Source: Clostridia bacterium (GTDB lineage: Bacteria; Bacillota; Clostridia; Oscillospirales; CAG-272). From it: a DNA stretch of 51,534 nt. Positions 1 to 51,534 of this stretch are shown piece by piece. The notes beneath the pieces are model-generated. The model ran no database searches. It saw only the letters and a list, made by a program, of their open reading frames with translations, and was not told where the DNA came from. The position numbers and the translations under genes are program-made. Each line of letters starts with the position of its first letter. The stretch's first letter is position 1. The stretch is from positions 1-51,534 of the forward strand of contig JAGCNJ010000040.1 in NCBI GenBank assembly GCA_017646005.1, given 5' to 3'.

Positions 1-438
1 TACATCTTCCTCTGTAAGCGGATCTGCGCACTCATAGCGATAAACCTTTGATACGTGTCTTTTTGGAGAAAGCACGCGATGCGCGCCCTCTCCGTCATTG
101 GTTAGTATAATAAGTCCGAGCGTATTTTTATCAAGCCTTCCGCACGGAAATAACCCCAGCCTCTGATATTTTTCAGGCAAAAGCTCAAGCACCGTTTTTT
201 CGCGCGCATCATCGGTCGCCGAAACATATCCGTCAGGCTTATTTAACATTACGTAGACAAAGCGCTTATAGGTAAGCACCTCACCACGGAACACGAGTTC
301 ATCCTTTTCAGGGTCAATATGCACGTCCGGCTTTTTTATTACAACGCCGTTGACAAGTATCTCGCCGCGCTTGGCGGCCTTTGCGGCCTCACTTCTGCTT
401 GCCGCGCCAACGGTTGTAAGGAATTTGTCTATTCTCAT
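1..438 (-). CDS. rsuA: rRNA pseudouridine synthase, RsuA family (runs off the left edge of the window)
   Basis: Not in the ORF track. Manual translation from ATG at 438 gives MRIDKFL (S4 domain)...MLNKPDGYVSAT...FPCGRLDKNTLGLIILTNDG, the RsuA/RluB GRLD catalytic motif. Confidence 0.88.
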   Translation of the reverse strand, partial: MRIDKFLTTVGAASRSEAAKAAKRGEILVNGVVIKKPDVHIDPEKDELVFRGEVLTYKRFVYVMLNKPDGYVSATDDAREKTVLELLPEKYQRLGLFPCGRLDKNTLGLIILTNDGEGAHRVLSPKRHVSKVYRYECADPLTEEDV

Positions 439-453
439 AACACTACTCTTTTA

Positions 454-561
454 TTAAAATCTTACAAGCTCAACGATTATAAATCCCGCTATGACAGCCA
501 TTACCGAAAACACAACGAGAGAAATACAAAACGCGCTTTTGAAATCACTTTTCTTTTTCAA
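454..561 (-). CDS. Putative 35-aa single-pass membrane protein
   Basis: AAGGAG SD a few nt before TTG at 561. Translation MKKKSDFKSAFCISLVVFSVMAVIAGFIIVELVRF* has a basic N-terminus and one hydrophobic helix. Stop lies 15 nt before the rsuA ATG. Confidence 0.6.
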   Translation of the reverse strand: MKKKSDFKSAFCISLVVFSVMAVIAGFIIVELVRF

Positions 562-624
562 AACTATCTCCTTGTCAAAACGGATATATGCATATTATAC
601 CCATTATGTAAGTCAAAAACGCTT

Positions 625-1989
625 TTATCCGAGCAGATTATGTATCTTTTCAATCTTTTTGAATATCGCTCGCACAAAGCCGTCGGCATCTGCGCCTCCC
701 GAATCGATATCGGTAAATACTATCGCAATATACGGTCTTTCTCCGTACACTATAGCCGCATCGTGATACGCGTCTATATCCCATCCGTATTTATGTGCAA
801 CAATGTCACGACCGAGCGCCGACGCAGACAATACCAGATGTGCCGAATCGCTCATACACTCTCTCATAAACGCACCGTATTCATCGTCACGCAGAGTAAA
901 ATAGTATATATTCTTGAAGAATTCTCCCGCCTCGTTTACGCTCATATGCATATAATTAGAAAGCGGTGAGCGAAGTCCTAATTTGCGCGTGTAATCAAAA
1001 TAAAACTTATTTGTAAAACGATCCTTTACAAGCGCGAATGCTATATTATCGCTGTTCTTCAGAGAAAGCGCAAGAAGCTCTTTGTAGGTATACTCGCTTC
1101 CGTCTTCGGCATCCTTGAGCACGCCGGATCCGGGCTCATCCATAGTTTCGTGGTCAAGTACAACCTTCTGTTCAAGATCGAACAACTCTGCAAGATACTC
1201 GGGCGTGTACTTTTCTTTATCCTTTTCGGCTATTTCGAGCTCTCCCGATTCATATTCGGCAAGTGCCTGAAGGATCGCGGTTACGTACGGCGCTTTCATA
1301 ACGCTTGCACTGTCAAACACCTCGTCCCCGTTATAAGCATACTTAAATCCGCTTAAAATATCCTCATAATAGACCGCAACTCTGGGCGCGCGTGCACCTG
1401 CGGGTGTTACTATCTCATCAAGAGTAAGACTGTCGTTATATGCTTGACCAAGTGCATTTTTACCGTCTACTATATATTTATCTGCCTTATACCATCTGTG
1501 GTCGGCTATTTTTTCGTCCTTATCCTTCTTGTCTTTTTCAAGCTCCTCAAGCTCTTTTTCGCTGAGCGGTACACGGACGAGCGGCGAATTTTTCTTTATA
1601 TAATCTTCAAGCTCCTTTGCCGCAGCATGAAACACACCGAGATCGACCGTCTTTTTCTTTTCCTGTCTTTCAGTCATCTCATATATCTCCTGCCTTGTCT
1701 TTTCTATCTGCTCGAGCTTATTTTCGCTTTCTGTGACAAGCTCCGTATAATGAGTCCGGAAATGCTCCTCCATATTATCAAGACTTGCTTTAAGACTTTT
1801 GTTTTCACGCTCTTTTTCCTCAAGCTTATTTTCAAGCCCGGTTATTTCATAGTCAAGCTTCTTAGTAAGCTCTTCGCTCAAAGCCAAGGCTTCCTTGTTT
1901 CTGACAAGCCCTGCGGCAAAGACCAGTGAAAGCGACAAAAAAATTACAATAAGCACTATGCTTACAATTAAAAACCATTTTTTATTCAT
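625..1989 (-). CDS. Membrane-anchored serine hydrolase of the class A beta-lactamase-like family with an N-terminal coiled coil
   Basis: N-terminal TM/signal segment and a Glu/Lys-rich coiled coil. Motifs SASVMK (SxxK), SDN and HKYG (KTG-like), followed by HDAAIV. Confidence 0.8.
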   Translation of the reverse strand: MNKKWFLIVSIVLIVIFLSLSLVFAAGLVRNKEALALSEELTKKLDYEITGLENKLEEKERENKSLKASLDNMEEHFRTHYTELVTESENKLEQIEKTRQEIYEMTERQEKKKTVDLGVFHAAAKELEDYIKKNSPLVRVPLSEKELEELEKDKKDKDEKIADHRWYKADKYIVDGKNALGQAYNDSLTLDEIVTPAGARAPRVAVYYEDILSGFKYAYNGDEVFDSASVMKAPYVTAILQALAEYESGELEIAEKDKEKYTPEYLAELFDLEQKVVLDHETMDEPGSGVLKDAEDGSEYTYKELLALSLKNSDNIAFALVKDRFTNKFYFDYTRKLGLRSPLSNYMHMSVNEAGEFFKNIYYFTLRDDEYGAFMRECMSDSAHLVLSASALGRDIVAHKYGWDIDAYHDAAIVYGERPYIAIVFTDIDSGGADADGFVRAIFKKIEKIHNLLG

Positions 1990-1998
1990 TATTCTTCC

Positions 1999-2841
1999 TT
2001 ATAGCCATGCTTCCGTGTGACGTGCAACGTGGCAGTTTATATTTACGGCAACGGGCAAACCCGCTATATGTGTCGGATAAGTCTCGATATGCACGGCAAG
2101 CGCGGTAGTATCGCCGCCAAAGCCCTGCGGACCTATTCCGAGTGTGTTTATTTCATCAAGCATCTTTTTTTCAAGCTCTGCAAAACGAGCGTCAGTATTG
2201 CCTGATCCGATCTCCCTTGCAAGCGCACGCTTTGCAAGCAGGGGCGCGTATTCGAAGGTGCCGCCGATACCTACGCCCACAACTATCGGCGGGCAGGGAT
2301 TGCTGCCGGCAACTTTTACCGTTTCCTTTACAAATTCGATTATATCACTTTCGCTTGCGGAAGGATTGAACATTTTTATCTTACTCATATTCTCGCTTCC
2401 AAAGCCCTTTGGAGCGGCAGTAAGATGCAATTTATCCCCCGGTACAAGTCTTATATGTATAACAGCCGGTGTGTTATCGTTTGTGTTTACACGCTCGTAT
2501 ATCGGATATTTCACCACAGATTTGCGTAAATATCCGTTTGTATACGCGAGTTTTACACCTTCGTTGACAGCACGCTCAAAATCTCCGTTTATATGCAAAT
2601 CACATCCGATATCGGCAAAAAGCACCGCCATACCCGTATCCTGACAGATAGGCACCTCAAGCTCCTTTGCCGCCGATATATTATCTTCAATAGTTTCAAG
2701 TATACTCCTTGCAAGCGGATCACGCTCACATTTTGCGCATCTTTTAATTGTCGCCTCGGTCTCATCCGAAAGCTTATAGTTTGCGCTTATAAACAGCTTT
2801 TCAACTGCTTCGACTATATCCTTTTCGCTTATCTCCCTCAT
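1999..2841 (-). CDS. Class I Fe-S fumarate hydratase / tartrate dehydratase alpha subunit
   Basis: PICQDTG, GYLRKSVV, KGFGSENMS, NPCPP..VGVGIGG and CHVARH motifs. Confidence 0.93.
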   Translation of the reverse strand: MREISEKDIVEAVEKLFISANYKLSDETEATIKRCAKCERDPLARSILETIEDNISAAKELEVPICQDTGMAVLFADIGCDLHINGDFERAVNEGVKLAYTNGYLRKSVVKYPIYERVNTNDNTPAVIHIRLVPGDKLHLTAAPKGFGSENMSKIKMFNPSASESDIIEFVKETVKVAGSNPCPPIVVGVGIGGTFEYAPLLAKRALAREIGSGNTDARFAELEKKMLDEINTLGIGPQGFGGDTTALAVHIETYPTHIAGLPVAVNINCHVARHTEAWL

Positions 2842-2865
2842 ATTTTGTTTCCTTTCATATTCACT

Positions 2866-2913
2866 AATAAAATTACTGTATACGCGCGCTCAAAGCCCAC
2901 GTATACAGTAATT
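2866..2913 (-). terminator. Probable intrinsic terminator after divIC
   Basis: 14-bp inverted repeat aattactgtatacg (2871-2884) / cgtatacagtaatt (2900-2913), followed by a T-rich tract on the minus strand. Confidence 0.55.
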
Positions 2914-2920
2914 ACAGTTC

Positions 2921-3220
2921 TTATTGCTCGAGATCATTGTAAAATATAATTTCCTCTGGGAGACAATAATTGAGCTTTTCTTTTGCTACGCTGATTATGT
3001 ATTCGTCGTCAAACGGAGCTTCAAGCTTGTTCTCCAGTTCTTCGACACGCTCTGAGTAATAATCAATTTTTCCCTGTATTTCAGACTGCTGTGACATCTG
3101 ATTTGAGTATTCGATTCCGAAGCCGATATTTCTCACGATGCAAAAAAGCACGACCACAGCTATCGCAAGCTTAGCCGGAAGGCTTAATTTTCTTATTCCT
3201 TGCTTTCTTTCTTCGCTCAT
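2921..3220 (-). CDS. divIC: Septum formation initiator DivIC/FtsB family
   Basis: TM helix, coiled coil and YIISVAKEKLNYCLPEE (cf. YIExxARxxLG..PxE). Lies after yabQ. Confidence 0.85.
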   Translation of the reverse strand: MSEERKQGIRKLSLPAKLAIAVVVLFCIVRNIGFGIEYSNQMSQQSEIQGKIDYYSERVEELENKLEAPFDDEYIISVAKEKLNYCLPEEIIFYNDLEQ

Positions 3221-3899
3221 TACCGACTCTCCTTTCCTTTAACTTCAAATCATCCTGCCCCGACCTTGCCAAAGCGGATTTTTCAAAAGCGAAAAATCCT
3301 CTTTGCGCTGATAGAAGAAGCCTTTCGGATTCTTTTTTGTCGGCATAGCGTATACGCTTAAGTTTAAGCCTGTTAACAGGCACCGATATTGCCTTTGCAA
3401 TTATGATAAGTATTGGTTTTGCGATCTTGTAAAAGGTAAAAAACAGGGCAAGGCGGATCAGTGATACTGCCATGCCTGATATCGCCGCACTTAATTTTGC
3501 TACGGTAAAATAATATGCTGTAAAGCCTGCCGCGGCGCCGAGGTATATATACAGCCGTAGCTGACCGAAATTCAACTGAAACAAAAATACCGTGAAGAAC
3601 AGCGAAGATATAATAAAAAACAGTATATCCTCAAAAAATATAAGAACAGTTACTGTTTTCTCCTTTATATGCCCAAGTTTGGAGAGCAAAATCTTTGTTT
3701 GCTCATTTCTTTCGGGAATGATACCTCTGATTATTCCTTCAATACGATTATCACCTGCGTTCATTTTTCCGATTCCGTTTCCGAAGACAAGAACTCTCGA
3801 TATCCTGAAAATATCGTACAGCACTCCGAAAAACAAGCCTATGATAAACGAATATGTCAGAATCATGAGCTGGTCGCTCTGGGAAACATAAAAAGCCAT
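3171..3899 (-). CDS. yabQ: Spore cortex biosynthesis protein YabQ
   Basis: GLFFGVLYDIFR, EDILFF and NFGQLRLY motifs; lies between yabP and divIC. Confidence 0.85.
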   Translation of the reverse strand: MAFYVSQSDQLMILTYSFIIGLFFGVLYDIFRISRVLVFGNGIGKMNAGDNRIEGIIRGIIPERNEQTKILLSKLGHIKEKTVTVLIFFEDILFFIISSLFFTVFLFQLNFGQLRLYIYLGAAAGFTAYYFTVAKLSAAISGMAVSLIRLALFFTFYKIAKPILIIIAKAISVPVNRLKLKRIRYADKKESERLLLSAQRGFFAFEKSALARSGQDDLKLKERRVGNERRKKARNKKIKPSG

Positions 3900-3900
3900 A

Positions 3901-4167
3901 TTATCCGTGCTTTTTCCTCGAGCGTTTGTTCTGATCCTTATCGGTATAATACAAAAGATCGATATGCCCCGTCATTTCAAGTATCTTGCCCGACACGTCG
4001 AGCTTTACTATATGAAGTGAGCTTCCCTCAATATTGAGTATACCCATGCAAGAGCATATCGCGATAGCGGTATCATCAAAGCCTATTACGTCCTCAACTC
4101 CGCTGATGCGAAGTCTTGCTCTGCCGTCCATTTTTATTTCGTGTACATTATTTTCGGTCTGTTCCAT
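3901..4167 (-). CDS. yabP: Sporulation protein YabP
   Basis: HEIKMDGRARLRISGVEDVIGFDD...GILNIEGSSLHI...GHIDLLYY, plus synteny. Confidence 0.9.
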   Translation of the reverse strand: MEQTENNVHEIKMDGRARLRISGVEDVIGFDDTAIAICSCMGILNIEGSSLHIVKLDVSGKILEMTGHIDLLYYTDKDQNKRSRKKHG

Positions 4168-4196
4168 CTCTCTGCTCCCTTCGCTTTCTCATATAT

Positions 4197-4223
4197 AATA
4201 TATGAAAAAAGGAAGCCAAGTAT
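4197..4223 (-). promoter_or_regulatory. Putative sigmaE (mother-cell) promoter of yabP-yabQ
   Basis: Minus strand reads ATA-16 nt-CATATATT, matching the sigmaE consensus ATA-N16-18-CATAcanT. yabPQ is sigmaE-dependent in Bacillus subtilis. Confidence 0.55.
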
Positions 4224-4468
4224 TACTGAGAAAGAACCTCATACAAAGAGGATGCGTCGCTTTTCGCGACCGTTTCACGCACATCGAGAACACGAATCCG
4301 GAGAGTTTTCTCTCCGAATCGTATCTCAATTATGTCATTCTCTTTTACATCGTATGATGCTTTAGCACGCTTGCCGTTTACGCTCACGTGCTCGGTATCG
4401 CACGCATCGTTTGCGACTGTTCGCCGCTTGATTATGCGCGAGACCTTGAGAAATTTATCAAGGCGCAT
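4223..4468 (-). CDS. yabO: S4-domain RNA-binding protein YabO (RqcP/Hsp15 family)
   Basis: MRLDKFLKVSRIIKRRTVANDAC...VNGKRAKAS, plus synteny. Confidence 0.93.
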   Translation of the reverse strand: MRLDKFLKVSRIIKRRTVANDACDTEHVSVNGKRAKASYDVKENDIIEIRFGEKTLRIRVLDVRETVAKSDASSLYEVLSQ

Positions 4469-4472
4469 TAAA

Positions 4473-4748
4473 TTACTTGTTTACCTTTGCCTTGAGAGAA
4501 GAACCTGCAGAGAAGGAAACGTTCTTGGATGCAGGAATTGTCATAGCTGCGCCTGTCTGGGGGTTACGGCCCTGACGAGCTTCTCTGGACTTAACGCCGA
4601 ATGTACCAAAGCCAACGAGCTGTACCTTATCGCCCTTAGCGAGTGCGCTCTCGATAGCTGCGAATACTGCGTTAACTGCCTTTTCGCTATCTGTCTTCTT
4701 CATTCCTGCTGCTTCTGCAACTGCTTCGATTAACTGTGTCTTGTTCAT
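4473..4748 (-). CDS. hup: DNA-binding protein HU
   Basis: MNKTQLI...VQLVGFGTF...GRNPQTG. True start taken as ATG 4748 (SD gaaagg upstream), not 4805. Confidence 0.96.
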   Translation of the reverse strand: MNKTQLIEAVAEAAGMKKTDSEKAVNAVFAAIESALAKGDKVQLVGFGTFGVKSREARQGRNPQTGAAMTIPASKNVSFSAGSSLKAKVNK

Positions 4749-4820
4749 GTCATAAAACCTTTCTTTTCTTTTATTTTTTGATTTGATATGCCGGATACCA
4801 AACACAATATCGGTAACTAT

Positions 4821-4849
4821 ATTATATCATCAATTTCGCCCAATATCAA
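4821..4849 (-). promoter_or_regulatory. sigmaA promoter of hup
   Basis: TTGATA-17 nt-TATAAT with an extended TG. Confidence 0.7.
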
Positions 4850-4899
4850 GGGGATTTTTCAACTTTTTTTGCTTTTTTGACAGATTTTCAGTATATTTT

Positions 4900-5568
4900 T
4901 CATATTTTTTTGATATTTTTTATTTCATCGGTGCATTTTTGCTCTAAAAGCTCTTCAAGATCAATGCCTTTTTTGTTCGCGCTCTTGCAGATTTTCATCA
5001 AAATCTCGGCATATTCAGCCTTATCAAGAGCGTCCAAGCCGGCATCATCCTCACACAGTACAAGCCCGTTTTTTTCCGCCTTTTTATTTATCTTCTGCGC
5101 ACGCATAAGCGACGGAAGAGTTTTCGGCACACTTTCAAGCACGTCACCTACATTCTTCTGCCCCTTTTCAATTTTCTTTATAGCGTCCCAATTATCACTC
5201 ACGCCCTCAGGAGTGTTGATTGAAAGCTCTCCGAATACGTGAGGATGTCTGAAGATAAGCTTTTTACATATACCCGACACGACGTCGTTTATATCAAAGC
5301 TTCCCTTTTCCTTTTCCATCTGGGTATGGAACACCACCTGCAGCATAACGTCACCAAGCTCCTCGCAAAGATGCACTGCATTTTCCTCGTCTATTGCCTC
5401 GCATACCTCATACGCCTCTTCAATAAAATTCTTGCGTATGCTTTTGTGATCCTGCTCTCTGTCCCATACACATCCTTGCGGCGATCGCAACAACGCCATT
5501 ATATCGCACAGATCGTCAAAGGTATAGCTGTTTTTGTTTTTAAGTCCTGCTTTTATATCTTCCATCAT
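4900..5568 (-). CDS. mazG: MazG-family nucleoside triphosphate pyrophosphohydrolase
   Basis: LRSPQGCVWDREQDH, EEAYEV, EELGDVMLQVVFH and KLIFRHPHVF. The second domain is shortened. Confidence 0.92.
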   Translation of the reverse strand: MMEDIKAGLKNKNSYTFDDLCDIMALLRSPQGCVWDREQDHKSIRKNFIEEAYEVCEAIDEENAVHLCEELGDVMLQVVFHTQMEKEKGSFDINDVVSGICKKLIFRHPHVFGELSINTPEGVSDNWDAIKKIEKGQKNVGDVLESVPKTLPSLMRAQKINKKAEKNGLVLCEDDAGLDALDKAEYAEILMKICKSANKKGIDLEELLEQKCTDEIKNIKKI

Positions 5569-5575
5569 CCGATCC

Positions 5576-7186
5576 TTATTTTACCACTCTGAGTCTTTTG
5601 AATACCGAGTAAATCTTTTCCCCCTTGGGAAGTATCATAATATCGTCCTTGTCAAGACATTTCATAACAAGCACCGAGGCGAGATATACTATCGCCGCCG
5701 CTCCGATAGCCGCGACGGTTGCCACGGTATTTCCCGTAATATCAACCAGCACGTGGCTTGTGGCTATCGCAACAATACCGCAAAGTGCTCCTGCGACAAG
5801 CGGCTTTACGTACACGTTTAACATGCTCGGCACAACGCTTGTATATTTCGCTACAAAGTACATATTCATCACGACTATCGTCGCATAGCATAAAAACGTT
5901 CCGACAGGTGAGCCGTATTTGCCAAGCACAGGAATGAGAAGATAGCTCGAAACAAGCTTTACTGCAGAGCCTGCAAGCATTGATGAGATGGGCTTTTTCT
6001 CATAGCCGTAAGCCTGGAGTATCGCATTCGTTATTGCAAGCATACACACGAAGAACACCGAAGGGGCAAGCACGGTAAGCATACTTGCTCCGTTATCAAC
6101 AAGCTCACGCGCAAAAAACAGATCAAGTATCTGATAAGAAAGCACCGTCAGCCCCACCGCGCAGGGCATCGCTATAAGCGAGGTCAGCTTTATTGACGAA
6201 TGCATATACTTTTTCGCTTCGTCATATTCTCTTCTCGTCACCGCCGCGGTTATGAGCGGTACAACCGAATAGGTGATCGCATATATAAGCACGGGTGGGA
6301 GATTGAACATCGGCACAGCAAGAGAGGTATAGTTTCCGTATATCTTTATAGCATCGGCGTTTGAGTATCCGAATGCCATAAGTCTGTCGGTCATAACGAG
6401 CGTATCGAATATGTTCGTGAGACTCATCACCGACGAGCTTATAGTTATCGGCACGGCAAGCTTTATAAGTCTTGACGCTATTTTATGCGTGGGCAAAAGA
6501 TTTTCCTCTTCGCCATCAAGCCTTGAATATTCCGCGTCATATTTTTTATCGTTGAAGAAGAATTTTGTTCCGCACAAGAACAAAAATCCCGCAGCTATTC
6601 CTACGAAAATTCCAAGAAGCGCACAAGCTGCGACCTCGGAAATATCCATTCCGAGAGAAAGTGTATATTTTGCGATCGATATACCGATAAAAAGCTTACC
6701 GCAAGCCTCCATAACCTGCGATACAGCTGTCGGAAACATTATCTGATAGCCCTGAAAATATCCCCTGAGCGCGCTTGCAAGACAGCTGAAAAATAGCGAC
6801 GGTGCTATTGCCGCTATACATACAGCCGCTTCGGGTGCACGGATAAAGCCTGCGAGCTTATCCGCGCCTATTACCATTATCAGCGTGCCGACAAGTCCTA
6901 TCGCAAAGAAAAGCAAAAGCACCGTGCGAAGCACAATCTTTATCTGCTTTGCATTGGCACGCGCCCTGTATTCGCTGACCATCATAGACACAGCTACCGA
7001 AAGTCCCGCGGTCGTGAGCATATAGAACCACGCATATATCGTATACGCGGAATTGAAATAGCCCATACCGGTTTCGCCTATAAGATTGGTCAAGGGTATC
7101 TTGAACAAAAGCCCTACAGCCTTTATTACTATATTCGAAAATGTCAAAAGCAACATTCCCGAAAAGAATCTTTTCTGAGTGGACAT
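5576..7186 (-). CDS. SpoVB/YabM-type polysaccharide biosynthesis flippase (MOP/MurJ superfamily)
   Basis: Many TM helices; IPLTNLIGETGMGYF, LRGYFQG and PTAVSQVME; upstream of mazG, as yabM is. Confidence 0.88.
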   Translation of the reverse strand: MSTQKRFFSGMLLLTFSNIVIKAVGLLFKIPLTNLIGETGMGYFNSAYTIYAWFYMLTTAGLSVAVSMMVSEYRARANAKQIKIVLRTVLLLFFAIGLVGTLIMVIGADKLAGFIRAPEAAVCIAAIAPSLFFSCLASALRGYFQGYQIMFPTAVSQVMEACGKLFIGISIAKYTLSLGMDISEVAACALLGIFVGIAAGFLFLCGTKFFFNDKKYDAEYSRLDGEEENLLPTHKIASRLIKLAVPITISSSVMSLTNIFDTLVMTDRLMAFGYSNADAIKIYGNYTSLAVPMFNLPPVLIYAITYSVVPLITAAVTRREYDEAKKYMHSSIKLTSLIAMPCAVGLTVLSYQILDLFFARELVDNGASMLTVLAPSVFFVCMLAITNAILQAYGYEKKPISSMLAGSAVKLVSSYLLIPVLGKYGSPVGTFLCYATIVVMNMYFVAKYTSVVPSMLNVYVKPLVAGALCGIVAIATSHVLVDITGNTVATVAAIGAAAIVYLASVLVMKCLDKDDIMILPKGEKIYSVFKRLRVVK

Positions 7187-7231
7187 ACTGCCTCCAAAGC
7201 AATTTTTTCAAATGTTTCTTACATTATAAAA

Positions 7232-8119
7232 TTATATAAACTCGTAAAACAGGGATTTTTCGGGCAGCATTTCAACATCTATACTGTCTACCCGATCAAT
7301 GATATCCTTTAGTTCGCTGACACGTTTTGCGTGAATACTTTCTTTTCCTACCTGCACAAGCAAAGCAAGCAACGGTTTTTTGAGCGCACCAAGCTCGTAT
7401 CCCAGAAGCGAGTCAAGCTTATAGTCACACAAATCCTTATAAGGCAATATCGATCTGTCCTCATTTGAGCAGACGCTCTTCCATAAAGTGAGAGTAAATT
7501 CGGGCGTTGCTCCGCGCTTTTTACAGTCACGAACAAGCCTGCGCATCAGTCTTACGGTACGCGCGTCAACAGTTACGTTATCGAAATTTATATCCTGTGC
7601 CACACTAATATATATGCTGACCGTATCACTTTTATCAAAAAGAACGCTCACTTCCGGATAAACTGCCTGTATTCCCTCGAATAACGTGACACCGCCGGGC
7701 ACGGGAGAATAGGTATCAAAATGCGTTCTGTGACCCGAAGCAAAGTCGAAATGAGGTATCTCTACACTTTTCCCCTCTTCGATGCCGTCAACAACCGTCT
7801 TTAACAGCTCAAGGTCTATCGTTTCCACAGAATCATAGTCAAGCTCCGCCCTGCTGTCAAGGAAGTCCCGCTCATAGAAGAAATCGTCAATAGACACTAC
7901 CTTAACCTTATGTCCTGCCGCTTCAAGCGCATCTACTATAATATGCGCAGCCGTGGTCTTACCCGAACAGGTGGGACCGCTCAAGGTTATAAACTTAAGC
8001 GATTTGTTCTGCAAAAGCGATCTTACACACTCCGCCATATCGGCTTCAAAGCGCGCTTCGCACCTGTCAACGTATATTTTCTTTTCCCTTTCGCTTTCAA
8101 AGCGTGTTTTAATAAGCAA
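7232..8119 (-). CDS. Uridine/nucleoside kinase family protein
   Basis: Walker A GPTCSGKTT, SIDDFF, FEGIQ and RLMRRLVRD. Start moved to TTG 8119 because GGGGAG precedes it (track start 8146). Confidence 0.82.
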   Translation of the reverse strand: MLIKTRFESEREKKIYVDRCEARFEADMAECVRSLLQNKSLKFITLSGPTCSGKTTAAHIIVDALEAAGHKVKVVSIDDFFYERDFLDSRAELDYDSVETIDLELLKTVVDGIEEGKSVEIPHFDFASGHRTHFDTYSPVPGGVTLFEGIQAVYPEVSVLFDKSDTVSIYISVAQDINFDNVTVDARTVRLMRRLVRDCKKRGATPEFTLTLWKSVCSNEDRSILPYKDLCDYKLDSLLGYELGALKKPLLALLVQVGKESIHAKRVSELKDIIDRVDSIDVEMLPEKSLFYEFI

Positions 8120-8160
8120 AAATATCTCCCCCAAACGCTTGTGCATTGTGAGGATTTTCT

Positions 8161-9657
8161 TTATTTGCCGAAAAAGAATCTGTCTATCGCCTCGTTGTAC
8201 CGAGCCTCGTTTTCAGCCTCATCCTCACGCATATATTCATACGGATATTTCGGCTCGAATATTCTTTCAAGCTTCTTTTCGCCGTTTTCATCAAATCTTA
8301 CAAGCTTTGCAACCGCACCCGCACCGACTGCAAAAATGGTGTGGTTTTCTTCCATTATGAGGACATTGTATATACCCGCGTGTCCGTCAATGGTAAAGCT
8401 TACGTTTTCAAGATTACCCACGGCATTCTTCTGCCTGTACATATAATAAGGTTTATATCCGGAATTCTTCATCTTGAGCTGTGAATAGTCAACGCTCTTG
8501 ACCGTATCGTTGACACCTCTTTTGAATATTCCCGGATCGTCAAGCTTTATCTGCGCGCTCTTCTTGACACAGAAGGTATGCACGGTTATATTTTCGGGTG
8601 CGCAGGCAATTACCGCATCCACCGATTTTGCAAAGCTCGGATAGCTTTCGCCGGGAAGTCCCGCTATAAGGTCACAGTTTATGGTTTTGATACCCACATT
8701 ACGCGCAATATCAAACGCATTGTAAAAATCCTCGGCTGTATGGCGTCTTCCGATGCTTTCAAGTATATTATTGTTTAATGTCTGCGGATTGATACTTATT
8801 CTTGTAACTCCATACGCCTTTGCTATTCTTAATTTTTCCTCGTCCACGGTATCCGGTCTTCCCGCTTCAAGTGTAAATTCGGCAAGCCTCTTCGTATTGA
8901 AATTACGGCTTATACAAGAAAGTAATTTTTCAAGCTCTGCGGCAGTCAATACCGTAGGTGTTCCTCCGCCTATGTATATGGTTAAAAGCTTCTTTTTTGC
9001 GCGCTTCATCTGTAATGCCGCGCGTTCGATATCCCTGCAAAGTCTGTCAATATACTCTGGTATCATTGAAAGAAGCCTGTTTGTTGAATAAGAAACGAAG
9101 CTGCAATATGCGCATCTCGATGGGCAAAATGGTATTGATATGTAAAGACTGCAGGTATCTTCCCTTATTCCCTCAAGAATAGCTCTTTCATTCTGCGCAA
9201 CGTCTATGCACAGTGTAGCCTTCTTCGGATTGACAAGATAGTCACGGCGCAATTGTCTCCTTACCGAAAGCGCGGTTCTTCCCTCCGCAAGCATTTCAAG
9301 AGCAAGCTTCGCCGGGCGTATGCCGACAAGCATACCCCACGCAGGTGCCATTCCGACAAGCTTTTCGCCGGCATAGTACATAGCCGTTCCAAGCGCAAGC
9401 TTTGCCGTTTTTTCCTCGCCAACTCCGTTTTTAACCTCAAGCTCAGCAATATGTGTTTCGCTTTTACCCGCAAGCGAAAGCGTTACCTTTACGCTTACAA
9501 TATCGTCTTCTCTTGTAACAGAGTAATCAAGGGTAGGCTCCCCCTCTCTTATTTCTTCTTCCTTTACGGAAAATTTTTCACCCGGGAAAAAGAGCATACA
9601 CAGAGATTGAACGTAATATCTGTTTACACGAATTTTTCCGTTATCGTTGATTTTCAT
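8161..9657 (-). CDS. hemZ: HemZ, coproporphyrinogen dehydrogenase-like radical SAM protein
   Basis: WGMLVGIRPAK, SLYISIPFCPSRCAYCSF (CxxxCxxC), EAGRPDT and PYYMYRQKN. Confidence 0.93.
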   Translation of the reverse strand: MKINDNGKIRVNRYYVQSLCMLFFPGEKFSVKEEEIREGEPTLDYSVTREDDIVSVKVTLSLAGKSETHIAELEVKNGVGEEKTAKLALGTAMYYAGEKLVGMAPAWGMLVGIRPAKLALEMLAEGRTALSVRRQLRRDYLVNPKKATLCIDVAQNERAILEGIREDTCSLYISIPFCPSRCAYCSFVSYSTNRLLSMIPEYIDRLCRDIERAALQMKRAKKKLLTIYIGGGTPTVLTAAELEKLLSCISRNFNTKRLAEFTLEAGRPDTVDEEKLRIAKAYGVTRISINPQTLNNNILESIGRRHTAEDFYNAFDIARNVGIKTINCDLIAGLPGESYPSFAKSVDAVIACAPENITVHTFCVKKSAQIKLDDPGIFKRGVNDTVKSVDYSQLKMKNSGYKPYYMYRQKNAVGNLENVSFTIDGHAGIYNVLIMEENHTIFAVGAGAVAKLVRFDENGEKKLERIFEPKYPYEYMREDEAENEARYNEAIDRFFFGK

Positions 9658-9694
9658 ATACGTCAGCCTTTTTCTTACTTATCCTTGATAAGCT

Positions 9695-10147
9695 TTATTT
9701 TTTAAGGACCTCGCTATCCGCGAATATGGTCACGGGACCGTCGTTTACAATACTTACCCGCATATCTGCACCGAATCTGCCCGACTGCACATTCCGCACC
9801 TGCAGACCTGCTCTTTCCTTGAAGTATTCATAGAGTCGGTTTGCCGTATCGGGTGACGCACCCGAAAAATAATCGGGTCTGTTACCGTGCTTATAATTTG
9901 CGTTAAGCGTAAAATTTGATACAACGAGCATTTCGCCGTCTATATCCTTAAGCGAGAGGTTCATTTTACCGTTTTCATCCGAAAAAATGCGCATTTTCAC
10001 GATCTTATCGCACAAAAGCTCAGCATCCTTTTCCTCATCGCCCTGCGCCACGCCAAGAAGTATCATAAGCCCTTTGCCTATTTCACCTAAAAGTTCACCA
10101 TCGCTTTGAACGCTTGCAGATTCTACTCTTTGTATTACCGCTTTCAT
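9695..10147 (-). CDS. dtd: D-aminoacyl-tRNA deacylase
   Basis: MKAVIQRV, RIFSDENGKMNLS, SNFTL and NDGPVT. Confidence 0.96.
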   Translation of the reverse strand: MKAVIQRVESASVQSDGELLGEIGKGLMILLGVAQGDEEKDAELLCDKIVKMRIFSDENGKMNLSLKDIDGEMLVVSNFTLNANYKHGNRPDYFSGASPDTANRLYEYFKERAGLQVRNVQSGRFGADMRVSIVNDGPVTIFADSEVLKK

Positions 10148-10168
10148 TTTTAACTCCGTTTTTTCAGT

Positions 10169-12382
10169 TTACGCTCCGAAGCCGCGCTTCACGTCATCGA
10201 CTCCGTTTACCGCCTTAAGCCTCGATACGATCGAATTTACGTGATCTATACTGCGGCAGGCAAGATTTAAGTTGATTATAACATCGCTTGTACCCTTGGT
10301 CTGATAATTTATCGAAAGAAGCGATACCTTCATTTCGGCAAGGGCTGAAGAAACGTCCGCAAGCAAGGAAAGGCTCTGATGTGCATACACCTGAACGAAC
10401 GCATCATACGTATCGCTTGCAAGCGTATCGCTTATATCCCAATGCGCCTCAACGAAGCGATCCTTATTTCCGTCCTGCTCAAGTGCTCCCGAGATATTGG
10501 GGCAGTCTGTCTTGTGTATCGAAATTCCGTAGCCCTTGGTTATAAAGCCAACGACCTTATCTCCCGGAAGAGGATTACAGCATTTTGCGAATTTGACAAG
10601 GCATCCGCTCTGACCGTCAACTATAATACCTCCGCCCGACTTATGTCGCTTTGTAGGTGTATACACCGCAATGGTTTCGGGGGTCGTTACGGGTGTTTGA
10701 GCTGCTTGCACAGGCAATACCACGCGGTCAAACTCATCCTTGAGTCTGCCGGAAATCTTGGATACGGAAAGTCCTCCGTATCCTATGGTATTGAGAAGAT
10801 CCTCCTCTGTCTTGATACCGATACGGTGCGCTACGTTCGTAAGCACCTCTGATCTTTGTGAATCGTTATAGGGACGGCCGTATTTTTTGAATTCACGATC
10901 GATTTCTGCTCTTCCGACAATGATATTTTCAGGACGCTTTTCCTTTTTGAACCATTGTCTTATCTTATTTCTCGCTTCACTCGTTTTGACCATTTTAAGC
11001 CAGTCACGGCTCGGACCCTTTGATGCCGAGCTTGTGAGTATCTCAACGATCTCACCGTTTTTCGGTATACTGTCGATGGGCGCGATGGCTCCGTTTATCT
11101 TGGCGCCGATCATCTTGTTTCCGACAGCCGAGTGTATCGCATACGCAAAATCAATAATATTTGCTCCCTGCGGAAGCACGATAACGTCGCCCTTTGGTGT
11201 GAACACGAAGGTTTCGTCGTGGAAAATATCTATCTTAAGGGTATTAAGGAATTCATCGGGGTCCATGGTATCATCATTGACCTCGATAAGCTTCGCTACC
11301 CATTCAAGCTTACGGTCTACCTCTTCCTTACTGCGTATACCGCCCGACTTATATTTCCAGTGTGCGGCGATACCGTATTCGGCTATCTGATGCATCTCGT
11401 GCGTTCTTATTTGCACCTCAAAGGGTATACCGTCATGACCGATTACCGTCGTATGAAGCGAGCGGTAAAGGTTGGGCTTCGGGGTTGAGATATAATCCTT
11501 GAAGCGGCCGGGAATTGATTTATACATTTCATGTATGATACCAAGCACGGTATAGCATTCAAGCTCTGTATCGACAATTATACGCAAGGCGTAAAAGTCG
11601 TATATCTCATCAAAGCTTTTATTCTGGTTATACATCTTCTTATAGATGCTGTAAACCGTTTTCACTCTGCCCTCAAGGGTGAACTTGATATTGTAATCTG
11701 CAAGCTTGGAGGTAACGCTTTCGCGGCATCTTTCGATAAAATCGCTGTTCTGACCGTATTTGCGGTCAATATCTCCTCTGACCTCGGCAAAGCCTATCGG
11801 ATCGAGGTATGAAAGCGCGTGTCCCTCAAGCTCCTGCTTTATCTTCTGCATACCGAGTCGGTGTGCAAGAGGTGCGAAAACGTGCATCGTTTCAAGCGCG
11901 GTTTCCCTTCTCTTCGCCTCGGGCTTTGCATCAAGTGTACGCATATTATGAAGTCTGTCGCAAAGCTTTATAAAGATGACTCGGATATCCTTTGACATCG
12001 CGATGAACATCTTTCTTAAATTCTCTATCTCGTACTCTTCCTTGTTTTCGACGTTGAATTTTACGTTTTTCGTAACGCCGTCCACAAGCAAAGCTACCTC
12101 GCTTCCGTACTCCCTTTCGATATAATCAAGGTCGGTCTTATCCGAGCAATCCTCGACCGTATCGTGCAAGAGCGCCGCGCAGATAGAGTCTGTATCAAGC
12201 TCAAGCCCCGCTACTATTTCCGCAACCGCTACCGGGTGGCTTATATAAGGCTCTCCGCTGACTCTGAACTGCCCTGCGTGAAGCTCGTTTGCGTACGCAA
12301 ACGCCTTTTTTATTTTTTCGATATCATAGTGCTTGCCCGTATTTTCAAGCGTTGCAAGCAATTTATCTATAGGTGTGTACAT
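10169..12382 (-). CDS. relA: Bifunctional (p)ppGpp synthetase/hydrolase Rel
   Basis: HD domain LLHDTVED, DRLHNMRTL, RFKDYI, EVQIRT, AAHWKYK, TGS domain, CCNPLPGD and C-terminal ACT domain. Confidence 0.97.
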   Translation of the reverse strand: MYTPIDKLLATLENTGKHYDIEKIKKAFAYANELHAGQFRVSGEPYISHPVAVAEIVAGLELDTDSICAALLHDTVEDCSDKTDLDYIEREYGSEVALLVDGVTKNVKFNVENKEEYEIENLRKMFIAMSKDIRVIFIKLCDRLHNMRTLDAKPEAKRRETALETMHVFAPLAHRLGMQKIKQELEGHALSYLDPIGFAEVRGDIDRKYGQNSDFIERCRESVTSKLADYNIKFTLEGRVKTVYSIYKKMYNQNKSFDEIYDFYALRIIVDTELECYTVLGIIHEMYKSIPGRFKDYISTPKPNLYRSLHTTVIGHDGIPFEVQIRTHEMHQIAEYGIAAHWKYKSGGIRSKEEVDRKLEWVAKLIEVNDDTMDPDEFLNTLKIDIFHDETFVFTPKGDVIVLPQGANIIDFAYAIHSAVGNKMIGAKINGAIAPIDSIPKNGEIVEILTSSASKGPSRDWLKMVKTSEARNKIRQWFKKEKRPENIIVGRAEIDREFKKYGRPYNDSQRSEVLTNVAHRIGIKTEEDLLNTIGYGGLSVSKISGRLKDEFDRVVLPVQAAQTPVTTPETIAVYTPTKRHKSGGGIIVDGQSGCLVKFAKCCNPLPGDKVVGFITKGYGISIHKTDCPNISGALEQDGNKDRFVEAHWDISDTLASDTYDAFVQVYAHQSLSLLADVSSALAEMKVSLLSINYQTKGTSDVIINLNLACRSIDHVNSIVSRLKAVNGVDDVKRGFGA

Positions 12383-12436
12383 CCTTTGATTCCTTTCGGT
12401 ACTTAAGGCTACCGTAGCCCGAATATTAATAATGCC

Positions 12437-14617
12437 TTATTTAGATGCCCTGCGTCTGAGTGCTGTCAGAAGATCGGATGCTTCAAGATCGACCTTGCGC
12501 ACCTGCTTATTAAGCGCGATACGGCAGCTTTCGTTTGTTTCACTGACGTAAGAAACAAGCCCAAGCTCGCACATAATGTCAAGTATCGCGCGCAGCTTGA
12601 TATACGGCATCTTTTCATTTTTAAGCACGTGCGCGGCAATAAGGCTGTATCTTACACAGTCCTCATCGTTTTCCTTGAAAAGCACGTTTTTAATGTATCT
12701 GTATACTGCGGCAAAATCATCTCTGTCAGGAAGCATATCCGCAGGATAAGCGCCTCCGTGAAGTGCATCGTTATATACTGCGGCATATTCACTTATCTCT
12801 TTTGTCAGCTCCTTTGATGCTCTTAAGTCCTTTATATGTATCTGCACACAGGTGCGGCCCATAAATTCGTTAAGCTCAAGGCTTCCGAGCAGATCTATCT
12901 TATCACCGACGCAAAACTCTATATCGGCAAATTTCTTACCGAACCAGAGTGCCGTGATGCTTGTATTATCCTTGCTTACCACAAGCTTTACGTGCTTACC
13001 CTCCTTTAAGGGATAAAGCTCGCTTACAGTTACGTTTTCGATTATAAACTGCGGCAGGGGATTTGCCTGTCCGTACGGCTCGAGCAAATACAGCTCACAA
13101 GCGAGCTTTTCATCAAGCTCTTCAAGTCCTACCGATGCGTCCGCTGTGATTATCTGCTCTGCTTCCTTAAGATCAAATATCTCATCGGCGTGCTCGTTTA
13201 TCGCTTTTTTGAAGCTTTCAAGATTTCCACGCTCAATGGTAAGTCCTGCGGCAAGCTCATGACCGCCAAAGCGTACAAGCGTATCCTTGCAGGCATCAAG
13301 CGCTTTTACAAGGTCAAGCCCCTTGACGCTTCGTCCCGAGCCTTTACCTATGTCGCTTCCGCTTGTCTTTTCTCCGATGTTTCCCTCAAAGGAAATAAGT
13401 ATGCTCGGAAGTCCGTATCGCTCGGTGATCCTCGAGGCAACGATCCCGATAACTCCGTGATGCCAGTTGTCATCGTCAAGCACAATGACCTTGTCGTTTA
13501 TATTGCACTTATCTATTTTCGCAAGCGCTTCTGTCAGTATCGCATTTTCCTCCTGCTGACGCACGGTATTCATATGCGAAAGCTCAAGCGCCTTTTGCGA
13601 TGCCGTTTCAGCATCTGTACACGCGAAAAGCTCTACCGCATCTGCGGCGTTACCCATTCGTCCCACCGCATTTATTCTGGGGGCAAGGGTAAAGCTTATA
13701 AGGCTTGTTGAAAGCTTCTTTACAGGCTTTTTATTGAAATCTATTCCTGCACAAAGGCTTATGAGTTCACGTGTTCCGACAAATTTCGGATCGCGCATGA
13801 TTTCAAGTCCTCTTTTTACTATCGCGCGGTTTTCATCTATGAGCGGCATTACGTCGGCAACGGTACCGATAGCAACAAGCTCACCGTATTCGTCGATAAC
13901 TCTTTCACACGCCTCTGCAACATCAAGTCCGAGTCTTTTCATTTCAAGCGCGCATATAAGCTTGAATACAACTCCGACTCCCGCAAGCTCGTCAAATGGA
14001 TAATTACAGTTATCCTGTCTTGGATTGACGCAGGGTACAAACGGTAATATCATCTCACCGGTTTCCCCTCGCTTACATTCGTGATGATCGGTAACGACGA
14101 GCTCTATTCCAAGCTTTTTCGCGTATTCTATCTCATCTGTTGCAGTTATACCCGTATCAACGGTTATTATGAATCTGCTGTCGCTTTCAAATATTTTATC
14201 TATAGCGCCTGTGCTGAGTCCGTAGCCCTCGCCTATACGGCACGGGATATAATATGAGCAAGACCTGACACCTCTGCGCTTAAGATAGGTGGTAAGCAGG
14301 GTCACCGAGGTCACTCCGTCTACATCATAATCTCCGTAAACGGTGATATGCTCACCGCGCTCTATTGCCGAACCGATCCTTTCACACGCGATTTCCATAT
14401 CCTTCATAAGAAAAGGATCGTGAAAATGTGACGTGCTGTCTATAAACTCGGACGCGCGCTCAATATCATCACTCTTGAGTCTGTCGTAAACAAGTCCCGC
14501 TGTGATGCGTCTTACATCAAGCGCGTGCGCTATGTTATTTATTATTTTTTCTTCAGCCTCGCTGTGCTTTATACAGCACCATTTGCGTACAGGCTCTCTT
14601 CTCTTCTTACTTTGCAT
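12437..14617 (-). CDS. recJ: ssDNA exonuclease RecJ
   Basis: GDYDVDG, TVDTG, TDHH, PRINAVGR, GSGRS and GGHELAAG. Confidence 0.96.
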   Translation of the reverse strand: MQSKKRREPVRKWCCIKHSEAEEKIINNIAHALDVRRITAGLVYDRLKSDDIERASEFIDSTSHFHDPFLMKDMEIACERIGSAIERGEHITVYGDYDVDGVTSVTLLTTYLKRRGVRSCSYYIPCRIGEGYGLSTGAIDKIFESDSRFIITVDTGITATDEIEYAKKLGIELVVTDHHECKRGETGEMILPFVPCVNPRQDNCNYPFDELAGVGVVFKLICALEMKRLGLDVAEACERVIDEYGELVAIGTVADVMPLIDENRAIVKRGLEIMRDPKFVGTRELISLCAGIDFNKKPVKKLSTSLISFTLAPRINAVGRMGNAADAVELFACTDAETASQKALELSHMNTVRQQEENAILTEALAKIDKCNINDKVIVLDDDNWHHGVIGIVASRITERYGLPSILISFEGNIGEKTSGSDIGKGSGRSVKGLDLVKALDACKDTLVRFGGHELAAGLTIERGNLESFKKAINEHADEIFDLKEAEQIITADASVGLEELDEKLACELYLLEPYGQANPLPQFIIENVTVSELYPLKEGKHVKLVVSKDNTSITALWFGKKFADIEFCVGDKIDLLGSLELNEFMGRTCVQIHIKDLRASKELTKEISEYAAVYNDALHGGAYPADMLPDRDDFAAVYRYIKNVLFKENDEDCVRYSLIAAHVLKNEKMPYIKLRAILDIMCELGLVSYVSETNESCRIALNKQVRKVDLEASDLLTALRRRASK

Positions 14618-14637
14618 CGGTATTTATCCTAATCTGA

Positions 14638-15084
14638 TCATTCTTCGTTTTCGACGTCGTCAATCGAGATTATCTCAAGATCCGGACGCTTTTTTACGTT
14701 TTTTTCAAGCAGAACACATGCGAGTGCAAAGCTTGTGACAAAAACTGCAAGTGCAAATGTAAATGCATTTTCACTGCAAAGCTTTTCTGCTGTGAAATAT
14801 GCGGCAAAGGCAAGTACTATGGGTAAAAAGAATATTGCCGCACAGTAGCTTATCACTCTTTGGGACGAGGCACTGACTACTACTCTGTCGCCGACCTTTG
14901 CTCCTATGGTGTTGTACGCCTTTGCATAAGCGGTCTTGTCCCCGAAGGTAAGACAAGCACTGCAGCCCTTTGAGTTTGCCATATTATGGCATCCCTCGCA
15001 TATGCTTTTGCGCGACACCTCTACCGTTGCAAGCTCTCCGTTTATCTCTGTTACTTTAGCCTTTTGTATCATAGCTTTCTCCAT
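14638..15084 (-). CDS. RseC/MucC family protein
   Basis: RKSICEGC...CSAC, NTIGAKVGDRV and two TM helices. Confidence 0.8.
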   Translation of the reverse strand: MEKAMIQKAKVTEINGELATVEVSRKSICEGCHNMANSKGCSACLTFGDKTAYAKAYNTIGAKVGDRVVVSASSQRVISYCAAIFFLPIVLAFAAYFTAEKLCSENAFTFALAVFVTSFALACVLLEKNVKKRPDLEIISIDDVENEE

Positions 15085-15104
15085 TGACCGCCTATCGGTC
15101 TGAC

Positions 15105-16730
15105 TTAATCAAGCGGCGAATATTTTTTCATTACGGCAAGCGCAGTATTTATGCCGTCTACCGCCGCGCTTGTAATACCGCCGGCATATCCCGCACCCTC
15201 TCCCGCAGGATACATATTCTGTATACCTAACGCGGTATATTCCTCATTTCTCAGTATACGCAAGGGTGCAGATGTGCGCGTTTCAACTCCGGTAAGCACA
15301 GCAGATTTTTCACCAAAACATCTCATTTTTCGCGAAAAGTCCGTAATGCCGAGTCTTAACATATCACACACGTAATCCGGAAGCACCGTATCAAGCGGTG
15401 CAACCGTATATTTTGAATCCATATAGGTGGGTATTATATCACACGGAGCTGAAAGCCCGTGTGATTTTTTATCAAGAAAATCTCCCACTGTTTCGACTGG
15501 AGCTTTATATCCACCGCCGCCCACCTTATATGCCGCTCTTTCGAGCATACGCTGAAGCTCTATAGCCTTCATCGGCGTGTTACCGTAATCTTCAGGCTCG
15601 ACCGACACCGCAAGCGCGGCGTTTGCATTTACTCCGTCACGTGCAAATCGGCTCATACCGTTTGTAACAACGCCGCCCTCTTCACTTGCCGCCGCTACGA
15701 CCTCACCGCCCGGGCACATACAGAAAGTGTACACCGCCCTGCCGTTTTCACGGCGCGAAAGTGCATACTCACCCTTTGGCAGTCTTGCATCTCCGGCAAA
15801 ACTGCCGTAAAGCGACTCATCAACGCTTTTCTGAAAATGCTCAACGCGGACACCGACCGAAAACGGCTTTGCCGCCATCGATGTGCCGCGTTCAAACAGC
15901 ATATTATAAGTGTCACGCGCGCTGTGACCTATCGCAAGGATAATGACCGAGCATTCAAGCTCTCTGCCTGTGGAAAGCTTAACGCTTTTTACGCGTCCGT
16001 TTTCTATTCTTATATCATCAAGCCGCGTATTGTAAAGTATCTCTCCGCCAAGCTCGCATATCTTATCCGCTGCGTTTTGCACAACGTCAAGAAGCTTATC
16101 CGTGCCGACGTGCGGCTTCGCGTTATAAAGTATCTCCTCAGGTGCGCCAAGCTCATAAAGCGTATCAAGCACGTACGCGCATTTAGGGTCGTTTATTCGG
16201 GTTACAAGCTTTCCGTCCGAGAAGGTACCCGCTCCGCCCGCGCCGAACTGGATATTACTTTCCTCAAGCACTCCCGTGGCGTAAAAACGGTCGACTGCCG
16301 CACGGCGATCTGAAACGTCTGCTCCTCGTTCCAATACTATCGGTCTGTATCCGTTTTTGGCAAGCTCAAGTGCAGCAAACATTCCGCAGGGGCCGAAGCC
16401 CACGATTACCGGTCTTTCCAAAAGGCTTTCTCTTCCGTATTCAACCGTAAGCTCCCCGCCGGACACCTTAGCGGCATCGGCTCTCTCAAGTAACTTTGCA
16501 TCCGGATATTTTTCACACGGAACCGAAACCGAGTAGATAAAGTGCGGCTTCCCTTCGGGATTCTTTGCGCTTTTGCGCGCATCGACCGACCTTTTTGCTA
16601 TCCTCGCATCAAACGAACCGGCTTTTATTCCAAGCTTTGCCGCTTTTCTGACCGCAATATCTATCGCCTCATCAGCAGGCTGGTCATAAGGAAGCTTTAT
16701 GTTTCGAAATAAGATTCTGTTTCCGCTCAT
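15105..16730 (-). CDS. Uncharacterised NAD(P)/FAD-dependent oxidoreductase
   Basis: GFGPCG (GxGxxG), QFGAGGAGTFSDGKL, FCMCPGG, ETRTSAP and GEGAGYAGGITSAAVDG. Start probably ATG 16730, directly after the cdaR stop. Confidence 0.87.
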   Translation of the reverse strand: MSGNRILFRNIKLPYDQPADEAIDIAVRKAAKLGIKAGSFDARIAKRSVDARKSAKNPEGKPHFIYSVSVPCEKYPDAKLLERADAAKVSGGELTVEYGRESLLERPVIVGFGPCGMFAALELAKNGYRPIVLERGADVSDRRAAVDRFYATGVLEESNIQFGAGGAGTFSDGKLVTRINDPKCAYVLDTLYELGAPEEILYNAKPHVGTDKLLDVVQNAADKICELGGEILYNTRLDDIRIENGRVKSVKLSTGRELECSVIILAIGHSARDTYNMLFERGTSMAAKPFSVGVRVEHFQKSVDESLYGSFAGDARLPKGEYALSRRENGRAVYTFCMCPGGEVVAAASEEGGVVTNGMSRFARDGVNANAALAVSVEPEDYGNTPMKAIELQRMLERAAYKVGGGGYKAPVETVGDFLDKKSHGLSAPCDIIPTYMDSKYTVAPLDTVLPDYVCDMLRLGITDFSRKMRCFGEKSAVLTGVETRTSAPLRILRNEEYTALGIQNMYPAGEGAGYAGGITSAAVDGINTALAVMKKYSPLD

Positions 16731-16731
16731 T

Positions 16732-17997
16732 TTACTTGATGTCGAAATCAATCGTATATTCTCCAAGCTCATACACGTTAGGTTTGAGTATTTCGGGAAG
16801 TATTACCTTTACGGGCACGCTTATACGCTTTGCGCCCTTCTTATAGTAGCTGAGATCCGCTTCAAGCGAAATATTTGATTCACTTACAAGCGAAAGCGAG
16901 CCCGAGCTTCCGCGGAGAGTTATATTGATATCATCAACCGCCATCGTATATTCAAGTCCGTTCGGATTCTTGACTGAGATATTATTCACGTTTATGACTC
17001 TGGTAGACGTGTTCACCTGAGTTACGGTAATTACCGCGCTGTCTGTACGGTCAAGATTTTCAACCGTATCGGGAAGCTTCACCATAGCCATATTCATACT
17101 TGTTGTACCCGTAAGCTTCTTTTCGTCGAGCGTCATAAGCTCTACCGTGCTTATCTTGTCAAGCTCGGTCGGGTCACCCTTGATACGAACGCTTGACGGT
17201 TCAATTGTCACAATCGAATTCTTTTCGTTGAAGTATCCGTATTTGAAAGCCACCGAAAGAGGCACGTCCTTTTCCGCATACACGGGAACCGTTACCGTAA
17301 CATCTGTTTCACTGACCTTTATATAAGGATTTGTTACCGGTGTACTGCCCGAATATAGCTCTATGCTTCCCGTGGTAGTAACAGATTTTGTAAGCTTGCC
17401 TACGTTGACGGTTACCTGTGCGTGTGTAATGTTGTCAAGCACGTCCTCGGGACCGCTTACGGTTACGGTTTCAATATTCGTAAAGGGTGTACCGAGCGTA
17501 TAATCCGATTCGATCTGATATGTGGGGTTTACTCTTATCTCAACGCCCTTTTGCGTGCGCTTGTCTACGTACACGTTTACGTAATTTGCCGAAAGCTCCT
17601 TGAATGCCACTCCGCTCGGAGCCGACGTGCGCACGTCAAGCGAATATTCTCCCGCCGCGCTGATCTGCGAAAGATCAACGTAAGCGGAAATGTCATCCGC
17701 TCCTACACGGCTTAATTCTCCCCTTGTACCCGAAAGAGTCACGTCTATGCTGTAATCATATCCGCTTATGACCGTCATACCGTAGTTTTCCTCAAGCGTA
17801 TCTGCTCCGATTATCTCAACGGGTATCGACGCAAAGCGTCTGTCCTCGATTATGGTCTGTGTGCTCACGGCATAAAACCACAAAAGCACGGCACCGACCA
17901 CGCATATTATTCTCGCGGCGATATCAATTTTACGGCTGTCCGTTTTCTTCGCACTCTCTTCCGTTTCATGTATCATATTTTCATTGTTTTCGTTCAT
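16732..17997 (-). CDS. cdaR: CdaR (YbbR-domain) regulator of diadenylate cyclase
   Basis: N-terminal TM helix (LLWFYA), repeated beta-rich YbbR-like domains (AYVDLS) and a 4-nt overlap with cdaA. Confidence 0.85.
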   Translation of the reverse strand: MNENNENMIHETEESAKKTDSRKIDIAARIICVVGAVLLWFYAVSTQTIIEDRRFASIPVEIIGADTLEENYGMTVISGYDYSIDVTLSGTRGELSRVGADDISAYVDLSQISAAGEYSLDVRTSAPSGVAFKELSANYVNVYVDKRTQKGVEIRVNPTYQIESDYTLGTPFTNIETVTVSGPEDVLDNITHAQVTVNVGKLTKSVTTTGSIELYSGSTPVTNPYIKVSETDVTVTVPVYAEKDVPLSVAFKYGYFNEKNSIVTIEPSSVRIKGDPTELDKISTVELMTLDEKKLTGTTSMNMAMVKLPDTVENLDRTDSAVITVTQVNTSTRVINVNNISVKNPNGLEYTMAVDDINITLRGSSGSLSLVSESNISLEADLSYYKKGAKRISVPVKVILPEILKPNVYELGEYTIDFDIK

Positions 17998-18902
17998 TTT
18001 TCTTCCGCATCCTTCTTACTTGCGTTTTTTCTGTCCTTCTGCGAAATATGAAGTATATTCTTAAGCTGCTTTCTGCGGCTTATCTCTTCGCCTGAAACAA
18101 GAAGCTCTCTCTCAAGGAATTTCTTGAGGGACTGATAGCTGTAGTTTGAATTGAGCTTTCCGTCAAGCGCAGTCGATATTGCGCCCGTTTCCTCGGATAC
18201 TATCAGTACGACCGCATCGCTGACCTCGCTCATTCCGATTCCCGCTCTGTGTCGCGTTCCCAGGACCTTGATTATCTCGGGATTGGTTGAAAGGGGCAAA
18301 AAGCATCCTGCGGCATTTATTCTGCCGTCTCTTATCACCATCGCTCCGTCGTGAAGCGGTGCCTTGTTAAAGAAAAGGTTCTTGATAAGAAACGGATCTG
18401 CCTTGGCATCTATCTCTGTACCTGTTTTTGTTATATCTCCAAGCCTGGTTGATCTTTCAATAACGATAAGCGCACCTGTCTTTTCAAGCGACATATCACA
18501 GACAGCACTGCAAAGAGTTTCTATTAGCTCTTGGGCATCCGTATCCTTATTCTGTCTGTCGCCAAGCTTAAAGGGCTTGAGCGGCTCTGCACCGAATTTT
18601 TCAAGCGCGGTACGAAGCTCGGGCTGAAACACGATGATAAGCGCAATGATTCCGACCTGGAAAAGATTTTCCATAATGAAGCTCACCGCATACATATTCA
18701 GAAACTCGCTTACAAGCGTAAACAGTATCAGAAAGATTACACCTATAGCAAGCTTACCTGCTCTTCTTTCGCGGATGAATTTGTACACGTAGTACAGAAG
18801 AAACGAAACGATAACAACGTCTATAACGTCTATGATTCCGATGCCCGAAAGCACTGCCGCTATATACGACACGATATCCTTAAACGATGTGATCGTATTC
18901 AT
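17994..18902 (-). CDS. cdaA: Diadenylate cyclase CdaA
   Basis: Three TM helices, FQPELR, GALIVIER, PLHDGA (DGA) and GTRHRA (RHR). Confidence 0.96.
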   Translation of the reverse strand: MNTITSFKDIVSYIAAVLSGIGIIDVIDVVIVSFLLYYVYKFIRERRAGKLAIGVIFLILFTLVSEFLNMYAVSFIMENLFQVGIIALIIVFQPELRTALEKFGAEPLKPFKLGDRQNKDTDAQELIETLCSAVCDMSLEKTGALIVIERSTRLGDITKTGTEIDAKADPFLIKNLFFNKAPLHDGAMVIRDGRINAAGCFLPLSTNPEIIKVLGTRHRAGIGMSEVSDAVVLIVSEETGAISTALDGKLNSNYSYQSLKKFLERELLVSGEEISRRKQLKNILHISQKDRKNASKKDAEEK

Positions 18903-18965
18903 TCTGCCACCTCCCCTTTATCTTTACATGGTATAGTACCCGATTTTATAATATAATTATTTATA

Positions 18966-18994
18966 ATTATACCACAAATCTAAAGCAATTTCAA
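18966..18994 (-). promoter_or_regulatory. sigmaA promoter of the cdaA operon
   Basis: TTGAAA-17 nt-TATAAT with an extended TG. Confidence 0.7.
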
Positions 18995-19148
18995 ATACAA
19001 TCTATGAATTTTAAATAATTTATATATCTTTTTACGTGCGGTGTAATATTTTTTGAGTTTCGCTCACATTCCATTATTTTTTAGCGCAAACAGCGCAAAA
19101 ATAAGTTGTTTCAACGGCGCTCAAAACAGCATTTTCGGCAATTTGAAC

Positions 19149-19189
19149 AAAAAATCACGGCAGGCTTACATTCAAAGCCTGCCGTGATT
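19149..19189 (-). terminator. Intrinsic terminator after the P-loop ATPase gene
   Basis: 15-bp inverted repeat aatcacggcaggctt / aagcctgccgtgatt with a T-tract on the minus strand. Confidence 0.8.
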
Positions 19190-19195
19190 CACGTT

Positions 19196-20257
19196 TTACC
19201 CCAGTATTTCGGATATAAGCACCTTTGTATATTCTTCCTTTGCTTTGAAATCCATAGACTGAATATATACCGACTCAAGAGACGTATGCAAAGCGTATAT
19301 CTTCTTCATGGTGCTGCTTGCTGCGTCTGTCATAAGCGAAGCACATCTGAGTGCCTGCCTTGCAGAAACACGTTCACTTCTGAAAGCATTTTTATCAAAA
19401 AATCTTTCGGCATTTATTATGAAATCGTCCGCCAGACATTCCCTGCCCTCACATATGGGTATAAAAGAAACGTCCGCATCATCAATGTATACCGCATCAA
19501 GCTTTCGTGTGTCAAGCGGATCATACGACACGGTATGGGATACGCGCTTTTCCTTCAGCTTTTCATGAACAGCTTTCAGAACAAGATGTGACATATGCGG
19601 CGTATCAGATATAAGATAGCGGGTTTTGGCTCTGTCGTATACACCGTCAAGCCTTGTCTTGCCAAGTGCGCTTATTCCGCACGAAAGCCTTATACGCACG
19701 CGGTATTCGCCCGTGCTTTCAAACCTGCGGCAAAATCTGTTTGCCCATCCGTCAAGCTTTTCCGTTTTTATATACGGCTTTATCATATCATCATACAGCT
19801 CTGTTATATCACCAGCTACCGAAAGATAAGAATACGCACGCTTATAAAGCTCGCTCTTTTGGGCGCATAAGGCCTTGATCTCTCTCTTTTTATCCACCAG
19901 CCGGGACGCATCCCAGAACACACCGAGATTTATTATAAAATCAAAGCATCCGGGCAATTTCGGCTCTGCCGTATGCGGCGGTGTACCGTCTATTATGCCG
20001 ATCCTTCGATCTGTAAGAATAACGCCGTCAAGCGACGAGGGATCCGACGAGCAATAAAAATACTCGACCTGCTCTCCGATGCTTTCGGCACTTTCGGCAA
20101 TATCTCTCATAAGACGGCTTTTGCCTGTGCCGCTTCCTCCCTTGATTATATAAAGTCTTTCAAGCTCATTTTTAGAAAAAATATCATCAAAAAAGCTTAT
20201 GAAGCCTCCGCGGGAATTCGCGGCGGCAAAATATGAATTCCGGTTATGTATAGTCAT
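19196..20257 (-). CDS. P-loop ATPase, PRK06851-like
   Basis: YFAAANSRGGFISFF, KGGSGTGKS, CSSDPSSLDGV and DGTPPH. Start ATG 20257 follows AGGAG (track start 20362 lies across a terminator). Confidence 0.8.
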   Translation of the reverse strand: MTIHNRNSYFAAANSRGGFISFFDDIFSKNELERLYIIKGGSGTGKSRLMRDIAESAESIGEQVEYFYCSSDPSSLDGVILTDRRIGIIDGTPPHTAEPKLPGCFDFIINLGVFWDASRLVDKKREIKALCAQKSELYKRAYSYLSVAGDITELYDDMIKPYIKTEKLDGWANRFCRRFESTGEYRVRIRLSCGISALGKTRLDGVYDRAKTRYLISDTPHMSHLVLKAVHEKLKEKRVSHTVSYDPLDTRKLDAVYIDDADVSFIPICEGRECLADDFIINAERFFDKNAFRSERVSARQALRCASLMTDAASSTMKKIYALHTSLESVYIQSMDFKAKEEYTKVLISEILG

Positions 20258-20331
20258 TGTCAAAGCTCCTGTATTTATGGCGTATATACGCCTGTTACAG
20301 TTTATGAAGCAACGCTTGATTCTGACAAAAG

Positions 20332-20357
20332 AAAAAGCGCACCGAAGTGCGCTTTTT
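20332..20357 (-). terminator. Intrinsic terminator after the phosphatase-dockerin gene
   Basis: aaaaagcgcac-cgaa-gtgcgcttttt hairpin 8 nt past the stop. Confidence 0.8.
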
Positions 20358-20365
20358 GACATTAT

Positions 20366-23300
20366 TTATCCAACGAGCGGAAGTGTTTCATATCCTGACC
20401 AGGATGCAAGGTGTCTTGCGAGTATTACGCTGTCACCTGACGTGATGGTACTGTCACCGTCCATATTACAGTACTCTGCCCATACGGAAACGTCATATCC
20501 GGTCCAGTTTGCAAGATAACGGCTTAAGATAACCGAGTCGGTAGAACCGATAACGCCGTCAGCATCCACATCGCCTGCTCTCATAACGGGGATCTCTTCG
20601 CTCTGACCAAAGCTGTTTGCTCCATATACCTTTGCCATAAAGCGTGCAACGTCGATATTTTCTATCGGTCCTCCCGCAAGAGCATCAACACCTGCGCCGA
20701 ATGCGTAGAGAGGCACGTTTCTGTTCGTGTGCACTTTTGTCGTGAATCTGTATCCGACACCAAATGACAGTTCGCTGTTATCGGCTGTTATTCCGCCCGT
20801 TTCGTGGTCAGCAGTAACTATAAGCGCGGTATCCGGGTGAAGAATTACAAACTGTGAAGCATAGGCGATAGCATCGTTGAATCGCTTTACGTTACTTACG
20901 ATAGAAAGCGCGTAATTAGCGTTTACAGCATCAAGACCACCGTGCGAATCCATACCACCGTCTTCAATCATAGCAAAGAAACGGGAACCATTTTCACTTA
21001 TCTTTTTAAGTGCTTTCTTCGTATGTTCTGTGAGTCCGTTTCCAACCGAGCCCGCACAGTAATCAAGTGCACCGCTTACGACAAGAGCATCAATATCTGC
21101 CTGAATCTCATCGTAGTTGGTTCTGTTATCATTATGCACAAAGAAGCTTGCAGGCGTAGCACCCGTGATTGCATCGTTTGTAACTACCGCAAGCTCTGCT
21201 CCGTTTTCATAAGCGAGCTCACTTACATGCTTAACATCATTTCCGTCCTTGTCCTTACCAACCTTTGCAGTGTAAGTCTTGTATCCGGTAGAAAGAGCTG
21301 TTGCTGAGGCCGCGCTGTCCGTATAGCCGGGATCAGTCTTACCCTTTAACACGTTATCTATTACACCCTGATGTCTTGTTATCTGTCTTTCTGCTACGGG
21401 GAAATCCTGTGCAACAAATTTATCAAGGCCGTTTGCCAGTGCCATATTGATATGGTTATACCCCATTCCGTCACCGATCATTATGATAACATTTTCAGCC
21501 TTTTCCGCAAAACCTGCAAAAGTCTTTTTGCTTGCAGTTTTGGGAAGCGTCGTAATATTGATGCTTCCGCCCTCATTTGATTCTATATATTCCTGTGTGA
21601 ATGCGGCAACGCTCTGCGCGGTGTAAAGTCCGTTCTCGCTCATAACGACCTTATTGCCGTTTTTCACAAGAACATATTCGTTCGCACCAAGTCTTATGCC
21701 TGTGCTCGATTCACTTCGATTTGTATTACCGACAAGTATTTCGTAATCACTTTCAGCTGTTTTATCGGAAACTATCTCGGGAATACAATTCAGGTTTGAA
21801 GAAATATAATCCGCCAACAATTCTGCGGCATACTTTGAGTAAAGACTGCAGTTCTCCGGTATTACTATTTTATAATTACCGATATCAACTCCGTCAATCG
21901 CAATGTTGTCAAAGCGGTATGACGCAACAGTTACGTCAACAGTTCTTGTTATTACGGGAGCTGTGGAAAGTCCTGCATTAGCCTTGATTGTAAGTCTTGC
22001 ATTGCCGCCGTCTATAGCCTTGATCCTTCCGTTTACAATATCAACTATCTCAGGATTATCCGAGCTTACCGATACGTTCTCGAACGAACCGTAGGGTGAA
22101 ACGTTAACAGACAGGTCAAGCTCGCTGCCTTCCATTACCGTTATTGATGAAACCTCATTTCCCTTGCTTGTCACTTTAAGCGATTCGACCGCAACGTTAC
22201 TCCAATTTTTCTGAGCAAATGCTGCAGCATCAGCTTCTTTCTCGAAGAATGCAACGTATTCAAGCAAGAAGTAGGAGCCTGCATTTGCACCTCCCGTATA
22301 CTGCCAGGGCTTGAAGCGAAGCTTCTGACCGGTCATAGCCTCTGTGGGAGTATAGTTACTTGAGCCGGTTAATATGAAGTCATCACGTTTAATTACAGCC
22401 GACTTCCATTCACCCTTTGATGCTGCCGGCTTTGTACCCATAAAGAATGAATATGCGGTGATATCAGAGCCGTAAACGCCCTGCACCGATGCCTTATCGG
22501 CATAGAAGCTTGTATCAAGGTTATTTGCGTTCTGTGACTGGAAATAGCTTGCCACCCAATAAGGATACTTTGCCATATTGATTCCGCTCACAGACTGTGT
22601 AATGTTTATTTCGGGGTTTTCTCCCTCTATTGCATCAAAGCGTGCGTATATCTTTTTCTGTGCGAAATCGTATACTGTTCTTACGTTTGAGGTAGCGCTT
22701 GTCTGTGATATTTCAAAAAGCTCTTCTCCGCTGAGAATGATATGATCAACTCTCATCTCATAATTAAGCGTTGAGGGGATAATAACAGTTTTGTTTTCGG
22801 CATCAACGTAAGTATTATAGAAATACCAGAGTGCAGTTACGGTATCCTCCGCAGTGCCTCCGACTATAAAAATACGCTTACTGCTCTTGTCGTACTTAAC
22901 TATATATTCACCCGCAACAAGACCCTGAGAAAGTGCTCCCGAACGGTTTGTGTTTCCGATCACGATTTCCTTTGCCACGGGATCAGCAGCTGCATCTGAC
23001 GTATCAGATGCCGTGGGAATATTTCCGACACCCAGATCATATCGCATAGCATTTGCAAGATTAGCAAGCTCAGGCGTAATTATATCTGAAATATCGTCGT
23101 CGTATATGATTGTGTATTCGGCGTTGCCGTCGGCTACTACCGTAATATCGCCTTCATCCTCTTCAGGCTTGTTAAGGCTTTCGATATATTCCTTTGCCGC
23201 GCTTTCGCTCTTGAAAAATGCAACGTAATCAATTGCAAAATACGAGCCATCCGTTGCGTTGCTCGTCCAGGGCTTGAATCGCAGATACTGACCTGTCATC

Positions 23301-24343
23301 GATGACACGGGAGGACATCCCTCTGTGCCATAGAAATTATCTCTTACAAGAATTGTCGTCTTCCATTCACCGTTTGATCCCTCGGGATGAGGATTTGAGT
23401 AAAAAGAGTTTGTGATATCCTGCTCGTTCGGGTATGCCGCCTGTACAGACTGGAGATCGGCCTTGAAGGTAGCATCGAGCTTTGATGCATTTTGTGACTG
23501 ATAATAGCTTACCACCCAATAAGGATACGCCGCGAGATTAACTCCGGAATCCTTCTGTGTGATGCTGATCTCGGGCTTTGTTCCGGACACTGCCGCAAAT
23601 TTAACGTAGGTTTTTCCGGATACCGTATCGTTCACAAGTGAGGATGTGGCATTCTTGAGCAATGATGCCGCTGCAAAAAGTGCCTGTCCGCTGACCACCT
23701 TGCTGTCTTCGAGATTCAGGCTGTTAATATAATCCTCGGCAGCCTGCTCACTCTTAAAAAATCCAACGTATTCAAGCGCAAAGTAAGAGCCGTCCTTGGC
23801 ATTGCTCGACCAGGGCTTGAAGCGGAGATACTGTCCTGTCATAGCAGAGGTAGGCGGATAGTCTGCCGAATCAGCGTAAAAGCCGTCACGCTTAAGTACT
23901 ACCGTCTTCCATTCACCGTTCGAAGCTGCCGGCTGATCCTGTCCGCTGCAATAAAACGAGTTTGTAAGTCCCGCATCGGGGTATACTGTGTTTATGGACG
24001 TAAGATCCGCCTTGAACGTAGTATCAAGTCGGGTTGCAGTCTGTGACTGATAATAGCTGACTACCCAATAAGGATATTCGGCTAAGTTTACACCGGACGC
24101 CCCCTGTGTGATGCTTATTTCGGGCTTTGTTCCCGTAGTTGGTACAAACTTCACATAGGTTCTGCCCTGTGCGTCTGTCTCTACGCTTTTGCTTGCAACG
24201 TTCTTTATGGAAGTCGCGTTTGAAAGCGCAGTGCCGGCTAAAATTATGCTGTCTGCTGTTGCTCCCGAAACGTTAACCGGAAATGCGCAAAGCTGCATAA
24301 CAAGAATAACGGCGATCAGAATAATTGACATCGTCTTTTTCAT
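20366..24343 (-). CDS. Large secreted multidomain alkaline-phosphatase-family protein with three unknown repeat domains, two GH20-domain-2-like modules, an Ig-like domain and a C-terminal dockerin-like module
   Basis: Signal peptide. AP motifs IGDGMG, TDSAASATA, ATPA, TADHETGG and HT..NVPLYAFG. Two EI.(I/V)GNTNR modules. C-terminal duplicated GDVDADG..DSVIL.R.LA.W. Confidence 0.85.
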   Translation of the reverse strand: MKKTMSIILIAVILVMQLCAFPVNVSGATADSIILAGTALSNATSIKNVASKSVETDAQGRTYVKFVPTTGTKPEISITQGASGVNLAEYPYWVVSYYQSQTATRLDTTFKADLTSINTVYPDAGLTNSFYCSGQDQPAASNGEWKTVVLKRDGFYADSADYPPTSAMTGQYLRFKPWSSNAKDGSYFALEYVGFFKSEQAAEDYINSLNLEDSKVVSGQALFAAASLLKNATSSLVNDTVSGKTYVKFAAVSGTKPEISITQKDSGVNLAAYPYWVVSYYQSQNASKLDATFKADLQSVQAAYPNEQDITNSFYSNPHPEGSNGEWKTTILVRDNFYGTEGCPPVSSMTGQYLRFKPWTSNATDGSYFAIDYVAFFKSESAAKEYIESLNKPEEDEGDITVVADGNAEYTIIYDDDISDIITPELANLANAMRYDLGVGNIPTASDTSDAAADPVAKEIVIGNTNRSGALSQGLVAGEYIVKYDKSSKRIFIVGGTAEDTVTALWYFYNTYVDAENKTVIIPSTLNYEMRVDHIILSGEELFEISQTSATSNVRTVYDFAQKKIYARFDAIEGENPEINITQSVSGINMAKYPYWVASYFQSQNANNLDTSFYADKASVQGVYGSDITAYSFFMGTKPAASKGEWKSAVIKRDDFILTGSSNYTPTEAMTGQKLRFKPWQYTGGANAGSYFLLEYVAFFEKEADAAAFAQKNWSNVAVESLKVTSKGNEVSSITVMEGSELDLSVNVSPYGSFENVSVSSDNPEIVDIVNGRIKAIDGGNARLTIKANAGLSTAPVITRTVDVTVASYRFDNIAIDGVDIGNYKIVIPENCSLYSKYAAELLADYISSNLNCIPEIVSDKTAESDYEILVGNTNRSESSTGIRLGANEYVLVKNGNKVVMSENGLYTAQSVAAFTQEYIESNEGGSINITTLPKTASKKTFAGFAEKAENVIIMIGDGMGYNHINMALANGLDKFVAQDFPVAERQITRHQGVIDNVLKGKTDPGYTDSAASATALSTGYKTYTAKVGKDKDGNDVKHVSELAYENGAELAVVTNDAITGATPASFFVHNDNRTNYDEIQADIDALVVSGALDYCAGSVGNGLTEHTKKALKKISENGSRFFAMIEDGGMDSHGGLDAVNANYALSIVSNVKRFNDAIAYASQFVILHPDTALIVTADHETGGITADNSELSFGVGYRFTTKVHTNRNVPLYAFGAGVDALAGGPIENIDVARFMAKVYGANSFGQSEEIPVMRAGDVDADGVIGSTDSVILSRYLANWTGYDVSVWAEYCNMDGDSTITSGDSVILARHLASWSGYETLPLVG
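22215..24256 (-). repeat. Three intragenic copies of a ~175-aa domain (approx. 23720-24256, 23170-23710, 22215-22750)
   Basis: Each copy has PEI.ITQ..SG(V/I)N(L/M)A.YPYWV.SY.QSQ...GEWK...MTGQ.LRFKPW...SYF...YV.FF. Confidence 0.85.
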
Positions 24344-24368
24344 GTTTTCCCTCCGAAAATATAATTTA

Positions 24369-24397
24369 TTGACAAAATGCTCTCTGTATGGTATAAT
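24369..24397 (+). promoter_or_regulatory. Consensus sigmaA promoter of the AraC gene
   Basis: TTGACA-17 nt-TATAAT with an extended TG. Confidence 0.8.
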
Positions 24398-24423
24398 TCA
24401 ACAAGAACACTTCTTCAATTTAA

Positions 24424-24452
24424 AGTATAAACATTTAACGCACCCTTGTCAA
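24424..24452 (-). promoter_or_regulatory. sigmaA promoter of the phosphatase-dockerin gene
   Basis: Minus strand reads TTGACA-17 nt-TATACT. Confidence 0.72.
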
Positions 24453-24486
24453 CGGGAATATCTTGCGACGAACAGGAAAATATTGC

Positions 24487-25281
24487 ATGTATACACAAAA
24501 ATTAAAAGTGAACACCGGTCTTCCGATCTTCCCCATATCTGCAGCTCTTCTTGTTAAGCAGACGCCGATATCTATGCCCGCAGGCAGCAGAAGACACCAT
24601 GTTCTCTGGGTAAATGACGGAGAAATGAGCCTTACGATCAACAACGTAACACATACACTGCAAAAAAACACGGGTATTATTTTCCGCGCCAATACACCCA
24701 TAAAATATTTCAGCGCAGACGACCGCGAGCTTACAACCTCTTGGATCACCTTTAAGGGCGGCGATCAGCTTATTGAATACAGCTGTATAGAAAAATACCT
24801 TATTTTCAAATGTCCTCCCGATATGGATGCAAGAGCGCAGGAGCTTCACAACTTCATTATACAGGAAAATCCGGATATACTCAAATCATCCGAAACATAC
24901 CGATGGGTTTCAGAGTTGCTCAACTGCATCGCAAAAAAAGAACCGAGCGTTTCGGAAATGGTAAGGGCTTATCTTTATCAGAATTTTTTCAAGCAGCTTT
25001 CTCTTGACGATATAGCGGCTGCCGTGGGGATAAACAAATTTTCGCTCTGCCGTATATATAAAAATGAAACCGGATACCAGATAATATACGATCTCAAGCG
25101 CATAAGATGCGAAAAAGCCTCTCACCTGCTTGTACACACTGCCATGTCCATACAGGAGATAGGGCACGTATGTGGATATGTTGATTCCGACTACTTCAGC
25201 AAAAATTTCAAGAGTTATATGAAATGCACGCCAAGCGAATACAGGAAGAAGTGCAACAGCAAAGAGAATATACAGGAATAA
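24487..25281 (+). CDS. AraC-family transcriptional regulator
   Basis: N-terminal cupin-like domain; LSLDDIAAAVGINKFSLCRIYK and IQEIGHVCGYVDSDYFSKNFKSYMKCTPSEYRK double HTH. Start ATG 24487. Confidence 0.92.
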   Translation: MYTQKLKVNTGLPIFPISAALLVKQTPISMPAGSRRHHVLWVNDGEMSLTINNVTHTLQKNTGIIFRANTPIKYFSADDRELTTSWITFKGGDQLIEYSCIEKYLIFKCPPDMDARAQELHNFIIQENPDILKSSETYRWVSELLNCIAKKEPSVSEMVRAYLYQNFFKQLSLDDIAAAVGINKFSLCRIYKNETGYQIIYDLKRIRCEKASHLLVHTAMSIQEIGHVCGYVDSDYFSKNFKSYMKCTPSEYRKKCNSKENIQE

Positions 25282-25312
25282 AAAAAGAGGTCACCAAGTG
25301 ACCTCTTTTTTT
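25280..25312. terminator. Bidirectional terminator between the AraC gene and the carboxypeptidase gene
   Basis: aaaaaagaggtcac-caa-gtgacctctttttt between convergent stops. Confidence 0.85.
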
Positions 25313-26273
25313 ATGTAAAATTATCATACAGATACAAGGTATCGTCGACCTGCTTTTGCTCGGTACGGTGATTGCCCGGTCCGCCTAAAACCACAGACAC
25401 ATATCTGTTTCCGTTATTTTCTCCATATGTGGCAAGGCAAAGTCCGGCATCATATGTAAAGCCGGTTTTTCCGCCGTATATCATTGCTTCTTCAGGGGTT
25501 TTGCCGCCAAGCTTTGAAAAGACCGTGCTTTTCATTGTAAATCCGTCGGGATGCTTATTTGTCGGTCTGACAGTATACCTCTGTGTGCTTGATATTTCGC
25601 GGAACTGCTCATTTTCAAGTGCATAAATAAGTATCTGTGCCATTTCAGCCGCATTCGAATAGTGACCTTCTGCATCAAAGCCGTATATGTTTTCAAAATG
25701 AGTATTTGAAAGTCCCATTTCAAGAGCCTTCGCGTTCATCATATCAACAAGCGCGCTGTCGCTTCCCGCAATATACTCTGCCGCGGCGGCTGCCGCCTCC
25801 GCGCCCGACGGAAGCATTATTCCGTATAACAGATCACGCAGAGTTACCTTTTCACCCGGCAGAAAGCCTGCCATTGACGCACCCTCGCGATACAGCTTAT
25901 CGTACAGCTTCGGAGAAACAGTAACGCTCGCATCAAGATCCTGTGCATTTTCAAGTATCACAATCGCAGTCATTATTTTTGTAAGAGATGCGGGTGCCAC
26001 TCTTGCACCGCTATCCTTTTCCGCTATGACCGAGTGCGGCTCTGACAAGCAGAAGTAAGCATTCCTTACGACAAGCTCATCGTCAAGAGATACCGATGCA
26101 CTTTCAGGCTGTATCTGAGAGCTTACGGCATATACGCTTGTGTTTTCAAGCATAGTCTTTGGCGTGCCCAAAAGTATATCGGAATTTTGGGGTGCAAATA
26201 TAATACAGATTATTACAAGCGACACCAGACCTGCAAGCTTCAGACCAAGAAATCTGTTTTTACTTCTTTTCAT
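25311..26273 (-). CDS. D-alanyl-D-alanine carboxypeptidase (peptidase S11)
   Basis: N-terminal TM helix, PASLTKIMT (SxxK), MLPSGAEAA (SxN variant) and GGKTGFT. Confidence 0.9.
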   Translation of the reverse strand: MKRSKNRFLGLKLAGLVSLVIICIIFAPQNSDILLGTPKTMLENTSVYAVSSQIQPESASVSLDDELVVRNAYFCLSEPHSVIAEKDSGARVAPASLTKIMTAIVILENAQDLDASVTVSPKLYDKLYREGASMAGFLPGEKVTLRDLLYGIMLPSGAEAAAAAAEYIAGSDSALVDMMNAKALEMGLSNTHFENIYGFDAEGHYSNAAEMAQILIYALENEQFREISSTQRYTVRPTNKHPDGFTMKSTVFSKLGGKTPEEAMIYGGKTGFTYDAGLCLATYGENNGNRYVSVVLGGPGNHRTEQKQVDDTLYLYDNFT

Positions 26274-26814
26274 TTCTCATTTTATCAACCTTCAGCACGG
26301 CACAGACCGTTTTGCCGTCGGTGATCTCCCCATTCAAAACCTTCTGTACAAGCATATCGAACGGAAGCTTCTCAACGCTCAGAAATTCGTCCTCGTCAAG
26401 ATCCTGCGCTCCAAGACTCAAATCGGTAGCATAGTAAAGATATATTACCTCGCTCAAAAGCGCAGGGCTTGGAATATACTCACCAAGATATGTCACGCTT
26501 GCGCTTGTAAGACCTGTTTCCTCTCTGAGCTCACGCATAGCCGCCTCAAGATGATCCTCTTCTGCAAAATCAAGCTTTCCCGCAGGAATTTCGGTTATAA
26601 CACGCCCGTGAGGATATCTGTACTGATTAACGATATAAGCGTTATCGTCCTTATCTATGGCAAGTACGGCAACAGCTCCGTTATGCTTGAGATATTCGCG
26701 GGTCGATCTTTCGCCGTTGGGAAGCAATATCTCGTCAAGATAGAGATGTGCAACCACCCCGTCAAATACAAGCCTTGAGCTTATCTGCTTTTCTATGAGT
26801 TTTTCTGTATTCAT
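26260..26814 (-). CDS. nudF: NUDIX hydrolase, ADP-ribose pyrophosphatase
   Basis: QYRYP, EIPAGKLD...AMRELREETG Nudix box, DEDEFL and ITDGKT. Confidence 0.9.
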   Translation of the reverse strand: MNTEKLIEKQISSRLVFDGVVAHLYLDEILLPNGERSTREYLKHNGAVAVLAIDKDDNAYIVNQYRYPHGRVITEIPAGKLDFAEEDHLEAAMRELREETGLTSASVTYLGEYIPSPALLSEVIYLYYATDLSLGAQDLDEDEFLSVEKLPFDMLVQKVLNGEITDGKTVCAVLKVDKMRNEKK

Positions 26815-26819
26815 TCCGT

Positions 26820-28541
26820 TTATCTCACCCAGGTCTTTGTATATTCCTTGTAAGCTGACAGCTTTTCAAGCGTCTTTTCCTCGCTGTCCGAGCAGGCAAG
26901 TATATACACCTTTACCTTGGGCTCAGTGCCTGAGGGTCGGATAACAAGTATGTCTCCGTTATCAAGGATAAAGTAAAGAACGTTTGACTTCGGAAGCCCT
27001 GTTGAGCTTATCTTATCACTTCCCGCAACCCTTACGGTATCTGCAAGATAGTCGCGAAATTCAACGACCTTGTATCCGCACATTTTAACAGGCGGATCGT
27101 TTCTTAAATCATCCATGAGCTTCTGCATACGCTCGTTACCGTCAAGGCCGTCCATAACGATGCTCTTGGATGCCTCCATATAGTAGCCGTAGCGGTCATA
27201 AAGCTTATCCATGGCATCAGCAAGAGTCATTCCCTTGCCGCGGTAATAAGCTGCCATTTCTGCTATAAGCATTGTTGCTACCACCGCATCCTTATCGCGT
27301 GCGTACGTGCCCTTGAGATAACCGTAGCTTTCCTCAAAGCCAAGCACGTAGCTGTCATTACCTGTCACTTCAAGCTTCTTGATTACTTCACCTATGAATT
27401 TGAAGCCTGTAAGCACGTTAAATATCCTTATATTATGAGCCTCGCATATCTTTGCGGCAAGCTCGGTTGTTACAATAGTTTTTACAACGTAAGGATTAAC
27501 CGGCATAGTACCCGTTTCCTCATATGCCGTTGCAAGATATTCGATAAGAAGCGCGCCGACCTGGTTACCTGTTATCGTCTTAAAGCCTCCGTCTGCGCAT
27601 TTTATCATAATACCGACACGGTCTGCGTCAGGGTCTGTCGCGATTATAAGGTCACATCCGTGTTCGAAGGCTACCTCTATCCCCTCTTCAAACACCTCCG
27701 GAAATTCAGGGTTCGGGAAACGTATTTCGGGAAAATTACCGTCGGGCTTCATCTGTTTTTTAACGGTATATACGTTCTTAAATCCTGCTCTTGCAAGAAC
27801 CTCCGGAACTATTCTGTAGCCTGTTCCGCAAAGAGGTGTATACACAACGCCGAAATCATCCGCAACAGCCTTTACCGCATTGGGATACACCGCCTCGGCG
27901 AGCACCTTTTCCATATATTTTTCATCAAAGTCCTTGCCCAGGATTATTATCTTACCCTCTGCAACAGCCTTATCGAAGTCTGCAAATTTCGCGCCGTTTA
28001 ACACGTCGATCTTATCAATGAAATCGGAGACCGTCTGCGCGTGGTCGGGCGGAAGCTGAGCGCCATCCTCCCAATAAGCCTTATATCCGTTATATTCCTT
28101 GGGATTATGCGATGCTGTAATATTTACACCTGCAATACATCCGAGCTCGCGTACCGCAAAGGAAAGGACGGGTGTGGGTCGAAGTTCGTCGAAAATATAG
28201 GTTGTAAGACCGTTTGCGGCAAAAACCGATGCTGTGGTCTTGGCAAAAAGCTCCGAGTTATTACGAGAATCGTAAGCAACGACAACGGGTCTCTTTCCGT
28301 TACATTCCTTGTTTATAAGATCGGCAAAGCCCTGAGTTGCCTGTGCGACCGTATATACGTTCATCGCGTTAAGACCCGCCTTCATGGTGCCGCGAAGTCC
28401 CGCGGTACCGAATTCAAGCCTTTTTGAAAAGCGGTATTTTATCTCGTCATCGTTTCCTTCAATCGCAAGAAGCTCCTTCTTTGTTACTTCATCGACATTA
28501 TCACTTTCAAGCCAATATCTGTAATTTTCCTTGTAGCTCAC
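26820..28541 (-). CDS. pgm: Phosphoglucomutase/phosphomannomutase
   Basis: FGTAGLRG, TASHNP, DPDADR, GFEESYG and RPSGTEPK. GTG start with GGAGG SD. Confidence 0.95.
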   Translation of the reverse strand: MSYKENYRYWLESDNVDEVTKKELLAIEGNDDEIKYRFSKRLEFGTAGLRGTMKAGLNAMNVYTVAQATQGFADLINKECNGKRPVVVAYDSRNNSELFAKTTASVFAANGLTTYIFDELRPTPVLSFAVRELGCIAGVNITASHNPKEYNGYKAYWEDGAQLPPDHAQTVSDFIDKIDVLNGAKFADFDKAVAEGKIIILGKDFDEKYMEKVLAEAVYPNAVKAVADDFGVVYTPLCGTGYRIVPEVLARAGFKNVYTVKKQMKPDGNFPEIRFPNPEFPEVFEEGIEVAFEHGCDLIIATDPDADRVGIMIKCADGGFKTITGNQVGALLIEYLATAYEETGTMPVNPYVVKTIVTTELAAKICEAHNIRIFNVLTGFKFIGEVIKKLEVTGNDSYVLGFEESYGYLKGTYARDKDAVVATMLIAEMAAYYRGKGMTLADAMDKLYDRYGYYMEASKSIVMDGLDGNERMQKLMDDLRNDPPVKMCGYKVVEFRDYLADTVRVAGSDKISSTGLPKSNVLYFILDNGDILVIRPSGTEPKVKVYILACSDSEEKTLEKLSAYKEYTKTWVR

Positions 28542-28564
28542 TGTATTTTCCTCCGTAACTTATC

Positions 28565-28822
28565 TCAGTTGTTTTCAAGCTCAAGCTTAAGCGCGGTCGC
28601 TAACTGGTCAGGGCAGGACGTTCTCTTGAATCCGCACTTTATCCCCTCGAGTCGCTTTATAACGTCCTGTGCATCCATTCCGACGACAAGACTTGCGATA
28701 CCGTGGGTATTTCCGTCGCATCCGCCGATAAATTTCACGCTTTCGATTATATTTCCGTCAAGCTCTATTTCTATTGCACGGGAGCAGGTTCCCTGAGTTT
28801 TATAATTTAATGTTCTTTTCAT
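28565..28822 (-). CDS. TSCPD-domain protein (TIGR03905-like, four Cys)
   Basis: GTCSR, GGCDGN and GIKCGFKRTSCPDQLA. Confidence 0.88.
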   Translation of the reverse strand: MKRTLNYKTQGTCSRAIEIELDGNIIESVKFIGGCDGNTHGIASLVVGMDAQDVIKRLEGIKCGFKRTSCPDQLATALKLELENN

Positions 28823-28844
28823 AATTACGTCCTTTCATTAAGCC

Positions 28845-29789
28845 TTACTCGTCGATCACCGCATAAAGTCCGAGCGGTGTGAAATCGATTCCGTCAAGCT
28901 TGAGATAAAGTATAAATTCATCGAGCGCGCGCTCGTTTGCGGTAACACGCACGTCATACACTACAGCCTCTGCCTCACTTCTCACGGTATCTATACTGCG
29001 AAGCCTTATATCCAAAAGATTTGCAGCGTCAAGCGACCGCGACAGTGCGCCGTCACCTCTTTCGATGAGCGAAAGTTCAAAATCGGTAACACCCGATATG
29101 GCCGAAAGCCCGTTCAGATCCTTCGATAGAAGCAAATATCTTGTCATATCCTCCCGCCTGTCCGATCGCACGAGAACAGAGGCGGCTATCTTAAGCTCAA
29201 AGCTTTCGATAAGCCTGTAAAAGCCTGAAAGCTTACCGTCCTCCGTGTTTTCGTACGGCAGGATGCACATATCGGCTTCTCCCAAAGCTACCGCATCGCA
29301 GATAGCGGGAAAGGTATCCTTGTACAGCGCGACGGCATCGGGGATGAGCGATACGAATTTTTCAAACGCAATATCTGCGCCATGCGCCTTCCGGTACACT
29401 ATACGCATATCCGAAAGCTCATTTTCATTCTCCTCTGCTTCAAGCAGACTGTAGCGGTAATATCCGCCGTGTTTCTCTGCCCGGGCATAAAGCATCCGTG
29501 CAAGAGTAACAAGATCTGCCGTCCGTAACGACGAGGTATAGGTGCGCAAATGTTCTTTTATTTTTTCACTGTCCGTAGGTGCGTCGGTTTCAAGCGAAGC
29601 CTTCAGCGAGCTTACATACATTCCGACAAGCTCCGCATCTCCCGGATCAAGCGTCTGATCACGGTTTGCAAGCTCACACAGCGCATCAAGCATTGCAAGC
29701 CTGTGCGTAAGCGATCCCGAAATGCTTGCCGAGCCTTCCTTCAAGTTCACGGCTATTATATCAAGCGCACCCGATTCTCCGTTTTTCAT
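28845..29789 (-). CDS. Hypothetical protein with a partial prephenate-dehydratase-like domain and a probable C-terminal ACT-like domain
   Basis: DAVALGEADMCILPYENTEDG (cf. V..G.aD.gvlPiENS..G) and TRY (cf. TRF). The SHPQALAQC lobe is absent. Confidence 0.65.
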   Translation of the reverse strand: MKNGESGALDIIAVNLKEGSASISGSLTHRLAMLDALCELANRDQTLDPGDAELVGMYVSSLKASLETDAPTDSEKIKEHLRTYTSSLRTADLVTLARMLYARAEKHGGYYRYSLLEAEENENELSDMRIVYRKAHGADIAFEKFVSLIPDAVALYKDTFPAICDAVALGEADMCILPYENTEDGKLSGFYRLIESFELKIAASVLVRSDRREDMTRYLLLSKDLNGLSAISGVTDFELSLIERGDGALSRSLDAANLLDIRLRSIDTVRSEAEAVVYDVRVTANERALDEFILYLKLDGIDFTPLGLYAVIDE

Positions 29790-31648
29790 CAGAGCTCTTC
29801 AAGCACGCTGTAGCTTTGCGCAAGGAAACCCTTTAATTCCTCTGCGGTCAGCTGTCTTTGCGAAAGAAGCGCGAGCGTATAGGTCTGCTTCGCGATCTTT
29901 TCGGCGCGCGCCTCATCGCTTGGCAGCACTTCAAGTATATGCTTGATAAGACTGCTTGATTTATTTATTACAAGAGTCATTTTGCTTGCGGGCATCTGAG
30001 CGCCAAAATCGGGCATGCTCATACGGTACATACGCATCATATCCTCCATTCTGCGCTCTTCTTCGGATATATTGAGCACAGCAGGTGTTGACGTGTCCTT
30101 AAGCAGCTCATACTTAACCTCAAGCCCGTCGTTACCGCTGACCTTCTTCATAAGCTCGGTAAGCGCAGGCTCGTCACCGGCATCGCCTTCTGCCTTAAGT
30201 GCTCCTGCGAGGTCAGCATCGACTCTTATAAATTTTATCTTCTTTTCGTTTTCGAGCAGGGTTATAAACTGCGTATCTATTACGGTGTCGAGCACAACTA
30301 CGTCTATGCCCTCATTTTCAAACATAGATACGTACTGCGCCTGCGAAACCTTGTCTGTGGTATAATAAACCGTATTCTCATGCTTTTCCTTTGCTGCTTC
30401 AAGATAATCGTCGAGCGTTACAAAGCAGCCATCGGTCTTTTCCCATATAACCGCGGGAAGCACGCGCTCGAAGAACTTTCGGTCACGCAGTGCGCCGTAT
30501 TCAACAAAGGTCTTAAGATCGCGCCAGAGCTTTTCATATTCCTCGCGCTCGGTATTGAAAAGCGAATTTATTTTATCCGCGACCTTTTTGACAATATGCG
30601 AGGATATTTTCGAAACGTATCCGCTGTTCTGCAAATAGCTTCTTGACACGTTAAGCGGAAGCTCGGGACAATCAAGCACTCCCTTGAGCATAAGTAAAAA
30701 TTCGGGTATTACCTCTTTGATGTTATCAGCAACGTAAACCTGATTATAGTAAAGCTTTACCTGCCCCTCAAGACTGTCATATTCATGGGCAAGCTTTGGG
30801 AAGTAAAGTATTCCCTTGAAGTTAAGAGGATAATCTACGTTGAGATGAATATAGAAAAGCGGCTCTCTGTAATCGTGGAACACCTTGCGGTAGAATTCGA
30901 TGTATTCTTCCTTTGTGCATTCGCTCGGATTCTTGAGCCACAAGGGGCTTACGTCGTTTACAGGCTCAGCAGGACTTTCCTCCTCGCCATCCTTTTTTCC
31001 GGCATCCGCATCCGTGAAATATATCTCCACCGGCATGAACGAGCAATACTTTTCAATAACCTCCGAAAGCTTGTACGCACTTAAGTATTCTTCGCCCTCG
31101 GAATTCACATGAAGAATTATCTCTGTGCCGCGCTCTTCCCTTTCGTCGGTCGTACTCATTTCGTATTCGCCTGCATCATTACAGCTCCACTTTACAGCCG
31201 GAGCACCGGTATACGACTTTGTGATAACATCCACCCTGTCGCTTACCATAAACGCCGAATAAAAGCCAAGTCCGAAGTGACCGATTATTCCGCTTTGGTT
31301 ATTTTCGCTTTCGCCCTCGTACTTCTGAATGAAATCAAGCGCACCCGAAAGCGCCATCTGACAGATATATTTTTCGACCTCAGCCTCGGACATACCTATA
31401 CCGTTATCAGCAACGGTGATGGTTTTATCATTTTTGCTGACTATCACGTCTATTCTGTATTTTTCATCCTCAAGTCCCTTGACCTCTCCGAGAGATGAAA
31501 GTCTCTTCATTTTTGTTGTTGCGTCGCATGCATTTGACACAAGCTCACGCACAAATATCTCCTTTTCGGAGTAAAGCCATTTTTTTATAACCGGGAATAT
31601 ATGCGCTGTTTCTACGCTTATTCCGCCCTTTACCGTATTTTCTGACAT
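29789..31648 (-). CDS. htpG: Chaperone HtpG (Hsp90)
   Basis: EIFVRELVSNACDA, DNGIGMS, IGHFGLGFYSAFMV and LPLNVSRS. Confidence 0.97.
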   Translation of the reverse strand: MSENTVKGGISVETAHIFPVIKKWLYSEKEIFVRELVSNACDATTKMKRLSSLGEVKGLEDEKYRIDVIVSKNDKTITVADNGIGMSEAEVEKYICQMALSGALDFIQKYEGESENNQSGIIGHFGLGFYSAFMVSDRVDVITKSYTGAPAVKWSCNDAGEYEMSTTDEREERGTEIILHVNSEGEEYLSAYKLSEVIEKYCSFMPVEIYFTDADAGKKDGEEESPAEPVNDVSPLWLKNPSECTKEEYIEFYRKVFHDYREPLFYIHLNVDYPLNFKGILYFPKLAHEYDSLEGQVKLYYNQVYVADNIKEVIPEFLLMLKGVLDCPELPLNVSRSYLQNSGYVSKISSHIVKKVADKINSLFNTEREEYEKLWRDLKTFVEYGALRDRKFFERVLPAVIWEKTDGCFVTLDDYLEAAKEKHENTVYYTTDKVSQAQYVSMFENEGIDVVVLDTVIDTQFITLLENEKKIKFIRVDADLAGALKAEGDAGDEPALTELMKKVSGNDGLEVKYELLKDTSTPAVLNISEEERRMEDMMRMYRMSMPDFGAQMPASKMTLVINKSSSLIKHILEVLPSDEARAEKIAKQTYTLALLSQRQLTAEELKGFLAQSYSVLEEL

Positions 31649-31704
31649 TTTTGAGAATCCTTTCGTTACATAAACATCGGAAACGACACCGATATACAGA
31701 TAAT

Positions 31705-31732
31705 ATTATACCATAATTTTACGAAATTTCAA
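31705..31732 (-). promoter_or_regulatory. sigmaA promoter of the htpG operon
   Basis: TTGAAA-16 nt-TATAAT with an extended TG. No CIRCE element seen. Confidence 0.6.
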
Positions 31733-31909
31733 GTACGCGCAGCAATATTTAATAATTTATTATAATTTTCCCGAAGTCCGATTGACCGCGCCGCAGATGT
31801 AAATTTTTCGTAAATATCTCATCTTCCGCTGTCATAAACTATTGATATATGTTAAAATTGTTTTATATCCCGCACTTAACAACACAAGTTACGGAAAGGC
31901 TTCAAAACT

Positions 31910-34900
31910 ATGAAGAGATTTTTTTGCACCATTATAGCTCTCTTGATTTTACTGACTTCTCTGCCGGTATTTGCATCGGAAGCTGAGACATCCAAATATG
32001 TTCAGATTCCGGCTACCGAGCTTTTTACTTACATTGTAAAGTATACGTTCAAAAGCACACTTGAGCTTGAAGAGGCGGCGTCCTTTTCAGACAGCATTCC
32101 TTATATACACTCAACCCTTGAGCCGGGAACATATAACAACAATCAGGGCGTGCTGGAGATAAAAGCTGCAGATGTTGGCATCAATATGCTCGAATACCCT
32201 TTTGTAAAGCTCGAATACCGCACCGATTCACCGTACAAAACCAAAGATATAACCATATATTCATCAAAGGGTGAAAATTGGAAAGATCCCAAGGATCCTC
32301 ATACCGCGGACGGTGAATTTCACGATATAATCTTTGATGTACGCAAGCTAAACGATGTAGAAGAAAAAATCCCAACGTACGAGGACGGAGTGAACATAAG
32401 ACTCCGCCTCAAGCCTCTTGGCTCCGGCACAAGAACACTTGATGCTTCACATTATTATGATATTAAATATATAGCATTTTTCAAAACCGAGGCCGATGCT
32501 CTTGCGCACACGTACAATTATAATATGCTTGACGACGATTATGCAGGTGCATTTAAGACTCCTATAGAATACCTCCCCCTGACAAACGACGCAGAGGATG
32601 AAATACTTTCGGGCGCGGAATCACTCAAAAAGAAGATAATCAATTCGGAAAGCATTTCACCCGACAGCATATCCGGCACAGTATACTACGTTTCAAACAA
32701 CGGAAACGATAACAATTCAGGCACAAGCCCGGACGATGCACTTGCAACGATTTCCGCAGTAAACGCCCTTAAGTTAAATCCGGGAGACGGTGTGTTCTTT
32801 GAGCGCGGAAGCCTGTTCAGAGGTCCTACATTAAGTATGAAGGCAGGCGTAACATACTCCTCATACGGCGAGGGCGAAAAGCCGAAAATATGGCGTTCTC
32901 TCGACGGTGTCGGCAAGTAAAAATGGCATCAGACTCCGTATAAAAACGTATGGCAGTTTGAAACCACTCTTTCCCGGGGCGAGGACGTCGGAAACATTAT
33001 TTTCAACGGCGGTGAAGCCTGGGGAATAAAGATCATCAAGGAGGATGATAATACAAGACAGAACCAGGATCTTGTTTACAACGGCTATGAAAGCTTTGTA
33101 TCTTCCGGCAATATGCCATTTATAGATGAAAGGGATCTCTCAAACGAGCTTGAATTCTGGCACAGTACAAACGACGGTAACGTTTATCTTTACTACAGTC
33201 ACGGCAACCCCGGAGAGCTTTTTGATTCGATTGAACTTTCAAGAAAAGGGCATTGCGCAAACGGCAGTGCTGACAATGTAACTGTCGACAATATAGCTTT
33301 CGGCTACACAGGCTCTCACGGTGTAGGCGTAGGAAATGCAAAAAACTTTAAGGTACAGTATTGCACGTTTGAATACGTTGGAGGTTCTCTCCAATACACC
33401 GACGGCCGCGGCACCCGATACGGAAACGCTGTGGAGAACTGGGCGTCCTGCGACGGCTTTGTTATAGACCACTGTTACGCTACCCAGACCTATGACTGTT
33501 GCTATACAACGCAGTGGCAGGGCTCGGGTTCAACAAGCGATATCATAATGCAGAACGTTGTATTTTCAAACACTGTCAGCGAATACAGCAACAGCGGTCC
33601 CGAGGTATGGCTTGCAGCTAATGACAACGATACAACACATACATATATGATAAAGGATATGGATGCGTACAACAACTACGTTCTTTACGGCGGTTACGGC
33701 TGGAGCCATCAGCGTACCAATAAGGACGGTAACTTCTTCTACGGCGGATCTGCGGGAGCGACTACTGTATTTGACAACGTTACGTATCACGATAATATCT
33801 TCTTCAAGGCAACGCACCTTGCCGTAAAAGCCCGTTACTCCAAAAAGGGCTACGGGTACGATTTCACAAACAACGTTTTCGTTATGGCAGAGGGACAGCA
33901 GATGGTCGAAACCGGAATAAATCTTAATGATTGCTCCGGTCCGGTCACAAGGTACAAGTACAATAAAAGCTACATCAGAACTCTCATTTACTTCGGATTT
34001 TTCACAGACAGCACATTCTATCATTACGATATTGAAGACGCGGCGATCCCGATGCCCGAAAATGACTATCCTTATACCGAGGGCTTTGAGTATGTGACTA
34101 TACCAACGGATATTAAGCGCGGTGATTATGAGATCATAACAGCCGAGCAGCTTCTTGAATGGGCATCTTCCTCGCAATTTAACAATATGCCTTATTCCAA
34201 GGAACTTGTAGCTGACGAAAACGGTATCAATTATTTCAGACTCAATTCAAAGGAAGGGACCTATAAGGACGGAGAATGTACCTACACGTTACCACTAAGC
34301 TCGCTCGGGCAAAATATTGAAGTTAAAAAATTTCCCTTCATTAAAATAGGTTATAAAACGAATATCCAGAGCGACAATGTCTCGGTGTTCAATTATTACA
34401 CCCAATACAATTCCAAAACGAAGCGCCTTTGGGGTCCCACCATATATCGCGCTTCAAATGAAGAGCCGCAAAGCACAATAATCAAGGTCAAGGGTTCAAC
34501 CAGCGGCGGAGAAAGTATTTCAAGCTTTGACTGGAACAAGATAAACGACGGCGCTATATATGAAAAGCTTTATTTAAAGCCCTGGGGAGCGCAGACAATC
34601 ACCGTTCCTGCGGGTGAATATTACGATATCTCATATATCGCCTTCTTTGAAAATATTAATGACGCTATGTTCTTTGAATATCCTGAACGAATCACCATCT
34701 GCGGAGATGTCAACGACGACAAAAGCGTTGATATAGCTGATGAGATACTCTTATCCCGTTATAATTCAAGCATGCCGGGATATCTTCATCTTGCTAATAT
34801 CCGCGCCGGAGATCTCAACGCAGACAACTTCGTTTCGGTTATTGACTCTGTAATCCTTGCACGACACATAGCAAACTGGCACGATTATCAAACTCTTCCC

Positions 34901-34918
34901 TACAAAACAGAAGATTAA
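31910..34918 (+). pseudogene. Secreted right-handed beta-helix protein with two unknown domains and a dockerin-like module, interrupted by one in-frame TAA at 32918-32920
   Basis: Track ORFs 31910..32920 and 33113..34918 are in the same frame. The gap translates openly (GK*KWHQTPYKNVWQF...DVGNIIFNGGEAWGIK...YNGYESF) and aligns with the intact paralog 36757..39909. Confidence 0.85.
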
Positions 34919-34937
34919 ACGAAAGGATTCAAAACAT

Positions 34938-36581
34938 ATGAATAAGCGCACATTTATCCCGGCGCAGGCGATTATTGTTATAATAATTGCGTTATTTCTT
35001 ACCCTTTCTGTCTTTGCAAGTCCGACCGAAATAATACCTGATGGCTTCATCGGGGTTTACAATGCAATTGATCTGACAAGGATGTTACCTGACGACAATT
35101 ATATCCTGCTCGATGATATTGATATGACCGGCGTAAGCTTTACACCGATCGGCACCTCAGCTGCTCCCTTCACCGGTATTTTTGACGGAAACGGACATAC
35201 CATAGAAGGGCTCAGCATATCTTCAAATGCACCGTATAGTGCAATGTTTGCATACGCTGACAATGCTGAAATAAAAGATCTGAAGCTTGAGAACGCAAGC
35301 ATAATCATAAACGCATCAAGCAAGACTGTTTACGCAGCACCCATATGCGCAAGCGCGTCAAACGGCACGGTAATTTCAGGTTGCAGCGTCAGCGCTGTAG
35401 CAGACATCACGGCAAGCACCGACGTATATGCCGCGGGTATATGTGCCTATTCAAACGGTGCTCATATCAAGTCCTCTGTTGCTGACGTTGACATCAGCGT
35501 GACCACGACAAAAAATATTTCTTCTATAGGCGGTATCGCAGGCTATCTGTTTGCCGATTCATCTGTAACCGATTGCGAAAACTATGGCTCACTTTCGGGA
35601 ATTTCTGCCGACGAAAGCTATATCGGCGGTATAATAGGTATATCAAAGCGCGACCTTAACAACACCTCCAAGGCAAAGCCTGCCGTGTCGGACTCATTTA
35701 ATTTCGCAGACATAAGCGTTTCAACAAAAAAGAACATTACCGTAAGCTGTGCGGGTATTGCCGCAAAGGGCGAAAATCTTACAGTAAGCGGATGTAAAAA
35801 CACGGGAGATATCACGGCAAGCTGTCCTGTCGGTGCCATTGCCGCGGGCATATCGGGATATCAATCGAGAAATAACATAAACGAATGCGCAAATCTCGGA
35901 AACGTATCGGCAACAAGTACAGGCGCTGATGCATATGCCGGCGGAATCGTCGGTGAGGCAAACGTCGCAACAATCAGTAGCTCATACAACAACGGCTCTG
36001 TTTTTGCAAGCGGAAAGCAAAGCACTAACGCAGGCGGTATTTTCGGGCACGGTACTCAGTTCAACAAGATTGAATACTGCTATAATTCAGGAGTAAATCT
36101 ATCAGAAGCGGGAAGTAACATCGGTACTCTTATAGGCTCAGCCTCGTACAACGATACGTGCACCACGCTGTATACACTTGAAAGCACTTCTCATCCTGCC
36201 ATAGGAAACCGTATTGATGAAAACGCGGTAACGCTTCTTTCATCCACTCAAATGAAGAATGCCGAAAGCTTCGAGGGCTTTGATTTCGTTAATGTATGGT
36301 ATATGCCGACCGACAGCGAGACAGGATATCCCGAGCTTGTAATATTCAAGCCTGCTGAGCCCGTCATCATACTTTACGGTGATGTCGACAACAACGGTAC
36401 GGTAGATTCAAACGACAGCGTAGTATTAGCACGCTATCTTGCCAAGTGGACAGGATACGATGAAATCAATGAAGAAGATTCCGATCTGAATTCGGATACT
36501 GTCGTTGATTCAACAGACAGCGTAATCCTTTCAAGGCACCTCGCCAAATGGACCGGCTATGATACCCTGCCCTTAAAATAG
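34938..36581 (+). CDS. Secreted GLUG-motif-type beta-helix protein with a C-terminal dockerin-like module
   Basis: Signal peptide, YILLDDIDM..FTPIG..FTGIFDGNGHTI, repeated (A/I)GGIxG and C.N.G.(I/V) units, FDFVNVW..GYPEL, then GDVDNNG..DSVVLARYLAKW twice. Confidence 0.82.
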   Translation: MNKRTFIPAQAIIVIIIALFLTLSVFASPTEIIPDGFIGVYNAIDLTRMLPDDNYILLDDIDMTGVSFTPIGTSAAPFTGIFDGNGHTIEGLSISSNAPYSAMFAYADNAEIKDLKLENASIIINASSKTVYAAPICASASNGTVISGCSVSAVADITASTDVYAAGICAYSNGAHIKSSVADVDISVTTTKNISSIGGIAGYLFADSSVTDCENYGSLSGISADESYIGGIIGISKRDLNNTSKAKPAVSDSFNFADISVSTKKNITVSCAGIAAKGENLTVSGCKNTGDITASCPVGAIAAGISGYQSRNNINECANLGNVSATSTGADAYAGGIVGEANVATISSSYNNGSVFASGKQSTNAGGIFGHGTQFNKIEYCYNSGVNLSEAGSNIGTLIGSASYNDTCTTLYTLESTSHPAIGNRIDENAVTLLSSTQMKNAESFEGFDFVNVWYMPTDSETGYPELVIFKPAEPVIILYGDVDNNGTVDSNDSVVLARYLAKWTGYDEINEEDSDLNSDTVVDSTDSVILSRHLAKWTGYDTLPLK

Positions 36582-36590
36582 AACAATCAA

Positions 36591-36629
36591 GATTACAGTA
36601 GCGATATTATCGCTACTGTAATCAATTTT
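36591..36629 (+). terminator. Long palindrome / probable terminator after the GLUG-dockerin gene
   Basis: gattacagtagcgata-t-tatcgctactgtaatc (16-bp arms) followed by aatttt. Confidence 0.6.
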
Positions 36630-36694
36630 CCGCATATAGGATATGCCCAAAACTTATATAAGGAAAACTTAATGTAAATTAACACGGATTCCAC

Positions 36695-36724
36695 TTTACT
36701 CGAGTCGATATGCAATGATATAAT
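36695..36724 (+). promoter_or_regulatory. Putative sigmaA promoter of the 1050-aa beta-helix gene
   Basis: TTTACT-18 nt-TATAAT with an extended TG; SD gaaagga before ATG 36757. Confidence 0.5.
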
Positions 36725-36756
36725 ATGCTCAATCGTAATAATGAAAGGAACAACCT

Positions 36757-39700
36757 ATGAAAAGGATAATTTGCGCTTTACTTGTAATATTCCTCGCGCT
36801 TTCCTATATCCCCACATATTCATCTGCCGCTGCAGACTACATTGAGCTTATGCCGTATGAAATAGTATCTTCGTATATGAGCATAGTCGATTTCGGATAT
36901 ACAATGGAGGGAATTGACACTGACCCTTACATTCATCTCACATCCAAGCCGGGCAGCTACAACAATAATAATTACTATTTAAGCTTCAAGGCTTCAATGC
37001 TTGGAATAAATATGCTTGACTATCCGATAATCAAGCTCGGTTATCGCACGGATTCTCCCTACAGTATGATAAATGCAAGTATAAAATCCGATGCGGGAGA
37101 AAACTATCCCAAGTCGCATACTGCTCACACTACCGACGGTAAATGGCACGACGTGGTGCTTGATATGACAACCTTTAATTCACAGGAAGGGACATTCCCC
37201 TCTTATGAGCAGGGTACGTCAATCAATCTTATCTTCAAGCCGCTCGGCTCGGGAAACAAGACATTTACAAAAGAGCACTATTACGACCTTAAGTATATAG
37301 CCTTTTTCAAGACAAAGGCTGACGCTGACGCTTACACCTACAGTTATAACAAAAATGAAGACAGCGGGATCGGCAAAGTAACAAAATACTCACCGCTTAC
37401 AAATTCTGTCGAAAACGCGATCCTTTCGGGCGCGGATGAGCTGATACAGGATATCCTGGATGCTCCCAACAATTCATATACCCCTACCGGAAGCGGAAAG
37501 ACATATTACGTTTCGGAAAAGCTTGGCAACAGCACAAACAACGGAACAAGTCAGAGCGCGCCGATAACGATAGCAAGGTTAAAGACTTTGTTAAGTAACA
37601 ATTCCATTCCCGAAGGCTCGGTAATTTTGTTCAAGCGCGGCGAATTATTCAGGGCAAACGGTACAATCAAGCTGACTGCACCCGGTCTGACACTTTCTGC
37701 TTACGGTGAAGGCGAAAAGCCTAAAATATATAACTCAATTGCAGGCGAAGGCAAAAGCAACTGGACCCGCACGTCTACCATGCACGTATGGAAATTCACC
37801 GGTAAAAGCCTGACCAAGAATCAGGACGTAGGAAACATCGTATTCAATAACGGTGAGGGTTGGGGTATCAAGGTATCCAAGAAAAACAAGACCGAAAACC
37901 TCAGAGTTGATATAGGTACGGTATTCAACGGTTACGAATCCTTTATGTCGGGCGGAGATCCTGCCGACGCAAGTGGAAACAGCTTCAGCCCATACAGGCA
38001 ATCCACACCGTTCACAGATCAGAGGGATCTTTCAAACAACCTCGAATTCTATCACAACTGGGATGACAACACCCTGTATTTGTACTACGATAAAGGCAAT
38101 CCCGGCAAGGTATTCGATTCAATCGAGATAGCTATCGGCAGCAACTTGTTGTATATGGGCTCTGCGGAAGCTGAGAATGTTACCGTAGACAACATCTCCT
38201 TTGCACATACGGGAAGACACGGTATTGGAATGCAGTACGGCAAAAATATTCTGATCAAGAATTGCACGTTTGCCTGGATCGGCGGATCGCTCCAGTATCC
38301 CGAAAATTATGAAACCGGAGATTCCGGAAAAACACGTCTCGGAAACGCCGTTGAAAACTGGGGCTCGTGCAGTAACTACACGATCGATCATTGCTATGCA
38401 ACCCAGATATACGACTGTTGCTTTACCACGCAGTACAGTATTGGCACCAACGACAGTATAACCAGTTCAAATTCGTTAGTGAAAATGAGTGACGTTACCT
38501 TCACAAACACCGTAAGCAGCTACAGCAACAGCGGTCCCGAGGTATGGCTTACAAACTCCTCACAATATGCCACCTCCGATAACTGCGACTGGTCGATAAA
38601 GAATCTCGAAGCAACGAACAACTACGTTCTCTACGGCGGATACGGCTGGGGACATCAGCGCTTTAACAAAGACAGTAATTTCTTCTACGGCGCTGTTCAG
38701 ATCGATAACACCACCTTATACGAAAACTGCGAATACTATGACAATTACTTTTTCAAGGCGAGACATACAGGAATAAAAGCGCGCTATGCAAAAAAAGACG
38801 GTCGTGAAAACAGCGGATACGATTTTCACGATAACACCTTTGTTATGGCTGAGGGACTGACTATTCTCCAAACCGGTAATAACCTGGATGACTGCTCAGG
38901 TACAACTACACATTATAAGTACGATCAAGCAACAATTTCCTCACTCGTTGCAAACGGTTTCTTCCCCGGAAGCGATTTCTACTATTACGATATAGCCGAT
39001 GCAGGCTTGCCGACGTCCGGAGCCGAATATCCGAGCGATCCGAATTACGACAGTTCAATAATAGTAGGCGAAATGCTCTTAGCAGAGGATCTGTCAGGTT
39101 ACGCAGACAGCCTTTCGTTTAACGGCATCGGATATTCAAGCTCACTCGTAACCGACGAAGACGGCGTTGACTACTTCAGAATAAACGCCGAAGCAGGTAG
39201 CTTTTCGGATGACCAATGCTATCTTGCAATACCGCTTGAATCACTCGGATACGGAATCAACGTGAAAACAAATCCCTATATTAAGCTCGCTTACAGAACG
39301 AATATTTCGGGCACAAATACACTTGCGGTCAACTATGTGGCACAGTATCCGATCAAGAACTTTTTCTTCACAACGAATTATGACGCAACGATTACAGGTC
39401 CTACACTTACAAAGGTATCCGACGGTACGCGTCAGAGTAGTACCATAAATATTGCAAATACCTCAACAGGCGGCACATACACCTCGTCAGGCTGGGACAG
39501 CACTTCAACAAAAACAATATCGGATTTCAGCTTCAATACTATTACCGACACCGCCAATTACAAGGAATTGCGGCTCAAGCTCTGGGGCGCAGGTGATGTA
39601 AGTCCCGTCGACGGTGAATACTTTGATATAGTTTATATTGCATTCTTCCCCGATGCGGAATCCGCAGAAAAATTTGAATACCCCTATGTTGAAAATCACC

Positions 39701-39909
39701 TTTACGGTGACGTAAACGGTGATGAAATTGTCGATTCAAACGACAGCGTAGTATTGGCACGCTTCCTTGCAAAATGGACAGGATATACCGAGATAAACGA
39801 AGATAATTCAAATCTCAACCAGGACACAGTTGTAGACTCAACAGATAGTGTAATTTTAGCCCGTTATCTTGCTAAATGGAGCGGATATGAGGTTCTGCCG
39901 ATCGGCTAA
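36757..39909 (+). CDS. Secreted right-handed parallel beta-helix (pectin-lyase-like fold) protein with two unknown domains and a dockerin-like module
   Basis: Signal peptide; TYYVS..GN..NNGTS..AP, FKRGELFR, AYGEGEKP, VTVDNISF..TGRHGI and GNAVENW; C-terminal duplicated GDVNGD..DSVVLARFLAKW. Confidence 0.85.
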   Translation: MKRIICALLVIFLALSYIPTYSSAAADYIELMPYEIVSSYMSIVDFGYTMEGIDTDPYIHLTSKPGSYNNNNYYLSFKASMLGINMLDYPIIKLGYRTDSPYSMINASIKSDAGENYPKSHTAHTTDGKWHDVVLDMTTFNSQEGTFPSYEQGTSINLIFKPLGSGNKTFTKEHYYDLKYIAFFKTKADADAYTYSYNKNEDSGIGKVTKYSPLTNSVENAILSGADELIQDILDAPNNSYTPTGSGKTYYVSEKLGNSTNNGTSQSAPITIARLKTLLSNNSIPEGSVILFKRGELFRANGTIKLTAPGLTLSAYGEGEKPKIYNSIAGEGKSNWTRTSTMHVWKFTGKSLTKNQDVGNIVFNNGEGWGIKVSKKNKTENLRVDIGTVFNGYESFMSGGDPADASGNSFSPYRQSTPFTDQRDLSNNLEFYHNWDDNTLYLYYDKGNPGKVFDSIEIAIGSNLLYMGSAEAENVTVDNISFAHTGRHGIGMQYGKNILIKNCTFAWIGGSLQYPENYETGDSGKTRLGNAVENWGSCSNYTIDHCYATQIYDCCFTTQYSIGTNDSITSSNSLVKMSDVTFTNTVSSYSNSGPEVWLTNSSQYATSDNCDWSIKNLEATNNYVLYGGYGWGHQRFNKDSNFFYGAVQIDNTTLYENCEYYDNYFFKARHTGIKARYAKKDGRENSGYDFHDNTFVMAEGLTILQTGNNLDDCSGTTTHYKYDQATISSLVANGFFPGSDFYYYDIADAGLPTSGAEYPSDPNYDSSIIVGEMLLAEDLSGYADSLSFNGIGYSSSLVTDEDGVDYFRINAEAGSFSDDQCYLAIPLESLGYGINVKTNPYIKLAYRTNISGTNTLAVNYVAQYPIKNFFFTTNYDATITGPTLTKVSDGTRQSSTINIANTSTGGTYTSSGWDSTSTKTISDFSFNTITDTANYKELRLKLWGAGDVSPVDGEYFDIVYIAFFPDAESAEKFEYPYVENHLYGDVNGDEIVDSNDSVVLARFLAKWTGYTEINEDNSNLNQDTVVDSTDSVILARYLAKWSGYEVLPIG

Positions 39910-39922
39910 AATTTGATACAAC

Positions 39923-39951
39923 AAAACGCCTGTCGTTATGACAGGCGTTTT
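39923..39951. terminator. Bidirectional terminator
   Basis: aaaacgcctgtc-gttat-gacaggcgtttt between convergent genes. Confidence 0.85.
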
Positions 39952-39987
39952 CTCTTCTCTTTGCCCTCTACTTGAAAAGTAAAGGCT

Positions 39988-40230
39988 TTAATTTTGCTGT
40001 TTCTTTAATAATTTTTCTGTTACTTCTTTTTCGCTGATTCCAATTTTCTCACAATACTCTTCAAAGCTTTTTTCTAAAGGTCCGCAAAGAAGTATTTTAT
40101 CAACTCCGAGCTGGTCAGACATCTCATCAAATATTAACGTCCTTAATTTTTGCTCTACTTCCTTATCACTATATCCGGCACAATAAAGTTCTCTTACATA
40201 CTCCATAATAAGCGTAGCCTTTTCTCCCAT
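39988..40230 (-). CDS. Hypothetical 80-aa protein
   Basis: AGGAG SD, a consensus promoter upstream and a terminator downstream. No family recognised. Confidence 0.65.
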   Translation of the reverse strand: MGEKATLIMEYVRELYCAGYSDKEVEQKLRTLIFDEMSDQLGVDKILLCGPLEKSFEEYCEKIGISEKEVTEKLLKKQQN

Positions 40231-40262
40231 TGTTTTTCTCCTATTTCTTTTATTTTATACTT

Positions 40263-40291
40263 ATTATACGTTATCACCAGCATTTTGTCAA
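40263..40291 (-). promoter_or_regulatory. Consensus sigmaA promoter of the 80-aa gene
   Basis: Minus strand reads TTGACA-17 nt-TATAAT. Confidence 0.78.
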
Positions 40292-40387
40292 GTTGAAATG
40301 TTTAGTTATAAACTTTTAGCCATATTCATAAGTTGGGTTTAAAACATTATAATAAATGTTGATAACTTGTCTATGAAAGGTGTAACT

Positions 40388-40735
40388 ATGAGCAATACTA
40401 CCGAGCTTAACAAAGAAATTGGAGCAAGAATAAAGGAATTAAGGCTAAAAAAGAACATAACTCAAGACACATTATCAGAGTTAGTCAACGTCTGCAGTGC
40501 TCAACAAGTCAGCAATATTGAACGCGGAATCAACGGTATTTCTGTTTTAAAACTAAAAGAAATTTGTATCGCTTTGGATGCAAACGCCCATTATATATTG
40601 TTGGGAAATACTCCGGAAACAATTGACCAAACCCTAAAAAAATGTACTGAGCAGATGAATGAACTTCAACGTCAACACGTCATTGACTATATCATATCAT
40701 ATGCAAAATCCTGCGGAATTGAGGTTGACGAATAA
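40388..40735 (+). CDS. XRE-family (HTH_3) transcriptional regulator
   Basis: IGARIKELRLKKNITQDTLSELVNVCSAQQVSNIERG. ATG 40388 follows gaaaggtg. Confidence 0.88.
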   Translation: MSNTTELNKEIGARIKELRLKKNITQDTLSELVNVCSAQQVSNIERGINGISVLKLKEICIALDANAHYILLGNTPETIDQTLKKCTEQMNELQRQHVIDYIISYAKSCGIEVDE

Positions 40736-40739
40736 CCGT

Positions 40740-40785
40740 AAAAACAAAAAAATCGCAGACCGTGCGGTCTGCGATTTTTGTTTTT
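40740..40785. terminator. Bidirectional terminator between the XRE gene and tsf
   Basis: aaaaatcgcagaccg-tg-cggtctgcgattttt flanked by A and T tracts. Confidence 0.87.
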
Positions 40786-40790
40786 GCTTA

Positions 40791-41717
40791 TCAGCCGTTA
40801 ACGAGCTTAGCAACCTCTGCTGCGAGGTCGTCTTCTCTCTTTTCAAGACCTTCGCCCTTTTCATACTTGATGTAGGACTTGATCTTGATGTCGCCGCCAA
40901 ATTCCTTAGCGGACTTTGCTACGTACTGACCAACTGTCATATCATCGTCCTTAACGTAGCCCTGCTCTGTAAGGCAGTTCTTTTCATAGAACTTACCGAT
41001 CTTACCGAGAACCATCTTTTCGATGATATTTTCAGGCTTGCTTGCATTCTTGGGATCGTTCTTGATCTGTGCGATAAGAACCTGCTTTTCTTCTTCAACG
41101 TCAGCTGCGGGAACCGATTCCTTATCGAGGTAAAGAACAGGCATAGCCGCACACTGAAGTGCAATGTTCTTTGCAAATTCAGCAAAGCCTGCGTTATTCT
41201 TTGCAGCATCATCTGCTTCAAAGTTGATGATGATACCTGTCTGACCGTTACCGTGGATATAGGTGCTGAGTGTACCGTCTACGATATCGAAGCGGCGGAT
41301 GTTCATGTTTTCACCTATAGTGAAGATCATGTCCTTAAGCTTTGCTTCAACAGTCATATCATCGCTGTACTGCTTAGCGAGAAGCTCTGCAACGCTTGCA
41401 GGGCGATCTGCTATAATAGTCTTAAGAATATTCTTAACGAATTCCTTGAAGGAATCGTTCTTTGCAACGAAGTCTGTTTCCGAGTTAACCTCGATGATCG
41501 CTGCTGTATTGCCTTCAACGAGGATATCTACAACACCCTCTGCTGCGATTCTGTCCGCCTTCTTAGCGGCAACAGCAAGACCCTTTTCTCTGAGAACCTT
41601 TACAGCCTCATCGAAATTGCCCTCTGCTTCTACGAGAGCCTTTTTACATTCCATCATACCGCAGCCGGTCTTCTTTCTGAGCTCGGCAACGTCCTTAGCG
41701 GAAATCTGTACTGCCAT
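40791..41717 (-). CDS. tsf: Elongation factor Ts
   Basis: ELRKKTGCGMMECKKAL, EVNSETDFVAKN and IGENMNIRRF. Confidence 0.98.
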   Translation of the reverse strand: MAVQISAKDVAELRKKTGCGMMECKKALVEAEGNFDEAVKVLREKGLAVAAKKADRIAAEGVVDILVEGNTAAIIEVNSETDFVAKNDSFKEFVKNILKTIIADRPASVAELLAKQYSDDMTVEAKLKDMIFTIGENMNIRRFDIVDGTLSTYIHGNGQTGIIINFEADDAAKNNAGFAEFAKNIALQCAAMPVLYLDKESVPAADVEEEKQVLIAQIKNDPKNASKPENIIEKMVLGKIGKFYEKNCLTEQGYVKDDDMTVGQYVAKSAKEFGGDIKIKSYIKYEKGEGLEKREDDLAAEVAKLVNG

Positions 41718-41756
41718 TATGGTTACTTCCTTTCGTATATTCTGTTATATGGGTAA

Positions 41757-42512
41757 TTAAGCGTTAGCTTCTGCATCCTCAGCTTCTTCAGCCTCGGTCT
41801 TTTCTGCTTCGTCAGCGGCACCGATCTGTTCGCCCTGTCTGCCTTCGATAACTGCATCTGCAAGCACGCCTGCAATGAGCTTGATAGCACGGATAGCGTC
41901 GTCGTTACCGGGAATGATGTAATCAGCATCATCAGGGTCGCAGTTTGTATCTACGATAGCTACTACCGGGATACCGAGCTTCTTTGCTTCGAGAACTGCG
42001 TTTCTTTCCTTGCGGGGGTCTACGATGAATACAGCGTCGGGAAGCTTATCCATTTCCTTGATACCGCCGTAGTTCTTTTCAAGGTCGTTCATTTCCTTGA
42101 TAAGAGCCGCAACTTCCTTCTTGGGAAGGAGATCGAATGTTCCGTCTGCCTGCATCTTTTCGAGGCTCTTAAGACGGTTGATGCTCTTCTTGATGGTCTT
42201 GAAGTTTGTGAGCATGCCGCCCGGCCATCTTTCGCTTACGAAGAACATATCGCACTTGGTAGCTTCTTCCTTGATGGTTTCTGCTGCCTGCTTCTTTGTA
42301 CCTACGAAAAGGATTGTACCCTTTTCGCTTGCAACGTCGCGAACGAACATGTAAGCTTCTTCGAACTTCTTTACTGTCTTCTGAAGGTCGATGATGTAGA
42401 TACCGTTTCTTTCTGTGAAGATGTATTCAGCCATTTTAGGGTTCCATCTTCTTGTGTGGTGTCCGAAGTGAACACCTGCTTCGAGCAACTGCTTGATTGA
42501 GATTACTGACAT
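41757..42512 (-). CDS. rpsB: 30S ribosomal protein S2
   Basis: [23 protein letters not shown] and [10 protein letters not shown]. Confidence 0.98.
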
Positions 42513-42658
42513 TTTTCAATGTCCTCCTTTGGTTATTCTTTCGCAGATCAGTTCGATCGCTTCAAGCATTTTGCCACCGCGGCGATCTGTGTCTGCGTGT
42601 ATTATAGCGGCTGTATTTGGCTTTACGCCGTTTATGCACGCGCCGCTGACGTACACCG
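42513..42658 (-). promoter_or_regulatory. Structured rpsB 5' leader (probable S2 autoregulatory, t44-like element)
   Basis: About 145-nt leader between promoter and ATG, with stems (cagcggc/gccgct, cgcaga..gatcgc/gcgatc..tctgcg), ending in aaccaaaggagg. S2 autoregulation through the rpsB leader is established. No covariance model was run. Confidence 0.55.
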
Positions 42659-42662
42659 ATAT

Positions 42663-42691
42663 ATTGTATCATATTTTTATGTACCTTGCAA
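42663..42691 (-). promoter_or_regulatory. sigmaA promoter of rpsB-tsf
   Basis: TTGCAA-17 nt-TACAAT with an extended TG. Confidence 0.7.
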
Positions 42692-42792
42692 GCGATTTTG
42701 ATAATTTGGCGAAATGTTTACATTTTTTTAACATTTATTGCTTTGTTTTACTTCACTTGAGTTCAGAAAAGTAAAAAAGTTACAAAAAGGAC

Positions 42793-42821
42793 TTTACAAT
42801 TTACTTGTTATGGATTATAAT
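42793..42821 (+). promoter_or_regulatory. sigmaA promoter of the pyrH operon
   Basis: TTTACA-17 nt-TATAAT. Confidence 0.7.
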
Positions 42822-42896
42822 ATACCGTGGATGGGCGTGCGATAGCGCCAATCGAAATCATGGCGTAATCAATACGCCGGGAAGGACCTTGATAAA

Positions 42897-43619
42897 ATGG
42901 CTAACGGTACACCTAAATACAAGCGTGTTCTCTTGAAGCTTTCGGGCGAAGCTCTCGCCGATAAATCGGGCAAGGATATTCTTGACCACGAAATGCTTGC
43001 AAAGGTCGCAAATGTAATAAAAACAACCCTCGAAGCAGGAGTTGAGGTTGCTATCATCGTCGGCGCGGGCAATATCTGGCGCGGACGTCAGGGCAGCGAT
43101 ATGGACAGAGTAAAGGCTGACCATATGGGTATGCTTGCAACTACAATAAACTGCATCGCGCTTGAGGACGCTCTTAAGCGTACAGGAGTTTGCGCTCACG
43201 TTATGAGCGCTGTTACGGTAGAAAGCTTCACCGAACGCTTTGATCGCAGAAAGGCGATCGAAGCACTTGAAAACAAAGAGGTTGTTATCTTCGCGGCAGG
43301 GCTCGGTATGCCCTTCGTTTCAACCGATACGGCTGCAGCAGTTCGCGCAGCGGAGATCGGTGCAGAAATGATTCTCTTTGCAAAGAACATAGACGGAGTA
43401 TATTCCGCCGACCCGAAAACAGATCCTAATGCGGTACATTATGACCGTGTTACATATGATTTCATCCTTGAAAAGAATCTCAAGGTAATGGATCAGACCG
43501 CGGCTTCCTTCTGCCGTGAAAACAAGCTTGATATGCTTGTGTTCGCGCTTGAAAAGCCCGAAAATATACTCGATGCACTTACCGGCAGCATTCCCGGTAC
43601 GGTCGTCACCGTAGAATGA
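42897..43619 (+). CDS. pyrH: UMP kinase
   Basis: KYKRVLLKLSGEAL, GAGNIWRG, DHMGMLAT, STDTAA and DGVYSADP. Confidence 0.97.
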   Translation: MANGTPKYKRVLLKLSGEALADKSGKDILDHEMLAKVANVIKTTLEAGVEVAIIVGAGNIWRGRQGSDMDRVKADHMGMLATTINCIALEDALKRTGVCAHVMSAVTVESFTERFDRRKAIEALENKEVVIFAAGLGMPFVSTDTAAAVRAAEIGAEMILFAKNIDGVYSADPKTDPNAVHYDRVTYDFILEKNLKVMDQTAASFCRENKLDMLVFALEKPENILDALTGSIPGTVVTVE

Positions 43620-43642
43620 TTATTGTAAAAGGAGATAAAATA

Positions 43643-44197
43643 ATGAAACTCGCTCTCAACGATTACGAAGCAAACATGAAAAAGTCCATCGCGGCATATG
43701 AGGAGGAGCTTGACGGCATCAGAGCCGGCAGAGCAAATCCTTCGGTGCTCAACAAGGTTACCGTAGACTACTACGGCGCACAGACACCTATTTCTCAGGT
43801 TGGCGACGTAAAGGCAACAGATGCTCACACTCTCGTTATCACTCCCTGGGATATGACAATACTCAAGGGTATTGAAAAGGCTATCCTTGCGTCCGACATC
43901 GGCATTACTCCCATGAACGACGGTAAGGTTTTAAGACTTACCTTCCCGCAGCTTACAGAGGAACGCCGCCGCGAGCTTACAAAGCAGGTGTCAAAGTCGG
44001 GTGAGGATGCAAAGGTTGCTATCCGTAACATCCGCCGTGATGCTAACGACAAGATCAAGGCTATGAAGAAAAATAACGAAATGACAGAGGATGAGGCTAA
44101 GGAATCCGAAAAGAACGTACAGGATCTTACCGATAAGTTCATCAAGAATATCGACGAGATTTCTGCCGCTAAGGAAAAGGAGCTTCTCTCTCTCTGA
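43643..44197 (+). CDS. frr: Ribosome recycling factor
   Basis: IRAGRANP, VDYYG, PQLTEERR and AIRNIRRDA. ATG 43643 follows AAGGAG. Confidence 0.97.
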   Translation: MKLALNDYEANMKKSIAAYEEELDGIRAGRANPSVLNKVTVDYYGAQTPISQVGDVKATDAHTLVITPWDMTILKGIEKAILASDIGITPMNDGKVLRLTFPQLTEERRRELTKQVSKSGEDAKVAIRNIRRDANDKIKAMKKNNEMTEDEAKESEKNVQDLTDKFIKNIDEISAAKEKELLSL

Positions 44198-44308
44198 TCA
44201 TATCAAAGGAGCAGATTGCTGAAAAAATACTTGTGTGGGGGCCTTTTTTGGCTCCCTACGGTTTTATTTACGGACGGTATTTTTGTAAAAGCATCTGATA
44301 CATGAATT

Positions 44309-45064
44309 ATGGCATCAATATTTTCAATAAAGAAAAAAAGCAGCAAGACTACACGCGAACTCCACATACCCGAACATATCGCGTTCATAATGGACGGAAA
44401 CGGACGTTGGGCAAAATCGCGTTCAATGCCGCGTGAATACGGTCACAGCAAGGGCGCAGACGTTTTCCGCGATATAATCAGATATTGCGGTGAGCTTGGG
44501 GTTAAGCATATCACCGTTTACGCCTTTTCCACCGAAAACTGGAAGAGACCAGAAAATGAGGTCAACGCCATCATGAAGCTTCTTGCCAAGTTTATGGACG
44601 AGGCATTTGCCGATCTTGAAAAAGAAAAGGTTCGCGTGATATTTCTTGGAAGCAAGGAGCCCTTCTCTGCCGAGCTTCGCGAGCGCATGGAAAAGCTTGA
44701 GCGCGACTCGTCTGTATACGAGCGCATACTTAACGTCGCCTTTAATTACGGCGGCAGGGACGAGATAGTACACGCCTGCAACGAGCTTATAAAAGAGGGC
44801 GTTACTACTATCACCCCCGAGCTTATAAGCTCACACCTTTACACACGCCTTTCGCCCGACCCCGACCTTATAGTACGCACGGCGGGTGAATACAGAATAT
44901 CGAACTTCCTTATGTGGCAGTCGGCTTACTCGGAGTTTTACTTTACCGACAAGCTCTGGCCGGATATGACTCACGAAGACGTTGACGCGGCTATTGCCGC
45001 TTATTCCGGACGAGAACGCAGATACGGCGGAGTTGTAGAAAAAAAAGAAGACGCCAAGTCGTAA
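44309..45064 (+). CDS. uppS: Undecaprenyl diphosphate synthase
   Basis: HIAFIMDGNGRWA, YAFSTENWKRP, NYGGR and RISNFLMWQ. Confidence 0.97.
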   Translation: MASIFSIKKKSSKTTRELHIPEHIAFIMDGNGRWAKSRSMPREYGHSKGADVFRDIIRYCGELGVKHITVYAFSTENWKRPENEVNAIMKLLAKFMDEAFADLEKEKVRVIFLGSKEPFSAELRERMEKLERDSSVYERILNVAFNYGGRDEIVHACNELIKEGVTTITPELISSHLYTRLSPDPDLIVRTAGEYRISNFLMWQSAYSEFYFTDKLWPDMTHEDVDAAIAAYSGRERRYGGVVEKKEDAKS

Positions 45065-45077
45065 CAGGAGAAGAATC

Positions 45078-45905
45078 ATGGCTCAACGTGTAATTACGGG
45101 ATTGATCCTCGTGGCGGTATTCGTTCCGCTCTTAATATTTTCCGATACTGTACTTTTTACGGTGGCAGTATCGCTTCTGTCGCTTATCGGCGTATGGGAG
45201 ATGCTTTCCTGCCTCGGAGCAAAAAAGCTTTACGGAATAATTGTACCCTCCCTTATAATGGCATCAGGCGCACCCCTTTGCATAAGGCTTTCGCCCATGG
45301 ATATGCCGGCAGCGTGGGCTATCGGTATGATATTGCTTTATCTTTTCTGGCTTGCCGCATATTGCGTAATCAAGCGCGGAAGCGTTACTTACTCTCTTGT
45401 TACAAGCGTGTTTATGTCGGTAATATACATCACCGCGGGCTTTTCTTCACTTATTCTTCTGAGCGACAGCACACTCGGAGCTTACGTTTTCTGGCTTGTA
45501 TTTATAGGCGCATGGGTGACCGACACGATGGCGTATTTCTGCGGCTTCCTTTTCGGGAAACACAAGCTTATACCCGAAATAAGCCCGAAGAAAACCATTG
45601 AAGGTGCTATAGGCGGTACACTTTTTGCTGGTCTTGCCTTTGTGCTTTACGGTTTTATTGTATCAAAGGTCAGCGGTATCCCGATGCATCTTATGTTTTT
45701 GTTCATAACAGGCATAATCTCTGCGATTGTCGCGCAATTCGGCGATCTTATCGCCTCTGCGATAAAACGCGAGGCAGGGATAAAGGACTACGGAAGCTTA
45801 TTCCCCGGTCACGGCGGTGTTCTTGACAGATTTGACAGCATCATCGCACTTTCTCCGTTCATACTTATGATACATGCCGCACCCTTTATAAATCTCATAA
45901 AATGA
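45078..45905 (+). CDS. cdsA: Phosphatidate cytidylyltransferase
   Basis: ISPKKTIEG, GDLIASAIKR and KDYGSLFPGHGGVLDRFDS. Confidence 0.96.
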   Translation: MAQRVITGLILVAVFVPLLIFSDTVLFTVAVSLLSLIGVWEMLSCLGAKKLYGIIVPSLIMASGAPLCIRLSPMDMPAAWAIGMILLYLFWLAAYCVIKRGSVTYSLVTSVFMSVIYITAGFSSLILLSDSTLGAYVFWLVFIGAWVTDTMAYFCGFLFGKHKLIPEISPKKTIEGAIGGTLFAGLAFVLYGFIVSKVSGIPMHLMFLFITGIISAIVAQFGDLIASAIKREAGIKDYGSLFPGHGGVLDRFDSIIALSPFILMIHAAPFINLIK

Positions 45906-45913
45906 GGTAAAAG

Positions 45914-47062
45914 ATGAAAACAATTACAATTCTGGGCTCTACCGGCTCGGTAGGCACTCAGACTGTCGACGTTGCATTTAACGAGCGCGATGTCAGTGTA
46001 TACGGAATTTCCTTCAATAAAAATATAAAGCTTGCCGAAAGTCAGGCACGCTCACTCGGTGTAAAGGTAGCGGTAAGTGCCGACGAAGATGCGGCGAAGG
46101 ATTTAAGAATTCTTCTTGCAGATACCGATATCCGCGTAGATGCAGGAAAAGCGGCTATAGAAGAGCTTGCAAGTGTTAAGGTTGACAAGGTATTCAACTC
46201 TATCACCGGCTGTGCGGGACTTCCCGCTACTCTTGCCGCAATACGCGCTAAAAATGAACTTGCGCTTGCCAACAAGGAATCTCTTGTCAGCGCAGGTCAG
46301 ACTGTAACCGAAGAAGCCCGCAAATACGGAGTCAGCATTCTGCCTGTAGACAGCGAGCATACTGCTATCCACGAATGTCTGCGTGCAGGCGAAAGGAAAG
46401 AAGTCAAAAAGCTTATCCTCACAGCCTCGGGCGGACCGTTTTTCGGGAAAAGCAAGGATGAGCTTGAAAGGGTCAGCGTAGACGACGCGCTAAAGCACCC
46501 GAGCTGGAATATGGGCGCAAAGATAACCATAGACTCGGCAACGCTCATGAACAAGGGCTTCGAGATAGTCGAGGCGGCGTATCTGTTTTCTGTCACATGC
46601 GAGCAGATAGACGTCGTCGTCCACCGCCAGAGCATAATACATTCCATGGTGGAATATATTGATAACACGGTCATAGCGCAGATGTCGGTGCCCGATATGC
46701 GCCATTGTGCCGAATATGCGCTTCACTACCCCGAAAGAAGGAGCTCTCTTATCGGTGAGCTTGATTTAGCAAAGCTTTCTTCACTTTCGTTTGCAAAGCC
46801 CGATATGGATGCATTTCCGATGCTTTCTCTCGGATATGAGATAATACGTCGCGGTCAGGGATACGGTGCTGCCGTAAACGCGGCAAATGAATGTGCGGTA
46901 TTAAGGTTTATAAACCGCGAGATCGGCTTTAACGATATATACCGCTCGGTAAAGGAAGCAACCGACAAGCTCGGAAGTGCGCTTGACAGCGCAACCACAA
47001 CCGATGCAATATATGAAATTGAAAAAGAGGCGCGTGCCATCGCCGCGCATTACAATAAATAA
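45914..47062 (+). CDS. dxr: 1-deoxy-D-xylulose-5-phosphate reductoisomerase
   Basis: LGSTGSVG, LANKESLV, PVDSEH and HPSWNMGAKITIDSATLMNKG. Confidence 0.97.
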   Translation: MKTITILGSTGSVGTQTVDVAFNERDVSVYGISFNKNIKLAESQARSLGVKVAVSADEDAAKDLRILLADTDIRVDAGKAAIEELASVKVDKVFNSITGCAGLPATLAAIRAKNELALANKESLVSAGQTVTEEARKYGVSILPVDSEHTAIHECLRAGERKEVKKLILTASGGPFFGKSKDELERVSVDDALKHPSWNMGAKITIDSATLMNKGFEIVEAAYLFSVTCEQIDVVVHRQSIIHSMVEYIDNTVIAQMSVPDMRHCAEYALHYPERRSSLIGELDLAKLSSLSFAKPDMDAFPMLSLGYEIIRRGQGYGAAVNAANECAVLRFINREIGFNDIYRSVKEATDKLGSALDSATTTDAIYEIEKEARAIAAHYNK

Positions 47063-47074
47063 GGAGTGGTAACC

Positions 47075-48109
47075 ATAGATATTTTAACGGTTCTGCTTGC
47101 AATCGTAATATTTTCCGCGCTCATATTCATCCACGAGCTCGGTCACTTTATAGCGGCGCGAAAATCCGGCGTTACGGTCGAGGAGTTTTCGATCGGTATG
47201 GGTCCGAAATTATTCTCCCGCGTTTCAAGAAAAAGCGGCACGCGCTATTCCCTGCGCGCGCTTCCTATAGGCGGATACGTCAGTATGCCGGGTGAAAACG
47301 GCGCATCGGATGACCCGAATGCTCTTTGCAACAAGTCGGTTACTGCACGCATATCTGTTGTTTGCGCAGGTGCTGTAATGAACTTTTTGCTTGGAATACT
47401 TGTAATGACAATCATCGTTTCAACCTCAAATGCGCTTGGCTCGACCACCATTCACGGATTTGACGAGCAGGCGTCAAGCGAGGATAGCGGTCTTATGATA
47501 GGTGACACTATCACAAAGGTAGGAAACGAGCGTGTATACGTTGCCAATGACCTCGTATACGAAATAATGCGTGCAGGAACAAGCCCCGTTGATATTACAG
47601 TAAAGCGCTCGGGCGAAACCGTAGTTGTCCCCGACGTGTGCTTTCCCTCTTACAGCGAAAGCGGCATTCATTACGCCAAAGCCGATTTCTACGTTTTCCC
47701 CGAAGAAAAGAGCTTTTCAAGCATAGTCAAGCACTCCTTCTTCAGATCGATATCAACCGTCGAAATGATATGGGAGTCACTCATCGATCTTGTTACGGGC
47801 AGATACGGCTTGGAAGCGATGTCGGGTCCTGTAGGCGTTACCGAGGCTATCAATGAAACGGCTAAATCAGGAGGCATTTCGGGTGTTTTATACCTTATCG
47901 TCGTTATAACGATGAATCTCGGAATATTCAATCTTCTTCCGCTTCCCGCACTCGACGGCGGAAGACTTATGTTTTTGATAGTAGAAGCTATCCGCAGACG
48001 TCCCATCGATCCGGAGCTTGAAGCTAAGGTACACGCGGCGGGAATTATAGCACTTTTGCTTCTTATGGCATTCGTGACCTACCAGGATATTACAAAGATT
48101 TTTGCCTGA
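47075..48109 (+). CDS. rseP: RIP metalloprotease RseP (site-2 protease with PDZ domain)
   Basis: HELGH, FSIGMGP, LPIGGYV and NLLPLPALDGG. Start uncertain: GTG 47066 or ATA 47075. Confidence 0.93.
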   Translation: MDILTVLLAIVIFSALIFIHELGHFIAARKSGVTVEEFSIGMGPKLFSRVSRKSGTRYSLRALPIGGYVSMPGENGASDDPNALCNKSVTARISVVCAGAVMNFLLGILVMTIIVSTSNALGSTTIHGFDEQASSEDSGLMIGDTITKVGNERVYVANDLVYEIMRAGTSPVDITVKRSGETVVVPDVCFPSYSESGIHYAKADFYVFPEEKSFSSIVKHSFFRSISTVEMIWESLIDLVTGRYGLEAMSGPVGVTEAINETAKSGGISGVLYLIVVITMNLGIFNLLPLPALDGGRLMFLIVEAIRRRPIDPELEAKVHAAGIIALLLLMAFVTYQDITKIFA

Positions 48110-48124
48110 CTAAAGAGGTTTCAT

Positions 48125-49180
48125 ATGAAAAAAACAAACAAAGTTAAAATTGGCAAAATCACAATAGGCGGCGGTGAGCGTATCGCCATTCAGTCTATGA
48201 CCAACACCGATACACACGATCTTGACGCCTGTCTTACACAGATACGTGCGCTCGAAGCCGAGGGCTGTGATATCGTGCGCCTCGCCGTGCCCGATCTTGC
48301 CGCAGTAAGCACTATCGGCAAGCTTAAGGAGCTTGTGCGCATACCGATCGTTGCGGATATTCATTTTGACTACCGCATCGCCATAGAATGTGCGGCGGCA
48401 GGTGTTGACAAAATACGTATCAATCCCGGAAACATCGGCTCGGATGAAAGGGTGCGTGAGGTTGCACGTGTATGCGAGGATAAAAATATCCCTATACGCA
48501 TCGGCGTTAATTCGGGATCGCTTGAAAAAAGCATACTTGCGAAATACGGTCATCCGTCTGCAGAGGCGCTTGCCGAAAGCGCGCTTTTCCACGCTTCCTT
48601 ACTTGAAAAATTCGACTTTGACAACATTGTACTGTCGGTCAAAAGCTCTGACGTAAAAACGATGATAGATGCAAACAGGATCTTAAGCGAGCGTACAAAC
48701 TATCCCTTGCATCTCGGTGTTACCGAAGCAGGCACCGAAACTCAAGGACTTATCAAGTCCTCGGCAGGTATCGGAAGCCTTTTGTGTGACGGCATCGGCG
48801 ACACGATAAGAATTTCGCTTACAGCCGAGCCTGTGCGTGAGATAAAAAGCGCAAAGGCTTTACTTAAGGCAATAGGACGATCGGAAGCAAACACGATAAA
48901 TATCGTATCCTGCCCTACCTGCGGCAGAACTAAAATCGACCTTATAAGCCTTGTCAACCGCTTTGAAGAGATTGCAGATACAACACTCTCGGTGAGCCGC
49001 CCGTTAACCGTGGCTCTTATGGGATGCGTTGTAAACGGTCCGGGCGAAGCACGCGAGGCCGACATCGGTATCGCAGGCGGAGACGGCGAAGCCGTACTTT
49101 TCAAAAAAGGTGAGATTATACGCAAGATACCCGAAGAGCTTATTATAGAAACACTTATCAAGGAAATTGAGGCTATGTAA
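48125..49180 (+). CDS. ispG: (E)-4-hydroxy-3-methylbut-2-enyl-diphosphate synthase
   Basis: IQSMTNT, VADIHFDY, RINPGN, HLGVTEAG, SCPTCGRT and MGCVVNGPGE. Confidence 0.97.
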   Translation: MKKTNKVKIGKITIGGGERIAIQSMTNTDTHDLDACLTQIRALEAEGCDIVRLAVPDLAAVSTIGKLKELVRIPIVADIHFDYRIAIECAAAGVDKIRINPGNIGSDERVREVARVCEDKNIPIRIGVNSGSLEKSILAKYGHPSAEALAESALFHASLLEKFDFDNIVLSVKSSDVKTMIDANRILSERTNYPLHLGVTEAGTETQGLIKSSAGIGSLLCDGIGDTIRISLTAEPVREIKSAKALLKAIGRSEANTINIVSCPTCGRTKIDLISLVNRFEEIADTTLSVSRPLTVALMGCVVNGPGEAREADIGIAGGDGEAVLFKKGEIIRKIPEELIIETLIKEIEAM

Positions 49181-49214
49181 GCCTATATAAAAATAAAGAT
49201 CAGGACGAAGAAAA

Positions 49215-51534
49215 ATGGCTAAAACGTTAAGAGAAAGGCTTGCACGACTTATACCCGACGAAATACAGAGTAAGCTTCTTGACTCGGTGGTAGATCAGAT
49301 TATAAAATGCGATACGGATAACAACCTTATCGAAATCGAAACTACCCACAAAAGTCTCGTTACACCCGATGAAATTGAACATACCCAAGAGGGCATACGC
49401 GCGGCGTACGCCCTTAGATCCGCACGCATTGAACCCAAATTCTATCCCGATCTTTTCGGGTCGCGCGAATCGGTGGATATGCTCATCTTCCTTGCCGAAA
49501 GACGCGGCGCGCTTGCCCACGGTTTCTTTTTCGATTACGTATATACTTACGAAAACTCACATCTTACCATAAAGATAGGCTTCGGAAGCGAGGGCATCGA
49601 CTTACTCAATATCGCCGAAACCGGCAGGATCATGGAAAAGACCTTGCTTGATGCGTTCGGCATAAAATCGACTGTTGCGATAGAAACTGAATATGAAAAG
49701 TATCTTTACGATACCGAGTATATGAAAAATCTTGAGGAACAGACGCTTGCCGGATACAAGATCACGCCAAGTCCCACCTCAAGACCGACAAAATTTCCGA
49801 GCGAAAGTACAGACGATCCTACCGCGGATTACGAACATAAAATGAACCTTGCCAAAGGCGATTTTGTCTTTGAGCAAAGCGAAAAGACTGTGCGCATCGG
49901 TGCTACCGAATTTGATATTTCAGAGCCGAAAGCGTTTATCGGTGAGGAGTTCACCATCGGCGAGGTAACGCCAATGCGAAATCTCACAAAGCCGCTGCGC
50001 GGACTTTTTTTGCTCGGAGAAGCTTTCTATTATGAGGAAAAGGAGCTTCGCGGAAAGGAAAGATACGTCATAACGCTTGGCGTTACCGACCGCGACTGCT
50101 CGATATTTATTAAAATGCCCGTTGAAGCCGCAGAGGTTTCTACCTATGCAGATATCAAGCCCGGCACCGCTCTTGCCATTAGCGGATACACAAAGGTGGA
50201 CAAGTTTGACAATGAGATCATTCTCATCCCGCATGCGATGATGAAGATAAAGATCATTGAGCGCACCGATAACGCCCCCGTAAAGCGCGTTGAGCTTCAC
50301 GCGCATACGAAAATGTCTGCGCTTGATGCACTCATCGCTCCCGAAACGCTTATCAAAACTGCAAGCTCATGGGGACACAAGGCTATTGCGGTGACAGATC
50401 ACGCCGTTGCACAGGCGTATCCCAACGTAATGCTTGCAAGCGAAAAATTAGAGGATTTCAAGGTCATATACGGACTTGAGGCATATTTTGTCGACGATAC
50501 GGCAAGAGTATTGTTTGGAGACAGGGCGCAAGAGGATCTTGACACCAAGCTTTCTGACGAATACATAGTATTTGACATAGAAACCACAGGCCTTTCGGTG
50601 CAAAGCTGTAAGATAACCGAAATAGGTGCGGTGCGCTTTGCAGACGGAAAGGTCGTTGAAGTGTTCAACACATTTGCCGATCCCGGAGAGCATATTCCCG
50701 AAAACATCACCGCTCTTACGGGTATAACCGACGAAATGGTAAAGGGCGCACCATCTCAGGCAGAAGCAGTCAAGGCTTTCCTTGATTTTGCAGGAGACCG
50801 TGTTCTTGTTGCTCACAACGCAAACTTTGACATAAGCTTTATCAGAAAAGCCGCAGAAGACGCAAGACTTCCCTTTAACAATACATATATGGATACAGTC
50901 GCGCTTTCGCGCTTTTTGAATCCCGACTTGAAAAATCACAAGCTTGACACGATAGCCGAGCATTATGAGCTTGGCGACTTCAATCATCACAGAGCCTGTG
51001 ACGATGCCGAGATACTTGCGCGCATACTCGGCAAAATGTTCGAGAAATTATCAAGAGACGGCTTGCGCACGCTTGAAGAGCTTTCGCGAGAGATGAGCGA
51101 CAAGGCTGACCCCTTGAAGATGAAGACCTTCCATCAGATAATCTTGGTCAAAAACAAGGTCGGACTTAAAAATCTTTACAAAATAATATCAAAGAGCTAC
51201 TTAAGCTATTACAGAAGATATCCGAGAGTACCTAAAACCTTACTTGACACTCACAGAGAGGGACTTATAATCGGCTCTGCCTGCGAGGCAGGTGAGCTTT
51301 ATCAGGCGATACTCAGAAACGCTACCGAATCGGAAATCGAGCGTATCGCAAATTATTACGACTATCTGGAGATACAGCCGCTCTGCAATAACGCGTTTAT
51401 GGTAGAGGACGGTACTCTGCCCGATATGGACGCTATCAAAGCTATCAACAAACGCATCTACGAGCTTGGCAAAAGATTAGGCAAGCCCGTATGTGCTACG
51501 TGTGACGCCCACTTCCTTAATAAAGAGGACGAAA
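49215..51534 (+). CDS. polC: DNA polymerase III alpha subunit, PolC type (runs off the right edge of the window)
   Basis: Not in the ORF track. From ATG 49215 the frame contains PHP motif ELHAHTKMS (50292), embedded exonuclease VFDIETTG (50568), HNANFD, HRACDDA, GSACEAGEL and ATCDAHFL (51495). Confidence 0.95.
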   Translation, partial: MAKTLRERLARLIPDEIQSKLLDSVVDQIIKCDTDNNLIEIETTHKSLVTPDEIEHTQEGIRAAYALRSARIEPKFYPDLFGSRESVDMLIFLAERRGALAHGFFFDYVYTYENSHLTIKIGFGSEGIDLLNIAETGRIMEKTLLDAFGIKSTVAIETEYEKYLYDTEYMKNLEEQTLAGYKITPSPTSRPTKFPSESTDDPTADYEHKMNLAKGDFVFEQSEKTVRIGATEFDISEPKAFIGEEFTIGEVTPMRNLTKPLRGLFLLGEAFYYEEKELRGKERYVITLGVTDRDCSIFIKMPVEAAEVSTYADIKPGTALAISGYTKVDKFDNEIILIPHAMMKIKIIERTDNAPVKRVELHAHTKMSALDALIAPETLIKTASSWGHKAIAVTDHAVAQAYPNVMLASEKLEDFKVIYGLEAYFVDDTARVLFGDRAQEDLDTKLSDEYIVFDIETTGLSVQSCKITEIGAVRFADGKVVEVFNTFADPGEHIPENITALTGITDEMVKGAPSQAEAVKAFLDFAGDRVLVAHNANFDISFIRKAAEDARLPFNNTYMDTVALSRFLNPDLKNHKLDTIAEHYELGDFNHHRACDDAEILARILGKMFEKLSRDGLRTLEELSREMSDKADPLKMKTFHQIILVKNKVGLKNLYKIISKSYLSYYRRYPRVPKTLLDTHREGLIIGSACEAGELYQAILRNATESEIERIANYYDYLEIQPLCNNAFMVEDGTLPDMDAIKAINKRIYELGKRLGKPVCATCDAHFLNKEDE

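What the first reader, a model, noticed from the sequence alone, without database searches (positions are those of the whole stretch)
22215..39680. Unrecognised ~175-aa domain present seven times in three dockerin-bearing proteins
Seen: three copies in the phosphatase protein (approx. 22215-22750, 23170-23710, 23720-24256), two in the interrupted beta-helix gene (approx. 32000-32510, 34120-34680) and two in the intact paralog (approx. 36835-37345, 39060-39680). Shared pattern: [IV][NE][LMV]xx[YFN]P[YFI]xxxxY...(G[EK][WF] in five copies)...[LI]x[FL]K[PL][WL]...Y[FY]x[IL]xY[IV][AG]FFxxxxxA. Examples are GVNLAEYPYWVVSY..LRFKPW..YFALEYVGFF and GINMLEYPFVKLEY..LRLKPLG..YYDIKYIAFF. In the beta-helix proteins it flanks the central domain on both sides. 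I do not recognise it as a named family. Inference: alternating hydrophobic strands, conserved aromatics and a terminal Y-x-I-x-Y-I-A-F strand suggest a galactose-binding-like jelly-roll, possibly a new carbohydrate-binding module that directs different enzymes to one substrate.
Basis: partly seen in the sequence, partly recalled or inferred. Interest (0 to 1): 0.72.

Follow-up and report, generated by a model that had tools for sequence, protein, structure and literature searches.

The report
Unannotated jelly-roll module in cellulosomal enzymes
A roughly 180-residue domain repeated seven times in three secreted, dockerin-bearing proteins is a real, unannotated family with the beta-sandwich fold typical of carbohydrate-binding modules, so it probably tethers different gut-bacterial enzymes to a sugar polymer that is still unknown.

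Summary
There are exactly seven copies of a 180-218 aa domain, at the stated coordinates, in a phosphatase-dockerin protein (3 copies), an intact beta-helix-dockerin protein (2) and its paralog broken by one in-frame TAA (2).

The copies fall into three divergent subtypes that are homologous over their full length (hhalign probabilities 99.2-99.9%; shuffle control).

No Pfam, NCBIfam or PDB sequence model covers the domain. The best match is a partial, sub-threshold hit to SGBP_B_XBD.

AlphaFold2 gives a confident beta-sandwich (pLDDT 95.1). Foldseek places it among galactose-binding-domain-like jelly rolls (CBM11, CBM22, CBM30, CBM4, CBM6, SGBP-B), with TM of about 0.5 at most and 8-16% identity.

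The family has 257 representatives in 1.84 billion proteins. It usually occurs in several copies. Partners include dockerin, SLH or Flg_new anchors and SGNH esterases, beta-helix glycanase-like domains, glycosidases and phosphatases.

Best reading: a new family of non-catalytic, CBM-like targeting modules in gut and rumen Clostridia. The fold is shown. Glycan binding and the ligand are inferred. "One shared substrate" is doubtful because the subtypes are so divergent.

The parts
20366..24343 (-). Gene for a 1325-aa secreted multidomain protein (P0001). Order: signal peptide, copies AP_1 and AP_2, unassigned region, copy AP_3, Ig-like region, unassigned region, alkaline phosphatase, dockerin.
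   Evidence: ORF list, translation; Pfam Alk_phosphatase 2.8e-34 and Dockerin_1 1.3e-05; PDB alkaline phosphatases down to E 1.3e-24.
23708..24262 (-). Domain copy AP_1 (P0001 residues 28-212), subtype III
   Evidence: hmmsearch 236 bits; 62% identical to AP_2; subtype assignment.
23138..23707 (-). Domain copy AP_2 (P0001 residues 213-402), subtype III, directly following AP_1
   Evidence: hmmsearch 237 bits.
22178..22738 (-). Domain copy AP_3 (P0001 residues 536-722), subtype III
   Evidence: hmmsearch 241 bits; 46-49% identical to AP_1 and AP_2.
20609..21511 (-). Alkaline phosphatase catalytic region (approximately P0001 residues 945-1245)
   Evidence: Pfam PF00245, best stretch 949-1095, two stretches; PDB matches over residues 940-1115. 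The C-terminal limit is my estimate.
20408..20578 (-). Type I dockerin of P0001 (residues 1256-1312)
   Evidence: Pfam PF00404, 25.8 bits against a cut-off of 22.9.
31910..34918 (+). Beta-helix/dockerin gene 'BHa', one reading frame broken by a single TAA. The upstream piece is 336 aa (P0003) and the downstream ORF 601 aa (P0004).
   Evidence: Read-through translation shows one stop; sequence. An intact 1002-aa relative (P0005) has Asp at that position.
32918..32920 (+). In-frame TAA stop that interrupts BHa
   Evidence: Searches show that both pieces lie in the same frame.
31982..32539 (+). Domain copy BHa_N (P0003 residues 25-210), subtype I
   Evidence: hmmsearch 244 bits; 48% identical to BHb_N.
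34115..34702 (+). Domain copy BHa_C (P0004 residues 335-530), subtype II
   Evidence: hmmsearch 239 bits; 40% identical to BHb_C.
34703..34870 (+). Dockerin of BHa (P0004 residues 531-586)
   Evidence: Pfam PF00404, 27.4 bits.
36757..39909 (+). Intact beta-helix/dockerin gene 'BHb' (P0002, 1050 aa). Order: signal peptide, subtype I copy, beta-helix core, subtype II copy, dockerin.
36826..37371 (+). Domain copy BHb_N (P0002 residues 24-205), subtype I. This is the copy that was modelled.
   Evidence: hmmsearch 230 bits; AlphaFold2 pLDDT 95.1, pTM 0.89; Foldseek.
37372..39048 (+). Right-handed beta-helix core (P0002 residues 206-764), probably a glycan-cleaving catalytic domain of no assigned family
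   Evidence: AlphaFold2 pLDDT 89.2. Foldseek hits: GH141 BT_1002, GH120 XylC, GH136, capsule lyases, tailspikes, all TM 0.39 or less. The profile matches GH136 lacto-N-biosidases at E 3e-23 to 1e-17, but only over about 100 N-terminal positions.
39049..39702 (+). Domain copy BHb_C (P0002 residues 765-982), subtype II, with a longer insertion (218 aa)
   Evidence: hmmsearch 227 bits; alignment.
39703..39870 (+). Dockerin of BHb (P0002 residues 983-1038)
   Evidence: Pfam PF00404, 30.2 bits; PDB dockerins at E 2e-08.

Best explanation
The repeat is a previously unannotated family of autonomous, non-catalytic beta-sandwich (jelly-roll) modules of the galactose-binding-domain-like superfamily. It most likely acts as a carbohydrate-binding module.

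Proposed mechanism. The three proteins are secreted (N-terminal signal peptides) and held on the cell surface or scaffoldin by their C-terminal dockerins. The jelly-roll copies bind a polymeric glycan and so keep the attached catalytic domain (alkaline phosphatase, or a beta-helix glycanase-like domain) close to its substrate. Several copies per protein raise avidity. The best candidates for the binding site are the family-wide conserved positions (BHb_N numbering): Trp94 (GE-x-W), Asp104-Gly105-x-Trp107, and Lys138-Pro139-Trp140 (L-R-x-K-P-W-G), together with an acidic stretch at 127-129. The terminal Y-F-D-I-x-Y-I-A-F-F strand and the following helix are most likely structural core.

The family has three subtypes: I (N-terminal in the beta-helix proteins), II (C-terminal, with an insertion) and III (phosphatase). 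They may recognise different ligands or different parts of one composite substrate.

Shown: the repeat, its homology, its absence from family libraries, the fold, the family's size, its modular use and its extracellular context. Inferred: glycan binding, the binding residues and the avidity role. Unknown: the ligand.
For: 1. Real, homologous repeat.

2. Fold. The AlphaFold2 model of BHb_N, built with a 61-sequence alignment, has mean pLDDT 95.1 and pTM 0.89. It has about 12 strands plus short N- and C-terminal helices. Foldseek against the PDB gave 94 matches at E<=1e-3. The 50 listed are almost all jelly-roll beta-sandwich domains, most of them CBMs:
- CBM11 1v0a, TM 0.52/0.55
- CBM22 4xup, 0.51/0.56
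- CBM30 2c24, 0.52/0.54
- CBM4, CBM6, CBM86
- SGBP-B 5e7h/5e7g
- also CIA30/NDUFAF1, Cry toxin domain III and ephrin-receptor ligand-binding domains

3. Independent feature-based look-alikes for two different copies are the same set of families: Exop_C, DUF4979, CBM27, CBM30, SGBP_B_XBD, Lyase_N, CBM_4_9 (leads only).

4. The only recurrent Pfam signal is the xyloglucan-binding domain SGBP_B_XBD. It matched 3 of 61 domain sequences at E<=1, best 3.8e-4. P0021 scored 30.2 bits against a cut-off of 26.4, and P0162 scored 23.4 bits.

5. Modular, extracellular use. There are 257 representatives at E<=1e-3. I counted 413 instances in 166 proteins. 124 of 163 proteins have 2-8 copies, and the first copy starts by residue 60 in 113 of 163. 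Of the 90 relatives scanned with Pfam:
- 22 have a dockerin, 21 SLH, 27 Flg_new repeats, 17 a GDSL/SGNH esterase (some with CE2_N)
- single cases carry GH78, GH27/36+NPCBM, GH3+CBM6, alkaline phosphatase, calcineurin-like phosphoesterase or cohesin
- 21 have no Pfam family at all

6. It is an accessory module. Only 17 of 73 genomic loci encoding relatives of the beta-helix enzyme carry it.

7. The partner beta-helix domain resembles glycan-cleaving enzymes.

8. Conserved aromatic and charged positions: W94 in 51/61, K138 in 56/61, P139 in 51/61, G105 in 42/61, D104 in 35/61, W107 in 29/61, W at 140 in 31/61.
Against: - No binding experiment exists and no ligand can be named.
- Structural similarity to every solved CBM is only fold-level (TM about 0.55 at most, 8-16% identity, rmsd 5-9 A). 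Non-carbohydrate jelly rolls score equally well: the complex I assembly factor is the top hit at E 4.6e-06, and Cry toxin domain III and ephrin receptors also appear.
- I could not see model coordinates, so I do not know whether the conserved Trp/Lys/Asp positions lie together on one exposed face. Some may be core residues.
- W94 is Tyr in the modelled window copy. The G[EK][WF] motif is missing in both BH_C copies.
- Phosphatases are unusual CBM partners.
- The Atlas scores (0.90-0.95) fall in a range that shuffled sequences sometimes reach. Recognition for the AP copy (2188) was below the tool's 2300 guide value.
Confidence: 0.6

Rival explanations
1. Structural 'X-module'. The jelly roll binds nothing. 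It serves as a spacer, folding aid or stabiliser for large secreted multidomain proteins.
For: The most conserved positions (Y73, Y152, Y157, F161, A167) look like core residues. 21 of 90 relatives have no recognisable catalytic or anchoring domain. Fold similarity to CBMs is only generic.
Against: Up to 8 copies per protein, free combination with at least eight unrelated catalytic families, and absence from 56 of 73 beta-helix loci fit a portable targeting module better than a domain-specific stabiliser. Loop positions with Trp, Lys and Asp are conserved across subtypes that otherwise share about 20% identity.
Confidence: 0.17
2. Cell-surface or microbe-directed adhesin module. It binds a bacterial envelope polymer (teichoic acid, capsular or S-layer glycan, peptidoglycan) rather than dietary plant fibre. 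It would either anchor the protein or aim the enzymes at microbial glycans.
For: It is fused to phosphoesterases in at least three architectures: the window alkaline phosphatase, P0050 (alkaline phosphatase) and P0060 (calcineurin-like). Other partners are SGNH esterases, a choline-binding-repeat protein (P0019), GH78 rhamnosidase and beta-helix domains that resemble capsule depolymerases and phage tailspikes. Phage tail-fibre jelly rolls are equally good structural matches.
Against: Most carriers already have a dedicated anchor (dockerin 22, SLH 21 of 90). The nearest sequence family and the best-matching CBMs (SGBP-B, CBM11/22/30/4) bind plant beta-glucans or xylans (depositor descriptions). 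CE2_N, CBM6, GH3 and GH27/36 partners point to plant polysaccharides.
Confidence: 0.15
3. Divergent cohesin-like or other protein-protein interaction module that adds a further assembly layer to the cellulosome.
For: Cohesins are also beta-sandwich jelly rolls. A 2026 paper reports ruminococcal cohesins detectable only by structure (PMC13463774, passages read). The carriers are cellulosomal.
Against: No cohesin appears among the 50 listed PDB fold matches or in the PDB or Pfam sequence searches. One relative (P0047) carries a separate Pfam cohesin in addition to the module. Many carriers are SLH proteins without dockerin systems.
Confidence: 0.04

Closest known systems
Type B beta-sandwich CBMs of the galactose-binding-domain-like superfamily (CBM11, CBM22, CBM30, CBM4, CBM6)
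   Same: Same overall jelly-roll beta-sandwich and similar size (about 160-190 aa). They are appended to extracellular, often cellulosomal, enzymes, frequently in tandem (Foldseek TM 0.43-0.56, probability 1.0).
   Different: No detectable sequence relationship in Pfam or PDB profile searches; 8-15% identity in structural alignments. The module has extra N-terminal and C-terminal helices and its own motif set (YPY-K-x-Y-R-T, GE-x-W, DG-x-W, L-R-x-K-P-W-G, Y-F-D-I-x-Y-I-A-F-F-K-T-E-x-x-A). Partners include phosphatases.
SGBP_B_XBD (Pfam PF18329), the xyloglucan-binding domain of Bacteroides ovatus surface glycan-binding protein B (PDB 5E7G/5E7H)
   Same: It is the only Pfam family with recurrent weak sequence matches, over the GE-x-W to DG-x-W region: window BHb_N 15.4 bits, P0021 30.2 bits, P0162 23.4 bits. 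The structures are fold matches at ranks 14 and 19. It is also an Atlas look-alike.
   Different: Matches cover only about 45-50 of 186 profile positions. They are below the cut-off for every window copy and were seen in 3 of 61 family members. TM is 0.37-0.40. The host lineage is Bacteroidota lipoproteins, against Clostridia dockerin and SLH proteins here.
CIA30/NDUFAF1 complex I assembly factor domain (PDB 7ZKQ/7ZKP)
   Same: Top Foldseek hit (E 4.6e-06, TM 0.46-0.49). It has the same jelly-roll superfold.
   Different: It is a mitochondrial assembly chaperone with 12% identity and an rmsd of about 9 A. There is no contextual similarity.
R. flavefaciens cellulosomal CBM families CBM75-CBM80 (recalled from memory: Venditto et al. 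2016; the paper was not in the searchable library)
   Same: These are accessory modules found among the many 'unknown' regions of ruminococcal dockerin proteins. For that background I read passages of PMC2930009, which reports 155 unknown domains in 118 dockerin proteins of FD-1.
   Different: No PDB chain matched the domain profiles at E<0.08. Any of these families with a deposited structure is therefore not detectably related. Which of them have structures is my recollection and was not checked.

Membership tests
Galactose-binding-domain-like (jelly-roll CBM-type) structural superfamily | Two-sheet beta-sandwich jelly roll superimposable on members such as CBM4/6/11/22/30 | tested here: met
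   AlphaFold2 pLDDT 95.1. Foldseek PDB gave 94 hits at E<=1e-3; the 50 listed are almost all jelly-roll domains, best TM 0.50-0.56. This is a prediction, not an experimental structure.
Pfam SGBP_B_XBD (PF18329) | Score at or above the gathering cut-off (26.4 bits) over most of the 186-position model | tested here: not met
   Window BHb_N: 15.4 bits, E 0.021, profile positions 112-161 only. The other six window copies had no hit at E<=1. 3 of 61 family members matched. One relative (P0021) reached 30.2 bits for the whole protein, but with no stretch significant on its own.
Any Pfam-A or NCBIfam family | Significant model match covering the domain | tested here: not met
   window copies; 98 relatives scanned. 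A newer precomputed Pfam annotation lists only dockerin and phosphatase on P0001 and dockerin on P0013. PF26918.1, listed on relative P0006 only, is not in the local library and could not be identified.
Existing CAZy CBM families | Sequence similarity to a family's characterised founding member | tested here: inconclusive
   No match to any PDB chain sequence with profiles of 7 or 61 sequences (best E 0.86 and 0.088, porin and antibody chains). No CBM Pfam model matched. CAZy/dbCAN models were not available, so families with neither a structure nor a Pfam model were not tested.
Carbohydrate-binding module (functional definition) | Demonstrated, autonomous binding of the isolated module to a carbohydrate | not testable with these tools
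   Needs glycan arrays, affinity electrophoresis or ITC with recombinant modules.
Cohesin | Match to the cohesin model (PF00963) or cohesin structures, and dockerin binding | tested here: not met
   No cohesin or among the 50 listed fold matches. Dockerin binding was not tested.
GH136 (lacto-N-biosidase) - for the flanked beta-helix core, not the module | Full-length similarity to the GH136 catalytic beta-helix, with conserved catalytic residues | tested here: inconclusive
   The 70-sequence profile matches 5 GH136 chains at E 3e-23 to 1e-17, but only over profile positions of about 28-134. Fold matches have TM 0.21-0.36, and GH141 and GH120 rank higher. Catalytic residues were not compared.

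The most novel reading that the evidence does not exclude
The module founds a new CBM family whose ligand is not a classical plant-fibre polysaccharide. The ligand would be a phosphorylated or otherwise decorated microbial or host glycan, such as a teichoic-acid-like or capsular polymer. Its three subtypes would bring phosphatases, SGNH esterases and beta-helix depolymerase-like enzymes together on that polymer. Part of the 'cellulosome' of these gut Clostridia would then be a machine for dismantling other microbes' envelopes or complex decorated glycans rather than cellulose.
Probability: 0.12. Interest if true: 0.7.

Novelty: new member of a known kind. Interest (0 to 1): 0.45.

Why it matters
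Ruminococcal and related gut Clostridia carry large numbers of dockerin and SLH proteins whose non-catalytic regions are unannotated. PMC2930009 reports 155 unknown domains in R. flavefaciens FD-1 alone (passages read). This family accounts for a recurring part of that unannotated material: 413 instances in 166 proteins from one search.

If it binds a glycan, it would define a new CBM family, give a probe for that glycan, and help assign substrates to the orphan enzymes it decorates: the beta-helix family, cellulosomal phosphatases and SGNH esterases.

A curated model could be built directly from alignment A2. That would improve annotation of gut and rumen metagenomes, where NCBI currently names a close relative only 'dockerin type I repeat-containing protein'.

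Tried and rejected
- Range syntax 'P0028:36-218' in align_proteins was not accepted.
- The search for related loci with the 61-sequence domain alignment failed because no stretch was conserved enough. I used four full-length beta-helix proteins instead. The loci are therefore biased towards beta-helix genes and do not give the taxonomic range of the domain itself.
- The word-indexed homolog searches were insensitive: 7 and 12 hits among longer proteins, and none at near length. The exhaustive HMMER search is the basis for the family size.
- PDB sequence searches with both domain profiles gave only chance-level hits (porin at E 0.86; antibody heavy chains at E 0.09-1.4). I rejected them.
- Literature searches found no description of this module: plus 'PF26918'. 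Passages were read in PMC2930009, PMC13463774 and PMC2721979. The one 'alkaline phosphatase' mention in PMC2721979 is a cloning reagent.
- The viral fold library gave only generic phage tail-fibre jelly rolls with TM 0.57 or less.
- A possible second internal repeat in the phosphatase protein (residues about 400-540 against 720-950) reduced to one short shared motif (23 bits, E 0.002 in a two-sequence comparison). I did not pursue it.
- The idea that the module is an obligate part of the beta-helix enzyme was rejected, because 56 of 73 loci lack it.
- Not checked: the metagenome contigs and viral contigs collections (closed); dbCAN/CAZy HMMs; HHpred against Pfam; an AlphaFold DB fold library; model coordinates, so there was no surface mapping; Pfam on 58 of the 148 listed representatives (P0103-P0160).

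Full report
**What is there**

The region holds three genes for secreted, dockerin-bearing proteins.

- P0001 (20366-24343, minus strand, 1325 aa) has a signal peptide, two adjacent copies of the domain, an unassigned stretch, a third copy, an Ig-like stretch, another unassigned stretch, an alkaline phosphatase domain and a type I dockerin. The phosphatase matches Pfam PF00245 at 2.8e-34 and PDB alkaline phosphatases down to 1.3e-24.
- P0002 (36757-39909, plus strand, 1050 aa) has a signal peptide, one copy, a roughly 560-residue beta-helix core, a second copy and a dockerin.
- Its upstream paralog (31910-34918) has the same layout. It is split by a single in-frame TAA at 32918-32920. An intact 1002-aa relative, P0005, has Asp at that position.
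- A fourth dockerin protein lies between the two paralogs (34938-36581, repetitive, no Pfam family other than dockerin). It carries no copy.
- The surrounding genes are housekeeping genes of a spore-forming Firmicute, including YabQ, RelA/SpoT, RecJ, CdaA, HtpG, RpsB and the isoprenoid genes.

**Is the repeat real?**

Yes. A profile of the seven stretches, searched against every six-frame ORF of at least 50 aa in the window, recovers exactly those seven at 227-244 bits. Only two other fragments appear, and neither is significant. The copies are 182-218 aa long rather than about 175.

Identities within groups are 46-62% (phosphatase copies), 48% (N-terminal beta-helix copies) and 40% (C-terminal copies). 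Between groups, BLASTP gives 24-28% over 130-213 residues for two of the three group pairs. For phosphatase against C-terminal copies it finds only a short C-terminal match.

Profile-profile comparison settles the homology. I used three sub-alignments from a 61-sequence alignment, made of the 7 window copies plus one segment from each of 54 relatives. The results were:

- III vs I: probability 99.7%, E 3e-25, 162 columns
- III vs II: probability 99.2%, 167 columns
- I vs II: probability 99.9%, 174 columns

As a control that does not depend on the window, I built a subtype I profile from 27 non-window sequences. It scores the three phosphatase copies at 46-62 bits and the two C-terminal copies at 70-86 bits. 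The best of 200 shuffles of each copy reached 11.9 bits or less.

**Is it a named family?**

Not in anything I could search.

- Pfam-A and NCBIfam report only the phosphatase and dockerins on the window proteins.
- I scanned all 61 domain sequences separately against Pfam at E<=1. The only recurrent family is SGBP_B_XBD (PF18329, the xyloglucan-binding domain of a Bacteroides surface glycan-binding protein). It hit 3 of 61 sequences. The window copy BHb_N scored 15.4 bits against a cut-off of 26.4, over 44 residues.
- Two relatives score higher: P0021 at 30.2 bits for the whole protein, and P0162 at 23.4 bits.
- The protein database's precomputed annotation uses newer Pfam model versions. It also lists nothing on the domain in P0001, P0013 (the representative of P0002), P0022 and others.
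- One accession, PF26918.1, is listed for relative P0006 only. It is absent from the local library and from the literature search, so I could not identify it. It is not listed for P0009, which has the same architecture, or for the window proteins.
- Profiles of 7 and of 61 sequences found no PDB chain better than E 0.09, and those were chance hits to antibody and porin chains.
- NCBI names an 85%-identical relative simply 'dockerin type I repeat-containing protein'.
- Five literature searches, and passages read in three papers, turned up no description.
- dbCAN/CAZy models were not available, so a CAZy family lacking both a structure and a Pfam model cannot be excluded.

**Fold**

AlphaFold2 on BHb_N with the 61-sequence alignment gave mean pLDDT 95.1 and pTM 0.89. 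All five models scored 94.5 or more. The model is a beta-sandwich of about a dozen strands, with a short N-terminal helix (residues 10-17) and a C-terminal helix (164-169) that follows the long Y-F-D-I-x-Y-I-A-F-F strand.

Foldseek against the PDB returned 94 matches at E<=1e-3, and the 50 listed are almost all jelly-roll beta-sandwich domains. They include:

- CBM11 (1v0a, TM 0.52/0.55), CBM22 (4xup, 0.51/0.56) and CBM30 (2c24, 0.52/0.54)
- CBM4, CBM6 and CBM86
- SGBP-B (5e7h/5e7g, ranks 14 and 19)
- a xanthanase accessory domain
- the non-carbohydrate relatives CIA30/NDUFAF1 (top hit, E 4.6e-06), Cry toxin domain III and ephrin-receptor ligand-binding domains

No match exceeds TM of about 0.56 or 16% identity, so this is similarity of fold and not membership of a family. 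The viral library gave the same picture, with phage tail-fibre and minor-tail jelly rolls at TM 0.57 or less. The language-model look-alike search on two different copies listed the same families: Exop_C, DUF4979, CBM27, CBM30, SGBP_B_XBD, Lyase_N and CBM_4_9, at 0.90-0.95. By the tool's own calibration these are leads only.

**The family**

An exhaustive HMMER search of 1.84 billion representative proteins found 257 at E<=1e-3, 121 at E<=1e-10 and 27 at E<=1e-30.

I then looked at the 168 proteins held: the 150 listed by that search, the hits of the homolog searches and the window's own translations. The 61-sequence profile finds 413 instances in 166 of them. Of these instances, 188 are subtype I, 209 subtype II, 13 subtype III and 3 unclassified. 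Among 163 proteins (leaving out P0003, P0004 and the duplicate P0013), 124 have 2-8 copies, and in 113 the first copy begins by residue 60, just after the signal peptide. Subtypes mix freely within proteins. The I...II arrangement of the beta-helix proteins is kept in their relatives P0005 and P0007. P0008 also has two copies at matching positions, but I did not assign their subtypes.

I scanned 90 of the 148 listed representatives with Pfam (P0013-P0102). P0103-P0160 were not scanned. The E cut-off was 1e-4 and 1e-5. Counts:

- 22 have a dockerin, 21 SLH domains and 27 Flg_new/Listeria-Bacteroides repeats.
- 17 have a GDSL/SGNH esterase (some with CE2_N) and 12 have Big_2.
- Single proteins carry a GH78 rhamnosidase, a GH27/36 alpha-galactosidase with NPCBM, a GH3 with CBM6, an alkaline phosphatase (P0050), a calcineurin-like phosphoesterase (P0060), a cohesin, choline-binding repeats, or ricin/LRR/C-type lectin domains.
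- Two proteins (P0049 and P0053) match Pfam Beta_helix.
- 21 have no Pfam family at all.

Genomic relatives of the beta-helix proteins (73 loci) come almost entirely from gut and rumen metagenome-assembled genomes labelled Clostridia, Eubacteriales, Oscillospiraceae, Acutalibacteraceae or Ruminococcus. Four records carry other labels: Lachnospiraceae, Bacteroidaceae, Prevotellaceae and Thermodesulfobacteriota. The best match is only 43% identical. Only 17 of the 73 loci contain the module. It is therefore a portable accessory and not an integral part of that enzyme.

**The flanked beta-helix**

A 70-sequence alignment of the core gives a confident right-handed beta-helix model (pLDDT 89.2, pTM 0.92). 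Its profile matches GH136 lacto-N-biosidases at E 3e-23 to 1e-17, but only over about 100 N-terminal positions. A weak NCBIfam LnbX hit on P0003 fits this. Fold matches are led by GH141 BT_1002, GH120 XylC, GH136, Klebsiella capsule lyases, GH28, GH110 and phage tailspikes, all with low TM (0.39 or less). I read it as a glycan-cleaving enzyme of an undefined family. That is the kind of catalytic partner a CBM would have.

**How it most likely works**

The module is a non-catalytic targeting domain. Secretion and dockerin or SLH anchoring place the proteins on the cell surface or scaffoldin. The jelly-roll copies bind a polymeric glycan and hold the catalytic domain on it, and several copies add avidity.

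Candidate binding residues are those conserved across subtypes that otherwise share about 20% identity:

- Trp94: 51/61 (Tyr in the modelled copy)
- Asp104: 35/61; Gly105: 42/61; Trp107: 29/61
- Lys138: 56/61; Pro139: 51/61; aromatic 140: Trp in 31, Phe in 16, Tyr in 7 of 61
- an acidic run at 127-129

Tyr73, Tyr152, Tyr157, Phe161 and Ala167 (50-60 of 61) sit in long strands or the terminal helix and are probably core residues. I could not access model coordinates, so the spatial clustering of these residues is inference and not a result.

The ligand is unknown. The nearest families (SGBP-B, CBM11/22/30/4) bind beta-glucan or xylan chains, and several partners (CE2_N-SGNH, GH3+CBM6, GH27/36) point to plant hemicellulose or pectin. 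The recurring phosphoesterase fusions and the depolymerase-like beta-helix keep a microbial or phosphorylated glycan in play. Because the phosphatase carries only subtype III and the beta-helix proteins carry I plus II, I would not assume a single shared substrate.

My confidence is about 0.95 for the repeat and its homology, about 0.9 for the fold class, about 0.6 for glycan binding, and low for any particular ligand.

**Rivals**

- A purely structural X-module (0.17)
- A module aimed at bacterial envelope polymers (0.15; this overlaps the main reading in mechanism)
- A divergent cohesin-like protein-binding module (0.04). No cohesin appears in any search, and one relative carries a separate bona fide cohesin.

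**Novelty and verdict**

This is a genuine, sizeable domain family that the family libraries I could search do not annotate. It belongs to a very well-known structural and functional class, so I file it as a new member of a known kind: a candidate new CBM family. It is worth a curated model and a binding screen. It is not a new principle unless the ligand proves unusual.

Noticed in passing
window 32918-32920 (gene 31910-34918, + strand): A single in-frame TAA splits the upstream beta-helix/dockerin paralog into a 336-aa secreted N-terminal piece and a 601-aa ORF with no signal peptide. The intact relative P0005 has Asp at that position. It could be a recent pseudogene, a strain polymorphism or a sequencing error.
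   Followed up: partly
window 34938-36581 (+): A fourth dockerin protein (547 aa) lies between the two beta-helix paralogs. It has a hydrophobic N-terminus and a repetitive Gly/Ala/Ser-rich body, and matches no Pfam family other than dockerin. It carries no copy of the module.
   Followed up: partly
window 37372-39048 (+) and loci L016, L024, L037, L045: The beta-helix core family has no assigned family. It is GH136-like only at its N-terminus and GH141/GH120-like in fold. In gut MAGs it often occurs as tandem paralog arrays, for example six consecutive ORFs in L045 and four in L016.
   Followed up: partly
window 20366-24343 (-), P0001 residues about 405-535 and about 820-940: Two unassigned stretches of the phosphatase protein share a short motif (E-I-[VL]-[IV]-G-N-T-N-R-S ...). 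Similarity is weak (23 bits over 26 residues). They may be two copies of a further unannotated domain.
   Followed up: partly
window 24463-25281 (+): An AraC-family regulator gene (HTH_18 and HTH_AraC) lies divergently next to the phosphatase-dockerin gene. It could control that gene.
   Followed up: no
window 19196-20362 (-): A 388-aa ORF lies immediately downstream of the phosphatase gene. It has a Walker-A-like GxxGxGKS motif and no Pfam family at E<=1e-5.
   Followed up: no
protein P0006 (relative, not in the window): The database's precomputed annotation lists Pfam PF26918.1 on this one relative. The accession is absent from the local Pfam copy and from the searched literature, so what it covers is unknown.
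   Followed up: partly
relatives P0050 and P0060: The module is also fused to phosphoesterases in other proteins. P0050 has a copper-amine-oxidase-N-like domain, one subtype III copy and an alkaline phosphatase. P0060 has two subtype I copies, SLH domains and a calcineurin-like phosphoesterase. The phosphatase association in the window is therefore not a one-off.
   Followed up: partly

Follow-up and report, generated by a model that had tools for sequence, protein, structure and literature searches.

Type-I-like dockerins on secreted non-cellulolytic proteins of a gut Clostridia genome, and a CBM-like module family carried with SLH repeats or with dockerins

Four modules built from a duplicated calcium-loop and helix unit stand at C-termini encoded in the 51,534-nucleotide stretch of DNA analysed here (the window), and the question they raise is to what they attach the secreted proteins that bear them. 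An earlier interpretation made from the letters of the window (the sequence-only reading) had described them as an unusual dockerin variant, belonging to an extracellular complex or acting as a cohesin-independent sorting tag.

Dockerin modules and cargo of the window

All four window proteins ending in such a module matched the Pfam family Dockerin_1 (PF00404), with 25.8, 27.4, 35.9 and 30.2 bits against a curated cut-off of 22.9 bits, so that the modules recognised by the sequence-only reading proved to be real. The same four places were recovered by a six-frame scan of the genome (E 2e-10 to 2e-6). A dockerin loop has acidic or amide residues at positions 1, 3, 5, 9 and 12 and is followed by a helix; the aligned repeats read D.[DN].[DN]....D....[LV].R and thus give two tandem segments of calcium loop plus helix, as in type I dockerins. 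Both repeats of the window modules retain the loop pattern together with a helix end of the form ...R..A.W.GY. In the alignment of the genome's ten modules of this WxGY type, R28, G35, Y36, R62, A65, W67 and Y70 were invariant, and W33 was kept in nine.

The dockerin of the gene at 31910-34918 is the most decayed, with 8 of 26 residues common to its two repeats and a degraded first repeat, whereas in the other three window dockerins 15-17 of 26 residues are identical between the repeats. This identity amounts to 13-22 of 26 in nine of the genome's ten WxGY-type dockerins. Similarity of the two repeats in type I dockerins goes with dual-mode binding, which would therefore fit the dockerins of this genome.

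The nearest solved relatives of the dockerin profile are type I dockerins of Clostridium thermocellum (1daq and 2mte, CelS, E 2.2e-14). The variant character had been seen in the Trp-Tyr motif and the LP tail, and this view had to be abandoned. The CelS dockerin likewise ends in ...DTLPYK, so a TLP tail is not unique to the window modules; many gut Clostridia MAGs have the L(A/S)RxLAxWxGY form, and the WxGY form was also found in a protein assigned by NCBI/UniRef as 'leucine-rich repeat protein [Ruminococcus bromii]'. A search by terms through a 2025 paper on R. bromii (PMC12663171) gave no mention of a Trp motif in dockerins. Judged from their sequences, the window modules are ordinary type-I-like dockerins and not a new variant.

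The features of the window are collected in Table 1. The cargo proposed earlier, namely a phosphatase, two beta-helix proteins and a GLUG-type protein, was upheld. The phosphatase matched PF00245 with E 2.8e-34 and 119.2 bits (cut-off 24.4); its NCBIfam alkaline phosphatase match (E 1e-21) lies far under the equivalog cut-off. The translation shows DGMG, DSAAS (within ...TDSAASATA...) and DHETGG, which we take to be PhoA-type motifs, with TDSAASATA as the PhoA active-site motif containing the catalytic Ser. The alkaline phosphatase-dockerin fusion was not found in five related genomes (G024, G013, G089, G079 and G080), in which the dockerin part alone was matched, so that this cargo at least is not conserved within the system. 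Between the phosphatase gene and the AraC-family gene, promoter-like sites face each other at 24369-24397 (+) and 24452-24424 (-), and the regulator may act on the phosphatase gene.

For the protein encoded at 36757-39909, an AF2 model (pLDDT 86.8) and VIA Z scores of 20-26 to beta-helix lyases and hydrolases speak for the beta-helix; the 572-aa centre of this protein has no family in Pfam even at E<=5. The product of the gene at 31910-34918 is 54% identical to that centre. The likeness of the 547-aa protein to GLUG and Peptidase_M26_N proteins comes from an atlas match (TM 0.83) and a weak Pfam Glug match. NCBIfam gave nothing besides the dockerin and phosphatase likenesses.

Table 1. Features of the window discussed in the text (nucleotide positions; Ca. 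bounds where stated).
Feature	Position	Strand	Basis or remark
Dockerin module 1	20369-20596	-	C-terminus of ORF 20366-24343 (-); Pfam, genome scan, alignment
Dockerin module 2	34685-34915	+	C-terminus of ORF 33113-34918; most divergent of the four, first Trp lost
Dockerin module 3	36351-36578	+	C-terminus of ORF 34938-36581; Pfam, genome scan, alignment
Dockerin module 4	39679-39906	+	C-terminus of ORF 36757-39909; Pfam, genome scan, alignment
Gene, 1325-aa secreted protein: signal peptide, three CBM-like modules, alkaline phosphatase, C-terminal dockerin	20366-24343	-	Translation, Pfam
Alkaline phosphatase domain (bounds approximate)	20609-21511	-	PF00245, stretches from residue 949 onward
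Three CBM-like module copies, ~165 aa each	23723-24244, 23180-23698, 22211-22738 (span 22211-24244)	-	Iterated HMM, 138-145 bits each
AraC-family regulator gene, divergent, adjoining the phosphatase gene	24463-25281	+	PF12833/PF00165
Gene, 1002 codons, secreted beta-helix protein with N- and C-terminal CBM-like modules and dockerin	31910-34918	+	Translation, HMM; window copy split by TAA
Gene, 547-aa secreted GLUG / Peptidase_M26_N-like protein, C-terminal dockerin	34938-36581	+	Translation, Pfam, atlas
Gene, 1050-aa secreted protein: CBM-like 36901-37350, right-handed beta-helix 37357-39072, CBM-like 39073-39681, dockerin	36757-39909	+	Translation, HMM, model
Terminator-like hairpin at the end of the three-gene + strand cluster	39923-39951	+	13-bp stem, then T-rich tail; consensus match only

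All four proteins had been described as carrying signal peptides, which stands for three of the dockerin ORFs. The fourth, ORF 33113-34918, does not begin with one; it is the back part of the gene at 31910-34918, which an in-frame TAA at 32918-32920 interrupts in the window, and the signal peptide sits on the front part. Contigs of all three covering runs (X1, X2 and X5) have G instead of T at this site and read GAA, X5 alone being independent because X1 and X2 are possibly the source of the window DNA. Run X4 has no coverage at 32918 (X4 and X5 cover 20 and 19 of 30 bins). The gene is intact in the X1, X2 and X5 assemblies, and a reading of 33113-34918 as a decayed pseudogene is weakened by the GAA of these contigs where the window has a stop.

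Cohesins and anchors in the genome and its relatives

The window contains neither cohesin nor SLH, as had been noted earlier: none of the genome's matches falls on contig C22. An LPxTG motif within 45 residues of the C-terminus was likewise found in no ORF longer than 150 aa of the whole assembly. A genome-wide count of the modules and a search for cohesins, both suggested by the sequence-only reading, gave 13 dockerins above the cut-off (six-frame PF00404 scan) and six cohesin modules (PF00963, above the cut-off) in five proteins, confirmed on the translations; the source genome assembly (G000) measures 1.24 Mb and is 51.6% complete, and this inventory and the list of cargo are hence partial. 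The cohesin-bearing contigs were assigned to the genome by binning.

One of the five cohesin proteins (L007) is a 745-aa scaffoldin with a signal peptide, two cohesins and three SLH repeats (SLH E 7.1e-31, Pfam), and another (L008) is a 304-aa adaptor in which Pfam identified a cohesin, Flg_new and a dockerin. The remaining three (L009, L010 and L011) are large proteins with one cohesin apiece according to Pfam. These single-cohesin proteins, on contigs C20, C77 and C66, carry 2-5 CBM-like modules and show no SLH in their assembled part, two of the three being cut by contig ends, so that an anchor may be missing from the assembly. Cohesins from anchoring scaffoldins are the best matches of the cohesin profile (3ul4, E 3e-13; 4ums, E 4.2e-13). 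Co-folding of the first cohesin of the scaffoldin with a window dockerin, run without controls and covering one of the six cohesins, gave scores of 0.14 and 0.10, the mark being 0.32, and weighs neither for nor against binding.

Among the family genomes, cohesins are present in all 21 with a WxGY-type dockerin (E<=1e-8), as against 35 of the 79 others, and all five relatives with multiple dockerins carry cohesins. The genome G024, which belongs to the same genus and is 97% complete, contains a 762-aa frame with two cohesins and a 301-aa frame with cohesin and dockerin. Elsewhere in the source genome, the cargo includes a GH78 rhamnosidase and three SGNH esterases, and most cargo proteins also bear copies of the CBM-like module.

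A CBM-like module family with SLH repeats or a dockerin

The ~165-aa CBM-like module was found by iterated HMM searches in 100 copies in 42 ORFs, which make up 11.3% of the assembly. Matches to it were found in 606 of 1.84 billion representative proteins at E<=0.001, and no Pfam family was matched even at E<=5. The AF2 model of the middle copy of the three modules in the phosphatase gene (pLDDT 94.1) has a beta-sandwich, jelly-roll fold; VIA gave Z 12.0 to CBM22 (2w5f), 11.6 to CBM29 and 10.3 to CBM4 and CBM11, and the best Foldseek match was CBM11 (E 3.8e-5, TM 0.49). The module thus shares the beta-jelly roll of CBM22, CBM29, CBM4, CBM11 and CBM61, with 7-16% identity to known beta-sandwich CBMs. 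Secreted proteins built on this unannotated module have undergone an expansion specific to the genus, and the cargo proteins are among them.

Of the 42 ORFs, 21 have SLH repeats, nine a dockerin, three a cohesin and nine none of these, and SLH and dockerin occur together in none; Pfam confirmed SLH in 21 of 27 ORFs scanned again. As members of this protein family also occur with SLH repeats of their own, the dockerin is the indirect counterpart of direct anchoring through SLH. The mutual exclusivity of the two among paralogues suggests that they do equivalent jobs. This expansion of a CBM-like module carrying either SLH or a dockerin is what is new here; with a standard dockerin type and with cohesins in the genome, the earlier finding is for the most part corrected.

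Attachment of the cargo, rival explanations and known systems

It is likely that the dockerins tie Sec-secreted non-cellulolytic enzymes to cohesins encoded elsewhere in the same genome, including the SLH-anchored scaffoldin. The enzymes would be secreted through Sec, each with a C-terminal type-I-like dockerin that would attach it non-covalently, probably with bound Ca2+, to a cohesin. The 745-aa scaffoldin would hold two enzymes at once on the cell wall, and the 304-aa adaptor and the three large single-cohesin proteins would complete the cohesin side. From the window, the displayed cargo would comprise the alkaline phosphatase, the two beta-helix lyase- or hydrolase-like enzymes and the GLUG protein. 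We infer that the genes are expressed, and that the cohesins and dockerins of the genome pair and bind in a Ca2+-dependent manner. The substrate would be a complex non-cellulosic glycan, perhaps bearing rhamnose, acetyl groups or phosphate, which the cargo fits without identifying it; the targets named by the sequence-only reading (phosphorylated or acidic glycans, mucus, the surface of another microbe) are candidates on the same footing. It is important to mention that the two cohesins of the scaffoldin are outnumbered by at least ten dockerins of the WxGY type, which in terms of occupancy and stoichiometry counts against this explanation.

Some of the complexes may be cell-free, given the three cohesin proteins that show no SLH in their assembled part. 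That the dockerins mainly build cell-free or substrate-bound complexes on these proteins is compatible with attachment to the wall scaffoldin, and as the main role we regard it as unlikely. It would accord with the absence of SLH from three of the five cohesin proteins as assembled, with their several CBM-like modules and with the mere two cohesins on the SLH scaffoldin; however, two of the three end at contig edges, the two-cohesin SLH scaffoldin is conserved in the genus-mate G024, and the SLH/dockerin exclusivity among paralogues points to equivalent jobs. That the module is a C-terminal tag for sorting or wall binding that needs no cohesin, the other option of the sequence-only reading, has become very unlikely. 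No cohesin lies inside the window, and contacts with something else would be conceivable for the additional aromatic W.GY residues and the TLP tail, but the genome encodes six cohesins in five proteins, one of them SLH-anchored, cohesins accompany this dockerin in 21 of 21 genomes of the family sample, and the adaptor links this very dockerin to a cohesin. Furthermore, the module scores as a standard Dockerin_1, and its TLP tail is common to the cohesin-binding CelS dockerin.

Least probable, to the point of being hardly credible, is that the missing half of the assembly hides the cellulases or amylases of a classical cellulosome or amylosome, even with an assembly little more than half complete and with the dockerin type present in R. 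bromii proteins too. GH9 gave no match in the source genome or in the 97%-complete G024, and GH5 gave one match per genome, each on a contig without a dockerin. The GH13 matches (C1 and C62 in the source genome; C158, C63 and C169 in G024) are also on contigs without a dockerin match. GH48 had no match in either genome, a weak point as the control genomes gave none either. Among 120 listed proteins that bear this dockerin type, not one has PF00150, PF00759 or PF02011. The largest scaffoldin seen in the 51.6%-complete genome has two cohesins and no CBM3 match, and the anchor seen is SLH, with no sortase-anchored scaffoldin of the amylosome kind. With GH9 and GH48 unmatched and the GH5 and GH13 genes free of dockerins, the conclusion that the system is not a cellulosome and that its secreted cargo is non-cellulolytic, as the sequence-only reading had held, is supported.

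The system looks like a known kind, a non-cellulose version of well-known surface display. In C. (Acetivibrio) thermocellum, the dockerins nearest to the profile obtained here are those of the CelS, CelD and Xyn10B type (E 2e-14 to 6e-9), with which the ...TLPYK ending is shared; the cohesins nearest to the profile are those of anchoring proteins (3ul4), and the C-terminal triple SLH resembles that of OlpA-type anchoring scaffoldins. In contrast to that species, neither GH9 nor GH48, no dockerin-borne cellulases and no multi-cohesin CBM3 scaffoldin were seen here; the helices end in A.W.GY rather than in the thermocellum sequence, and the cargo consists of phosphatase, beta-helix, GLUG, GH78 and SGNH proteins.

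The R. bromii amylosome is likewise a cohesin-dockerin system of gut Clostridia, and a cohesin-plus-dockerin protein occurs in both. According to Ze et al. (2015, PMC4611034), 4 of the 26 R. bromii dockerins are on GH13 enzymes and most are on non-glycosidase proteins, and the anchored Sca2 cohesin binds dockerins of LRR and peptidase proteins. The R. bromii-named LRR protein ends in the same dockerin form, LTRYLAKWSGY...LTRHLAKWQGYETL, and may differ from the tested CBL14720.1. Among solved structures, the Amy dockerins of R. bromii are weak matches (E 6.5e-6 to 3.7e-4); unlike in R. bromii, the anchor here is SLH and not a sortase signal, and no dockerin-borne GH13 was found.

Parallels are also offered by the 'scaffoldin-containing' non-cellulolytic bacteria of Minor et al. 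(2024, PMC11557425), namely Lachnoclostridium sp. MSJ-17, Paenibacillus guangzhouensis, Iocasia and Limihaloglobus. In the sections consulted, their largest scaffoldin has two cohesins, single cohesins are SLH- or membrane-anchored, cohesin-plus-dockerin adaptors are monovalent, and dockerins are on non-cellulase domains. A two-cohesin top scaffoldin, cohesin-plus-dockerin adaptors and dockerins on non-cellulase domains are common to those genomes and the source genome as assembled, and the same sections describe neither the CBM-like module family nor the SLH/dockerin alternation for any of those organisms. Titles and opening lines of abstracts in the literature likewise described no system joining dockerin, alkaline phosphatase, SLH and rhamnosidase.

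Cohesin-dockerin systems beyond cellulose and starch breakdown are catalogued and hardly understood, and one enzyme family using dockerin or SLH interchangeably supports the notion that gut Clostridia use dockerins as tags for surface display in general. The genus-restricted unannotated CBM-like module and the divergent beta-helix enzymes could harbour novel specificities for glycans in the ruminant gut. More speculatively, and in a reading that we consider unlikely, this uncultured herbivore-gut Clostridia genus might have built a cell-surface 'glycan-stripping' apparatus of more than 40 large paralogous enzymes on a new CBM family (~11% of the assembly), held at the wall by SLH or by dockerin-cohesin-SLH and equipped with two surface phosphoesterases, for a polymer bearing phosphate, rhamnose and acetyl groups. 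The target would then be, for example, a wall or capsule polysaccharide of another microbe or a complex pectin, and the CBM-like module would be a new CBM family defining that specificity. The two phosphoesterases would be the dockerin-borne alkaline phosphatase and an SLH-borne metallophosphoesterase.

Dockerin proteins of the window and their relatives

Four open reading frames of the window end in a dockerin module, and all of them score above the curated Pfam Dockerin_1 cut-off of 22.9 bits (see the table). They were recovered at the same places in a six-frame scan of the genome, which confirms the shared C-terminal duplicated module of the sequence-only reading. A signal peptide is clear at the start of three of these frames. 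The remaining one is the rear portion of a 1002-codon gene (31910-34918) whose front portion carries the signal peptide, and which is broken in the window by an in-frame TAA at 32918-32920. Contigs from four public sequencing runs were compared, and in those of all three runs that cover position 32918 (X1, X2 and X5; it lies outside X4) a G replaces the T, giving GAA, a reading for which only X5 is independent, since X1 and X2 may be the runs from which the window DNA came. The TAA is thus an assembly variant or minor allele and does not mark a fixed pseudogene, and the earlier count of four signal-peptide proteins holds. Among the window dockerins, that of this gene is the most degraded, with 8/26 residues identical between its repeats, compared with 15-17/26 in the other three.

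Features of the window and of other contigs of the same genome (positions without a contig name refer to the window)
Feature	Location	Strand	Remarks
Phosphatase-dockerin ORF	20366-24343	-	Dockerin_1 25.8 bits
Beta-helix-dockerin ORF, rear portion	33113-34918	+	Dockerin_1 27.4 bits
GLUG-dockerin ORF	34938-36581	+	Dockerin_1 35.9 bits
Beta-helix-dockerin ORF	36757-39909	+	Dockerin_1 30.2 bits
CBM-like modules	22211-24244; 32006-32515; 34133-34681; 36901-37350; 39073-39681		iterated HMM
Promoter-like site of phosphatase gene	24452-24424	-	consensus match only
Terminator-like hairpin of phosphatase gene	20357-20332		consensus match only
388-aa ORF directly downstream of phosphatase gene	19196-20362	-	weak P-loop (NPHP3_N) likeness
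AraC-family regulator gene	24463-25281	+	divergent from phosphatase-dockerin gene
Terminator-like hairpin ending three + strand genes	39923-39951		consensus match only
L007, putative anchoring scaffoldin			745 aa; signal peptide, two cohesins, three SLH repeats (Pfam on translation)
L008, putative adaptor	C47:17462-18373		304 aa; cohesin, Flg_new repeat, window-type dockerin (Pfam on translation)
L009, L010, L011			large proteins, one cohesin each; L010 also with GDSL esterase domain (Pfam)
C20 cluster (L017, L018, L019, L011)	C20:2998-12034; C20:14844-20660	-; +	
L059, module protein	C21:9495-14438	-	1648 aa

The genome-wide count suggested earlier was made with an HMM of the four window modules, which matched 13 of the 9,653 six-frame ORFs: the four window modules (129-136 bits), six others that are likewise C-terminal and of this type (76-92 bits), and three that are divergent and lie inside beta-helix proteins encoded on contig C20 (33-34 bits). 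In an alignment of ten modules, the helix end A.W.GY shows little or no variation in either repeat and is the distinctive feature of this dockerin type. The module had been called a variant dockerin; judged by sequence similarity, it appears to be one only mildly. The ten-module profile is nearest to the type I dockerin of C. thermocellum CelS (1daq/2mte, E 2.2e-14), with far weaker matches to R. flavefaciens dockerins and the solved R. bromii Amy dockerins. Since the CelS dockerin likewise ends in ...DTLPYK in the printed alignment, the YxxLP tail is not new. The A.W.GY form is also widespread: when 185,579 species genomes were scanned with the pattern, 20 loci were recovered, in gut MAGs (roe deer, reindeer, goat, sheep, buffalo and others) that carry the labels Clostridia, Faecousia, Ruminococcus, Oscillospiraceae or Lachnospiraceae. 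A profile search, with 8,000 candidates scored, found at least 242 proteins with this dockerin type at E<=1e-10, one of them named "leucine-rich repeat protein [Ruminococcus bromii]" and having the tail ...LTRYLAKWSGY...LTRHLAKWQGYETL. A 1053-aa MAG protein that shares 82% identity with the centre of the 36757-39909 product is already named "dockerin type I repeat-containing protein" by NCBI.

The 20366-24343 product contains an alkaline phosphatase domain (PF00245, E 2.8e-34), and DGMG, DSAAS and DHETGG, which we take to be PhoA motifs, are readable in its translation. No Pfam family matches the 572-aa centre of the 36757-39909 product, which is predicted to be a right-handed beta-helix (pLDDT 86.8, pTM 0.90). 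The best structural matches of this model are glycan-cleaving enzymes, namely the BT_1002 glycoside hydrolase (Foldseek E 1.5e-9, VIA Z 25.7), an alginate lyase (Z 24.5), pectate lyase Pel9A (Z 24.4), a rhamnogalacturonan lyase (Z 23.6) and RbmB (Z 23.4); these values lie so close together that they show the fold and not the specificity. The 34938-36581 product resembles GLUG/Peptidase_M26_N clusters (feature score 0.97; TM 0.83 for the atlas's own model). Outside the window, the dockerin is carried by a GH78 alpha-L-rhamnosidase with F5/8 type C domains (Pfam), three SGNH/GDSL esterases with Big_2 domains, a small Peptidase_M26_N-like protein and the adaptor.

Cohesins and the possibility of a sorting tag

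The sequence-only reading saw no cohesin in the window and offered, as an alternative to a complex, a C-terminal sorting tag that acts independently of cohesins. Indeed, the window contig (C22) has no cohesin over the Pfam cut-off. The search of the genome (1.235 Mb, 77 contigs, 51.6% complete), however, gave six matches over the cut-off in five open frames, on contigs C45 (two), C47, C66, C77 and C20. The cohesin profile is nearest to solved cohesins of anchoring scaffoldins (3ul4, E 3e-13; 5lxv, 3.7e-13; 4ums, 4.2e-13). Among 100 other genomes of the family, the dockerin type (E<=1e-8) is present in 21 and cohesins (E<=1e-5) in 56; comparison of the tables places cohesins in 21/21 dockerin-positive and 35/79 dockerin-negative genomes, which are related and thus not independent, and in all five multi-dockerin relatives. 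Given these cohesins and the co-occurrence, a cohesin-independent tag is very unlikely.

A cohesin-dockerin system is further described by its putative scaffoldin and adaptor, whose counterparts in a 97% complete genome of the same genus (G024) are a two-cohesin frame of 762 aa and a cohesin+dockerin frame of 301 aa. No LPxTG was found near the C-terminus of any assembly ORF >150 aa, so that SLH is the anchor seen. As the adaptor dockerin is of the enzymes' type, self-chaining as in R. bromii Amy4 is conceivable by analogy. Small adaptors (~240-300 aa) form several distinct clusters across related metagenomic assemblies (L008, P0171-P0173, P0176, P0187, P0198, P0238), some with the InlB-type Flg_new repeat.

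On contig C20, three beta-helix proteins carry the divergent dockerin mid-protein, after two CBM-like modules, and not C-terminally; one of the genes is apparently split over two frames (8110-8946, 6050-8134). A 1939-aa protein with an N-terminal cohesin adjoins them. These domains may represent a second cohesin-dockerin specificity.

A CBM-like module with alternative anchors

All but one of the four window proteins have copies of a CBM-like module of ~165 aa ending in ...Y(F/Y)D(I/L).Y(I/V)(A/G)FF.....A..(Y/F). An iterated HMM found 100 copies in 42 ORFs of the genome, which together comprise 46,669 residues (11.3% of the assembled bases) and almost all have signal peptides. The module matches no Pfam family at E<=5. 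It is predicted to be a beta-sandwich (pLDDT 94.1) with a fold similar to CBM22 (Z 12.0), CBM29 (11.6), a laminarin-binding CBM (11.2), and CBM4 and CBM11 (10.3). A search of 1.84 billion representative proteins matched it to only 606 at E<=0.001, falling to 76 at E<=1e-30. G024 has 94 first-look candidates, of which the 34 scored reach up to 139 bits; it is the only genome of the family sample with strong copies in number, ten others having 1-5 weak ones (<=45.5 bits), and the strong expansion is restricted to this genus among the 97 genera sampled. On the predicted fold, the module is a candidate new CBM family, and a limited literature search, which does not establish absence, found no published description of it.

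The 42 module ORFs comprise 21 with SLH, nine with dockerin, three with cohesin and nine with none of these, several of the last being fragments at contig ends; SLH and dockerin never occur together (0/42). A Pfam re-scan confirmed SLH in 21/27 module ORFs. In paralogues of the window beta-helix proteins, three SLH repeats separate the beta-helix from the C-terminal module, whereas the window copies lack these repeats and end in a dockerin instead. No description of such alternation within one paralogous family was found in the same limited search, which likewise leaves absence unestablished. The best 150 module representatives from other samples, counted with our own local HMMs, include 40 with dockerin, 26 with SLH, 12 with cohesin, two with dockerin and SLH, and 79 with none.

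Four further GDSL esterases occur among the re-scanned module ORFs. L059 combines four CBM-like modules, SLH repeats and a calcineurin-like metallophosphoesterase domain, and is predicted from this domain match to be a second surface phosphoesterase beside the dockerin-borne alkaline phosphatase.

Proposed assembly, substrate and gene surroundings

Signal peptides show Sec export of the enzymes. The C-terminal dockerin would then fold around Ca2+, judging from its loop residues, and dock on a cohesin; the SLH scaffoldin would hold up to two enzymes on the wall polymer, and the CBM-like modules would keep the enzymes on a glycan. With the adaptor and the single-cohesin proteins, the assembly could become larger or more varied. 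Type I dockerins have a dual binding mode, with which the near-symmetric repeats would be compatible.

Based on gene content, the system appears to be neither a cellulosome nor an amylosome, in agreement with the earlier "non-cellulosomal" label. GH9 gave no match in either genome of the genus. GH48 gave none either, a weak blank because the control genomes also lacked a match. The single GH5 gene of the window genome is on a dockerin-free contig (G024 also has one), and GH13 in both genomes occurs only on contigs without dockerin matches. Among the 120 matches listed from the dockerin profile search, GH5, GH9 and GH48 accessions are not found, and recurrent partner domains are GDSL+Big_2, cohesin, LRR, transglutaminase-like and F5/8C. 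We infer that the rhamnosidase, SGNH esterases, beta-helix lyase/hydrolase-like proteins and phosphoesterases point to a complex non-cellulosic polymer.

Non-cellulosomal cohesin-dockerin display is already established, and the present system adds a member of that kind. In R. bromii, amylases bear only 4/26 dockerins, and the anchored Sca2 cohesin binds dockerins of LRR and peptidase proteins (PMC4611034). Minor et al. 2024 catalogue "scaffoldin-containing" non-cellulolytic bacteria in which scaffoldins with two cohesins, SLH anchors and cohesin+dockerin adaptors occur together with cargo other than cellulases (PMC11557425), all of which are common to the genome analyzed here.

The AraC-family gene may be a local regulator. 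In the gap between it and the phosphatase gene, promoter-like sites face each other, with 12/12 and 11/12 consensus matches. Because the hairpin of the phosphatase gene lies inside the annotated 5' end of the 388-aa ORF, the true start of the latter is probably further downstream. The surrounding window genes are housekeeping genes of a spore-forming Firmicute. The organism is found in animal-gut metagenomes, with 10/17 pieces at >=99% identity in one bovine-gut run.
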